A stretch of DNA of 63,403 bases, counting the filler, from Reclinomonas americana ATCC 50394 (lineage: Eukaryota): NCBI GenBank assembly GCA_048213135.1. It is 16 parts of 16 records of this genome, joined end to end, with 100 filler letters (N's around TTAATTAATTAA, not from the genome) between each part and the next. Parts side by side here need not be neighbours in the genome. Positions count along the whole stretch, not along the records: positions 27,117 to 35,712 come from AFZH01023076.1; positions 35,813 to 36,890 come from AFZH01023077.1; 14 more parts are not named here. One strand, written 5' to 3'. Positions within the stretch are counted from its first letter, which is position 1. Each line of letters opens with the position of its first letter. The translations under genes were made by a program, and so were the position numbers. Below the pieces are notes generated by a model. It was not told the origin of the DNA. It was given only the letters and a program-made list of their open reading frames with translations, and did no database searches. Positions 1 through 63,403 of the stretch are shown piece by piece.

Positions 1-617
1 GAGAGAAGAAGAAGAAGAAGAAGGAGGAGGAGGAGGAGGAGGAGGAGGAGGAGAAGGAGGAGGAAGAAGAAGAAGGAGAAGGAGGAGAAAGAGGGAAGAG
101 AGAAGCGGGAGAAGAAGGAAGAGGGGAAGAAGATGATGGAGAAGACAGAGAACAAGAAGAAGAAAGGGATGATAGACAGTGTGTATGAGTTGCAGAGAGC
201 AGCACTGAGTGACAGCCACAGAGAGAGTGTGAGTGAGAAGAGAAGTATACAAGCGAGTGGGCAAGAGAGAAACAATGCAACAGAGAAGAACACTGCAAGA
301 GAGAGAGAGAGAGAGACTGAAGGAGAGACTGAGAGCAACACAATGAGTCTATGTGTGTGTGTGCGTACATGTGTGTGAGATCACAGTGAAAGTGGACCTT
401 GATTGTTGCCGACTTGCCACTGGCCACCTCCACTCTCAACTCATGATTCGCCTTGAGTTTGTAGTCAGTGGGACCCTCGGGCATTGCACTGTGCATTCCA
501 CTGCCACTGCCACCAAAACCATCGACCTCCATTTGCATTCTCCAATCACAGAGAGACAAGGACAGAGAGACTGAGAGGACAACTGCGAGGACGTTTTGCC
601 ATTCACTTCCACGTATT

Positions 618-3126
618 TCACTCGCGAATGAGGAACACATCTCGCATCTCGAGGAAGAGCGCGTAATTGAAGAGTTCGTGTCCGTTCTCGTGCACGGGCG
701 GCACTTTGGTGAGCAGCAGATCGACGACGTCTTCGGGGAGAGCGTGGCGAAGTTCGTCGAGTGGGATGACGCCCTGTATGGCAGAGTCAGCAGCAGAACA
801 CAGAGCCCTTCGCTGCTCTTCCTCGACGCAACTCTTCCACATGCCAGCGCCTCAAAGGCATCCTGCATCTCCTCGACGGTCACTGTGCGTTGCAGGTCGC
901 TGACAAACCACATGACGAATTGCTCAAACGAGACGCCTTCGCCGTCGGGTGACAGCGTCTCGTACAGCTCGTGGCCCCGGTCCTGCATGCACACACGTGA
1001 GGGAAAGCAGAGAGCAGAGGAGGTGTTCAACGCACGCAACATAGCCCACAGCCAGGCAGCATTCGACAAACTCGCTCTGGTTGAGCACGCCGTGGTGCTG
1101 CCGATCGAACATGTCAAAGGTGGATTTGATGTGCAGCAGGTCGTCTTGCGTGATGCCGCACTCGCGGTTGAGGATCTGCGAGGTGGTGTAAGGGGGGAAG
1201 GTGAAAGAGGGTCGCTTTTGGTCTCCATCACGCACCTGCTCCTGCACAAGGTGGTCCTGCTTGCGCAACAAAAAGTCCTTCAGGCTCTCCCACTCGACAC
1301 GGATTTCCTGTGCATGGCCGAAGTGAGCGACGGGCCTTGCTATGCATAGACAGACATACAGACACAGCGCGCACCTTTGATGAGACATACTTGCCGAGGT
1401 CGCTGCGTGACAGCAAGCTCTCCAGCTCCACCAGCGTCTCACACCACCCGTCGCCCTTGATCAGTTGTTGCTGCGACAACAACAACAAAAGTGAGTTTGA
1501 CTGCGTTCCCGCATTGACAGATAACACTAATCAGTGAATGACGCACGCGAATGGGTGACGACAGGTCCACTTCCTGCTCGCGTAGTTGGTCGCACCACGA
1601 GCGGAACTCGGCCACCTCCTGGTTGTACGTGGCCAGTGCGCCAAGTGAGTCTGCACACAATCACAAGTAAGAACACCAAAAGAACATCAGCTCATTACTG
1701 CACGCGACCCACCGCCATTCTCCGCCATCCATCTGGCAATCTCGGCCGTGCGCGCCTCGACAAATTTAACCACGGCCTGCCATCTCGACAGCAAGTCCTC
1801 GATGCTCAGGCGGGAGAATGGGTTGCCCTGAATGCCGGCGGCGTCCAGTGATCGTTGCAGCTCCAGCAGACTGTCCAACACGGCACGATGGCCCTCCACA
1901 TCGGCCACCATTTTTCGGTGCGCATCCTCAATCGTCTGCGGCAGAGCCCGTTAGAATGCAGCGAGGACTCCTACGGGCGCACAAGAAGAAAAACGCACCA
2001 CGGCACTCTCGGCACTAATTTCAATTTGTACAGCCAGTTCGTTCTCCGTGTCGCGCAGCCACAGGTGCAGCTCCTGCGCGTGATGAGAGTGAATCAATCA
2101 CTCGCACAGAGAGTGCAGTGTCTACTCCAAACCTCGGCACTCAGGGCGTAATCGGCACACTTGTGCTCCACTTCACGCATTTTCTCTGTGAAATCCTGCA
2201 GTTCGGCCTTGCGCACCGGCAGTATCCGTCGGAACGCCTCCCACGACTCGGCCAGGCTCTGCGCGACTGCACGTGTTAGTAACCTTCGGAGGGTGACAGG
2301 AAAGACACAGAGACCGCGACGCGCCAGTAATTGTGCAGTAATCTCCACATTCTGCGTCAGCTCAATCAGCTCATCGCCCGTCGATCGCAAATTCTCGTAT
2401 CGGCGCTCCATGAACTGCAGCTCGTTCTGCAGCACGTCGAGCTGACGCGATTGCGTCAGCAGGCTGCGATAGGTGGTGTCGTCGCCGGACATGGTGCTCA
2501 GCTGGCGAGTGGGGAATGTGAGCAAGCGGAAGGGACACAAAGAAAGAAGAGTGTATGTACCAGCGCCATCTTGCTGCTCAGCCACTCGGCCAAGTGGGAT
2601 CGGCGCACTTCAAATAGCTGGAGCAGCAATTCGGCCAGCTTGTCTCTGTCGGTGCGTCACTGTCAGCAAACTGCGAAATAAAAGAAGGAGGGAAGAGGTT
2701 TGCGCAACTGATGCATCTTGTCGACCAAGAACTGCTCAAACGAGTTCTCCATGTTCTCCAACTCGTGCCACATGCGGTCGAGGCTCTGTGCGTACCCAGT
2801 TGTTGGCCACAGAAGAGACGCAACAGGATGCAGGAGAGCTCACCTGGATGTCGAGACCGTCGGGAGCGCGGAACGGACGACTTTTTTCCAGATTCTGCTT
2901 CAAAATGAGGTTGCTGTACATGCACTCGAGTTGCAGCAGCTCCGCAAGGTACTGCGGCTTGGCTCGTCGATGCTCGAGGAAGCTTTCAAAATCACTCTGC
3001 TTGCGCGGTGAGCATGTGTTGGGGGCAGAGAACAAAGCACACACACGCACACGCAACTTCAGTGGGTGACTCAATGTTCAGCGATTCGCTGATGAATGCT
3101 CGTTGTGAGCGGATCCAGTCGGCGAG
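618..3126 (-). CDS. Alpha-actinin-like protein (spectrin repeats + C-terminal EF-hands), multi-exon, 5' part missing
   Basis: Exon translations resemble alpha-actinin. Spectrin repeat 1-like: DFESFLEHRRAKPQYLAELLQLECMYSNLILKQNLEKSRPFRAPDGLDIQ and SLDRMWHELENMENSFEQFL. EF-hand: GITQDDLLHIKSTFDMFDRQHHGVLNQSEFVECCLAVG. Terminal Ca-insensitive EF-like: GVIPLDELRHALPEDVVDLLLTKVPP...FNYALFL, with TGA at 618-620. Short GT-AG introns. CH domains not seen. Confidence 0.8.
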
Positions 3127-3265
3127 CTGTGGGGGAGGGGAAGGGGAAGGGACAAGAGGGGAAGGGTGAAACACAGAGAAAGGAATTGAAGAAAGGATGC
3201 AGAGGGGTGTGCAGAGGCAGCGCGGAAAGACGGATGAGACAAGGAGACAAGGGAATGAGAGTGAA

Positions 3266-3962
3266 ACGGATTGAAGAGAGCGCCGAGAGGTGCACAGGGG
3301 CAGAGCGAGAACAAACGTGGCGAGATGACAGAAACTCAGAAAGGCAGCTTAGAGCAAGCTGGGGAAACTAGGGAGAGAGAGAGAAAGGGATTGAAGGGAG
3401 TGCCGAGAGAAGCAGAGGACGTGTGAGAATTATTGCGGTGCGATAACTACAAACTCAGAAAAGACGAATCAGAGCAAGCTAGCAGGACTGGGGAGAGAGA
3501 GAAAGGGATTGAAGGAGCGCCGAGAGGTGCACAAGAGTAGTGCAAGAATTGCTGCGATGCGATAACAACAAGCTCAGAGACGGATCAGAGCAAGCTGGCA
3601 AGACTAGGGAGGGAGAGGAAAAGGATTGAAGGGAGCGCCAAGAGAAGCGCAGGTCAGTGTAAGAATCGCTGCGATGCGATAACAACAAACTCAGAAAAGA
3701 CGGATCAGAGCAAGCTGGTAAGACTGAGAAGAGAGAGAGAAAGAGAGAAAGAGAGCGTCGAGAGAAGCACAGGACAGTGCGAGAATTGCTGTGATGCGAT
3801 AACAACAAACTCAATGAAAAGATGGAGCAGAGCAAGCTGGTAAGCCTGGGGAGAGAAAGGGATTGAAGGGAGCGCCGAGAGGTGCAAAGAAGTAGTGCAA
3901 GAAGTGCTGTGATGCGATAACAACAAACTCAGTAAAATGCAGATTAGACCACGACCAAGACT

Positions 3963-3965
<3 letters not shown>
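3266..3965. repeat. Degenerate ~120-bp tandem repeat, about 6 copies, probably intronic
   Basis: Recurring blocks gattgaagggagcgccgagag...gcgatgcgataacaacaaactcag...atcagagcaagctgg at roughly 120-bp spacing. Confidence 0.85.
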
Positions 3966-4000
<35 letters not shown>

Positions 4001-4009
4001 TAGAAGAGT

Positions 4010-4109
4010 NNNNNNNNNNNNNNNNNNNNNNNNNNNNNNNNNNNNNNNNNNNNTTAATTAATTAANNNNNNNNNNNNNNNNNNNNNNNNNNNNNNNNNNN
4101 NNNNNNNNN
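4010..4109. other. Assembly gap linker (first of 15). Others start at 5421, 10038, 15588, 19778, 23784, 27017, 35713, 36891, 38299, 41856, 55968, 57244, 58544 and 61140
   Basis: Identical 100-bp N-run with a central TTAATTAATTAA (stops in all six frames) at every site; an artificial spacer. Confidence 0.98.
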
Positions 4110-5182
4110 TGAGAGAGAAAGAGCAGAAAGGACAGAGATAGTGACAGCGAGAGAGAGAGAGAGAGCGCTGCGCTGGTGACACGCATACACACGCACATAC
4201 ACAAACACACACACACACACACGCACAGAGAGAGAGAGAGAGAGGGAGAGAGAGAGCGCGCGTTGATGGTACAGTGGAGTGTGGTGGTGGCTGGGTCGCA
4301 TCTCTCTGCTCGCATCTCAGCTGGAAGTGAGGAAGGGAAGTTGTCGGCACCCACTGCTCCATTGAAGAGAGGTTGATGGAGGTGTGCTGTGATGCACATG
4401 CCTCGGTACACAACCTACTTAGTCGCTTGCACCCGTACGACGCCAAAGGCTGTGTATGTGACACCGAAGAGCTGCATGCACAGCTTTCGACGGTGACTGA
4501 CGCACTTCCGATTCACCCGGCTCTTTTGCATGCAACACGATGAACTGCAGTACTACAGGCTGCCTTTTGAACTTGAAACATCAGTAAAAACCTTAGTGGA
4601 ACCTCCATGATGCCGATCGGGCATCCTTGGAAACTTGTAAGGAGACGTTTGATCAGCGATTCGCGGAGGTGCCCAACAGCCCTGTGGTGGACGTGTCGCC
4701 GCTGATCAAGCGCCCCTGTCGCCGCCGTTTGACGATCAGAGCTCGCCGATGATTCTTCACCTGTTGTTGGCCTGCAGTGTACAGCGAGGATTGTCATAAC
4801 AGCTGGGTGGTGAGAACCTCTTCAATTGTATTTGCTCACCTTCTGCTCGTGTAAATTTCTCCGATCGGTATGAATATGGATCCAGCCTCACGCTGCGGTT
4901 GAGGGAGGCCAACCATGCACCAGCAGTGCATCATGAGATGGTCGGCACCTGACGAATTCGCGATCGATTGCAGTTGTCTCCGATTACGAGGACAGCTCTT
5001 ATTTGCATCCAGTTGTTTCCAGTCAGCGTGAACCATGGTCTTCGAGGCACACCCGGCCGATGCGAATGGAGCTCGAGTCTGGTTGCCGTTTTGTAAACAC
5101 CGCCCCACGTTGTTTTATGCAGCAGCAGGGCGGGAAAATCTCCCGCCAATCAACACAAACTCCCCCTCACTTCGCACGCAGC

Positions 5183-5372
5183 ATGCGCGCAGCGCCACGC
5201 TCTCTGCCCTATGTGGCCACCACCTCCTCCTCCTCCTCTGTCGACTCATCGGTGCCTGTGTGGCTGCGCAATGTGTGTGTCGCGGCCTTTACTCTGCTCT
5301 GCATTGCTGTCTATGGAAAGACTCTGACGCCCGGCGTCGGAGGCGGTGACAGTGGCGAGTTGGTGGGCGTTG
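5183..5372 (+). CDS. First exon of a TMEM260/DUF2723-like membrane glycosyltransferase (partial)
   Basis: ATG at 5183. A TM segment (VCVAAFTLLCIAVY) is followed by KTLTPGVGGGDSGEL, matching the N-terminal GGDSGEL motif of TMEM260/DUF2723. GTGAGT donor at 5373, then a gap. Confidence 0.7.
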
Positions 5373-6401
5373 GTGAGTGGGAGGGAGAGAGGGAGAGAGG
5401 GAGGAAGGAGAAAGGGGGAGNNNNNNNNNNNNNNNNNNNNNNNNNNNNNNNNNNNNNNNNNNNNTTAATTAATTAANNNNNNNNNNNNNNNNNNNNNNNN
5501 NNNNNNNNNNNNNNNNNNNNAGAGAGAGAGAGAGAGAGAGAATCATCGAATGTACACAATCCCGATCGACCGTTGCATGCACAGCAAGAGAGAGAGAGAG
5601 AGGCAGAGAGAGAGAGAGAAGAAAACACTCTTCCACATCGCCGACCATCATGCACGACCAACAAAAACGAAAATGAGCAGGCCGCGCATACGCAACAGAG
5701 CGCTGCACACACACACACACACACACGCAAAGTCAGTCACTCACTCAGCGCACACACACGCACGACTGCTCCTTTTTCTTGCAACAAACGCAACAGACAC
5801 TGTGTGCGAAATGCGCGCAGTGAGCATCATGCAACACACACAAAGAAAAGATGCATGACACGCGTGTGGGTGTGTGCGTGCGTAACTAGTACATGAACAG
5901 ATCCAAGTACCGCAAGCAGAAGACCAACAGATACATTTCCTGTGTTCGTCGCGAGATGCCTGTGTGTGTGAGAGAGAGTGTGTGAGTAACGAGAGTGGAG
6001 ATGATGGCGCGAAACACTCTCTCTCTCAATTTTTTTCTTGCTCACGTACCGGCCACACTCTTCTGTGACCACATCTTCCACAACAGAAGCAGGATGCTGG
6101 CAAGGTGCAGCAGATCGCCGCACAACCGGAAGATGTTCATGTCTCTCTCTCTTTTTTGTGCAAAAAAACGAAATTGAAGTGACAGTTGACAATGCGAGCA
6201 CGCGGTTCCCGCCAACAACAACAACAACAACAACTTTACAAATCCAAACAGCAACGCAGCTGCATGATGATCACCATCTTGAGTGAGCACCAGAAACTCA
6301 GACATCACGAAAAAAAAAGGCGAGAAAAAGTCGAGATGAATAATGCTGGCGCAGCGTTTCTGCAAGAGATCAGAATTCGAAACCACGTGCACGGCTCATG
6401 A

Positions 6402-6850
6402 CAAATTCATTCACCAACAAACAAGCAACAGCAACAACAACTTGATGACCGTATCCAAACCATCGACACAAACACCATTCTTGAGCAGCAGGTTCCTTGT
6501 GTGTGTGCGTGCGTTCGCTCTTGGAGCTCCGATCGCGAACAAGTCAAGAACTGCGATCGATATCGATAACTTCACCGCATAAGCGTGGCCATGGTGGAAC
6601 ATGCACAGTGGATTTGACGCACTTGCGACAACAACAAATTCATTCACCAACAAACAAGCAACAGTGTGTTGACGACCAAGTTCAACCATGTCCATTCTCC
6701 AAAACATCGACACAAACACCATTCTTGAGGCAGCAGCAGGTTCCTTGTGTCTGTGTTTGATTTCGCTCTTGCAATTGGAGCTCCGAGCAAGTCGAGAACT
6801 GCGATCTTCACCGCGTAAGCGTGGTTGACCAGTGGATTTGACGCACTTGC
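6402..6850. repeat. Two-copy ~230-bp imperfect direct repeat, intergenic
   Basis: aaattcattcaccaacaaacaagcaacag...catcgacacaaacaccattcttgag...cagtggatttgacgcacttgcg occurs at ~6402-6628 and ~6636-6850. Confidence 0.85.
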
Positions 6851-7130
6851 GTTACTGAGATAGCGATATCGATGTCAAAGTACCATGGACAGCGAGAGAA
6901 AGATGAATTGAGCTCTATCCGGCATTGCCGCTGTCTTGCAACGCCCTCGAGCTTACCAACACCTCTTGTGAAATATCGCAGCGCTGTCTCGATGCCTCGC
7001 CTAGGACACCGCATCCACTCAATGCCATTCAATGAGAGAGAGAGAGAAAGCACATGCACAACCTGGCAAAGTAAGACATGAAGCACAGCTGCCACTTCAC
7101 GCACAAACCAAAAATGAAAAAAACCCACAA

Positions 7131-10100
7131 TCAGCAGTACAGCAAATAGAGCGTATCCGCTGCGGCCACCAACTTGGAGCCGTCGTCGCTGATGGCCAAG
7201 GAAGTCCATCTGCGAGTGGATTCCCGAGTCGTCCACGTCACGCCGGCATCGGTGGAGGTGTAAATCTGAGCATTGGACGCCGCCGCCACCAGCTTGGTGC
7301 CGTCGCCGCTGATGGTCGCAGTACGCCAGGCGCGCACGGACTCGCGAGCCGTCCACGTTACGCCGGAATCAGTGGAGGTGTAGATCTGATCAGTACCCGC
7401 ACCCACCGCAGCCACCAGCTTGGTACCGTCACTGCTGGAGGCCACCGAAACCCAGAGGCGACTGGTATCACGAGGCGTCCACGTCACGCCCGAGTCAGTA
7501 GAGGTGTAAATCTGATAGTTCGATGCCGCAGCCACGAGCTTGGTGCCGTCGCTGCTGGAGGCCACTGATGCCCAGGGGAGATCGGACTCCCGAGCGGTCC
7601 ACGTCACACCGGAGTCTGTGGAGGTGTAGATCTGACCGCCTTGCACCACAGCCACCAACTTGGTGCCGTCGCTGTTGGAGGCCACTCCACGCCATTGGCG
7701 ACTGGATTCACGACCCGTCCACGTAACACCAGTATCAGTGGAGGTGTAGATCAGACCACCAATCACCGCGGCCACCAGCTTGGTGCCGTCGCTGTTCATG
7801 GCTACCGCCACCCACACCAGTGCGGACGCGCGAGCCGTCCACGTCACACCGGAGTCAGTGGAGATGTAAATTTGCGTTCCAGATCCCACAGCTGCCACAA
7901 TGGTGCCGTCACTGCTGGAGGCCACTGAGATCCAAGGAGCAGCCACTTGCAGGCCATTCGACCCCACCGATGCCCACGTCACACCAGAGTCGGTGGAGGC
8001 ATAAACCTGACCAAAGTTCACAACAGCCACCAGCTTGGTGCCGTCACTGCTGGAGGCCACCGAGAACCAGCTGCGACCGGAATCACGAGCCGTCCACGTC
8101 ACGCCAGAGTCAGTGGAAGTGTAAATCAGTCCACCGTTTACCGTGGCCGCCAGCCTGGTGCCGTCACTGCTAGAGGCGACAGACTTCCAATTGCGACTGG
8201 ATTCGCGCGCCGTCCACGTCTCGCCAGAGTCAGTGGAAGTGTAGATTTGATCACCGTCCGCCACCGCCACCAGCTTCGTGCCGTCACTGCTGGAGGCCAC
8301 AGACTTCCAATTGCGACTGGAATCGCGTGCCGTCCACGTCTCGCCAGAGTCAGTGGAAGTGTAGATTTGATCAGCGTCCGCCACCGCCACCAGCTTCGTG
8401 CCGTCACTGCTGGAGGTCACTGCACGCCAACGGCGATTAGAGTCACGAGCCGTCCACGTCACGCCGGAATCGGTGGAGGTGTAAATCTGACGAAATGATG
8501 CCGCAGCCACCAGCTTGGTCCCGTCGCTGCTGGAGGCCACTGCTGACCAGTTGGAAAAGGTAGCACGAGCAGTCCACGTCACGCCGGAGTCAGTGGAGAC
8601 GTAAACTCGATCGGATTGCGCCGCAGCCACGAGCACGGTGCCGTCGCTGCTGGAGGCCACTGAAATCCAGTTGCGAATGGACTCACGGGCCGTCCACGTC
8701 GCACCCGAATCGACTGAGGTGAATATCCGACCAGTAGTTGTCGGCCCACCCACAACGGCCACCAGCTTCTTGCCGTCACTGCTGGAGGCCACAGACTGCC
8801 AACTGCCCACGGACGAGAGAGTGGTACCGGCGCCGCAGGTTGAGCAAGCGGGATCTGTGACAACAACCAGCCGAAAAGAATGTCGGCAGTCAGTATTTCG
8901 TCAAGAGCAGCAACAGCATCACACCACTCACCACTCCATGAAATAGCGCAGAGACACGTGCCGTCGCTCTTGCATGTTCCGTGACCGGAGCAGGTGGTGG
9001 CCGCCACGCACTTCACATTGCACGAGACACCGTAATAGTCAGAGTTGCACTGGCATGTGCCGTCACTCTTGCACGTTCCGTTTCCGGAGCACGTGGTGGC
9101 CGCCACACAGTTGACGTTGCACGAAGCACCGTAATAATCAGAGTCGCACTGGCATGAGCCGTCAGGGTTGCACGTTCCGTGGCCAGAGCACGTGGTGGCG
9201 CGACTGCAGTTGGTGTAGTTGCCGGAGCACGTCGACTTGCAGTCCACAAAACGGCCGCTTGGAGCGCTGAAGCGTGCAAATGACGCCCCAGCAGTGCAGC
9301 GACCGGGGTCGGCGATGCACTCGCAGCGTGCGCCGCTGCTGGGTGCATTGCACTTGCAGAAGCCGGAGACGCACAGACCGCCATTGATGGCCTGTCCGTT
9401 GCTCAGCTTGGCGCCAGCATCCACCGACAGACAGTCGGCATTCACCGTGCACGCAGAACGCGGAAGCGAGCAGTACAGGCCGTCGAAGCCCGGCTTGCAC
9501 ACACACTTGCCACTGGTGGCATCACACGTGCCGTTGCCGCTGCAGGTGGCGGCTGCGTCGCAGTAGACGGAGCACGAGGTGCCGAAGTACTTGGCGTTGC
9601 AGATGCAAGTGGCGTCACTGGAGCAAGTGCCCTGGCCACTGCAGGTGGTGGAGGCCTGTGGGTGGGGGAGGGAAAGTGAGAAGGGAGGGGAGAGGGGAGG
9701 GGAGAAAAGGAGAGGGAATGGAGGAGAGGGTAAGGGTAAGGGTAAGGTGGAGGGAGAAGTGAGGGGAGAAGTAAGGTGAGAATTGAGAGGGAAATGGGGC
9801 AGAGGGAAGAGGGAAGAGGAAAGAGGGAGAGGGTGAGGGTGACAGTGGGAGAGAGAGAGAGAGAGAGAATCTAAAAAGACGACGGAGAAATGAGGGTTAG
9901 TGTGGGAAGGGAGAGGGTAAGAGAGAGCGAGAAAGAGAAAGAAGAAGAGCGATGGTACACGGAAGAGCCGAGAGACAACATCAAACGCGAGAAAAAAGTA
10001 GAACATGGGAAAGAGGACAGCGTGAGAAGAATGAAGANNNNNNNNNNNNNNNNNNNNNNNNNNNNNNNNNNNNNNNNNNNNTTAATTAATTAANNNNNNN

Positions 10101-11681
10101 NNNNNNNNNNNNNNNNNNNNNNNNNNNNNNNNNNNNNCGCATAAGAGAGCTGCGGAAAGAACGCAAGCGAATCTGTGAAAAGAAGGCGCCAAGCAGTTGA
10201 CAAGCCACTCACACGAACTCCGTCACACCAATCTCATCACCTCTTTCTCTCTCTCACGCTCACCTGGCAGAACTTGTCGCAATTCGTGCCATAATAGTTG
10301 AGGGCGCACTGATCACACGCCGCACCCGTCCAGTTCTTGGTGGAGCACACACACGACCCGGCGCTGTCGCACGTTCCACGACCGCTGCACGTGGTGGCCG
10401 CACTGCAGAACTTGCTGCAGGTCGCCCCGTAGTAGTTCGCCTTGCACTGGTTGCACGAGGTGCCGGTGAAGTTGCCGGTGCACACACACTGGCCATTTGT
10501 GTCGCACGTGCCATTGCCAGAGCACGTCTTGGCGGCGGTGCAGAACTTGGAGCAGTTGGCGGTGAAGTAGTTGGCGAGGCACACGCACTGCCCGCTCGAG
10601 TTGCAGCTGCCATTGTAGCTGCACGTGGTGCCGGGGTTGCAGAGGGCGCTGCACGTGGCGCCGTAGTAGTCCGGCTTGCACTGGTTGCACGAGGCGCCGG
10701 TGAAGTTGCCGGAGCACACGCACTGACCGCTCGAGTTGCAGGTGCCGTGGCCGTTGCATGTCGTCGCCGCAGTGCACAAGACGTTGCATGTGGCTCCGTA
10801 GTAGTTGGTGTTGCACTGGCAGGCACCAGCAGTGCTGCAGGTGCCGTTGTTGTTGCAGGTGGCGGGCGAGCACTTAGTTTCACACTTGGCACCGGAGAAG
10901 CCTGCGCTGCAGACGCATGCGCCAGCGCTGGTGCAGGAGGTAGCGTTGTTTGAGCATGTCACGTATGGGTGGCACGAGCAGAAGGGACCAGCCCAGCTGG
11001 AGGAGCGGAAATTTAAAAGGGAGTGGAGTGAGTGGGGGGAAATGCACGCAGAGAATGGGGGCAGCACAAGCGGACTCACGTGGCGCACACATTGGCACCG
11101 CTGCTCGTGGTGTAGCAGTTGTTGTGGCAAGTGCACTTTCCGCCGGAGCAGAAACCCTGTGTGGGAGGAGGAAGAAGGGTGAGAGAGAGAAAGGAAGAGA
11201 GAGAGAGAGAGTGGGAGGGAGGAGGAGGAGGGAGAGAGGGAGGAGGAGGAGAGAGAGGAAGAGAGAGAGAGAGGTAGGAAAGAGAGGAGGAAGAGAGAGA
11301 GGAGGAGGAGAAGAAGAAGAAGGAGGAGGACGAGTTCAATGACCTCAACAGTAACAATGCAATGCTCTAGCACGGCGAAGGGGCTGTGAGTGTGAGAGAG
11401 AGGACACGGATAGAATCTTTCCTTCGATATCTTTGCATGCAACACAGAAAACGCAACATTCACTCCGCACTCGTTGCCGGTGGCGGTGCACGTTCCGCCT
11501 GTGCGCGAATGGTTAATGTGTGTATGTGTATGTGTGTGTGTGTGAGAGAGAGAGAGTGAGAGAAATGAGCAGAGAGTGAGAGAGTCGTGCAAATGTCGGA
11601 TCATTACTTGCCTTGAGCGTACGCCATGCTGATCACTGTGACGAGGCACGCCACAAAGAGCGCACTCTTCATCGCACACAT
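7131..11681 (-). CDS. Array copy A: secreted EGF/laminin-EGF stalk + 14-repeat Asp-box double beta-propeller protein
   Basis: Six exons inferred: 11612-11681 (signal peptide MCAMKSALFVACLVTVISMAYAQ), ~11460-11498, 11080-11156, 10264-10996, 8932-9655 and 7131-8854. Splice phases are compatible. The last exon has 14 repeats of WxSVASSSDGTKLVA...QIYTSTDSGVTWTAR and ends YLLYC*. One intron spans a gap. Confidence 0.88.
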
Positions 11682-12426
11682 CGTCTGTGCGCAGGAAAGT
11701 ATTGATGTGAGTGAGCGAGTGAAAGAAAGGGTGAGTGGGGGAGAGCGGGTCACACGACATGTCGCATGGGCGGACGAGGGGAACAACAATCAACGCGCAA
11801 TGCAGAGAAGACACACACAGGAGGGGACGATGCAACATGCGCACGCATATGCATATGAAGAGGAGGAAGGCGGGGAGGAGACAGAGAGAGATAAGAGGAG
11901 AGGAGACTGAAACAGCACGCAAATGCGCAGTGTGCGTGTGAGCCAGTGGTCACGCGCGCACGCACAATAGGCGGACAAGTGAGAGCGATGTGAACTGATG
12001 CAGGAGCAGCAAGCGAACATTTACGAGAGGGCGAATGAACAGCCAGACAGCGGTAGCAGCACGGTTTTCCCACTGCTCACCGAAAGCGTGTTGAATATTT
12101 GAATCTTGCAAAGAAAGCGAAACTCCTTGTTGCGGATAAATTCAATACTCATTAGTTCTTTTCGGACAGCACTTCGCCGCTCTTCCCTGTCGCCGACGTC
12201 AGAAACCTCGAATACCACACATGTTTGTACTTCAGCGGTATTCTCCAAAAATGACGAAAATGGTCAGGATAACAACAAAACACTTCATTCACCACATTCC
12301 AATAATGCGACAAATGTCCACAGAATTATATATATGCATGTATTGAAGACCAAAGTTGAACAAGGCACAAAAAGCGCACCACGACGATCAGCCAGCTGAC
12401 TCGCGATCGCGCACACAAAAAAAACA

Positions 12427-12766
12427 TCAACAGTACAACAGATAAATGGTATCCGCAGCGCGCGACAGCCACCTTGGTGCCGTCGCCATTGGAGGCCACT
12501 GCATTCCAGTTGCGAGCGGCATCTTGAGGCGTCCACGACACGCCAGAGTCGATGGATGTATAGATTTGGCCACCGTTTGTCACGACAGCCACCAGCTTGG
12601 TGCCGTCATTGTTGGAGGCCGCACAACGCAAGCTGCGATTGGCATTGGTAACTCCAGCAGTCCACGTCACGCCAGAGTCGCGTGAGACGTACAACTGTGA
12701 TGAACTGGCCCCAGCCACCAGCACTCTACCATTTCTATTGAAGGCCACTGACACCCAGCTGCGGTA
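12427..12766 (-). pseudogene. Truncated remnant of a C/D-type propeller exon
   Basis: A C/D-type repeat 9 (VLVAGASSSQLYVSRDSGVTWTAGVTNANR) is joined directly to repeats 13-14 (VVTNGGQIY...DGTKV), with a frameshift just before the DTIYLLYC end. No 5' exons. The 3' flank resembles those of copies C and D. Confidence 0.85.
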
Positions 12767-12919
12767 ATGCCATTCAATTTTTGGAGAAACAAAGAAAACG
12801 AGGGGGAGGAAGAAGAGAGAGAGAGAGAGAAAGAGGAAGCACATGCACAACCTGGCAAAGCAAGACATGAAGCACAGCTGCCACTTCACGCACAAACCAA
12901 AAATGAAAAAACCCCTCAC

Positions 12920-15900
12920 TCAGCAGTACAGCAAATAGAGCGCATCCGCAGCGGCCACCAACTTGGAGCCGTCGCTGCTGATGGCCAAGGAAGCCCATCT
13001 GCGACTGGATTCACGAGCCGTCCACGTCACGCCGGCATCGGTGGAGGTGTAGATCTGATCATTGGACGCCGCCGCCACCAGCTTGGTGCCGTCGCCGCTG
13101 ATGGTCACACTCGTCCAGAAGCGCACGGGCCCGCGAGCCGTCCACGTTACACCGGAATCAGTGGAGGTGTAGATCTGATCGACATCCCCGCGTGTAGTCG
13201 CCACCAGCTTGGTGCCGTCACTGCTGGAGGCCACCGGACCCCAGAGGCGACTGGATTCACGAGGCGTCCACGTCACGCCCGAGTCAGTGGAAGTGTAAAT
13301 CTGATAGTTCGATGCCGCAGCCACGAGCTTGGTGCCGTCGCTGCTGGAGGCCACTGATACCCAGGGTAGACTGGGTGCCCGAGCCGTCCACGTCACACCA
13401 GAGTCTGTGGAGGTGTAGATATTACTAGATTCATCAACAGCCACCAACTTGGTGCCGTCGCTGTTGGAGGCCACTCCAGTCCAGTCACGAATAGACTCAC
13501 GAGGCGTCCACGTTACACCAGTATCAGTGGAGGTGTAGATCAGACCACCACTCGCCGCGGCCACCAGCTTGGTGCCGTCACTGTTCATGGCTGCCGCCAA
13601 CCACGACTGTGCGGACGCGCGAGCAGTCCACGTCACACCGGAGTCCGTGGAGATGTAAATTTGTGTTCCAGGTCCCACAGCTGCCACGACGGTGCCGTCA
13701 CTGCTGGAGGCCACCGAGAACCAAGGAGCGGCCACTTGCAGGCCATTCGACCTCACCGATGCCCACGTCACACCAGAGTTAGTGGAAATATAGACCTGGC
13801 CGAGGTTCACAACAGCCACCAGCTTGGTGCCGTCACTGCTGGAGGCCACCGAGAACCAGCTGCGACCGGAATCACGAGCCGTCCACGTCACGCCAGAGTC
13901 AGTGGAAGTGTAAATCAGTCCACCGTTTACCGTGGCCGCCAGCCTGGTGCCGTCACTGCTGGAGGTCACAGACGTCCAATTACGACCGGATTCGCGCGCT
14001 GTCCACGTCACGCCCGAGTCAGTGGAAGTGTAGATTTGATCACCGCCCGCCACCGCCACCAGCTTCGTGCCATCACTGCTGGAGGCCACAGACTTCCAAT
14101 TGCGACCGGATTCGCGTGCCGTCCACGTCTCGCCCGAGTCAGTGGAAGTGTAGATTTGATCAGCGTCCGCCACCGCCACCAGCTTCGTGCCGTCACTACT
14201 GGAGGCCACTGCACGCCAAAAGCGACCAGAGTCACGAGCCGTCCACGTCACGCCGGAATCGGTGGAGGTGTAAATCTGACGGAAAAGTCCCGCAGCCACC
14301 AGCTTGGTCCCGTCGCTGCTGGAGGCCACTGCTGACCAGGCGGCAAAATCACCGCCAGCAGTCCACGTCACGCCGGAGTCAGTGGAGACGTAAACTCGAT
14401 CAAATAGCGCCGCAGCCACGAGCACGGTGCCGTCGCTGCTGGAGGCCACTGAAATCCAGTTGCGACTGGACTCACGGGCCGTCCACGTCGCACCCGAATC
14501 GACTGAGGTGAATATACGACCAGTAGTTGTCGGCCCACCCACAACGGCCACGAGCTTCTTGCCGTCACTGCTGGAGGCCACAGACTGCCAACTGCCCACG
14601 GACGCGAGAGTGGTATCAGCGGCGCAGGTTGAGCAAGCGGAACCTGATGGCAAACAGCCGAAGAGAATGTGGGTCGGAGTGACAGGTTAACTAGAGCAGC
14701 AACGGTACCACACCACTCACCACTCCATGACATATCACACAGACACGTGCCGTCAGGGTTGCACGTTCCGTGACCAGAGCACGTGGTGGCGCGACTACAG
14801 TTGGTGTAGTTGCCAGTGCATCCCGACTTGCAGTCCACAAAACGGCCGCTTGGAGCATTGAAGCGCGCAAATGACGTCCCAGCAGTGCAGCGACCGGGGT
14901 CGGCGATGCACTCGCAGCGTGCGCCGCTGCTGGGTGCATTGCACTTGCAGAAGCCGGCGACGCACAGACCGCCATTGATGGCTTGACCGTTGGTCAGCTT
15001 GGCGCCAGCATCCACCGACAGACAGTCGGCATTCACCGTGCACGAAGAGCGCGGCAACGCGCAGTACAGGCCGTCGAAACCCGGCTTGCACACACACTTG
15101 CCACTGGTGGTGTCACACGTGCCGTTGCCGCTGCAGGTGGTGGCTGCGTCGCAGTAGACAGAGCACGAGGTGCCGAAGTACTTGGGGTTGCAGATGCACG
15201 TGGCGGTACTGGAGCACGTGCCCTGGCCGTTGCAGGTGGTGGAGGCCTGCGGGTGGGGGAAGGGGAAGGGAGAAGGGAAGGAAGAGGGTAAGGGAGAAGG
15301 ATGAGGGAACGGAGGTGAGGGTGAGGGTAAGGGTAGGTACAGGGAGAATTTGAGAGGGAATGGAGGAGAGGGGGAGGGAAGAGGGAGAGAGAAGAGGGAA
15401 ATGGGGGAGAGGGAGAGGGTGGGGTGAGGGTGAGGGTGGGGTGAGGGTGAGGGAGAGTGAGAGAGTGGCGAGTCTCATCGTAGGTGGGGACAGCGGGAGA
15501 GAGAGAGAGGAGGGAGAGAGAGAGGAGGAGAGAGAGAGAAGAAAGAAATAACGAAAGGACGGAACGGAAGTAAAGTAGGTAAGGGTTNNNNNNNNNNNNN
15601 NNNNNNNNNNNNNNNNNNNNNNNNNNNNNNNTTAATTAATTAANNNNNNNNNNNNNNNNNNNNNNNNNNNNNNNNNNNNNNNNNNNNTGCATAAGAGAGC
15701 TGCGGAAAGAACGAAAGCAAATCTGTGAAAAGAAGGCGCCAAGCAGTTGACAAGCCACTCACACGAACTCCGTCACACCAATCATCACCTCTTTCTCTCC
15801 CTCACTCACCTGGCAGAACTTGTCGCAATTCGTGCCATAATAGTTGAGGGCGCACTGATCACACGCCGCGCCAGTCCAGTTCTTGGTGGAGCACACACAC

Positions 15901-17138
15901 GACCCGGCGCTGTCGCACGTTCCACGACCGCTGCACGTGGTGGCCGCACTGCAGAACTTGCTGCAGGTCGCCCCGTAGTAGTTCGCCTTGCACTGGGTGC
16001 ACGAGGCACCGGTGAAGTTGCCGGTGCACACACACTGGCCATTTGTGTCGCACGTGCCGTTGCCGGAGCAGGTCTTGACGGCGGTGCAGAACTTGGAGCA
16101 GTTGGCGGTGAAGTAGTTGGCGAGGCACACGCACTGCCCGCTCGAGTTGCAGCTGCCATTGTAGCTGCAGGTGGTGCCGGGATTGCAAAGGGTGCTGCAC
16201 GTGGCGCCGTAGTAGTCCGGCTTGCACTGGTTGCACGAGGCGCCGGTGAAGTTGCCGGAGCACACGCACTGACCGCTCGAGTTGCAGGTGCCGTGGCCGT
16301 TGCATGTCGTCGCCGCAGTGCACAAGACGTTGCACGTGGCGCCATAGTAGTTGGTGTTGCACTGGCAGGCACCAGCAGCGCTGCAGGTGCCGTTGTTGTT
16401 GCAGGTGGTGGGCGAGCACTGCGGCACAGGCGAAGATGAAACCCGCTGCGTCGGGGACTGTGTCGGAGAGTGAGCAACGAAAAAACAGAAGAGGTAGAAA
16501 GCGAGAAAGTGGAGGAGGAGGCGGGGAGGGAGAGGAAGTGGAGGTATAGAGATGAGGGAAGAGTGGGAGGAGGAGGAGGAGGCGCAGAGGGGGAGGAAGA
16601 GCGAGAGGGAGTGGAGGTATAGAGATGAGAGAGAGGGGAAAGTGGGATGAGGAGGAGGAGGAGGAGGAGGAGGAGGAGGAGGAGGAGGAGGCGGGGAGGG
16701 AGAGGAAGAGCGTGACGGAGTTGAGGTATAGAGATGAGAGAGAGGGGAGAGTGGGAGGAGGAGGAGGAGGAGGAGGCGGAGGAGGAGGAGGAGGAGGAGG
16801 AGGCGTAGAGGGGGAGGAAGAGCGAGAGGGAGTGGAGGTATAGAGATGAGCGAGAGGGAGGGAGGGAGGGAGAGAGAGAAAGAGAGAGAGAGAGGAGGGC
16901 AAGGAGGAGGCAGAGGAGGAGGAGAAGGAGGGGAAGGAGGAGGAGGAAGATCTCAATGCTCTCAAGTGCGGTGCTCAGGCACGGCGAAGGGGCTGTGACG
17001 GAGTATGAGAGAGAGGAGGACACGGAAAGAATCTTCACTTCGATATCTTGCATGCAAAACGCAACATTCACTCCGCACTCGTTGCCGGTGGCGGTGCACG
17101 TTCCGCCTGTGCGCAAAAGGTTAATGTGTGTATGCAAT

Positions 17139-17174
<36 letters not shown>

Positions 17175-17305
17175 CGAGAGAAAGAAAAGAGAAGAGAGAG
17201 AGAGAGTCGCACAAATGTGTCGGATCATTACTTGCCTTGAGCGTACGCCATGCTGATCACTGCGACGAGGCACGCCACAAAGAGCGCAATTTTCATGGCC
17301 CACAT
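12920..17305 (-). CDS. Array copy B: secreted EGF stalk + 14-repeat propeller protein (shortest stalk; exon 3 absent)
   Basis: Signal peptide exon MWAMKIALFVACLVAVISMAYAQ (ATG 17305), exon 2 at ~17070-17107, EGF exons 15810-16418 and ~14722-15246, propeller exon 12920-14643 ending YLLYC*. Closest paralog of copy A. Confidence 0.85.
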
Positions 17306-17964
17306 TGTCTGCGTGCAAGAAGGTGTTAATGTGAGTGAGCGAGTGGGGGAGAGCGGGTCACGACATGTCGCATGGGCGGACGACGGGGAGGCAAACCAAC
17401 GCAGAGAAAACACGGAAGAAGCAACACGCGCACGCATATGCATATGATGAGAAGGAAGACGAGGAAGAGACAGGGGGAGATGAGAGGCGCAGCGCGGAGA
17501 CTTAAACAGCACAAAGAGCGCAGTGTGGAGTGTACATGTATATACATGATAAACAAGAGCTCGAGGTCACGCGCAAGACGTTGAAAAGTGCGAGTGAAAG
17601 GCACAAGCGAACATCTGTGAGAGAGCGAATGAACAGTGGCGGCAGCGCGGTTTCTCCCTGCTCACCGAAAGCGTGTTTGAATAACTTTGAATCTTGCAAA
17701 GAAAGCGAAACTCCTCGCTGCGATGCGGATAAATTCATTAGTACTCATGAGTTCTTTTCGGACAGCGCTTCGCCGCCTTCCCTGTCATCTTCGACTTGTT
17801 GGCAACGCGGACGTCAGAAACCTCGAATACCACATGTTTGTACTTCAGCGGTATTCTCCAAAACGAAATGGTGTGTTGAAGACCAAAGTAGAAGGAAGAA
17901 ATGCACAACAAGCGCACCACGACAGTCAGCCAGCTGACTCCCTCGCGCACACAAAAAAACAACA

Positions 17965-20900
17965 TTAACAGTACAACAGATAAATGGTATCCGCAGCGAC
18001 AACCACCTTGGTGCCGTCGCTGCTGGAGGACACTGCATTCCAGTTGCGAATGGCATCACGAGCCGTCCACGTCACGCCAGAGTCGGAGGAGGAGTAGATT
18101 TGGCCACTGCTTGTTACGACAGCCACCAGCTTGGTGCCGTCACTGCTGGAGGCCACGGATCGCCACACGCGATTGGCGTCAGTCAGTCGAGCAGTCCACG
18201 TCACGCCAGAGTCGGTGGAGGTGTAGATCTGACCGACACTCACCACACCCGCCAGCTTCGTGCCGTCGCTGCTGGAGGCGATTGAGAACCAGCTGCGATT
18301 GGCATCCGTCTGTCTGGGTGTCCATGTCGCACCAGAGTCAGTGGAGGTGTAAACCTTTCCACCATTCACCGCAGCCGCCAGCTTGGCGCCGTCACTGCTG
18401 GAGGCCACACCACGCCAGTTGCGACTGGAATCTTGCGTTGACCAATTGGCACCAGAGTCGGTGGAGGTGTAAAGCAGAGAGTTTTGCGCCGCAGCCACCA
18501 TCTTGGTGCCGTCGCTGCTGGAGGCGAGAGAGCTCCAGTTGCGATTGGCATTGGTGACTCCAGCAGTCCACGTCACACCAGAGTCGCGGGAGACGTACAA
18601 CTGAGAATTGTTGGCCCCAGCCACCAGCACGCTACCGTCGCTATTGGAGGCCACCGACAGCCAGTTGCGATGAGACTCGCGCGCCGCCCACGTCACGCCA
18701 GAGTCATTCGAGACAAAAATATTAGTACCAGTCCCCACAGCGGCCAGCACGTTACTGTCGCCACTTACGGTCACTGCCGTCCATATAACGGCGCCTGGTG
18801 GTGTACGCACGGATGCCAGCGCTGTCCACGTTGCACCAGAGTCAGCGGAGATGTAAATCTGACCCGGGACCACACCGGCCACAAGCCTGGTGCCGTCACT
18901 GCTGGAGGCCACTGAACCCCACTGGCGACTCGAGTCACGAGCCGTCCACGTCACGCCAGAGTCGGTGGAAACGTAGATCTGACCAGGGAATGCCACAGCC
19001 ACCAGCTTCGTGCCGTCACTGTTAGAGGCCACTGATGTCCAGTTGCGAGTGGCATCGCGAGGCGTCCACGTCACGCCAGAGTCGGCGGAGGTGTAAAGCT
19101 GACCAGATGACTCAGCAGCCACAAGCATCGTGCCGTCGCTGCTGGAGGCAAGGGATATCCAGTTGCGAGTGGCATCGCGAGCTGTCCACGTCGCACCAGA
19201 GTCAGTGGAGGTGTAAAGCTGACCAGATGACTCAGCAGCCACAAGCTTCGTGCCGTCACTGCTGGAGGCCACTGCTTGCCACGCGCGAGTGGAATCGCGA
19301 GGGGTCCATGTCGCACCAGTATCAATGGAGGTGTAAATCTGGTCGTTGTTTGCTACAGCCACGAGCTTGGTACCGTCAGTACTGGAGGCCACTCCAGTCC
19401 ACATGCGACTGGACTCACGACCCAACCACGTTACGCCCGAGTCCGTGGAGGTGTAAATCTGGTTGTTGTTTGCCACAGCCGCCAGCTTGGTGCCGTCGTT
19501 GCTGGAGGCCACAGATTGCCACTGGCGATTGGCATCTGTGAATCGAGTCGTCCACGTTGCGCCAGAATCAGTGGAGGTGTACATCAGACCAGTGTTCACC
19601 GCAGCCACCAGCTTGGTGCCATCACTGCTTGAGGCCAGTACTCTCCACCGACTAACAAATGTCAGAGTTGGAGCAGCAGCGCAAGTCGAGCACGCAGAAT
19701 CTGGTTTTTTGACCAACAACACATCAGCAGTTGGAACAACACGTATGCAATCACCATAAACAGCATCACCACTCACCNNNNNNNNNNNNNNNNNNNNNNN
19801 NNNNNNNNNNNNNNNNNNNNNTTAATTAATTAANNNNNNNNNNNNNNNNNNNNNNNNNNNNNNNNNNNNNNNNNNNNCGTGGCCGCCACGCAGTTCACGT
19901 TGCACGATGCGCCGTAGTAGTCCGAGTTGCACAGACACGTGCCGTCACTCTTGCACGTTCCGTGGCCAGAGCACGTGACGGTGGGACTGCAGTTGCAACT
20001 GGCATTGGTGTAGTCGCCAGTGCACTGGCACGAGCCGTCAGGGTTGCACGTTCCGTGGCCAGAGCACGTGGTGGCCGCCACGCAGTTCACGTTGCACGAT
20101 GCGCCGTAGTAGTCCGAGTTGCACTGGCATGTGCCGTCGCTCTTGCACGTGCCGTGACCGGAGCACGTGGTAGAGGGACTGCAGTTGCAGCTGGCATTGG
20201 TGTAGTCGCCCGTGCACAGGCACGTGCCGTCACTCTTGCACGTTCCGTGACCGGAGCATGTCGTGGCCGCCACGCAGTTCACGTTGCACGATGTGCCGTA
20301 GTAGTCCGAGTTGCACTGGCATGTGCCGTCGCTCTTGCACGTGCCGTGACCGGAGCACGTGGTAGAGGGACTGCAGTTGCAGCTGGCATTGGTGTAGTCG
20401 CCCGTGCACTGGCAGGTGCCGTCACTTTTGCACGTTCCATGACCGGAGCATGTCGTGGCCGCCACACAGTTCACGTTGCACGATGCGCCGTAGTAGTCCG
20501 AGTTGCACTGGCATGTGCCGTCGCTCTTGCACGTGCCGTGACCAGAGCACGTGGTAGAGGGACTGCAGTTGCAACTGGCATTGGTGTAGTCGCCCGTGCA
20601 CTGGCACGTGCCGTCACTCTTGCACGTTCCATGACCGGAGCACGTCGTGGCCGCCACGCAGTTCACGTTGCACGATGCGCCGTAGTAGTCCGAGTTGCAC
20701 TGGCATGTGCCGTCACTCTTGCACGTTCCATGTCCAGAGCACGTGACGCTGGGACTGCAGTTGCAGCTGGCATTGGTGTAGTCGCCCGTGCACTGGCACG
20801 AGCCGTCAGTCTTGCACGTTCCGTGACCGGAGCACGTGGTAGAGGGACTGCAGTTGCAACTGGCGTTGGTGTAGTCGCCCGTGCACTGGCAGGTGCCGTC

Positions 20901-23900
20901 ACTCTTGCACGTTCCATGACCGGAGCACGTCGTGGCCGCCACGCAGTTCACGTTGCACGATGTGCCGTAGTAGTCCGAGTTGCACTGGCATGTGCCGTCA
21001 CTCTTGCACGTTCCGTGACCAGAGCAAGTGGTAGAGGGACTGCAGTTGCAACTGGTATTAGTGTAGTCGCCCGTGCACTGGCAGGTGCCGTCCGTCTTGC
21101 AGGCTCCGTGGCCAGAGCACGTCGTGGCCGCCACGCAGTTCACGTTGCACGATGTGCCGTAGTAGTCAGAGTTGCACTGGCACGTGCCGTCACTCTTGCA
21201 CGTTCCGTGGCCAGAGCACGTGGTAGAGGGACTGCAGTTGCAACTGGCATTGGTGTAGTCGCCCGTGCACTGGCAAGTGCCGTCACTCTTGCACGTTCCA
21301 TGACCGGAGCACGTCGTGGCCGCCACGCAGTTCACGTTGCACGATGTGCCGTAGTAGTCCGAGTTGCACTGGCATGTACCGTCACTCTTGCACGTTCCAT
21401 GTCCAGAGCACGTGACGCTGGGACTGCAGTTGCAGCTGGCATTGGTGTAGTCGCCCGTGCATTGGCAGGTGCCGTCACTCTTGCACGTTCCGTGACCGGA
21501 GCACGTGGTAGAGGGACTGCAGTTGCAACTGGCATTGGTGTAGTCGCCCGTGCACTGGCACGTGCCGTCAGTCTTGCACGTTCCGTGACCGGAGCACGTC
21601 GTGGCCGCCACACAGTTCACGTTGCACGATGCGCCGTAGTAGTCCGAGTTGCACTGGCATGTGCCGTCACTCTTGCACGTGCCGTGACCAGAGCATGTGA
21701 CGCTGGGACTGCAATTGCAGCTGGCATTGGTGTAGTCGCCCGTGCACTGGCACGAGCCGTCAGGGTTGCACGTTCCGTGACCAGAGCACGTCGTGGCAGA
21801 ATTGCAGTTGGTGTAGTTGCCGGAGCACGTCGACTTGCAGTCCACAAAACGGCCGCTCGGTGCGCTGAAGCGCGCAAACGACATAAAGCCAGAGCAGCGA
21901 CCGGGATCGGCGATGCACTCGCAGTGCGCGCCGCTGCTGGGTGCATTGCACTTGCAGAAGCCGGCGACGCACAGACCGCCATTGATGGCTTGGCCGTTGG
22001 CCAGCTTGGCGCCGGCGTCCACCGAGAGACAGTCGGCATTCACCGTGCACGAAGAACGCGGAAGCGAGCAGTACAGGCCATCGAACCCCGGCTTGCACAC
22101 GCACTTGCCGCTGGCGGTGTCGCACGTGCCGTTGCCGCTGCAGGTGACAGCCGCGTCGCAGTAGACGGAGCACGAGGTGCCGTAGTACTTGGCGTTGCAG
22201 ATGCACGTCGCGTCACTGGAGCAAGTGCCCTGGCCGCTGCAGGTGGTGGAGGCCTGGCGGGTGGGGGAGAGACGAGTGAGAAGGGAGGGGAGAAAAGGAG
22301 AGGGAGAAGGGTGAGGGAATGGAGGAGACGGTGAGGGTAAGGTAGAGGGAGAAGTAAGGGGAGAAGTAAGGTGAGAAAGGAGGAGAGGGGGAGGGAAGAG
22401 GGAGAGAGAAGAAGGAAATGGGGGAGACAGAAGAGGGAAATGGGGGACAGAAAAGAGGGAAGAAGAAAGAGAGAGAGGGTGAGGGGAAGGGAGAGAGAGA
22501 GAAACAGGTGAAACAGGAGAGAATGAGAAGAATTTAGAAAGCTGATTGCAGAAAACGAAAGTGAGATCGGTGACGAGCACGGAGGGCGAGACTACAGCGC
22601 GAAGAGAAGAAAGAGAAAACAGACTTTGTCGTGGAAGATGGCAAGTGAGCATCCCACTCTCTCTCACACACACGCCCTCCCTCTCTCTTCCGTAAACTCT
22701 TTCCTCTCTCTCCACCACGCTCACCTGGCAAAACTTGTCACAAATCATGTCGTAATAGTTGACGGCGCACAGATCGCACGCCGCGCCAGTCCAGTTCTTG
22801 GTGGAGCACACACACGACCCGGTGCTGTCACACGTTCCACGACCGCTGCACGTGGTGGCTGCGTCGCAGAACTTGCTGCAGGTCGCCCCGTAGTAGTTCG
22901 CCTTGCACTGGGTGCACGAGGTGCCGGTGAAGTTGCCGGTGCACACACACTGGCCATTTGTGTCGCACGTGCCATTGCCAGAGCACGTCTTGGCCGCGGT
23001 GCAGAGCTTGGAGCAGTTGGCGGTGAAGTAGTTGGCGAGGCACACGCACTGCCCGCTCGAGTTGCAGCTGCCATTGTAGCTGCAGGTGATGCCGGGATTG
23101 CAAAGGGTGCTGCACGTGGCGCCGTAGTAGTCCGGCTTGCACTGGTTGCACGAGGTGCCGGTGAAGTTGCCGGAGCACACGCACTGCCCGCTCGAATTGC
23201 AGGTGCCGTGGCCGTTGCATGTCGTCGCCGCAGTGCACAACACGTTGCACGTGGCGCCATAGTAGTTGGTGTTGCACTGGCAGGCACCAGCTGTGCTGCA
23301 GGTGCCGTTGTTGTTGCAGGTGGCGGGCGAGCACTTTGTTTCACACTTGGCACCGGAGAAGCCCGTGTTGCAGACGCAGGTGCCACTGCTGGTGCAGGAG
23401 GCGGCGTTGTTTGCGCATGTCACGTATGGGTGGCACGAGCAGAAGGGACCAGCCCAGCTGGAGGAGCGGAAAAGGGAGAGGAGTGAGTGGGGGGAAATGC
23501 GCACAGAGAATGGGCAGCACAGATTATGACTCACGTGGCGCACACATTGGCACCGCTGCTCGTGGTGTAGCAGTTGTTGTGGCAGGTGCACTTTCCGCCG
23601 GAGCAGAAACCCTGTGTGGAAGGGGAAGAGGTGGGTGAGGGAACAGAGACAGGAGGGAGGAGGAGGAGGCGGGAGAGAAAGAGAGAGAGGGTGGGAGGGA
23701 GGGAGGGAGGGAGGGAGGGAGAGAGAGAGAGGAGGGCGAAGGAGGAGGAGGAGGAGGCAGAGGAGAGAGGAGGAGGAGGGGAANNNNNNNNNNNNNNNNN
23801 NNNNNNNNNNNNNNNNNNNNNNNNNNNTTAATTAATTAANNNNNNNNNNNNNNNNNNNNNNNNNNNNNNNNNNNNNNNNNNNNGAGAGAGAGTTGCGCAA

Positions 23901-24005
23901 ACAAGTGTTTGTGTGTCGTCAATAATCGTACTTGCCTTGCGCGTAAGCCATGCTGGCCACCGCGATGAGGCACACCACAAAGAGTGCAATCTTCATTACA
24001 CACAT
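17965..24005 (-). CDS. Array copy C: secreted long EGF stalk + 14-repeat propeller protein
   Basis: Signal peptide exon MCVMKIALFVVCLIAVASMAYAQ (ATG 24005). Exon 2 is presumably in the gap at 23784. EGF exons ~23534-23611, ~22724-23457 and 19878-~22253 (truncated by a gap). Propeller exon 17965-~19700 ending YLLYC*. Confidence 0.83.
19878..21800 (-). repeat. Coding tandem repeat of 93/99-bp EGF units (31/33 aa) in copy C
   Basis: Near-identical, mostly alternating units CSPSTTCSGHGTCKSDGTCQCNSDYYGASCNVN and CVAATTCSGHGTCKSDGTCQCTGDYTNASCN. Confidence 0.92.
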
Positions 24006-24754
24006 CGTCTGCGTGCAAGAAGGTGTTCATGTGAGTGAGCGAGCGAGTGAGAGTGGGAGTGCTGGTCACGACATGTCGTCGCATGGGCGGACGAGGGAGG
24101 GGAAACAAACCAACGCAGAGAAGAAGACACACAGGGGACACAGCAAGCGCACGCATATGCATTAGGAGGAGGAGGAGACTGAGAGTGAGAGGAACGGAGA
24201 GCGACACAACACGCAGCGAGCAGTGTGATGAGTGTGAGCAAGAGGTCACGCGCGCGCGCATGACGTGGACAAGTGAGAGTGATGCATGCGCAAGCGAACG
24301 AAAGTGTGGTGACAGCACAGTGTATCCACCAAACCATGTGGTTTTGTTTGCTCACCAAATATTTAGAATCTTGCAAAAAGCAGATTGCATGCAGCGCGCC
24401 GTATGCGGAGAAACATTGAAACTTCTTTCGAACGGTACGTCCACGCGGGTCTAAACACGTTGGTGCACGCTCTTCCTCTCCTCCTCTCCTCCTCCTCGTC
24501 GCCATCGACTCTGCTATCAACGCCGACGTCAACAACTTTGGATGCATGCTCGTAATCTGCTGCAGCAGCGGTATTCTCGAAAAATGAAAAACTGAGATGC
24601 GCATGCGTACGCCGGTTTCAATTGACGAAAAGTACAGCGCTGCGGTGGTGGGGATGAATCATATGCATTGAAAGGCCAAAGTAGAAGAAAAGGCACAAAA
24701 AGCGCACCACGACAGTCAGCCAGCTGACTCCCTCGCGCACACAAAAAACCAACA

Positions 24755-27700
24755 TCAACAGTACAACAGATAAATGGTATCCGCAGCGACAACCACCTTG
24801 GTGCCGTCGCCGCTGGAGGATACTGACGCCCAGTTGCGATTGGCATCACGAGCCGTCCACGTCACGCCAGAGTCGGAGGAGGAGTAGATTTGGCCACCGT
24901 TTGTGACGACAGCCACCAGCTTGGTGCCGTCACTGCTGGAGGCCACGGATCGCCAGGCGCGATTGGCGTCAGTCAGTCGAGCAGTCCACGTCACGCCAGA
25001 GTCGGTGGAGGTGTAGATCGTATTGTTGCTTGCCACAGCTACTAGCTTCGTGCCGTCGCTGCTGGAGGCGACTGAGAACCAGCTGCGATTGGCATCAGTC
25101 TGTCTGGGCGTCCATGTCACGCCAGAGTCGGTAGAGGTGTAAATCTGACCACCACTCACCACAGCCGCCAGCTTGGCGCCGTCACTGCTGGAGGCCACAC
25201 TACGCCAGTTGCGACTGGAATCTTGCGTTGACCAATTGGCACCAGAGTCGGTGGAGGTGTAAAGCAGAGAGTTTTGCGCCGCAGCCACCATCTTGGTGCC
25301 GTCGCTGCTGGAGGCGAGAGAGCTCCAACTGCGAGTGCCATTCGTGACTCCAGCAGTCCACGTCACACCAGAGTCGCGTGAAACAAACAACTGAGATGAA
25401 GTGGCCCCAGCCACCAGCACGCTACCGTCGCTATTGGAGGCCACCGATGTCCAGGAGCGCTGAGACTCGCGCGCCGCCCACGTCACGCCAGAGTCATTCG
25501 AGACATAAATGTGAGTAGTATTACCCACAGCCGCCACCACGTTACCGTCCCCGCTTACGGTCACTGCACTCCATACAACAGAACCTTGTGCACGCAATCC
25601 GGCGGAAGCGAGCGCTGTCCACGTTGCACCAGAGTCAGTGGAGGTGTAAATCTGACCCGGGACCACACCGGCCACAAGCCTGGTGCCGTCACTGCTGGAG
25701 GCCACTGAACCCCACTGGCGACTCGAGTCACGAGCCGTCCACGTCACGCCAAAGTCGGTGGAAACGTAGATCTGACCGGGTGACGCCACAGCCACCAGCT
25801 TCGTGCCGTCACTATTAGAGGCCACTGATGTCCAGTTGCGAGTGGCATCTCGAGGCGTCCACGTCACGCCAGAGTCAGTAGAGGTGAAAAGCCGACCAGA
25901 TGCCTCAGCGGCCAATAGGTTGGTGCCGTCGCTGCTGGAGGCAAGAGATATCCAGTTGCGTACGAGGTCACGAGCTGTCCACGTCGCACCAGAGTTAGTG
26001 GTGGTGTAAAGTTGACCAGATGTCTCCGCTGCCACAAGCTTCGTGCCATCACTGCTGGATGCAACCGAAATCCAGGCGCGAATGGAATCGTGAGGGGTCC
26101 ACGTCACGCCAGAGTCAGTGGAGGTGTAAATCTGGCTGTTGTTCGCCACAGCGACCAGCTTGGTGCCATCGCTGCTAAAGGCCACAGATCGCCACTGCCG
26201 ATTCGCATCCGTAAGTCGAGCCGTCCACGTCACGCCCGAGTCTGTGGAAGTGAAAATCTGGCTGCTATTTGCCACAGCCGCCAACTTGGTGCCGTCACTA
26301 TTAGAGGCCACTCCAGTCCACTGGCGATTGGCATCCGAAAGTCGCGCTGTCCATGTCGCACCAGAGTCAGCGGACGTGAAAAGTAGGCCGATGTTAACAG
26401 CAGCCAGCAGCTTGGTGCCGTCACTGCTGGAAGTCAGTGCTGTCCACCGACTAACAAATGCAAGAGTTGCAGCAGCAGCGCAAGTCGAGCACGCAGAATC
26501 TGTTTTTTGAGAAAACGCGATCATGTCAGCATTCCAACAAAGTCTTGTAAATTCACCATAAACAGCATCATCACTCACCACTCCATGATATGCCACAGCT
26601 GCAAGTGCCGTCACTCTTGCATGTTCCGTGACCAGAGCACGTTGTCGCCGCCACACAGTTCGAAACAGCAGTGCCGCACGCCGCCCCGTCAAAACCAGCG
26701 CTGCACTGGCACGTACCGTCACTCTTGCACGTTCCATGTCCAGAGCACGTGGTGGACGGACTGCAGTTGCAACTGGCATTGGTGTAGTCGCCAGTGCACT
26801 GGCACGTACCGTCCGTCTTGCATGCTCCGTGGCCAGAGCACGTCGTGGCCGCCACACAGTTCACGTTGCACGATGCGCCGTAGTAGTCAGAGTTGCACTG
26901 GCACGTACCGTCACTCTTGCACGTTCCATGTCCAGAGCACGTCGCAGTGGGACTGCAGTTGCAACTGGCATTGGTGTAGTCGCCAGTGCACTGGCACGTG
27001 CCGTCCGTCTTGCACGNNNNNNNNNNNNNNNNNNNNNNNNNNNNNNNNNNNNNNNNNNNNTTAATTAATTAANNNNNNNNNNNNNNNNNNNNNNNNNNNN
27101 NNNNNNNNNNNNNNNNAGTGCACTGGCACGAGCCGTCAGGGTTGCACGTTCCGTGGCCAGAGCACGTGGTGGCAGGATTGCAGTTGGTGTAGTTGCCGGA
27201 GCACGTCGACCTGCATTCCACAAAACGGCCGCCTGGAGTGCTGAAGCGCGCAAACGACATGAAGCCGGAGCAACGACCGGGATCGGCGATGCACTCGCAG
27301 TGCGCGCCGCTGCTGGGTGCATTGCACTTGCAGAAGCCGGAGACGCACAGACCGCCATTGATGGCTTGGCCGTTGGCCAGCTTGGCGCCGGCGTCAACCG
27401 AGAGGCAGTCGGCGTTCACCGTGCATGAAGAACGCGGAAGCGAGCAGTACAGGCCGTCGAAACCCGGCTTGCACACGCACTTGCCGCTGGCGGTGTCGCA
27501 CGTGCCGTTACCGCTACAGGTGACAGCCACGTCGCAGTAAACGGAGCACGAGGTGCCGTAGTACTTGGCGTTGCAGATGCATGTTGCGTCGCTGGAGCAA
27601 GTGCCATGGCCGCTGCAGGTGGTGGAGGCCTGGCGGGTGGGGAAAGGGGAAGGAATAGGGGGAGTGAGAAGGGAGAGGGAGAAGGGTGAGGGAATGGAGG

Positions 27701-28007
27701 AGAGGGTGAGGGTAAGGTAGAGGGAGAAGGTGAGAATGAGAGGCAATGGAGGAGAGGGGGAGGAAAGAGGGAGAGAGAAGAGGGAAATGGGGAGGGAAAG
27801 TGTGAAGGGAAGGGAGAGGGGAGAGGGACACAGGTGAACCAGGAGAGCATGAGAAGAATGCAAAACAACACGGAAAGTGAGATCGGTGAGGGAAGGCGAC
27901 GGGCATAGACGGCGAGCATTGAGACGAGACCTTATGTACAGCGCGAAAAGAAGAAAGAGAAAACAGACTTTGTTGTGAAAATGGCAAGTGAGCATCCCAC
28001 TCTCACA

Positions 28008-28078
<71 letters not shown>

Positions 28079-29487
28079 CCTCCCTCTCTCTTTCTCTCTT
28101 TCTCTCTCCACCACACGCACCTGGCAAAACTTGTCGCAATTCGTGCCATAATAGTTGAGGGCGCACTGATCACACGCCGAGCCCGTCCAGTTCTTGGTGG
28201 AGCACACACACGATCCGGTGCTGTCGCACGTTCCGCGACCGTTGCACGTGGTGGCTGCGTCGCAGAACTTGCTGCACGTGGCACCGTAGTAGTTCGCCTT
28301 GCACTGGTTGCACGAGGCGCCGGTGAAGTTGCCGGTGCACACACACTGGCCATTTGTGTCGCACGTGCCGTTGCCGGAGCAGGTCTTGACGGCGATGCAG
28401 AGCTTGGAGCAGTTGGCGGTGAAGTAGTTGGTGAGGCACACGCACTGCCCGCTCGAGTTGCAGCTGCCATTGTAGCTGCACGTGGTGCCGGGGTTGCAGA
28501 GGGTGTTGCATGTGGCGCCGTAGTAGTCTGGCTTGCACTGGTTGCACGAGGTGCCGGTGAAGTTGCTTGTGCACACACACACGCCGCTCGAGTTGCAGGT
28601 GCCGTGGCCGTTGCATGTCGTCGCCGCAGTGCACAAGACGTTGCATGTGGCACCGTAGTAGTTGGTGTTGCACTGGCAGGTACCAGCAGTGCTGCAGGTG
28701 CCATTGTTGTTGCAGGTGGCGGCCGAGCACTTTGTGTCACACTTGGCACCGGAGGAGCCCGCGTTGCAGACGCATGTGCCACTGCCGGTGCACGAGGTGG
28801 CGTTGTTTGAGCATGTCACATACGGATGACACGAGCAGAAGGGACCAGCCCAGCTGCATGAGCGGAAGAGTGGAGTGAGTGGGGGGAAATGCACACAGAG
28901 AATGGGGCAGCACAAGCGAACTCACGTGGCGCAAACGCTGGTACCGCTGCTGGTGGTGTAGCAGTTGTTGTGGCAGGTGCACTTTCCGCTGGAGCAGAAA
29001 CCCTGTGAGGAAGGAGGGGAGGGATGAGAGAGAGAGAGGAGGAGGAGAAGGAGGAGGTGGAGGAGGAGAGAAAGGAGGAGGAGAGAGGAGGTGGAGGAGG
29101 AGGAGGAGGGAGGAAGATTTCAATGCCCTCAACAGTAACAGTGCTCAGCACGGCGAAGGGGTTGTGAGTGTGTGAGAGAGGAGGACACGCAACGGAGAAT
29201 CTTTCTTTCGATATCTTGCATGCAAAACAGAAAACGCAACATTCACTCCGCACTCGTTGCCGGTGGCGGTGCACGTTCCGCCTGTGCGCAAATGGTTAAT
29301 GTGTAAGTGAGTGTGTGCGAGAGAGAGCAAGAAGAGAAAGAAAAGAGCAGAGAGAGAGAGAGAGAGAGTGAGAGAGTCGCGCAAATTTATATGTACATGT
29401 GTCGGTTCATTGTTTACCTTGCGCGTACGCCATGCTGGTCACTGCGACGAGGCACGCCACAAAGAGTGCAATCTTCATTGCACACAT
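24755..29487 (-). CDS. Array copy D: secreted EGF stalk + 14-repeat propeller protein
   Basis: Signal peptide exon MCAMKIALFVACLVAVTSMAYAQ (ATG 29487) and the same exon layout as A. The stalk exon is interrupted by the gap at 27017. Propeller exon 24755-~26499 ending YLLYC*. Closest paralog of C. Confidence 0.85.
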
Positions 29488-30171
29488 CGTCTGCGTGCAA
29501 GAAGGTGTTCATGTGAGTGAGCGAGTGAGAGAAAGGGTGAGTGTGGGCCACGTCGCTGCGCATGGCCATTGGCGGACGAGGGGAACGACAACCCAACGCA
29601 GACAAAACACAGGGGAAGCAGCAAGCGCACTATGAAAGGGAAGAAGAGGAGGAGACAGAGAGACAGAGAGAGAGAGAGAGAGCGAGATGTGAAGAAAGGA
29701 GAGTGACACAACACCCAGCGAGCAGTGGCATGCATATGCGTACGCGTGTGAGCAAGAGGCCACGCGCGCACCCAAGATGTTGGCAGGTGAGAGTGATGCT
29801 GGTGCAGCGAACGAAAGTGTGGTGACAGCACACAGTGTATCCAAACCATGTGGTTTTTGCTCACCAAAAATGCGTAGGATATGTTGAATCTTGCAACAAG
29901 CAGACTGCGCACGATACCTTTCGGACGGTATGTCCGCGCGGCTAAACACAAAGGTGCACACTCCTCCTCTCCTCCTCTCATCCTCGTCGTCTTGTACTCT
30001 GTTATCAACGACGACGTCAACAACTTCCGAGTGCATGGTCGTTATCTGCAGCAGCGGTATTCTCGAAAAAAATGAAAAACCGAGACGACGAAGAGACTTC
30101 TTGTATTTGAAATGCCAAAGTAAGATGGGAAAGGCAGTCACCCAAAAGGATTCAATTGCACAAAACCACCA

Positions 30172-33100
30172 TCAACAGACTAGCAGATAAATGGTATCGG
30201 AAGCGACAATCGCCTTGGTGCCGTCGCCGTTGGAGGCCACAGATCCCCAGCCGCGAGCGGCATCTCGAGGCGCCCACGTCACGCCAAAGTCGGTGGACTT
30301 GTAAATCCTACCTCCGACGCCCTCAGTTGCCACCAAACTGGCACCGTCACTGCTGGAGTCCACCCCACTCCAGTAGCGCACAGTATCACGAGCCATCCAC
30401 GTCGCGCCAATATCTGTGGAGGTGTAGATTTGCCCACCGTTCACCGCGGCCACCAGCAACGTACCATCACCATTGGAGGCCACTGTGGTCCAATTCCGAC
30501 TGGTATTTCGTGGGATCCACGAGTCGCCAGTGTCATTGGAAGTGTAGATCTGACCACCGTTTACAACGGCCACCAGAATCGAGCCGTCGCTGCTGGAAGC
30601 CACTGAACCCCAAGAGCGACTGAACTCTCGCGGGTTCCACGTCACGCCTGCATCAGTCGACAGGAAGATCTGACCACCGTTGACCACAGCGGCTAGCACG
30701 CTGCCGTCACTGCTTGATGTTACTCCAGCCCAGCTGCGACTTGACTCACGAGCCGTCCACGAAACGCCATAGTCAGTGGATACAAAAATCTTGTCACTGT
30801 CAGCAACAGCCACCAGTAAGCTACCGTCGCTGCTGGAGGCCATTCCAGTCCAAGTGCGAAGCGACTCGCGCCCCGACCACGTCTCGCCACCGTCAGTGGA
30901 GATGTAAATCGGTGTGAGAATACCGGCAGCCATCGCAACGTTACCGTCGCTGCTCAAGGCCACATTAGTCCACAGACCGTCACCAGTGCTGGTGCCGTAT
31001 GCATGCAAGCCAGACATCAATTCCGTCCAAGTCTCGCCAGAGTCAGTGGAAGTGAAAATCTCACCAGGGCTCGCCACTGCCACCAGATGGGTACCGTCAC
31101 TGCTAGAGGCGACTGACACATAGATGCGATTGAGTCCGCGTTCCGTCCACGTGACACCCGAATCAGTGGACGTGTATATCTGGCCGAAATTGAAAATCCC
31201 AGTAACAGCCACCAGCTTGGTACCGTCACTGCTGGAGGCCACTGAATTCCAGAAGCGCCGAGCATCAGTAGCTCGAGCCGTCCACGTCACGCCAGAATCT
31301 GTCGAGGTGAAAATCTGGCCAGTTGCACCCAAGTTTCCGTTGTCCACAGCCACCAGCTTGGTACCGTCACTACTGGATGCCACACCAGCCCAGTTGCGAC
31401 TGGAATCACGAGCCGTCCACGTCAGGCCAGAATCGGTGGAGGTGAAAATGCGGTTGTTTTGCACTACAGCCACCAGCTTGGTACCGTCGTCGCTCGAGGC
31501 CACAGAAACCCAGTTGCGACTGGAATCACGAGCAGTCCACGTCACCCCAGAATCAGTGGAGGTGTAAAGTAGACCAACAACCACAGCAGCCACCAGCTTC
31601 GTTCCGTCACCGCTCGAGGCCACTGTCGCCCACTGAGCACCGAAAGCCCGAGCAGTCCAAGTCACTCCAGAGTCAGAGGACGTAAAAATCTGGGTATCCT
31701 GGCCAGCAGCCACCAGCTTGGTGCCGTCACTGCTGGAAGCCACTGCAGTCCAAAGGCGTTCGGCATCCGTTAGGCGAGCCGTCCACATCTTGCCCGAGTC
31801 CGTGGAGGTGAAAATCTGACCACCAAACGAAACAGCCACAAGTTTGGTTCCGTCACTGCTGGAGGCCACTGACTTCCACCGGCCGGCAAACGCAAGTGTC
31901 GGATACGCAGTGCATGAGGAACAAGCAGGATCTGGCGTGCAACACAGCGGACAGGTCAGCGCACTGGTGACTTCACACGCTCAAGAAGATCATCCCGACT
32001 TACCACCACTCCATGAGAATTCGCAGCTGCAAGCTCCATCGCTGCCACAGGTGCCGTGGCCGGAGCACGTCGTTGCAGCCGCGCAGTTTGGATTACACGG
32101 GAACACGTAAACCTGTTTGGCCACTGCCGCCAGCTTGCTGCCGTCACTGCTGAGCGCCACAGCCGACCAGAAACGCGCGGAATCACGGGACGTCCACGTC
32201 ACTCCCGAGTCATTCGAAGTGTAGATCAGGCCGTTGTTCTCCGCAGCCGCCAGCCGGCTACCGTCGCCGCTGGAGGCCACCGAGATCCACGCACGCGCGG
32301 AATCACGAGCCGTCCATGTCGCGCCCGAGTCAGTCGACGTGTAGATCTGGTCACCCTGCGCAGCAGCCACCAGCTTGGTGCCGTCGCTGCTGGAGGCCAC
32401 TGACCGCCAGCTGCGAACGGAATCACGAGCTGTCCAGTTCTCGCCCGAGTCAGTCGAGGAGTAGATCTGATCGTTGTTCGCAACAGCCACCAGTTTGGTG
32501 CCGTCACTGCTGGAGGCCACCGAAACCCAGGTGCGAGCGGAATCACGAGCCGTCCACGTCACGCCAGAGTCGGTGGAGGTGTAAATCTGACCGGTACTGA
32601 AAGCTCCACCTTCAGCAGCCACAAGTTTGGTGCCGTCGCTGCTGGAGGCCACCGAGATCCAGGTGCGAGCGGAATCACGTGGAGTCCACGTCACGCCAGA
32701 GTCAGTGGAGGTGTAAATCTGCCCACCGTTACTCGCAACAGCCACCAGCTTGGTGCCGTCACTGTTCAACGCTACAGACTTCCACCGGCGATCGGAATCG
32801 CGGCCCGCCCACGTCGCGCCTCCGTCAGCCGACGTGTAGATCCGAGTATCCGACCCCACCGCCGCCATCTTGGTGCCGTCACCACTGTAGGCAATTGCAA
32901 TCCACGACGTGAAGCCGAGAAGTCCTTGGGAGCTCACTTCAGTCCACGCGACGCCAGAATCAGCGGAGGTGTACATCTGACCACCAGCGCCAACGCCAGC
33001 CACCAGCTTGGTACCGTCACTGCTGGAGGTCACCGATGCCCACAGGCGACTGGATTCACGAGCCGTCCACGTCTCACCAGAGTCAGTGGAGGTGTAGATC

Positions 33101-36100
33101 TGGCCGCCGCTCACCGTCGCCACCAGCTTCGTGCCGTCACTGCTGGAGGTCACTGCACTCCACGTGCGATTGGATTCACGAGCCGTCCACGTCTCGCCCG
33201 AGTCAGTGGAGGTGTAGATCTGATCATTTCGCGCAACAGCCACCAACTTGCTGCCGTCACTGCTGGAGGCCACAGACCTCCAGTTGCGAGTGGATTCACG
33301 AGGAGTCCAGTTCTCGCCCGAGTCAGTGGAGGTGAATATCTGATCACCGCTGGCCACCGCCACGAGATAGGTGCCGTCACTACTGGATGCCACTGAAGCC
33401 CAGCTGCGATTGAAACCACGAGGCATCCACGTCACACCCGAGTCAGTGGAGGTGTAAATCAGTCCACTTTGATCCGCCGCCACGAGCTTGCTGCCGTCGT
33501 CGTTGGAGGCCACCGAGAACCATTCACGGCCCTGATCACGAGCCGTCCACGTCACACCCGAGTCGGCCGAGGTGTAGATACGATCACCGAAATTCGCAAC
33601 GGCCACCAGTTTGGTGCCGTCGCCGCTGGAGGCCACCGACGTCCAGTGACGATTCGATTCACGAGCCGTCCACGTTGCACCTGAGTCGGTGGAGGTGAAG
33701 ATCTGGGCATTCTGCGCCACAGCCACCACCTTGGTGCCGTTACTGCTGGAGGCCACCGAAACCCAGCTGCCGACATATCCGAGAGCGGCACCACCCGGAG
33801 CAGAGCAGACGGAGCATGTGGGCCCTGTGACAACGATTCAGTACGATATTTGAAGATTAATATCTTAACATCAACTGTACCACGCACCACTCCAAGGGCT
33901 TGCGCAGTTGCACGTTCCATCGGAGCCACACGCACCGCGTCCATTGCACGTCGTAGAGGCCTCACAGTAAACGCTGCAAGATGAACCGTAATAATGTTCT
34001 ACGTTGCACTGACACGTGCCGTTACTGTTGCACGTTCCGTGACCCGAGCACGTGGCAGTGGGACTGCAGTTGCAGCTGGCATTGGTGTAGTCGCCCGTGC
34101 ACAGACACGAACCGTCAGTTTTGCATGTTCCATGACCGGAGCACTTGACCGATGGGCTGCAGTTGCAGCTGGGATTGGTATAGTCGCCCGTGCACGTGCA
34201 TGTGCCATTGACGTTACATGTACCGTGGCCAGAGCACGTGACAGTGGGACTGCAGTTGCAGTTCGAATTGGTGTACCCACTCGCGCACAGACACGTCCCA
34301 TTACTCTTGCATGTTCCGTGACCAGAGCATGTGACAGTGGGACTGCAGTTGCAGTTGGCATTGGTGTAGTCACCCGTGCACAGACACGTGCCATCAGTCT
34401 TGCACGTCCCGTGACCCGAGCACGTTGCGGTGGGATTGCAATTGCAGCTGGCATTGGTGTAGCCGACGGCGCACTGGCATGTGCCATCACTCTTGCACGT
34501 TCCATGACCAGAGCACGTCGTGGTCGGATTGCAATTGCAGCTGGCATTGGTGTAGCCGACGGCGCACTGGCATGTGCCATCACTCTTGCACGTTCCATGG
34601 CCGGAGCATGTCGCGGTCGAACTGCAGTTACAGCTCGCGTTAGTGTAGTCGCCCGCGCACGTGCAGGATCCATTGGCGTTGCACGATCCGTGACCAGAGC
34701 ACGTGGTGCTGGGACTGCAGTTGCAGCTGGCATTGGTGTAGTCGCCCGTGCACGTGCAGGATCCATTAGTGTTGCACGATCCGTGACCAGAGCACGTCGC
34801 AGTGGGACTGCAGTTGCAGTTGGCATTGGTGTAGTCGCCCGTGCACACGCAAGTTCCATTGGCGTTGCACGTTCCGTGACCAGAGCACGTCGCAGTGGGA
34901 CTGCAGTTGCAGCTGGCGTTGGTGTAGTCGCCAGTGCACTGACACGTGCCGTCACTCTTGCAGGTTCCGTGACCAGAGCACGTAGCAGTGGGACTGCAGT
35001 TGCAGCTGGCATTGGTGTAGTCGCCCGTGCACTGGCATGTGCCGTCAGTGTTGCACGTTCCGTGACCAGAGCACGTGACGCTGGGACTGCAGTTGCAGCT
35101 GGCATTGGTGTAGTCGCCCGTGCACTGGCATGTGCCGTCAGTGTTGCACGTTCCGTGACCAGAGCACGTGACGCTGGGACTGCAGTTGCAGCTGGCATTG
35201 GTGTAGTCGCCCGTGCACGTGCAGGATCCATTAGTCTTGCACGTTCCGTGACCAGAGCACGTTGCGGTGGGACTGCAGTTGCAGTTGGCATTGGTGTAGT
35301 CGCCCGTGCACTGACATGTACCGTCAGTCTTGCACGTTCCATGTCCAGAGCAGGTGGAAGTGGGACTGCAGTTGCAGGTGGCGTTGGTGTAGTCGCCCGT
35401 GCACTGGCAAGTTCCATTGGCGTTGCACGTTCCGTGACCAGAGCACGTGACGCTGGGACTGCAGTTGCAGGTGGCGTTGGTGTAGTCGCCCGTGCACTGG
35501 CAAGTACCATTGGCGTTGCACGTTCCGTGACCAGAGCATGTTGTAGTGGGACTGCAGTTGCAGCTGGCGTTGGTGTAGTCGCCCGTGCAGAGACAGGTAC
35601 CGTCACTCTTGCACGTTCCATGGCTGGAGCACGTCGCGGTGGGACTGCAGTTGCAGCTGGCATTGGTGTAGTCGCCGGTGCATTGGCAGGTGCCGTCCGT
35701 CTTGCACGTTCCNNNNNNNNNNNNNNNNNNNNNNNNNNNNNNNNNNNNNNNNNNNNTTAATTAATTAANNNNNNNNNNNNNNNNNNNNNNNNNNNNNNNN
35801 NNNNNNNNNNNNCGTGCACTGGCACGTGCCGTCCGTCTTGCAGGCTCCGTGGCCAGAGCACGTCGTGGCCGCCACACAGTTCACGTTGCACGATGCGCTG
35901 TAGTAGTCCGAGTTGCACTGGCATGTGCCGTCACTCTTGCACGTTCCATGTCCAGAGCACGTGGTAGAGGGACTGCAGTTGCAACTGGCATTGGTGTAGT
36001 CGCCCGTGCACTGGCACGTGCCGTCGCTCTTGCACGTTCCGTGACCGGAGCATGTCGTGGCCGCCACGCAGTTCACGTTGCACGATGCGCCGTAGTAGTC

Positions 36101-38168
36101 CGAGTTGCACTGGCATGTGCCGTCACTCTTGCACGTGCCGTGACCAGAGCATGTGACGCTGGGACTGCAGTTGCAGCTGGCATTGGTGTAGTCGCCCGTG
36201 CACTGGCACGAGCCGTCGGGGTTGCATGTTCCGTGACCAGAGCACGTCGTGGCAAAATTGCAGTTGGTGTAGTTGCCGGAGCACGTCGACTTGCAGTCCA
36301 CAAAACGGCCGCTCGGTGCGCTGAAGCGCGCAAACGACATAAACCCAGAGCAGCGACCGGGATCGGCGATGCACTCGCAGTGCGCGCCGCTGCTGGGTGC
36401 ATTGCACTTGCAGAAGCCCGACACACAGAGACCGCCATTGATGGCTTGGCCGTTGGCCAGCTTGGCGCCGGCATCCACCGACAGACAGTCGGCATTCACC
36501 GTGCACGAAGAGCGCGGAAGCGAGCAGTACAAGCCGTCGAAACCCGGCTTGCATACGCACTTGCCGCTGGCGGTGTCGCACGTGCCGTTGCCACTGCAGG
36601 TGAAAGCCGCGTCGCAGTAGACAGAGCACGAGGTGCCGTAGTACTTGGCGTTGCAGATGCATGTTGCGTCACTGGCGCAAGTGCCCTGGCCGCTGCAGGT
36701 GGTGGAGGCCTGCGGGTGGGGGAGAGACGAGTGAGAAGGGAGGGGAGAAAAGGAGAGGGAGAAGGGCGAGGGAATGGAGGAGAGGGTGAGGGTAAGGTAG
36801 AGGGAGAAGTACGGGAAGAAGACAGGGGAGAAATGAGAGGCAATGGAGGAGAGGGGGAGGGAAGAGGGAGAGAGAAGAAGGAAATGGGGGNNNNNNNNNN
36901 NNNNNNNNNNNNNNNNNNNNNNNNNNNNNNNNNNTTAATTAATTAANNNNNNNNNNNNNNNNNNNNNNNNNNNNNNNNNNNNNNNNNNNNAGACAGAAGA
37001 GGGAAATGGGGGACAGAAAAGAGGGAAGAAGAAAGAGAGAGAGGGTGAGGGTAAGGGTGAGAGATAGAGAAACAGGCGAAACAGGAGAAAATGAGAAGAA
37101 TGCAGAAAGCAGATTGCACAACACGGAAAGTGAGATTGGTGAGGCGAGACTACAGCGCGAAGAGAAGAAAGAGAAAACAGACTTTGTTGTGGAAGATGGC
37201 AAGTGAGTATTCCACTCTCTCTCTCTCTCACGCCCTCCCTCTCTCTTTTGTACACTCTCTCCTCTCTCCCTCACTCACTCACCTGGCAGAACTTGTCACA
37301 CGTAGTGCCATAATAGTTGAGGGCGCACTGATCGCACGCCGCGCCAGTCCAGTTCTTGGTGGAGCACACACACGACCCGGCGCTGTCACACGTTCCACGA
37401 CCGCTGCACGTGGTGGCTGCGTCGCAGAACTTGCTGCAGGTCGCTCCGTAGTAGTTCGACTTGCACTGGGTGCACGAGGCGCCGGTGAAGTTGCCGGTGC
37501 ACAGACACTGGCCATTGGCGTCGCACGTGCCGTTGCCGGAGCACGTTTTGACGGCGGTGCAGAACTTGGAGCAGTTGCTGGTGTAGTAGTTAGTGAGGCA
37601 CACGCACTGTCCGCTCGAGTTGCAGCTGCCGTTGAAGTTGCACGTGGTGCCGGGATTGCACATGGTGCTGCACGTGGCACCGTAGTAGTCCGGCTTGCAC
37701 TGGTTGCACGAGGCGCCAGTGAAGTTGCCAGTGCACACGCACTGGCCGCTCGAGTTGCAGGTGCCGTGGCCATTGCATGTCATTGTTGGATTGCAGAAGA
37801 TGTTGCACGTGGCGCCGTAGTAGTCCGTGTTGCACTGGCAGGCACCTGCAGTGCTGCAGGTGCCGTTGTTGTTGCAAGTGGCGGGCGAGCACTTTTGCTC
37901 ACACTTGGCACCGGAGAAACCCGCGTTGCAGACACAGGTGCCACTGCTGGTGCACGAGGCGGCGTTGTTTGAGCATGTCACGTATGGGTGGCACGAGCAG
38001 AAGGGACCGGCCCAGCTGCATGAGCGAAAAAGGGAGAGGAGTGAGTGAGTGGGAAGAAACACAAAGAGAATGGGCAGCACGGACGACTCACGTGGCGCAC
38101 ACATTGGCACCGGTGGTGGACGTGAAGCAGTTGTTGTGGCAAGAGCACTTTCCGCCGGAGCAGAAACC
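30172..38168 (-). CDS. Array copy E: EGF stalk + two 14-repeat propeller heads separated by one EGF module (5' exons lost in gap)
   Basis: EGF exons ~38092-38168, ~37283-38015, 35813-~36709 and ~33888-35712. Head 1 plus linker EGF at ~32004-33824 (...QVYVFPCNPNCAAATTCSGHGTC...WSG). Short intron with GTAAGT donor, then head 2 at 30172-~31931 ending YLLVC*. Linkage across the gaps at 35713 and 36891 is assumed. Confidence 0.8.
33990..35712 (-). repeat. Coding tandem repeat of 93-bp (31-aa) EGF units in copy E
   Basis: Units of CSPxxTCSGHGTCxxxGxCxCTGDYTNASCN repeated up to the gap. Confidence 0.92.
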
Positions 38169-38398
38169 CTGTGTGGACGGAGAGGGAGGGTGAGGGAGAG
38201 GAGGAGGAGGAGGAGGAGGAGGAGGAGGAGGAGGAGGAGGAGGAGGAGGAGGAGGAGGAGGAGGAGGAGGAGGAGGAGGAGGAGGAGGAGGAGGAGGANN
38301 NNNNNNNNNNNNNNNNNNNNNNNNNNNNNNNNNNNNNNNNNNTTAATTAATTAANNNNNNNNNNNNNNNNNNNNNNNNNNNNNNNNNNNNNNNNNNNN

Positions 38399-41300
38399 CC
38401 AACACCTCTCGATACAGTTGCTCGGCCTCGACGAGATTGCCACCGGCTTGCATGCAACCAGCGAGATTGCTCATGGAAGTCAGCGTGTCCGGATGCTTGT
38501 CACCAAGCACCTCTCTTCTCAACCCCAACACTTCCCGAGAAAGTCGCTCGCCTTCAACGTGGTTGCCACTCGCGTGGACACAAAAGGCAAGCTCGTTCAT
38601 CGTCGTCAGAGTTCGCGGGTGCCTGTCACCAAACACCTCACGGCAAAGCTCCAACACTTCGCGAAACAGTGGCTCGGCCTCTGAGAATCGGCCGTCGTTG
38701 CTGACACAGAGAGCGATATTGTGCATGGACCCCAGCGTGTGTGGATGTCTGTCACCGAGCACTTGAAGCTGCAATGCTAAAGTTTCACGGTGCAGTTGTT
38801 CGGCCTCCACGAGATTGCCGCTTTTCCGCAAACAGTACGCAAGGTTGTTCATGGTCACAAGTGTGTTTGGATGCTTGTTGCCAAGCGCCTCCTGGGACAG
38901 AACCAACACCTCCCGAGCCAATCGCTCCGCTTCGACGAGATTGCCACTCTCGCGCAAGCAATCACTGAGATTGTTGAGGGAAATCAGTGCGTCTGGATGC
39001 CTGTCACCAAGCAGTTCGCGGTTCAACGTCAGCACCTCGCGATACAGTCGCTCAGCTTCGGAATACTTGCCGCTCTGACGGAGACAATATGCGAGACAGT
39101 TCTTGGATCCTAGCGTTGCAGGATGTCTGTCACCAAGAACTTCCTGCCTCAACACCAAGACCTCTCGGTGAAGTCGCTCGGCCTCGACGAGGCTGCCACT
39201 CGCTTGGATGCAGTTTGCGAGATGGTTCATAGATGCCACAGTTGCTGGATGCTTAACACCATAAGATTCCTGCATTGTCGCCAGCACATGTCGACACAGT
39301 CGCTCAGCTTCAGCAAGATTACCGCTTGCTTCGATACAGTTGGCAACCTTGTTCATGGACGCTAGCGTCCACGGATGTCTCTCGCCAAATACTTCGCGTG
39401 TAACAGCCAGCACTTCACGATGCATACGCTCGGCCTCAACGAGACCGCCGCTCGCTTCGATGCAACCAGCAAGGCTGCTCACGGACGCCAACGTCTTTGG
39501 ATGCCTATCGCCAAATACTTCGCGGATGATCGCCAACACATCCCGGTGCAATCGCTCAGCTTCGCCAAGATTGCCGCTCGCTTGGATGCAACTAGCAAGG
39601 TTGCTTGTGGACGCCAGCGTCTCTGGATGCCTGTCTCCGAACACTTCGCCTGTCAACGACAACACCTTTCGATGCAATCGCTCGCCTTCAGCAAGTTGAC
39701 CGCTGTCCCTCAAACAATTGGCAAGATTATTCATGGAAGTCAGCGTGTCAGGGTGTTTATCCCCTAGCACCTCACGCCTCATTGTCAACACCTCTCGATG
39801 AAGTTGCTCGGCTTCGGTGAGAATGCCTCTTGAATGTATACAATCAGCAAGATTGCCAGTGGCCCATGCACTTCGCGCATGAGCACCAACACTTCCCGAT
39901 ACAGTCTCTCGGCCTCGACAACGTCGCCACCCGCATGAACACAGTTGGCGAGGTTATTCAGAGAGACAAGCGTGCCTGGATGCTTGTCACCAAGCGCTTC
40001 CCGTCTTGTCGCCAACACTTCACGATACAACCGCTCGGCACTATCAAGACGACCAATGTTTTTGAGAACATCGGCAAGCTGCAGTCGCAGTGCCGATACC
40101 AATCCCACGTCATCCCCTAGTTCAAGAGTCTGCAGATGCTCCTCCAGAAGGCCGACTGCCTCGCTGTATCGACGTGCACTGGTCAGAAGCTCCGCCACAC
40201 ACTGTGTCTTGCAGTGCTGTAAATCTCGGTCCATTTGGTCGGCAAAATGTTCACGGAGCCATTCAGCACACGCAATCGCCACATCCGAACCAAAATCGCC
40301 GACAGGTAATCGTTTTTCCACCAGGCGCGCCAACCGCACAACACCGTCAAGCCGCATATTCATCGTCAGACTCGCCAGCGCATTCCAATTCCACCGGCGA
40401 TGCATCACGGACAGCAAGTCGCTCCACAGTACTTGCAAACACGGGCGCAGGTCACTGAGCATATCCTCACTAACGCTGTGATCCGTCGCCTGCGCTAGAC
40501 CACACATGACGACGTCAGACACGACATCTCGACAGACAGGCAGCTGGTGTCTTCGCTCTCCCGATTCCAGCCACTCCATCACAAGGTCGTGCACTCGGTA
40601 CTCCACTCGCGAAGAAAACGCGACCGAATCCCCAACAGCCATCATCCGACACATAGCATCACATGAGTGCGATGATTTGGCTTGTACCAACATGGACCGA
40701 CGAAGCCATTCAAGCGCGCTCGTCACGTCTTCGTCAATGTCGCCACTGCAACCTTCGACATCAATGCCCAGCGCTCGTTGTAACAACAGAAAATCCAGCT
40801 GATCCTCTGCTTCTGGGATCACCTCGCGCCCCAGCAACCGCACCAGCAACGTCACAGTGCGACTCGTGCAACATACGCGCATCTGTTGCAGCGCTGCGAC
40901 CAAGAACAGCACCTGCCGCATCAGCGGCGAGCATTCGGCCAAATTCTTGTCCATGAGCTGCTCCAAAGCCGACACTCGAGTCTCGGTCAGGCGCTCTTGC
41001 AACGCCTCACTTGCCAGCGTCTCCAGTGACAGTCGCGCAAGCATGCTGCGGATGCAGATCTCACGTCACTCACAGGGCGCACTCGATTTAAACATAACAC
41101 CACAAGTAAGTACTTTAAACAGAGCGCCACTCGAAACGCCTGTGGTTGCAATGCCGTCGCTTGCGCCACCTCAAGAGAGATTTCTTCAGGAGCATCAATC
41201 TCCTGCCGCACATACGCTGTCACATCATCGACCTCCACATCGCCCACGGGCACATGGACGACCGTCGCCGCGCTCAACAACGGCGACTGCTGCAGTTCGC

Positions 41301-41855
41301 AGTTCGGCTGCAACACGCTCAAACCGAGTCGTCACAATCACCATGGGCGCCGTCGAGCGATGCACGTCTACGCACAACTACGTGAGGCAGATTGATGCAT
41401 CATTCTATCACCGGCGCGCTCACCAGGATGAGGTCGACCTCGCACAGGTGCTGCTCGAATCACCTGCAACACCTGGTCACCGCCGCCGACATTGTCCAGC
41501 AGCAAGACGCCGCGACTGTCGTGCATGTAGTCACCCAGACGCTTTCGCAGCATGTCGACATTGCCATCCTTTTTCCACGCGTCGACTTGAGCGAACAACT
41601 GCGCACGGGACTGCACCGACGGCATGGCGTTGGCGAATCCACGCAATCCGCTTCCGAATACGTCAGCTGTCTGTGCGTTGTGCGCGTGCATATAAGGACA
41701 GCGTCAATGCAGGTGTGGACCACCCACTGCAGACTTACCGGTGTGAAAATGTGCGCCTCGGCCGTGTGACCACGCATATCGGCGAAGAGCGCCGACCCGC
41801 GCCACTTTTTGCGCTCCATCTCCGAAACAATCAGCTCGGCCAGAGTGGTCTTCCC
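38399..41855 (-). pseudogene. STAND NB-ARC-like NTPase + TPR (kinesin-light-chain type, 42-aa) NLR-like gene; frameshifted at ~39862; both ends in gaps
   Basis: Walker A tail GKTTLAELI at 41855, Walker B VLLLDNV, sensor-1-like MVIVTTR, GxP-like ALQPQAF, and a YRVHDLV (MHD-like) motif. These are followed by about 13-14 repeats of LGDxHPxTLxSxxNLAxCxxxSGxLxEAERLxREVL. The reading frame shifts inside one TPR. Confidence 0.8.
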
Positions 41856-42503
41856 NNNNNNNNNNNNNNNNNNNNNNNNNNNNNNNNNNNNNNNNNNNNT
41901 TAATTAATTAANNNNNNNNNNNNNNNNNNNNNNNNNNNNNNNNNNNNNNNNNNNNGAGAGAGAGAGAGGGAGAGGGAGACGGAGAGCGATGGAGAGCGAG
42001 TGTGTGTGGTGAGAATTCAGGAGATCAAATGTGAACTTGACGTCACGGGAGGCGACGACAACAACAGGCAGAGAGAGACACAGACACGACACAAGCGCAG
42101 TCCAAAGAACCCACTGCAGGCGACGAGGGAATCCGCCAACTTCATCAATCACAATTATCTTGTGCGCGCGCTTTCTCAAGCTCCTTTTGACACACTGTCT
42201 CACTGCATTGCTACGATGACACACGCACCTCGGAGCTCGCTGACATGCGCGTTCGTTAGATTTGCGCAAGTGTTTCATTGATCGGCGGTCCCCGGCGCCC
42301 ACCAAATCGTCCTCGTGACAGGACGATCATGGATCCAATCCCGCCGTCCCACACTGCGCCCGTCGTGCGTGGCCTTGCGTTGTCAGGTCTATCATTTTGC
42401 GCTGTCATCTTACAGTGTGTGCGCGCGTGTGTGCGTGTGTCTGCAGGCGTCATTCAGTTGCACAAGTAAGAGAGCGATACGTGAGACAGCAGCAACCCGT
42501 GCG

Positions 42504-45500
42504 ATGCGAGATATTTGTCGCGTGTTGCTGGTGTGTACATGGGCGGCGGTGCTTTTAATCGCCATTGCCACCCTGCCCTCCACTGCAAGCGCACGGGGGG
42601 ATCGAGAGTGGCGTGACATGGCCGCGCCGACTTTCGAACCCACCGTCCCCCACGCAGCTGAACGCGAATTCTCTCTGCGTGCGAGTGAGCGCACTCCCCT
42701 TTCCGTATCTATGCCTCCGTCGTCTCTTTGTGCAGGTGCTACTGCGTGTGCATGAGTGCGTGTGCGTCGTTGAGCAATGATTTCACTCTTGTCCGCCAGT
42801 GAATGTCGCTGCCGCTGGCTCCTCAACGACACCCTGTGGCGATGCCACCACTCCATGCGCACTCAGCCAGATCACGGCGTCGTGCGCGCAGCGTGGATAT
42901 GTGGCCACATCGCCTGAATGGGCACTGCAAGTGCTGTTTTCCGGCGAGACATTTGTCCTGATCGAGTCTCTCTCGCTTGGCGGTGAGTGTGACGAGACGC
43001 GAACGGAGAAGCTCAGTGATTCGCTAATCTTCTCCTTGGCACAGGGCGCAACATCACTCTCCAAGCGTCCTCGTCAATGCCCATCCTACAAGCGACGGCA
43101 TCCATTGTGGTGCAGGATTCACCGCGATTCGAGATGACCGGTCTCACTGTGACGGGCGGCCAGCCGGCGGTCACATGGAGCGCTCTGGCCACCACGCTAT
43201 CTCCGCAAGTCATCATCTCTGATTGTATGTTCACTGGCTCGACTGCGGGTGCTCTCCAGCTTGACGGCACTGCACTTCCAACCACCTCCACCGCCTCACT
43301 CAGCATCACCAACACGCAGTTTGCAGATCACCGTGCTGCCGCTCGAGGCACGCAGTCCTCTGCCGTGCTCGTATCTGGTCAGTTCTCTGTCGTCGAGATC
43401 ACTGGCTCCACGTGGCACAGTTGTACCAAGGTCGGGGACGATGCTTCTGGAGCTGCGATGTCACTGGTCAATCTCGCTCCTGCTGCCACGATTACCTTAC
43501 AAGATAGTGTGTTCTCGAGCACCTCGGTTGTCGGATCGGGTAACACGATGACCTCGTCAGGCAATGCTGGCGGCGGCGCCGTATTCGTGTCGGGAACGGG
43601 TGGAGTCGTCGTCAACACAATCAACACGCACTTTGTCAACAACACGGCCATCAACCTCACCAAGGGCAATACTGGTGGGGGTGCCATGTACGTGACGGAT
43701 GCGACATCGGCAACATTGACGGATGTTGGTGGAACGTGGGCGAACAATACCGTATTTCAGTGCGGAAATGGCGATCTTACGTCCGCCAACGGCTTCACAA
43801 GTGTGGGCGGCGGTGGTCTCTTCATTTACAACGCTCTGCAAGTCGAATTCCAGGGCACGTCGTGGGCAGGCAACTCGGTGACCGACAGTGCCAGTGGTGT
43901 GCAATGTCCGTCTGGTGGCGGGGGATGTTCCATTACCAGTGCGAGTGGTGGCCACCAAGCCGGAGGTGGAGCCGTTTGGGCTTTGTTTGCGCTTATTGCT
44001 TCATCAACTTCTGTGATCATGAGGGTGAATATGTGTTCGATGTGCTGGACAACAGGATCTTGTGCTCACAACCGTGCATCGTGCAGAACGTTACCGCGGC
44101 TGGGAATCAAGCCACGGGTAATTGCAAAGGAGGCAGCAACCTCCAAGGCGATGGCAACTCAGGAAGCATCTGTGGAGGCGGTGTTGTGTGGATAGGTGAA
44201 GCAAGCATACTTGAGGTTCGTGTCTGAATACCTCACTGGCGTTGATGGTCTATTCAGCTAATGCCATGAGTAGGTCACCGATAGTAGGTTTCTCAATAAT
44301 TCAGCATCGGAGAATGCAAACGGTGGCAAGAACAATCAAGGATCCGGGAATGCCGTTGGCGCGTCGGTTGGTGGAGGCGTTATTTGGTCGTACTTCTCTG
44401 GAGCCGGTTCAATCACGCAGAGTGTGAGTTACACTTGGTTCTTTGAAGGCGCGTCGCGGATACTAAGCCAGAGTACTGTGACCCTGGTAGATCACTGGAT
44501 CGTCATTCGTGTTCAACCGTGCAGATCAGAATTCATGTGGAGGCAATGGGAACCGCATGAATGCGAATTCATCTGCAAGTGTCGCTGGCGGTGGCGTTCT
44601 ATTGTTTGCCGGCACTCCAAGCAAGGTCTCAAGGCTGTGATACTGAAATTGCTCTCTTCACTGCAGCACTGGTAACAGAGTACTCTTGCAGCTCTCACAG
44701 ACCATCACCAACTGCACATTCTCATCAAGTGTTGCAAGCTGCAATGGGAATGGCGGTGCCGGTGAGTGCCAGCGCACACTTATGTGCACGTGCACGTGGT
44801 GTATGTTGGTCCGACGTGACTGTGTTTGAGTGCACGGTTGGCTGAATGGGTTAATGTATTCTCGTGTGCAGTATCATTTACTGGGAGTGCGGACAGCAAT
44901 AGCAGCACCAATGGTGGCGGTGTCATGCTGATCTACGCCTACGCTGGTTCAACACAGGTACATTATTTCTCTTCTGATTGTTTCGCAGTTTCCTTGCACG
45001 AGCTTGAGTGTCGCACTCTCATCTCGCGTACAAGCTGTTAGTGTTCTTGTTGCTGACTGAGTCATTATCGCAGACCATCACCAACTGCACATTCACATCG
45101 AATGTTGCGAACAACAATGGGAATGGTGGTGAGTGACTGTGTGTACTTGATGTGCATGTTGTGTATGCTGGTCTGGCGCAACTGTGTTTGAGTGGCACGT
45201 GCGAGAGGCTGAGTGCACGATTGGCTGAATGGATTAATGTATTCTTGTGTGCAGGATCGACATCATTCACTGCGAGTGCGGACAGCAATACCTTTGTCAA
45301 TGGTGGCGGTGTCATGCTGATCAACACCTACATTGGTTCTACAACTCAGGTACATTTTCCTTCTGATTGTTTCGCTGTTTCCTTGCACGAGCTCAAGATC
45401 GGAGAGATTGCCGTGCGAGTGTCACTTTCATCTCGCATGCCAACTGTGAGTGTTCTTGTTGCTGACTGGGTCATTATCGCAGACCATCACCAATTGTACA

Positions 45501-48500
45501 TTCACATCAAATGCTGCAAACAACAATGGGTTTGGTGGTATTGGTAAGTGACAATGTACACTTTATGTGCGATCTGACGTGACTGTGCTTGAGTGGTGTG
45601 TGCGAGTGGCTGTGTGCACGGTTGGCTGAATGGGTCAATGTATTCTTGTGTGCAGGATCATCCGTTGCGAGTGCGGACAGCAGTAGCTACTTCAATGGTG
45701 GTGGTGTCATGCTGATCTACGGCAGTGCTGGTTCTGCAACTCAGGTGCACTTCGTTTCTGGCTGTTTGGCTGTTTCCTTGTACGAGCTTGAGACGGGAGA
45801 GCCTGCCTGCGAGTGTCGCTTTTATCTCGCGTACAAACTGTGAGTGTTCTTCTTGCTGACTGAGGCCTGTTACAGTCATTATCGCAGAGCATCTCCAACT
45901 GCACATTCACATCGAATTCCGCAAACAGCAATGGGAATGGTGGTGAGTGGTAGTGTACGCTTTTGTGTATGTGCACGTGGTGTGTGTTGATCTGACGTGA
46001 CTGTGCTTGAGTGGCTTGTGCGAGTGGTTCACGGTTTCGCTGAATGGGTTAATGTATTCTTCTTGTGTACAGGATCAGCACACTCTGCGAGTGCGGACAG
46101 CAATGGCTTCATCAATGGTGGCGGTGTCATGCTGATCTACACCTCCGCCGGCGGTTCAACAACTCAGGTGCATCTCCTTTCTGGTTGTCTGGCTGTTTCT
46201 TGCACAAACTTGAGACGGGAGAGATTGCCGTGCGAGTGTCGCACTCATCTCGCGTGCAGCTGTGAGTGTTCTTATTGCTGACTGGGCCATTATCGCAGAG
46301 CATCACCAGCTGCACATTCACATCAAATGTCGCAAACTACAATGGGAGTGGTGGCACCAGTTTTGTAGGTGCGGTGCACCACGATGAAGAAGGCGACATG
46401 CAACACGCAAACTCACGCCTTCGCTCTTGCGACTACGTGCGCAGTTTCAGCCACTGCCTCAGGTAACCAGAATGGAGGAGGTGTATTGCTGCTTTCAGCG
46501 CAAACCGAATCCGAAACGAGCACGGTTCGTACCGTATGCGCATTAAGGCTATCGTCCATTGTGCGTTGGTGCTTACGTTTAACTGCAACAAGATGATTGA
46601 AAGCTGTCAATTTGTGACAAACGAAGCAAGTCTGAACGGAAATGGAGGCCAGAGTGGCGGCATAAGCAATTCGTCAAGCTCGGTGAACGGAGGCGGTTCC
46701 TTGCTTATGTCGCTGGGGAGCACCCAGAACAAGGTACTCATGCAACTGTCGTGGAAATGACACAAATGTCAACTCACCGTGCTCGAGCAGGTGATTGTGC
46801 ACCGCTGCACGTTTCACTCTAGTTCGGCATCGGGTAATGCTGTCGGAGGAAGCAACGCTACCCGCGGTGACGCCACCGGTTCAGCCAATGGCGGCGGTGC
46901 AATTCTGGTAGCTCTTCCGGGCATTCTTGAGGTCTGATTGCCGTCTTCAATCCATAGGATGCCAGTCGCGATCTCACGAATGGTGGACCAGATTGATGGC
47001 TGCACTTTTTTTAACAACACCGCTGGCAACAATAGTGATTTCATCCTTGAGCAGACGTCTTGATTGCGCATTTGGCTTTGCTAAACCGTTCGCACAGGCA
47101 ACGGAGGCAGTGGCAACGTTTCGTCGGGTAGCAGCTCGTCAACCTTCTCCGGTGGAGGCGCACTTCTAGTTCACTCTGCGCCCAGTTCTGCATCTCAGCT
47201 GGTTTGTTCTTTATGCCAAATGCAAGACGACTCCCAGTAGTGCCAAACCTCACCATCCGATTGCATAGACGCTCAGCCAGTCTCTCTTCTTTAACAACAC
47301 ATCGACGAATAACGGCGCGGGTGGCACCAACAGCGCGGTTGGTGCCTCGTTTGGCGGTTTTAATGGTGGTGGAGCAGCGTTGCTGGTCGCGCCCTCGTCG
47401 TCAACAGTTATAATCTCTGCTTCCTACTCGTTAGACCAGCATGTGTCCCACATCGATATCAATTGTCTATCTGCTCAGGGCGCATTCAAAGTCACTGATT
47501 GCACCTTCAGCGGCAATCAGTCTCTTCGGGACGGTGCAGGCGGCCTGAACAACACACTCAACGGGCAGGGAAGCAATCACAACGGTGGCGGTGCCATACT
47601 CCTCGTCAGCTCAGCAGCCGGCGTCAGTGGTTGTCAGTTGGCCAACAACCGCGTCAAGGATGCTGGTGCTGGAAATGCACTGTTTCCCTCTGGTGGTTTC
47701 TGCGGTGGCGGAGCGGTGCTTGCAGTTAACGGTGCCACTGTCGATTCATCCAACATGACCAGCAACTCAGTACATTCGTCCATTCTGCTCGTCATCGCCG
47801 GTCGCTCTCACGGAGGTGGAGCTCTGCTGTTGGATGGGTCAAGCTCAGCCACTGGCTGCATTGTCTCAAACAACTCAGTGTTTGGCGAGCTGGTGACTGG
47901 CGGTGGCGTGCTAGTGGGAACGCAGTCTCGACTCACTGGCACCGTTGTTTTCAATAACATTGCTCATGGTCAGAGTACTGGTGGTGGCGGTGTGGCCATG
48001 AGTGGGCAAGGCTGCGCGATCGCGGATTCCCTCGTCATGTCCAACAATTCTACATCCGGATTCGGTGGCGGTGTGTTGCTCAACGAGGTGGCCACCGCAG
48101 CCACCATCATCAACACCACCATTTCCAATAATATGGCACTGTATGGTGGTGGTGTTGTAGTGCGCGCGGAGCAAGCAAGCATGCAGATTCAGTCACGGTC
48201 TATTGTTGACGGCAATCTGGCGACGCAGAATGGCGGCGGCGTGTATCTCACCGCCACTGCCACACTCGTCGTAACTGGTAGCTCCAGGGTGCAGAACAAC
48301 AAGGCTGCTCACTTTGGAGGTGGTGTGTTTGCTGATCTGCAATCTTCCTCTTCTTGGTCAGATGCCTTTATCATTGGCAACTCCGCTCCCTTTGGGAGTG
48401 GCATGTTCACCGACCAGAACAGCAATCACACGCTGACAGACACGTCGATCAGCAACAATCAAGCCGCGGCAGATGGCGGTGGCGTGTATGCTGATGGACT

Positions 48501-51130
48501 GTCACGAGTAGGTTTTGTCCATTGTACTATGGCTACCAACAACGCCATCCTGGCCGGAGGCGGCATGTACGTGTCTCAGTCAGCCAATGTCACATCGTCG
48601 GGAACCCAGTTCGTGAACAACGCAGCTGATACATCCGGCGGGCATGTGACTACGCAGGGACTGGGAACGTGGGTTGACGCGAGTAGCACGTTGCAAAGTG
48701 GTCGAGCGCTGCTGTGGGGAGGTGCACTGTACGCGGCAGGCAGCTCGCATACCATACTGCAGGGATCACGCCTGCTTGCCAACCGAGTTGACGGCGGTGG
48801 TGGCGGTGGCGTGTCGGCTGCGGAGACCGCGCAGGTGGCGATGACTGGAGTGACACTAGAGGGAAACCAGGCGCAGAACGGTGGTGGCGTGTACACGGAT
48901 AACAACCCGCAGCTGACTGTGTTGGACTCTCAACTGCTGAACAATACGGCAACGAATGTTGGTGGTGGGCTCTTTGCCGGCGGCTTCGCCAACCTCACCT
49001 TCTCGAACACTCGCTTTATTAGCAACACAGCCGAGCGTGGTGACGGTGGTGGAGCATCTGTGGTGGACACGACGGTGACATCTTTTGCTTTCACGACATT
49101 TGCTAATAATCTGTGCGGTGCACGAGGTGGCGGTTTGGCCGTCAACATCACCCAGCCATCTGCCGGGTCTGTCGGCGTGGTGTTGACTGGTGTGTCTATG
49201 TTTGGCAATCAGGCGGTGGCGCCATCCAATCAGCTCCACTTGGTGGGCGAGGGAGCTGGTGGCGGAGTGTTCTGGAATGGTAATGGCAATCCGTTCACAC
49301 TGGCCGAAGTGTCGCAGTCGTTCGCTGCCAGTGGCGGATGGTCTTCGTGGATGCAGCAACGGCAAGTAGGTGTGATTGACAATCTAGCAACCAACTCGTG
49401 GGCAAACGATGTCGGCAGCAGTTGCGTCGTGTGCATTAAATGAGCTATGTGTTCTGCTCTCTTATTCGGTGTTCTCGTGCAGCGCTGTACACTGTTGTGA
49501 TGAATTCAACCAGCGGCGTGCCATATCCATCGCCACAACAACCGCGAGTCGTTCAAGTGAACGCCACCGATGTATTCGGCCAGTTTATGCCCACGCTCGA
49601 CAACACGCCGTTCCACGTCAACTGCACTGGTTGCAGCTCAGCGGTGTGTGGTATGTTTGTCTCACTTTGTCCAAGTAGAGCCACACTAATAGTGTCATCT
49701 TCCTCACAGACTAGTTCTCAATCCGAATCGACAGTCGGTGGAACAGCAACGTTCCAGCTGACGATTGTCGAGCGCGGTGTGAATCCGACCCAAGGCGTTC
49801 GTCCCTCTCGTGCAAGTTTGAGCGACAGCAGTGATTTTGTCGACATCCGCGTATTCACCGGCTCGGGTGGTAGCTTTGTTGGTCCGCCACCTGAACTTTC
49901 ACTGCCGTTGGCAGCCTGTCCAGCGGGATACAATTATACGGATATCGGTTGTCAGCCGTGCCCTGCCGGCCAGTACGCACTGCCGACCTCCGCATTTAAT
50001 CAGACATGTGCACCGTGTCCAGCCGATGCTGACTGCCTCGGCGGGCCACAAATGACCATTCATTCGGAGTTCTGGACATTCCCAGTTGACGTTGACTGGC
50101 AGATCGAACGGGTCATTTCGGAGGGATGGACCGGCACGTTCGTGAATCCACCAGCCACTGTGGTGGCTTATTTGTGCCCGTATGATTACTGCGAACGTGG
50201 TGACACGAGGGTTGCCGTCGATGCCGACTATTGTAGCGAATGGACGAATCGTGCATCAGACTCGCCGCTGTGTGGAGCATGCAAGGTGCGTTAAAAGGAA
50301 AACGGGGTGGGACCTCGATTTCAGCCATCACAACGCAATACGCAGCGAGTGAAGATGGTTCCACTTTTGTTGCAATACCAGTGCCTGACACACATACACA
50401 CACACACACACACACGCACGGCGCAGGAGGGCTACTCTCAGTGGCAAGGAGTGTGTATTCCTTGCGCAGAGACATCTGGATGGGCGCGCCTGTGGACGTT
50501 TACAAAAATGATGGCAATTGTGCTGTCTGCTCACATATTTTCCCAGATAAGTGTTGGAGGAGGTGCGTATACCCTGTACTAAGCCGATCGTCATGGTGAA
50601 TAACACACGCAGTTTGCGTGTTCGCGGTACAGCCTCGGCCGAAATCATCATCTTCACCCTCCAGACCGCCACGCTGCTCTTTTATCCGAATGTGGAACTC
50701 ATCTCACTTAATCGGCTACTTACCTTTGTTGTGCCACGTATTACGAATGGCAGCTGTCCGTTCGACACTGATGCCGTGGGTGACATGCTGGCTCGTGTCG
50801 TGTCACCTTTTGTGTCACTGGCAACTCTGTGGGTGTATTTCGGTCTGCATTGCCTGCTTGCAAGAGCATTCGAGTGCTGCACCGAGCGAGGGTGTCTGCA
50901 CCTCCACAACTCGAGGGGTGAACGATGGCAGCGGTTTGTGGGATGGCTTGGACGCACTGCTTCTACACATCGGTATGTTATGACCACCGTGGTGCTCCTG
51001 CTCGGAGCGTACGAGGGCTTGGCGGAGACGGCCATCACGTTCTTCATATGTACGCCAGTTGGCGACAGCCATGTGGTGCTCCTTTCGCCCAGCATCGTGT
51101 GTTACCAGGGAATGTTGCGTGCAGTCCAGG

Positions 51131-51177
<47 letters not shown>

Positions 51178-52159
51178 GGTTCGCTTGCAATTGCTGATTG
51201 GTGTTCTGCAGGTGGCAGCGCTTGATTCCACTCTTCGCAGTGCTACTGGTTGTGGTTCTCAGTGTGCCAGTACTGGTGGTGTTGTGGACTGTTCGCCTGC
51301 GCCGACAAAAGAGGCTGCATGATGAGAAAGTGCGTGACTTCGAGGTGTGGCTGATGTGCTGGCGCTTTCTCATTTCTGTGGCAGACTCGTCAACGATTCG
51401 GTGTGCTTTATGGTCAGTTCCGATCTCCAGTCGTGTGGTATCAAGGTACGTAAAGCAATGTGAATGAGTGATGTGACAACCATTGTGGCATGTTGTAATG
51501 GGCCTATTGTTGTCGTCACTAGGCTATCAGCTCTGCCGACGCCTGGTCGTCCTCGCCGTGCTCTTCCCGCTCGCCGCCACTGGATCCATTGATATTCTCC
51601 CACTGGCGATGTGGGTGGTGTGTGTCGCCTTTCTCACAGTGCACCTCGCCGTCCGTGCGTATGATCTCCTCTTGTACAATGTGCTGGAGGTGAGTAGCGC
51701 ATTCGTTAAGTTTGGACACACATGCATTCTCATTGTGCGCTTGGCAGGCCATTGGTCTCGGCTCGCTGGTTGTCATCTCCACCGTGTTTGCATCGCAAGC
51801 GTCGACGCGTTTCAAGGTCGTCACGTGCATTGTGGTACTCTCGGTGGTCGGCGCAGTGTTGGTTGGGCCGGTGGTGCTCTCTGGCCTCAAAGCTGCGGTG
51901 GCATTCTGCCGACGTCGGCAGAGGCGAGGATCCGATGCTGCTGATGGTGTGTGAATGTCAGGCGGGTGGTGAAGCTCAATTCTCTTATACATCGCTTGCT
52001 GAGTATCGTACAGGTGGCATCGAGATGCAAGCAGATGTTGGACATCAAACTCAAGTCGTCGGCGACTCGACGCTCCATGCTCCGCTCTTGGAGGCTGCTC
52101 GAGAGGAAGATGAGAGATTGGAGGCCCGTGGTATGACCACTGGTGGTAGCGGAGTCTGA
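42504..52159 (+). CDS. Large surface membrane protein: signal peptide, PMP/pectin-lyase-like beta-helix repeats, Cys-rich (ephrin-receptor-like) segment, multi-pass TM C-terminus
   Basis: N-terminus MRDICRVLLVCTWAAVLLIAIATLPSTASA. Many GG(A/G)(V/I/L/M) and FxxN motifs. Cys-rich CPAGY...CQPCPAGQY...CAPCPADADCLGG and CPYDYC...C..NR..PLCGAC. Roughly 8-9 hydrophobic segments with FFICTP..SPSIVCY, RFGVLY..FR...WY, RRL and YNVLE. Many short GT-AG introns. Stop at 52157-52159. Confidence 0.82.
44700..46345 (+). repeat. Tandem ~400-bp exon-intron cassette (about 4.5 copies) within the beta-helix gene
   Basis: Repeated order: cag|accatcaccaactgcacattcacatc (TITNCTFTSN..GNGG), intron, gcgagtgcggacagcaat...ggcggtgtcatgctgatc (ASADSN..NGGGVMLI...TQ), intron. 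The introns are visibly homologous between copies. Confidence 0.88.
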
Positions 52160-52199
52160 ATAAGAGGCATTGACAGTAAACATTTGCTGAACCAGTACC

Positions 52200-54800
52200 A
52201 GTGCCCTTGGACTCACACTGCAGTATCACGCTACATGTGTAGGAGTGCACGCAATCTTTCGACCGCAGTCGCGACGCACTGGAGCCAGCGTAGGACAGTG
52301 GACAACAAGGATGCAACTGCGAGCGCACCTGCCGTCTGGGCGATGTGCCTTTAGTGTGAGGGCTTTCTAGCTTGTCCCCGTGCATACCACACACTTTGCA
52401 GGCTCCGTCCACACCACACGAGCACACTTTGTAGACAACGCGCTTCAGTGATCTGACAACAACGGCCATGTCGAAGAAGTGTCTTTGCTTGGCCCTACGA
52501 GAGGCAAAATAAGACGACACCACGACAGTAACGAGCCACCCACTGGTCCCCTCACCTCTGCCGGCGCCTTGGCCACCGCCAATTGCACAAAGAAAGCGTC
52601 GACTACATGCGCGTGCCAGAGATAGGCAAGCAGAGTGGAAGAAATAATAAACGAAACTTTCGCTGCGCTATACGCAGCGACACAATACTGTAGCCGACAA
52701 TGTAATGGCAAAAGTGCGCAAACATGGCTTCATCGGCATCCGCCACTTCGTCGGCATGCGCCACTTCATCGCTACGGAGAGGAACGGTAGCGTCGGAAAG
52801 CGCGATCTCGCTGGATTTTGGAGCCGCGCAGCACTACCGAGGAGGGTGGGTAGATGCTGCGACTGCACCATTAGCTGGAGTGCCGCGTCGCTCAGCTTAG
52901 CGTTGGCGAATGCCAGTGCTGGTGTTCGCCTTCCCCTTTGCATCTCCTGCGGCGGCGACAATGAGCACAGCTGCTTCACCAGAGCAGGTAGAATATGACA
53001 AAGAAAGCACACTCATAAGTACGACATGGCTTGGTCGGTGCAGTTCTTCCTCCTTTGATTCTCATTCCCTTTCCTTCTTTCACTGCATCGACTGCGGAAC
53101 AAAGCGAACATACAGCGGGCTAAGTGCCGGCAAGTTCCGCCTGAGTATTCTCTTGATCGGCCGCATGTACACATCCATGGTGTGCCGCTGCGTCGTCGAC
53201 CCTTGCCCGCGCGACGCCGACGCCGAGCCGGAACCAGAGCCTGCCACACAATTCGTCAGCTTCCACACTTTCAGCAGAACGAGTGTGATGAACGCACCAG
53301 ATCCATCCTCCTCCATGAGCTGTAGGTACATGTCGCGTATGTAGATCCACACCGTCATCAGCACCTCCACCACGTCCGCCGTCGTCAGCGACGGCAGCAG
53401 CTCGTCGACGTGGGAGAGAGGGTCCTTGAGAATTTGACCCTGTGGGCAGGGGAAGGTTCAGTGCATGGCAAGAGTGCGCGCTAGTTCTCACTCCTGTGTG
53501 TCTGCCTCAACCATCAAATGCAAGCTCGATACATATTTCACTGAGCACAGCATCACTCTCAAGTGCACGTGTTCACCGATTTGCTTGGTGCCTTCCCGAT
53601 TCTTCTATCTGCACTTGCTGGTTTCCCTCTCACTGTTGTTAAACCACTTGCTCACTCACTCACTTACAGGCAGCACAGCCTGCACAAACTGGAATCTCTC
53701 CCGCATCACAATTGCCGATAAGCCTGGTCCCTCACTCATAACTTGCACTCTCCGTCTCGAGTCACCACACATGTTGAACCACACAGTACTTGCTGCACCG
53801 ACTGCACTCTCACTCACACACACACATCAACGCTCTCGATCGATGAGCTTGCTCACTCACTCAAAACCAGCACACGCAGCATTTTCACCGCTCGAGTCGC
53901 ACTCTCCCTGTGGACACACCTCATCACTCTCCCTGTTGACACACCTCAGCGCCTCTGGATGTCCTGTGTGCTGCATTCCTTCATACTCACTCACACTCAC
54001 ACTCACTCACACAGTCACTGTGCTGACAGAAGCCTGCCCTCCTTCTTCTCCTTCTGTTGTTTGTTGTGAGAAAATGGGAGAGAGAGAGAGCGGGTGGACA
54101 CACATCACTCTCTCACAACCCGCAACGGCTGAATCTCCTCTCACTTCCTGCTTACTCGCTCACAATTTGCACTTCAGCATTCTCTCCCTCTCGAGTCGCC
54201 AACAATTGCTGAACCGCTTGCTTACTCACGAACTGCATACACTGCACAAGTTGCACTTGCCGCTCTCTCTCTCTCTCTCTCTTTCTATTTTTTCTCTTTC
54301 TCTCTCTCTCTCTCTCTCATTCTCAGTTCGTCACTGAATCGCTTGCTCGCTCACAAAATTCTTGCTGCACAATCTGCTCTCCCCTCTTGCCCCTTCTCTT
54401 CTCTCTCCCCTTGTCCTCCTTCTTGCCCCTCCTTCTTCCACCCCCCTCCCCTCGCCCCCTCTCCTCTCGCCCCCACCCACCCACCTTACTCAGCACCCCG
54501 AACAACGCCAACGTCGTCTCCAAATGCGGCGACTTGCTGGCCAACGCCTGCGGATTCTGCGCCCGCCAAATCCCAATCAAGTTGGCCAACAGAGTACCCA
54601 CCGTTGGCATGCACGAGACCCCGCATTGCAGATCTGACGACGAGTCAGACGACGGGACAACGAGGAGAGGTGGGATAGCAGTGCTCACTTTCAAACACCA
54701 GCTGCAGCACTCCAAACAGCAGCGGCGTGCTCGTCTGCACGGCATACACGTGGCAATCCCAGGCATTGGTCGACCGCCGCGGCAGCGTGCCATCGTACCT
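52200..54800 (-). CDS. Probable multi-exon gene of unknown function; weak SWIB/MDM2-like segment
   Basis: Splice-bounded exons such as GQILKDPLSHVDELLPSLTTADVVEVLMTVWIYIRDMYLQLMEEDG...KRILRRNLPALSPLYVRFVP and PTVGTLLANLIGIWRAQNPQALASKSPHLETTLALFG, with a Cys-rich 3' part. Boundaries and the domain call are uncertain. Confidence 0.35.
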
Positions 54801-55073
54801 GCAAGCAGAGATAGGGAGATTGCTGAGATTACTTCAAAGCTTGATTGCGTGAGTGTGCATCAACGCAACTGCGCAATGGTGGTCGGTGGATGCAGACTCT
54901 GCAGCGGTCGCAGCACCGCTCGACAGAGCGTCTCATACATCGCCACCCGCTCACCGCCACCACGTCCACATGCGATGCAGTCGGACAGCAGACCAAGGAA
55001 GAGTCGCTGGGCCTCGATTATTGAGCTTGCCAGTGACTGCAACATCAAAAGAAATGGAGAGAAAGGAGAATCA

Positions 55074-55527
55074 GCGGCAGAGAACAACAGTGAGCGGCAG
55101 AGAGCGAGAGAGTAAGCGGCAGAGAGCGAGAGAGTGAGCGGCAGAGAGCGAGAGAGTGAGCGGCAGAGAGCAAGAGAGTGAGCGGCAGAGAGCAAGAGAG
55201 TGAGCGGCAGAGAGCAAGAGAGTGAGCGGCAGAGAACGACAGTGAGCGGCAGAGAACGACAGTGAGCGGCAGAGAACGACAGTGAGCGGCAGAGAACGAG
55301 AGTGAGCGGCAGAGAACGAGAGTGAGCGGCAGAGAACGAGAGTGAGCGGCAGAGAACGAGAGTGAGCGGCAGAGAACGGCAGTGAGCGGCAGAGAACGAG
55401 AGTGAGCGGCAGAGAACGGCAGTGAGCGGCAGAGAACGGCAGTGAGCGGCAGAGAACGGCAGTGAGCGGCAGAGAACGAGAGTGAGCGGCAGAGAACGGC
55501 AGTGAGCGGCAGAGAACGACAGTGAGA
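55074..55527. repeat. 20-bp minisatellite (agtgagcggcagagaacgag/ac/gc), about 22 copies
   Basis: Directly visible. The leftmost copies are 22-bp variants. Confidence 0.95.
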
Positions 55528-56067
55528 AATAGTGGTCAAGGTACATCCTGATCCCTTGTACATCCCTTCCTTCCCCTGCTACCCTTCTCCGCTGCTCACC
55601 GGCGACAATCCATTCATCCGACCATTCGCGGGTGGCTGCGATGCAGGCAATGACACCACAGCTGCACCGAGACCACCAACAGGGAACAATCGCAATAGAG
55701 AGGTTTGCTCGCCATCGTCCTTGGCAGCAGCCCAGTTGCTGCTGCGCCCAGACGAGGATGATGTTGATTCTCGGTACTGTCCTCCACTGTTGTGCGAGAG
55801 TGAACAATAAGAACAAAATTGCAGGAACAAGCGCGGACTCGCAAACTCTCACTCGCTCACTCACTCACTCACTCTCGTTCCTTCTCACTCACTCATTCAC
55901 TCACTCCCTCTCGTTCCTTCTCTCTCAGTCACTCACTCACTCCCTCTCGTTCCTTCACACTCACTCANNNNNNNNNNNNNNNNNNNNNNNNNNNNNNNNN
56001 NNNNNNNNNNNTTAATTAATTAANNNNNNNNNNNNNNNNNNNNNNNNNNNNNNNNNNNNNNNNNNNN

Positions 56068-61130
<5,063 letters not shown>

Positions 61131-61266
61131 GAGGCAAAANNNNNNNNNNNNNNNNNNNNNNNNNNNNNNNNNNNNNNNNNNNNTTAATTAATTAANNNNN
61201 NNNNNNNNNNNNNNNNNNNNNNNNNNNNNNNNNNNNNNNCTCCTCCTCTCTCTCTCTTCCTCCTCC

Positions 61267-61304
<38 letters not shown>

Positions 61305-61599
61305 ACCTTGGGCACTTGTCAGCATCCCATGAGAGGCATGAGACCATTGCAGACAAACGCGCGCGCACAAATCGCGCACCAAAAAGGGAGGAAGAGAGAG
61401 AGCGCGCGTGAGTGTGTCTTGTATGCTTTCTCTCTCTGTGTGTGCCTCTCTCCTCCTCTCACTGCATCGAAAGGCGACTGACTGCGGCACCGAACACGAC
61501 GTCCTGTTGCGCGACTTCGAAGGCTTCTTTCCTGCAAGGAAGTTGGGTGACTTCGGCAATAGCAACTATAAGAACAAGGCATCGTAGGGAGGAAGCTTG

Positions 61600-62420
61600 T
61601 TGATTCAACTGGCGACATTGGAGTCGTGCGACGTCGGTAACTGAAATCGAAATGCTGGAAGGCTTTCTCCCTCCACCCGCCCTCTTCTTGCCAGCAAAGC
61701 AACTGCATAACTCAGAAGCATGCAACTAGGAGAACAAGGCAGCGTAGTGTGGAAGCTTGCAGATTCAAAAGGCGACGTTGGAGTCGTGCGACGTCGACGT
61801 CGGTAACTGAAATCGAAATGCCGGAAGGCTTCCTCTCTCCACGCACACCTGCACAAGTCGGAGACAGGCAACCACGAGAGGAAGGCAGCACATTGTAAAA
61901 GCGCGCTCCTTCATGTGCGACATCGGAGCTCACTGGAAACTGAAATCAAAGTGCCGGAAGGCTTTCTCCCTCCACGTACTCCCTCTTCTTGGCAGCCAAG
62001 CAACTGCAAATGTCGGAAGCAGGCAACTGCGAGAAGGAGGCAGCGTACTGCGATAGCGTGCTTCTTCAGAAGCGACGAGAGGTCATGCAACGTCGGCAAA
62101 CTGAAATCGAAATGCCGGAAGGCTTTCTTCCTCCACCCGTACCTGCGTGGCGACAACAGGGTCGCCTGCTGTGCCAGCTTGCTCCTGCAGAAGCGACATC
62201 GGTGCTCACTGGACACTGAAATTAAAATGCCGGAAGGTTGTCTCCCTTCACCCCGACCTGCAAATATCGAAAACATGCAACTACGAGAACAAAGCAGCAC
62301 GGCGAACGCTTTGCTCCATCAGAAGCGACGTCGGAGCTCATTGGAATCTGAAATCAATGCCGGATAACACGGTTACATGCTGTGGCAGCTTGCTCCTCCA
62401 GAAGCGACGTCGGAGCTCAA
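61600..62420. repeat. Degenerate, irregularly spaced repeat (about 6 cores)
   Basis: Core ctgaaatcgaaatgccggaaggctttctccctccac at ~61641, 61807, 61940, 62101, 62216 and (partial) 62348. Confidence 0.8.
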
Positions 62421-62789
62421 GCGACTTTGCAAAAAGCACAAAGGCTCTCTTACTCGCTAAACACCTCTCTGCTCGACTGCGCACATGATGCGTGACGGCG
62501 AACACCGACTGTGTCTCACACTCTCTGACGCCTGACTGCTCCTGCGTGCCCCATGCACGCAGTTGGTCCTTCTCTGTTTCTCCCTCCCTCCTCCCTCCAT
62601 TTTCCCTCCATTCTCCCTCCTTCTCTCTCCCCTTCTCCCCCCTCACCCTCATTCTCCCTCCTTCCCCCTCCATCCTCCCTCCTTCTCCCTCCCTCCTCTC
62701 TCTCCTTCTCCCTCCCTCCTCCCTCTCCCCTCCCTCCCTCCTCCCTTCTCCATAATCGTTCATTTTCTCACACACACCCCTTGCCATAT

Positions 62790-63049
62790 CTACCTTCCCG
62801 ACGACGCCGCCGCCAAGTGCGGCTCATCGCTCTCCAACGACGCCACAATCGCCCGAATGCGCTCCTCGTTGATGCGCGTCAGTCGCAGGATCTCGTCGCT
62901 CTTGCGATCGAGGCGCGTGAGTTGCTTCGAGTGCGTGGCGTCGAGCTCGGCCAGGCGCTTCTCCAGCGCGTCAAAGCGCACATTCATGTGTGAGCTGAGC
63001 TCGTTGAATTTGCCGTCGCTGTAGTCGACAAGTGAGCCCTCCAGGTCGT
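62790..63049 (-). CDS. Terminal exon encoding a coiled-coil segment (gene continues rightward)
   Basis: A polypyrimidine tract and CAG acceptor near 63050 are followed by DLEGSLVDYSDGKFNELSSHMNVRFDALEKRLAELDATHSKQLTRLDRKSDEILRLTRINEERIRAIVASLE...*. Confidence 0.55.
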
Positions 63050-63330
63050 CTGAGAAGGGGAAGGGAGGGGGGAAAGGAATAGAGAGTGATGAGAGCGACA
63101 GACGAAGATAGAGAGGGGTGAGGCCAGCTCACTCCTAGGCCACTTGTTTCTCATTTCCTCTTCCATGAACTCGCACAATCGCTTGCTTCTGCTGCTTTCC
63201 GCGTAAAACAGGTCTGTCACTCAACATTACTCTGATTCCTCATTTTTCCTCGCCAAACTCCAACCTCATCACGCTGTTGCGGCCCTCACTGTAATCACTG
63301 TATGTTCGCTTCTTCGCAGAATACAACATC

Positions 63331-63366
<36 letters not shown>

Positions 63367-63403
63367 GGAGGGAGGGAGGGAGGAGGAAGGAAGGAGAGAG
63401 AGA

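Follow-up and report, generated by a model that had tools for sequence, protein, structure and literature searches.

Joining EGF modules to a beta-propeller is a familiar design principle, as in LDLR and teneurin, and SorLA, a Vps10-domain receptor, also has EGF. In tenascins, a globular head sits at the end of a rod built from tenascin-type EGF modules. Teneurins, anchored in the membrane in type II orientation, have eight EGF modules followed outside the cell by a six-bladed NHL propeller; they also contain a YD shell and end in a toxin-like C-terminus. For them, the available sections of PMC6297184 describe the horizontal transfer of a bacterial extracellular module, on one large exon, which came to be joined to EGF repeats. 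In the available sections of PMC2716378, Asp-boxes sit between strands 3 and 4, Sortilin/Vps10 receptors are non-enzymatic, ligand-binding Asp-box propellers, and GH74 xyloglucanases and OXG-RCBH form two tandem seven-bladed Asp-box propellers from one unbroken repeat stretch, the GH74 proteins with 4+5 Asp-boxes and irregular blades. In the Vps10 domain, part of a membrane receptor, 10CC modules follow a single ten-bladed propeller; GH74 and OXG-RCBH are enzymes with a substrate cleft.

Here we present an array of genes from Reclinomonas americana ATCC 50394 that combines an EGF stalk with a double Asp-box head. The window, that is, the whole 63,403-nt stretch of DNA analysed, joins 16 records of this assembly (GCA_048213135.1) with filler, and the records are not necessarily neighbours. 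Positions 7131-38168 hold, on the minus strand, five paralogous intron-bearing genes (g1-g5) with six heads, and one head remnant, just as a sequence-only reading of this DNA had counted them. The features are as follows.

38168-30172, minus strand: g1, the double-headed copy (from motif coordinates, junction DNA and open frames)
38168-38092, minus strand: g1 exon 3
38015-37283, minus strand: g1 type-A EGF exon
36709-33888, minus strand: g1 type-B and EGF-array exon, with a gap at 35713-35812
33824-32007 (or -32004), minus strand: g1 exon with head h1a plus EGF
32095-33825, minus strand: head h1a, 577 aa, 14 blades (Pfam Sortilin-Vps10, 8e-24, and BNR)
32004-32094, minus strand: inter-head EGF module of g1, in the same exon as h1a
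31931-30172, minus strand: g1 exon with head h1b
30172-31932 (motif span 31932-30175), minus strand: head h1b, 586 aa, 14 blades, then a stop codon
29487-24755, minus strand: g2 (open frames of 476 aa and 726 aa flanking a gap)
29487-29418 (GT donor), 29281-29247 and 29002-28926, minus strand: g2 exon 1, microexon and exon 3
28853-28121, minus strand: g2 type-A exon
27629-26579, minus strand: g2 type-B and EGF exon, with a gap at 27017-27116
26499-24755, minus strand: g2 head exon (head h2, 24758-26500)
24005-17965, minus strand: g3 (open frames of 1062 aa and 578 aa)
24005-23936 and 23611-23535, minus strand: g3 exons 1 and 3
23457-22725, minus strand: g3 type-A exon
from 22253 into a gap at 19778-19877, minus strand: g3 type-B exon and long EGF array
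19700-17965, minus strand: g3 head exon (head h3, 17968-19701)
17305-12920, minus strand: g4, complete model, 987 aa, no internal stops
17305-17236, 17106-17072, 16418-15810, 15246-14721 and 14643-12920, minus strand: g4 exons
12923-14644, minus strand: head h4
about 12760-12427, minus strand: head remnant, a pseudogene piece, h2/h3-like (from frames and a YLLYC motif at 12444-12430)
11681-7131, minus strand: g5, complete model, 1120 aa, no internal stops
11681-11612, 11498-11464, 11156-11080, 10996-10264, 9655-8932 and 8854-7131, minus strand: g5 exons
7134-8855, minus strand: head h5, 574 aa, the head chosen for modelling
11612-11681 (g5), 17236-17305 (g4), 23936-24005 (g3) and 29418-29487 (g2), minus strand: signal-peptide exons (from hydropathy)
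11464-11498 (g5), 17072-17106 (g4) and 29247-29281 (g2), minus strand: 35-nt microexon, phase 1 in and phase 0 out

Every assembled exon is an open frame in all five genes. The window contains 15 assembly gaps (stretches of N), seven of which fall within the span of the array and several inside EGF arrays, and because they interrupt these arrays the stalk lengths of g1-g3 are minima. Exons 1-2 of g1 are unassembled (gap at 38299-38398), and the gene is open on either side of its EGF-array gap, for 569 aa and 1800 aa; its ORF at 31990-33837 passes stop-free from the h1a head into the EGF module within one exon. The microexon of g3 is presumably hidden in the gap at 23784-23883. The g4 gene has no GFCSGG exon and, in the alignment, its type-A exon is shorter by roughly the first 120 nt, yet its frame is kept. 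What survives in the head remnant is a unit resembling blade 9 together with blades 13-14, and its frame shifts ahead of the terminal YLLYC.

Splicing is read solely from phases and paralog conservation; by these, the phases of g5 and g4 are consistent throughout, and all their splice sites are canonical save the GC donor of intron 1 (in g4, GC at exon 1 and GT-AG at the remaining introns). The 35-nt microexon lies between the signal-peptide and GFCSGG exons and is required, since without it the phases fail. A 44-nt stretch comprising the microexon and both its splice sites is identical in all three assembled copies. The common exon structure proposed earlier holds for phases and splice sites, which are conserved, but the proposal had missed the microexon, and g4 departs from it in the GFCSGG exon. 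At all six EGF-to-head junctions we find a phase-1 intron of about 70-85 nt, reading TGGAGTG/GT...CAG/ in five (slashes mark exon boundaries); at the sixth, that of h3, the upstream exon is in a gap and the donor is retained. This intron cuts the last EGF module, so that its sixth Cys is encoded in the head exon, and junction DNA places the sixth Cys of the inter-head module of g1 in the following exon as well. Head and stalk would be joined through an intron between the fifth and sixth Cys of the last EGF.

The genes encode, in order, a signal peptide, small Cys-rich exons, EGF modules and a head (two heads in g1). The four copies with an assembled first exon had been credited with a signal peptide, and all four begin with a hydrophobic M..AYAQ leader. 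The predicted protein would start with this cleavable signal peptide, two tiny Cys-rich exons and a laminin/DSL-like EGF exon, continue with an exon carrying a conserved Cys-rich insert and a variable number of tenascin/teneurin-type EGF modules, and end in a 574-586-aa head with an unusually regular Asp-box (BNR) repeat. The EGF modules are of tenascin, teneurin and laminin type and number from 11 to more than 30 per gene (about 11 in g4, about 15 in g5, more than 30 in g1 and in g3). Pfam families matching the stalks are EGF_Teneurin, EGF_TEN, EGF_2, DSL and EGF_laminin, with E down to 7e-87. Relatives of the stalk include tenascins, which match the EGF part alone, over 24-35% of the query. 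In the complete models of g4 and g5, no 19-aa Kyte-Doolittle window exceeds 1.6 past the first 30 residues, a crude test by hydropathy only that agrees with the absence of a TM helix claimed before, and both proteins terminate directly after the last strand. Splice sites and the fold model described below support the predicted layout of signal peptide, Cys-rich EGF rod and terminal double head.

All six heads have exactly 14 blades of about 40 aa, spaced 40-47 aa apart, with a longer spacing of 45-50 aa from blade 7 to blade 8, which upholds the repeat count and linker first noticed by eye. In every head the Asp-box matches 13 times, and never in blade 14. The four heads scanned belong to BNR (PF02012), the repeated S-x-D-x-G-x-T-W hairpin, at 39.8-47.6 bits where the cut-off is 27. 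Pfam Sortilin-Vps10 matches heads with E from 1e-23 to 7e-29, in partial stretches only. The AF2 model of h5 (mean pLDDT 89.7) folds into two seven-bladed propellers, and its best Foldseek matches are likewise tandem seven-bladed propellers (2ymu, then GH74 enzymes, Aip1 and Pwp2), which bears out the double seven-bladed head. Given a pTM of 0.60 and a pLDDT below 50 for residues 1-14, the model does not fix the placement of the propellers relative to each other or the proposed closing disulfide. The six-head alignment has 24 invariant Asp, all confined to the two positions of the repeat motif in the blades, and zero invariant Glu.

By sequence similarity the head falls into a family of BNR/DUF6242_C type, very large and drawn for the most part from bacteria and phages, and is not itself new. 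That family counts 72,516 representatives at E<=0.001, of which 7,289 also pass E<=1e-30. DUF6242_C (PF25852) is annotated on most listed relatives, whose source labels include 'photosystem II stability/assembly factor-like' and 'WD40/YVTN/BNR-like repeat-containing'. These proteins, functionally uncharacterised themselves, share the near-consensus 40-aa blade with part or the whole of the head at 38-71% identity, a figure inflated by the near-consensus repeats. In many of them the module caps a fibrous or repetitive stalk, and its partner domains are collagen, phage collar, S74 chaperone, cadherin and Ig; matches in BFVD include a Caulobacter phage tail fibre, an S74 fibre protein and a Hokovirus collagen-repeat protein. 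Among the matches listed, every organism-labelled head relative is bacterial, and none of 240 comes from a eukaryote transcriptome source; most relatives carry no taxon label. An EGF-type Cys pattern appears in none of 336 listed head relatives, and two or more Asp-boxes in none of 120 listed stalk relatives. A quick tree with bacterial and metagenomic relatives puts all six heads into a single group (SH-aLRT 99). The head may possibly have been acquired horizontally; its composition is host-like (GC3 60-70% for heads, 56-59% for neighbouring genes).

Several named families come close to parts of this architecture. GH74 proteins are the nearest solved enzymes, with a partial profile match to 6p2l (E 2e-20), a phmmer match (E 4e-7) across about 186 residues only, and Foldseek matches at E ~1e-23, TM 0.46-0.66 and 14-18% identity. 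The listed GH74 chains, at about 700-770 aa, are some 130-200 residues longer than the heads, which differ from them in their short loops, their 13 Asp-boxes and the lack of invariant carboxylates outside the motifs; with matches so partial, identity so low and heads shorter, we reject GH74 membership on sequence. The best NCBIfam match is the F510_1955 family glycosylhydrolase (NF045728; E down to 4e-44), rejected since all four heads, at 114.1-150.8 bits, score below its cut-off of 175. Ycf48/HCF136, a family with a single seven-bladed propeller, is rejected too: PRK13684 matches one of four heads, at 46 bits against a cut-off of 326, and PDB Ycf48 matches have E 2e-4. Sortilin/Vps10 is rejected because the heads have 7+7 blades, no 10CC and no hydrophobic segment past the signal peptide; PF15902 matches them in 5-7 short stretches, for example positions 2-64 of 446. 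Only the EGF_Teneurin/EGF_TEN match speaks for a teneurin, and the signal peptide, the lack of a membrane segment and the Asp-box rather than NHL propeller exclude it, as does the absence of a YD shell and of a toxin-like end. The FN3 repeats, fibrinogen globe and N-terminal assembly domain of tenascins are not found by Pfam, which sees EGF-type families only in the stalk exons; the head being a propeller pair, and the similarity confined to the EGF part, we reject a tenascin. The structure 2ymu ('highly repetitive propeller structure'; E 2.6e-24, TM 0.68) likewise has 577 residues in 14 near-identical repeats forming two seven-bladed propellers, but it is a bacterial WD40-type protein with 17% identity and no Asp-boxes, and the match is one of design likeness, not close kinship.

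What appears new, among the relatives listed, is the combination of EGF stalk and double Asp-box head; the head family and the EGF-plus-propeller design were already known. A literature search found no characterised family of identical architecture. The observation made in the sequence-only reading is confirmed and its interpretation is partly supported: the EGF/head combination is absent among listed relatives, as a new architecture would have it, but the head belongs to a large known family.

Divergence among the paralogs bears on function. Head comparisons give an omega of 0.29-0.61 and stalk-exon comparisons one of 0.05-0.31, values that indicate purifying selection on both. Between h4 and h5, omega is 1.11 at loop positions and 0.16 in the scaffold, and in older head pairs 0.50-0.70 and 0.18-0.24; the loop/scaffold split is drawn from the repeat consensus and is partly circular, so that a loop omega near 1 may reflect relaxed constraint, not diversifying selection. 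That the array is functionless, as decaying or unexpressed DNA or a collapsed-repeat assembly artefact, is scarcely credible: the gaps in its span, the clearly broken head remnant and the exon lost from g4 would fit, yet the reading frame of every assembled exon is open, conservation extends to splice sites and phases, each stalk and head-scaffold comparison gives an omega well below 1, and the many substitutions between paralogs are unlike those of collapsed copies. It is improbable, too, that the heads are tethered glycoside hydrolases, GH74-like or F510_1955-like, acting on polysaccharide of prey, host or the cell's own wall. They share the tandem 7+7 Asp-box fold with GH74, their best NCBIfam family is named a glycosylhydrolase, and most characterised Asp-box propellers are glycosidases, according to the available sections of PMC2716378; against this stand the low identity to GH74, the sub-threshold NCBIfam scores, the shorter heads with short, uniform loops and 13 Asp-boxes instead of 4+5, and the lack, in six heads, of any invariant acidic residue outside the structural repeat motifs. 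The loops where a catalytic site would lie are the most variable positions.

Variable loops also weigh against the proposal that these proteins are structural parts of an extracellular matrix, coat, wall or scale layer, with heads that self-assemble or cross-link instead of recognising foreign ligands. Long disulfide-rich EGF rods without an anchor, paralogs of differing rod length, a two-headed form (g1) that could cross-link, and an EGF part closest to tenascin- and teneurin-type repeats all suit it. A purely structural self-assembly surface is expected to be conserved, yet loop positions diverge strongly, and heads are 57-87% identical between paralogs as against 89-98% for stalk exons; the mature Cys count is even in both complete models (g4, g5), which gives no hint of covalent oligomers. 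We regard this structural role as unlikely. On balance we lean, by a modest measure, towards secreted disulfide-rich rod-and-head proteins whose non-catalytic heads serve as a binding repertoire, from a head family that entered the lineage once. The variable loops on a conserved scaffold, the lack of invariant non-motif acidic residues and the fibre-head contexts of the relatives suggest that the family consists most likely of binding or adhesion molecules. The heads would be binding modules kept off the cell by a stiff EGF rod, and since the loops of one propeller face vary among paralogs on a conserved scaffold, they may form a small repertoire of related specificities. The ligand would be extracellular, with glycans or other cells' surfaces the most plausible candidates, and a lectin, opsonin, prey-capture or surface-coat role could follow. 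The head would have arrived in one event, possibly by horizontal transfer, and then been duplicated.

In this proposed head, blade 14 has only three strands, the fourth probably coming from the N-terminal strand of the head, and the closure would probably be stapled by a disulfide from the second Cys of the head exon to the C-terminal Cys. Unlike the heads, the bacterial and phage relatives hold no Cys in these terminal Cys-pair columns in 24 of 24 aligned. One of these relatives, P0025, has a Cys a few residues off the head's terminal Cys positions, at both ends.

The array is a real feature assembled from known kinds of parts: its stalk, the rod of Cys-rich modules N-terminal to the head, is of the tenascin/teneurin EGF type, and its head, the C-terminal Asp-box double propeller, is of the BNR/DUF6242_C type. 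The G+C content of the window is about 55%, and all features of the array are on the minus strand. The five paralogous genes are as follows.

38168-30172 (-), g1, a gene with two heads (h1a and h1b)
29487-24755 (-), g2, a gene with a single head (h2)
24005-17965 (-), g3, a gene with a single head (h3)
17305-12920 (-), g4, a gene with a single head (h4)
11681-7131 (-), g5, a gene with a single head (h5)

Six stop-to-stop ORFs of about 590-700 aa are packed with SSSDGTKLVA...IYTSTDSGVTWT repeats, and upstream of them lie several long Cys-rich frames. In Pfam, the repeat frames match two families. One is Sortilin-Vps10 (E 1e-23 to 7e-29), matched each time in 5-7 short stretches; the other is BNR, with 40-48 bits against a cut-off of 27. 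The Cys-rich frames match EGF_Teneurin, EGF_TEN, EGF_2, DSL and EGF_laminin (E down to 7e-87). The window has 15 gaps, each composed of 44 N, a 12-base linker with stops in all frames (TTAATTAATTAA) and another 44 N (for example, 10038-10137 and 19778-19877). Seven of them lie inside the array span 7131-38168, and several of these interrupt EGF arrays, a sign that the EGF repeats were hard to assemble. Antisense to the EGF arrays there are also long open frames rich in Arg, Ala and Val, at 19830-22334 (+) with 834 aa and at 33985-35760 (+) with 591 aa. We rejected these plus-strand ORFs as genes; they are probably antisense by-products of GC-rich repeats.

An alignment of the paralogs' 5' regions yields a common exon plan for g1 to g5. 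The sequence-only reading had proposed a shared exon structure, which holds, but it had overlooked the microexon.

Exon 1, 70 nt: a hydrophobic leader ending in AYAQ, in 4 of the 4 copies with an assembled first exon
Exon 2, a 35-nt microexon: identical, splice sites included, in three assembled copies
Exon 3, 77 nt: starts with GFCSGG
Exon 4, 733 nt: laminin/DSL-like EGF
Exon 5: starts with ASTTC after a CAG acceptor; the conserved Cys-rich insert, then a variable tenascin/teneurin-type EGF array
Last exon: the head

The leader agrees with the signal peptide that had been claimed for those four copies. The donor of intron 1 is GC (AAG|GCAAGT) in g3, g4 and g5, at 23935-23930, 17235-17230 and 11611-11606 (-), and GT in g2, at 29417-29412 (-). 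The microexon is required because phase 1 must become phase 0. The spliced models of g5 (1120 aa) and g4 (987 aa) have no internal stops. The g4 gene lacks exon 3 as well as some 120 nt at the start of exon 4, and uses an in-phase acceptor instead: in its intron at 16419-17071 (-), long CCT/CTC-type microsatellite sequence occupies the site of both missing pieces, and a new CAG acceptor at 16421-16419 keeps the gene in frame. In the other genes, every assembled block is open (569 and 1800 aa in g1; 476 and 726 aa in g2; 23, 1062 and 578 aa in g3), with stalk lengths that are minima since gaps fall inside the EGF arrays. The ~100 bases 3' of the stop codons are alike between paralogs (for example, 7130-7000, 12919-12800, 17964-17850 and 24754-24650), and therefore the duplication unit takes in the 3' flank.

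At the junction between stalk and head, each of the six head exons follows a short phase-1 intron (about 70-85 nt), and in all five assembled cases the upstream exon ends in ...TGG AGT G|GT. In the last EGF module, this intron separates the fifth Cys from the sixth, and the first Cys of the head exon completes the module. In g1, h1a reads through in the same exon into another EGF module, and this inter-head EGF is split likewise before h1b. As a matter of gene structure read from sequence, the arrangement argues strongly that EGF stalk and propeller belong to one protein.

The six heads are 574-586 aa long and each has exactly 14 units. Spacing is mostly 40 aa, with a few units at 41-47 aa and the seventh-to-eighth spacing at 45-50 aa, just as had been described (14 repeats of ~40 aa and a longer linker between repeats 7 and 8). 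Each head has 13 matches to the Asp-box, which lies between strands 3 and 4 of a blade according to PMC2716378; blade 14 has none and ends in ...YLLYC-stop. Blade cores within one head are 65-77% identical, and blades of the same index across heads are scarcely more alike (74% versus 70%). This regularity, 13 Asp-boxes in 14 blades, exceeds that of any Asp-box propeller that we found in the 2009 survey (PMC2716378). The head could be a natural scaffold for repeat-protein design. The AF2 model from a 30-row alignment has a mean pLDDT of 89.7 and a pTM of 0.60, with low confidence only at residues 1-14 and 299-303, the latter being the 7/8 linker. The structural check proposed with the sequence-only reading, AlphaFold plus Foldseek, thus returned two tandem seven-bladed propellers: the best PDB match is 2ymu, a 'highly repetitive propeller structure' (E 2.6e-24, TM 0.68), and the best matches are tandem seven-bladed propellers that include many GH74 xyloglucanases (E ~1e-23, 14-18% identity), Aip1 and Pwp2/UTP proteins. 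The last blade of the model is three-stranded, and an additional strand is found at the start of the chain (residues 9-13). We infer that this N-terminal strand would close blade 14, and that a staple may link the second Cys of the head exon to the C-terminal Cys. None of the 24 aligned relatives from outside the window has Cys in the staple columns; one of them, P0025, has Cys a few residues off at both ends.

In a quick, midpoint-rooted tree, the six heads form one group (SH-aLRT 99) that splits into (h1a,(h4,h5)) and (h1b,(h2,h3)). The two heads of g1 fall in different clades, since h1a groups with h4/h5 and h1b with h2/h3; either a two-headed ancestor gave rise to single-headed genes that each retained a different one of its heads, or the inner head of g1 was acquired through exchange. 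A broken head piece at about 12760-12427 means that the array also loses copies. Identity among the heads is 57-87%, and dS between head subfamilies is 0.66-1.05; in the same gene pairs the stalk exons have dS of 0.10-0.41, and the insert is 89-98% identical. Low dS in stalks versus high dS in heads suggests gene conversion, or else an exchange of later date, that was limited to the 5' halves. The dN/dS-type ratio per paralog pair (omega) is below 1 in all whole-region comparisons, 0.29-0.61 for heads and 0.05-0.31 for stalks. We classed head codons by repeat position, with two loop regions and one Asp-box position set against the scaffold. In the youngest pair, h4/h5, omega is 1.11 for loops versus 0.16 for scaffold, and in older head pairs 0.50-0.70 versus 0.18-0.24, a comparison that is partly circular because the classes are taken from the repeat consensus. 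The usual topology of propellers would place the variable loops, which run from strand 2 to 3 and from strand 4 to the next strand 1, on one face, and the conserved SDG turn and Asp-box, whose site is described in PMC2716378, on the opposite one. The composition of the heads is host-like; their GC3 is 60-70%, versus 56-59% in neighbouring genes.

Relatives of the head are abundant. A word-indexed search found 5444 proteins with E<=0.001 among 8000 candidates scored, and 1496 among 8000 when restricted to longer proteins. An exhaustive profile search found 72,516 representatives with E<=0.001, 33,273 with E<=1e-10 and 7,289 with E<=1e-30, out of 1.84 billion. The head relatives among the matches listed are 32-71% identical and originate in metagenomes or in named bacteria, among them Verrucomicrobia, Kiritimatiellia, Planctomycetes, Acidobacteriota and Proteobacteria; eukaryote transcriptome sources are absent among them, though present in the stalk search. 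Among the domains precomputed for these head relatives are collagen repeats, phage collar, S74 chaperone, cadherin-like and Ig-like domains, and PF25852, which Atlas names DUF6242_C with scores of at most 0.82, so that the name is a lead only. Matches in BFVD include a Caulobacter phage tail fibre protein, an S74 auto-processing fibre protein and a Hokovirus collagen-repeat protein, aligned over a single propeller at ~30% identity and 2-4 A rmsd. The closest stalk relative among the matches listed is just 38% identical. An EGF-type six-Cys pattern occurs in none of the 336 listed head relatives, and more than one Asp-box in none of the 120 listed stalk relatives; as only top-listed relatives were inspected, rarer combinations of EGF and head may exist. 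In metagenome contigs, the Cys-rich insert of the stalk gave 216 pattern matches with none confirmed, and a degenerate pattern of the C-terminal signature of the head, with 4 matches in the window, gave none.

Two things speak for secretion of these proteins: the leader, and the two complete models, g4 and g5, in which a crude test saw no other hydrophobic segment or C-terminal tail, in keeping with the earlier remark that no TM helix or GPI-type tail is visible. We modestly favour the head as a non-catalytic binding module on a stiff rod, because the scaffold is conserved and the loops variable, relatives stand at the ends of fibres, and non-enzymatic Asp-box propellers exist: sortilin is one according to PMC2716378, and CyRPA is described elsewhere as another. 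That the heads are enzymes is distinctly unlikely. Their fold resembles GH74, and the best NCBIfam family carries the name glycosylhydrolase, but scores of 114-151 are under its cut-off of 175, identity to GH74 is just 14-18%, the long irregular loops of GH74 are missing, and each of the 24 Asp that are invariant across the six heads falls at a repeat-motif position, with not one invariant Glu. A matrix or coat role for the secreted proteins is unlikely, to a lesser degree than catalysis, and a reading of the array as non-functional DNA is extremely improbable. If the binding heads that we favour recognise glycans or cell surfaces, the array would be a small recognition repertoire in a protist, and a first functional handle on an uncharacterised bacterial/phage propeller family whose members number in the tens of thousands.

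The combination of EGF modules with a propeller is an established principle, as in LDLR and SorLA. Teneurin likewise shows it (PMC6297184), and is the closest precedent for the origin of the array: as described there, a bacterial extracellular module in a single large exon is thought to have passed to a choanoflagellate-like ancestor and to have been linked to EGF repeats. Membership of the array proteins in the Sortilin/Vps10, Ycf48, sialidase, tenascin or teneurin families was rejected. We found no described family in the literature with an EGF stalk and a double Asp-box head, and the papers found that mention DUF6242 do not deal with eukaryotes. The architecture that the sequence-only reading did not recognise was found as a combination neither among the listed relatives nor in the literature searched, but its parts are of known kinds. 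What appears to be new is this particular combination, a nearly perfect head of 14 blades with a putative Cys staple, and the tandem-array expansion in a eukaryote. A tentative joint reading, which we regard as rather doubtful, is that a eukaryote would have captured, only once, a fibre-head propeller from bacteria or phage; that this propeller would have been joined to an EGF rod via a phase-1 intron within an EGF module; and that tandem expansion would have followed, with propeller loops diversifying and stalks held alike by gene conversion, to give a self-made, germline-encoded recognition repertoire against microbial or prey surfaces. Such a repertoire would resemble phage receptor-binding fibres in design and teneurins in origin. 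The array would be a clear example of a secreted, animal-like EGF rod with a bacterial-type, near-idealised Asp-box double propeller, in which the exon structure still records how the two were joined.

In the sequence flanking the array, TPR families are the only Pfam matches, in 2 of the 32 ORFs. A very large plus-strand gene at about 42282-51222 (+) combines Gly-rich beta-helix-like repeats with a Cys-rich part and has no Pfam match at E<=0.001. Within it, the ORF 47269-49440 is placed by Atlas beside repeat clusters of Chlamydia polymorphic membrane proteins (score 0.93, 162 shared features), a lead only. A gene at 38399-41065 (-) with many TPR_10/TPR_12 repeats (E 7e-111 and 2.5e-110) lies immediately upstream of the array and runs into the gap 38299-38398, the same gap that hides the start of g1.

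Follow-up and report, generated by a model that had tools for sequence, protein, structure and literature searches.

The question raised by this locus of Reclinomonas americana ATCC 50394, an intron-rich eukaryote, is whether large propeller heads follow the EGF modules of their stalks or are nested inside one of them. The window, i.e. the whole stretch of 63,403 nt that was analysed (16 joined parts of assembly GCA_048213135.1), contains six heads in five adjoining genes, A to E, with two heads (E1 and E2) in gene E. A preliminary description had placed a head of about 560 residues within a laminin-type EGF module of gene E, between Cys7 and Cys8. We consider it likely that the five genes encode secreted rod-and-head proteins in which a double propeller of prokaryotic or phage type hangs from loop d of an EGF module by a disulfide between Cys7 and Cys8. 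The features are listed in Table 1.

Table 1. Positions of stalk, junction and head features in the window (aa, amino acids; introns are predicted)
Feature	Positions	Strand	Remarks
Host EGF module, Cys1–Cys5 and first part of loop c	33888..33966	-	End of the gene E stalk exon
Phase-1 GT-AG intron, 63 nt, within loop c (Cys5–Cys6)	33825..33887	-	
Cys6-x2-Cys7 of the host module, head E1	33805..33816	-	Cys6 33816, Cys7 33807
Head E1, 569 aa, 14 blades, 13 Asp-boxes, no Cys	32098..33804	-	Predicted double seven-bladed propeller, closed by the N-terminal segment
Cys8 of E1	32095..32097	-	Tyr of the last strand c + four residues
3-residue linker and Cys1–Cys5 of the next EGF module	32007..32094	-	
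Second phase-1 intron	31932..32006	-	Donor 32006 or 32003
Terminal head exon E2	30172..31931	-	Cys6 31923, Cys7 31914, 578-aa head, Cys8 30177, stop
Terminal head exon, gene D	24755..26499	-	Cys7 26482, 573-aa head, Cys8 24760, stop; AlphaFold-modelled copy
Terminal head exon, gene C	17965..19700	-	Cys7 19683, 570-aa head, Cys8 17970, stop TAA
Terminal head exon, gene B	12920..14643	-	Cys7 14626, 566-aa head, Cys8 12925, stop
Terminal head exon, gene A	7131..8854	-	Cys7 8837, 566-aa head, Cys8 7136, stop
Signal-peptide-like first coding exon, gene D	29418..29478	-	Judged by eye from the translation
5′ stalk exon, gene E, three uninterrupted eight-Cys modules (8-residue loop d)	37283..37993	-	Homologous exons in D, C, B and A
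Tandem six-Cys teneurin-type EGF stalk, gene E	33967..36712	-	One assembly gap inside

The assembly is free of gaps (no N) from 30172 to 35712, and gene E lies on the minus strand. The exon of head E1 (33824–32007) contains Cys6, Cys7, the Cys-free head, Cys8, the linker, and the beginning of the next EGF module, and the placement of this head between Cys7 and Cys8 is upheld. The exon starts and ends at the identical point of loop c, each time in phase 1. Splicing of these junctions was predicted from the sequence. The first intron (33887–33825), which would introduce three in-frame stops if retained, agrees with the one proposed before. For the second, the acceptor side agrees as well, and there are two candidate donors, i.e. 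32006 (75 nt to 31932), which is homologous in position to the donors of the other copies, and 32003 (72 nt), which is closer to the consensus and had been chosen earlier. A splice junction that removes the C-x2-C motif had been named as a possible objection to the nested arrangement; the motif is retained with either donor.

The position of the phase-1 intron is identical in all five junctions with an assembled donor exon, and retention at any of them would lead to stops or a frameshift. The donor exon of copy C is lost in an assembly gap. The first downstream in-frame AG is found at residues 47–48 in E1, A, and B and at residues 20–21 in E2, D, and C; because this position is not conserved and its use would cut into the propeller, it is unlikely to be the acceptor. 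The shared intron position with the effects of retention, the downstream AG, the gap-free region around gene E, and the single open frame that carries head E1 into the following EGF module argue against an erroneous gene model, in which C-x2-C is lost through other splice sites, or in which the heads belong to genes of their own or to foreign DNA brought in by misassembly. The gene structures were read from the DNA only, the window has many gaps, and the relatives of the heads are prokaryote-like, all of which would fit such an error; nevertheless, we regard it as extremely unlikely.

The six heads are uniform: they comprise 566–578 aa, 14 blades, and 13 Asp-boxes, contain no inner Cys, and are preceded by C-x2-C and followed by a single Cys. 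The earlier claim of a large insert is thus correct, and its size had been underestimated. Both cysteines that flank a head are encoded by a single exon. In the five terminal heads the stop codon (four times TGA, once TAA) immediately follows Cys8, as expected from the claim that every protein ends on a Cys; at head E1, the frame continues from the post-head Cys into the next EGF module. The head-end pattern has six matches in the window and none in each of 100 shuffled versions. Homologs of the signal-peptide-like exon of gene D start at 23996 (C), 17296 (B), and 11672 (A), again judged by eye, and the head and stalk exons showed no membrane helix. The gene E counterpart of this exon falls in or beyond an assembly gap.

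The head is predicted to fold as a closed double seven-bladed propeller. In the AlphaFold model of head D, a strand (7–12) directly follows Cys7 (residue 6), another (575–579) directly precedes Cys8 (residue 580), and these first and last strands belong to one propeller. The pLDDT is <50 at residues 1–5 and 297–304 only, and its mean for the block with Cys7 is 50. The model of E1 closes in the same way, with pLDDT values <50 at residues 1–12 and 578–606, and left the EGF flanks unresolved. The single seven-bladed propellers 4j0w (Z 29.8, rmsd 2.5, 280 aligned) and 3ow8 (Z 28.8, rmsd 2.6, 276 aligned) align to a model range from 4–5 to 579–580, and AIP1 (1nr0) aligns to residues 4–580 (Z 27.8, rmsd 6.2, 554 aligned). 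Asp-box propellers are described in PMC2716378 as closed by a 1+3 velcro and as having n-1 Asp-boxes. Both properties are found here, i.e. 13 SxDxGxTW boxes for 14 blades in each of the six heads and, in the predicted models, 1+3 closure by the N-terminal strand. The Trp of the following blade lies 18 residues past the Tyr of strand c in 61 of 74 matched inner repeats. By this register, the absent Asp-box would have its Asp at Cys8 (Tyr+4) and its Gly at Cys7 (Trp-12 for the terminal heads).

Laminin-type EGF modules have the disulfides 1-3, 2-4, 5-6, and 7-8, and here a disulfide between Cys7 and Cys8 probably pins the two ends of the head together. We infer this bond from the Cys parity (no inner Cys and one spare Cys on each side in 6/6 heads), the conservation in all six heads, the head D model, and the prokaryote-type homologs that carry a terminal Cys pair; the earlier proposal of a clamp is thus well supported. 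Both Cys codons are in use at Cys6 and at Cys8. Structure prediction of the spliced junction had been suggested as a check of Cys proximity, and the model of head D, made from the head alone, puts the two residues at the ends of neighbouring strands, as does that of E1. Alternatively, the terminal Cys could form a bond between chains, either within a dimer or with a different surface protein, with Cys7 free or bonded elsewhere. The C-terminal Cys is exposed, the N-terminal residues have low confidence in both models, and teneurins dimerise via unpaired EGF cysteines, as stated in PMC3278476. However, the internal head E1 retains both cysteines although its Cys8 is not terminal, and both are kept in every head, at neighbouring strand ends in the model. 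Linkage of chains is thus very unlikely.

To characterise the host module, we compared it with the other modules of the stalks. Eight-Cys modules represent only 15 of 77 parsed stalk modules (three in each gene, confined to its 5′ stalk exon), and the other 62 are six-Cys teneurin-type EGFs, which contradicts the earlier view of the eight-Cys module as the ordinary stalk unit. The Pfam family EGF_laminin matches the uninterrupted modules of the 5′ stalk exons (65.9 and 49.4 bits, cut-off 21; 65.9 for gene E), EGF_Teneurin matches the stalk, and no NHL or YD family was found in the Pfam scans of the exons. The spacing C6-x2-C occurs in 15/15 eight-Cys and 0/62 six-Cys modules, which collapse to two and seven loop types, respectively, so that the value of 0/62 rests on seven. 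A Trp is present in loop c of five of the 15 eight-Cys modules, none of the 62 six-Cys modules, and all five visible host modules. These five have Cys1–Cys7 and, with the one beyond the head, eight cysteines, and their Cys3–Cys4 spacing is the normal five residues.

The assignment of the host to an eight-Cys laminin-type module is thus supported by the spacing, but its Cys1–Cys5 half scores better against six-Cys than against eight-Cys repeats in four of five junctions, and only in two of five does its loop c resemble the Trp-bearing eight-Cys type most. This would also be compatible with a clamp that belongs to the head, i.e. a propeller with its own terminal disulfide that became joined to the end of an intact six-Cys EGF, so that any resemblance to an eight-Cys laminin-type module is secondary. 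The intron, which divides Cys1–5 from Cys6–8, points in the same direction. On the other hand, the uninterrupted eight-Cys modules of the same genes have the same C6-x2-C7 spacing and the same 3-residue linker after Cys8.

Homologs of the heads bear on this alternative. The set consisted of 391 proteins (top-ranked matches only), and an EGF motif, searched for with two patterns, was found in none of the 391 among the matches listed. The matches are prokaryote- or phage-like, with 60–70% identity of the heads to repetitive seven-bladed units. Pfam Sortilin-Vps10 and BNR exceed the cut-off on the head, and the repetitive prokaryotic and phage Asp-box propellers represent PF25852 (precomputed). 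One homolog without an EGF, P0330, has C-x2-C at Trp-15/-12 and a Cys at Tyr+4, i.e. exactly the register of the window, and P0047 has Trp-13/Tyr+4 twice. The clamp may thus predate the fusion, because a terminal Cys pair is present in some of the homologs themselves, in one of them in the same register. However, such pairs are rare: among 303 complete propellers of the homologs listed, flanking cysteines were present on both sides in 6, on the N side only in 10, and on the C side only in 3. This count supersedes a cruder one (212 blocks of 322 proteins; 5, 3, and 3); the patterns missed some units, the first propeller of P0330 and P0044 were added to the tree by hand, and the homologs are not independent of each other. 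By BLAST score the P0330 unit ranks 118–161 and the P0047 units 150–223 of 297, and the four units nearest by tree path lack clamp cysteines, with weak support. Taken with the modules described above, these values make a head-borne clamp unlikely, and we retain the nested reading.

The trees do not decide whether the clamp arrived with the head, as it may have done. In a FastTree analysis the heads group with four tail-fibre-like units (0.96); this grouping received no branch support in a quick IQ-TREE tree of 44 of the 311 units, which gives monophyly of the window heads a support of 18 and does not single out a donor. The propeller is presumably also inserted in other hosts among the prokaryote-type proteins, e.g. 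in P0111, the C-terminal part of which would be a host domain. A phage search with P0111 yielded tail-fibre matches (residues 313–505) and no insert-free version of this C-terminal domain. An Atlas search gave leads <0.9 only, all of them Asp-box clusters. The head-end DNA pattern matched 14 times in metagenomes, 11 times in genomes, and never in viruses; a tblastn match to the head was obtained for none of these 25, and they were rejected as relatives and taken as chance. The dN/dS values of the heads are 0.24–0.63 in five of five pairs, showing that they are under purifying selection. Top-face positions change faster, for a site class that was picked post hoc, after inspection of the data.

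For comparison, we considered known proteins of similar design. The L4 domains found in laminin's alpha and gamma chains and in perlecan are also globular domains inside an eight-Cys LE module, with undisturbed disulfides and beside a continuous rod (PMC5338690, PMC6744579). In contrast to the present heads, L4 is a beta-sandwich between Cys3 and Cys4 (PMC5338690); here, an Asp-box double propeller lies between Cys7 and Cys8, usually at the end of the protein, and the Cys3–Cys4 loop of the host is free of an insert. The preliminary description had held that the L4 domains of laminin use a different loop, which is true; it overlooked LF of the beta chains, which is inserted at loop d into an LE without the 7-8 bond (PMC5338690). 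LF and the alpha3/alpha5 insert of about 580 residues share with the heads the loop-d end of LE, and the latter also a similar length (PMC5338690). Unlike in LF, which is a beta-sandwich, both cysteines are kept in 6/6 heads, and the predicted fold, a double propeller, and the origin are unrelated. An origin independent of laminin, as suggested earlier, is thus supported by an insert that is unrelated to those of laminin and has prokaryote-type relatives.

Teneurins also combine a stalk of teneurin-type EGFs with a large prokaryotic-type region on one big exon, and a teneurin-type protein has been proposed to aid prey binding of a choanoflagellate (PMC3278476). However, they are membrane-anchored, with the YD region in series after the EGFs, whereas the present proteins have a putative signal peptide and a head nested between two cysteines. 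The EGF type alone is shared with teneurins, which are characterised by a type II membrane helix and by Cys-rich, NHL, and YD regions, and the present genes end after the head.

GH74 xyloglucanases, Ycf48, and Vps10/sortilin resemble the heads in SxDxGxTW repeats, n-1 Asp-boxes, and velcro closure. GH74 is at the top of the Foldseek list, a likeness of fold only, with just 14–18% identity in the structural alignments; a sequence match was obtained for 6p2o (E 2e-9, query 158–366). In GH74 enzymes, two catalytic Asp face each other over the cleft that separates the propellers. Double propellers of the AIP1/WDR1 type (1nr0, 2ymu) likewise have two seven-bladed propellers, the second closed by the N-terminal strand, but they are intracellular, with WD40 blades and no disulfide clamp, so that the likeness again concerns the fold only. 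In integrin beta chains, large domains (PSI/hybrid/beta-I) are nested within a Cys-rich module that has a long-range disulfide, and reelin repeats combine EGF with Asp-box repeats; in neither, to our knowledge, is a propeller lodged in the Cys7–Cys8 loop of an EGF module.

In the proposed architecture, a signal peptide would lead into the EGF stalk, and the stalk into a head of two seven-bladed Asp-box propellers that stem from prokaryotes or phages. This head would form a closed ring, its first strand completing the last blade, and its ends would lie side by side at the site of the missing 14th Asp-box hairpin. There, a laminin-type EGF with eight cysteines would supply Cys7 and Cys8 for the 7-8 disulfide, suspending the head from loop d and allowing the rod either to continue (E1) or to end on Cys8 (terminal heads). 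The exon with Cys6, Cys7, head, and Cys8 would be spliced in phase 1 onto Cys1–Cys5 of the upstream EGF, and E1, as a symmetric 1-1 exon, could be repeated with frame and Cys parity intact. We infer an origin by insertion into loop d. The most likely role of the heads would be binding of extracellular ligands, e.g. bacterial surfaces or glycans, by their top faces. A more far-reaching scenario is that a protist captured a phage tail fibre's receptor-binding propeller, which was then doubled and fixed in EGF loop d as an exon cassette, and that this gave rise to tandem genes for secreted proteins that bind bacteria and whose top faces diversify from copy to copy, the propeller being a mobile plug-in that enters hosts at the missing hairpin, with clamps arising several times. 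We regard this as a tentative and rather doubtful extension.

A literature search, which covered mainly openly available papers, found no description of a propeller inside an EGF module. The design as such is known from the laminin inserts; new here are the other site and the unrelated insert. The heads would represent a domain of prokaryotic type, about 570 residues long, nested in an EGF at a place where the laminin module has given up its disulfide, whereas here the bond would be retained. EGF rods could thus display foreign binding heads with their architecture intact, via a repeatable symmetric exon, and this would offer a natural template for attaching a large closed domain to a small scaffold held by disulfides.

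The DNA of the window is eukaryotic and rich in introns. The paralogous genes A to E have a common layout, i.e. an EGF stalk followed by an exon for the head, a double Asp-box propeller, at the gene end; gene E has two heads, the internal E1 and the terminal E2. The first exon is signal-peptide-like in four genes, and that of gene E is lost at a gap. In gene B, the third coding exon that was not found and the later beginning of the 5′ stalk exon suggest a deletion that shortened the stalk and may have changed the Cys parity.

Positions of the genes and of further features in the window
Feature	Position	Strand	Observation
Genes A to E, tandem paralogs	7131 to about 38200	minus
First-intron donor after signal-peptide exon, gene A	11612		GC; same position in all four genes
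Same, gene B	17236		GC
Same, gene C	23936		GC
Same, gene D	29418		GT
Gene B, 5′ part	about 17110-16430		third coding exon of A, C, D, and E not found; 5′ stalk exon begins later
Gene E, stalk exon end	33888		within loop c (Cys5-Cys6) of an EGF module
Second stalk exon, gene E, with homologs in D, C, B, and A	36400-36560		conserved non-repeat stretch; Cys loops of 19-20 residues interrupt the EGF array in every gene
Long TPR_10/TPR_12 array	38346-41855	minus	follows a Walker-A-like motif; immediately upstream of gene E
Large multi-exon gene	43020-51941	plus	Asn/Gly/Thr-rich stretches, hydrophobic C-terminal segments; no Pfam match among the ORFs scanned
ORF	53083-53457	minus	matches the C-terminus of Integrator subunit 5 at the borderline (27.3 bits against a cut-off of 27)

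The stalk exon of gene E is followed by a GT-AG intron of 63 nt. The E1 exon then encodes Cys6, two residues, Cys7, 569 Cys-free residues, Cys8, and, after a linker of three residues, Cys1-5 of the following EGF module, in agreement with the preliminary description, which had placed this head between Cys7 and Cys8, with the next EGF resuming after the linker. Cys7 and Cys8 share a single open frame, so that their relation to the head is independent of splicing, and only the link to Cys1-5 depends on it. The junction region contains no N, and the intron position is identical in all five visible junctions. Intron retention leads to stops or a frameshift; other in-frame acceptors lack conservation, and splicing there would remove part of the propeller. 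Each of the six heads is made up of 14 blades with 13 Asp-boxes and contains no inner Cys, and the insert comprises 566-578 aa, which corrects the initial length of ~560 aa. As had been described for the terminal heads, five end with a stop codon directly after the last Cys. The nesting of the head in an EGF module is a real feature.

The head exon would bring Cys6, Cys7, the head, and Cys8, completing a module started upstream. As the E1 exon also continues through Cys1-5 of the following module, with both of its ends at the same phase-1 point, it would be repeatable in frame with an even Cys count, which may explain the double head of gene E.

Eight-Cys modules had been taken for the ordinary stalk unit; this was not borne out, because only 15 of the 77 parsed modules (three per gene) have eight Cys, and 62 have six. 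With 65.9 and 49.4 bits, the eight-Cys exons exceed the Pfam EGF_laminin cut-off of 21; the tandem stalk matches EGF_Teneurin and EGF_2 above theirs. A two-residue gap follows Cys6 in 15/15 eight-Cys versus 0/62 six-Cys modules, which collapse to two and seven loop types, respectively, and the modules hosting a head share this gap. Judged by Cys count and spacing, the host is an eight-Cys module, and it may descend from one. The host front halves match six-Cys repeats best in four of five cases, perhaps owing to homogenisation with neighbouring repeats of that exon. For loop c, the Trp-bearing eight-Cys type is the best match in two of five.

Pfam Sortilin-Vps10 and BNR both match the head above cut-off. 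The AlphaFold model of E1 (39-row alignment) shows a confident all-beta head (mean pLDDT 88.2) with flanks that are not confident; that of terminal head D (6-row alignment) has a mean pLDDT of 83.4. In the latter, strand 7-12 begins right after Cys7 (residue 6), and the final strand (575-579) runs up to Cys8 (580). Structural alignment of both models reveals two seven-bladed propellers. Because single propellers match about 13-292 or 4-5 through 579-580 of the D model, and AIP1 spans 4-580, the N-terminal segment is predicted to close the last blade. Asp-box propellers usually have 1+3 closure and n-1 boxes (PMC2716378). The distance from the strand-c Tyr to the next-blade Trp is 18 residues in 61 of 74 inner-repeat matches, and Cys8 lies at Tyr+4 and Cys7 at Trp-12 (Trp-14 in E1); in this register Cys8 stands at the Asp and Cys7 at the Gly of the 14th Asp-box, which the heads lack. 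The simplest reading would be a cross-strand disulfide at that site, and a Cys7-Cys8 clamp joining both ends of the head is likely.

In laminins (PMC5338690, PMC6744579), the LE disulfides are 1-3, 2-4, 5-6, and 7-8, and L4 is inserted between Cys3 and Cys4, i.e. in another loop than the head, as originally noted. LF and the ~580-residue alpha3/alpha5 insert come after an LE without the 7-8 bond, whereas here the 7-8 Cys pair is kept around a propeller. Nesting in LE rods, the loop d (Cys7-Cys8) position included, is thus already known; for a 7-8 pair retained around a propeller, no description was found in the literature searched. Highly repetitive Asp-box propellers are a known class (PMC9218822), and the part of that article considered mentions neither EGF nor insertion; PMC4398486 contributed nothing further. 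Integrin and reelin are further comparison systems.

Named matches of the head are bacterial (Verrucomicrobia, Patescibacteria, Spirochaetes, others), the majority are unnamed metagenome proteins, and none of the 391 top-ranked homologs listed contains an EGF motif. Among 303 complete propellers of 216 homologs, six have Cys on both flanks, ten on the N side only, and three on the C side only (Fisher p 6e-7, from rows that are related to each other). P0330, P0047, P0284, and P0044 are secreted-looking, prokaryote-type proteins in which a Cys flanks the propeller at either end, probably a clamp without EGF. The prokaryote-type P0217 has four DUF4215 Cys-rich repeats, two of which contain the propeller (residues 49-340 and 424-680); CGDG and CDDG are 11 residues apart in two of the repeats, against 247 and 287 in the others. 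These homologs support the clamp geometry and show that the hairpin of the absent Asp-box is also the point at which the propeller enters other hosts. P0174 combines RCC1-like repeats, 14 Asp-box blades, LRR, ephrin-receptor-like Cys repeats, and membrane helices; it is without the clamp register and may be another eukaryotic case, possibly a separate capture.

The main rival to insertion into an existing eight-Cys module is that the clamp could have come along with the head, as P0330 has exactly the register of the window heads, and P0047 nearly so, without EGF. However, the units closest to the heads in BLAST and in tree path, namely P0101, P0079, P0111, and P0056, carry no clamp. Given this rival, insertion into an existing eight-Cys module is probable, albeit less certain than the clamp itself. 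These four nearest units look like tail-fibre proteins; P0111 has PHROG tail-fibre matches, and its residues 313-505 match phage tail fibres. In these four, in P0002 and P0066, and in similar proteins, the propeller seemingly interrupts a C-terminal beta domain, of which an insert-free version was not found. FastTree groups the heads with the four nearest proteins (support 0.96); the IQ-TREE quick tree (44/311 units) has no supported branch for this grouping. All six second propellers fall on a single starred branch (95), consistent with one double-propeller ancestor of all heads.

Head dN/dS values of 0.24-0.63 in five pairs indicate purifying selection. Paralog differences concentrate in the b-c loop and near the first Trp of every blade. 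This site class, chosen after data inspection, has a dN of 3 to 7 times the value at the remaining positions; dN exceeds dS in the A/B pair only. Binding by the top faces of the heads is the likeliest function, and bacterial surfaces or glycans are candidate ligands, by analogy with the origin proposed for teneurin (PMC3278476, considered in part) and with the tail-fibre relatives.
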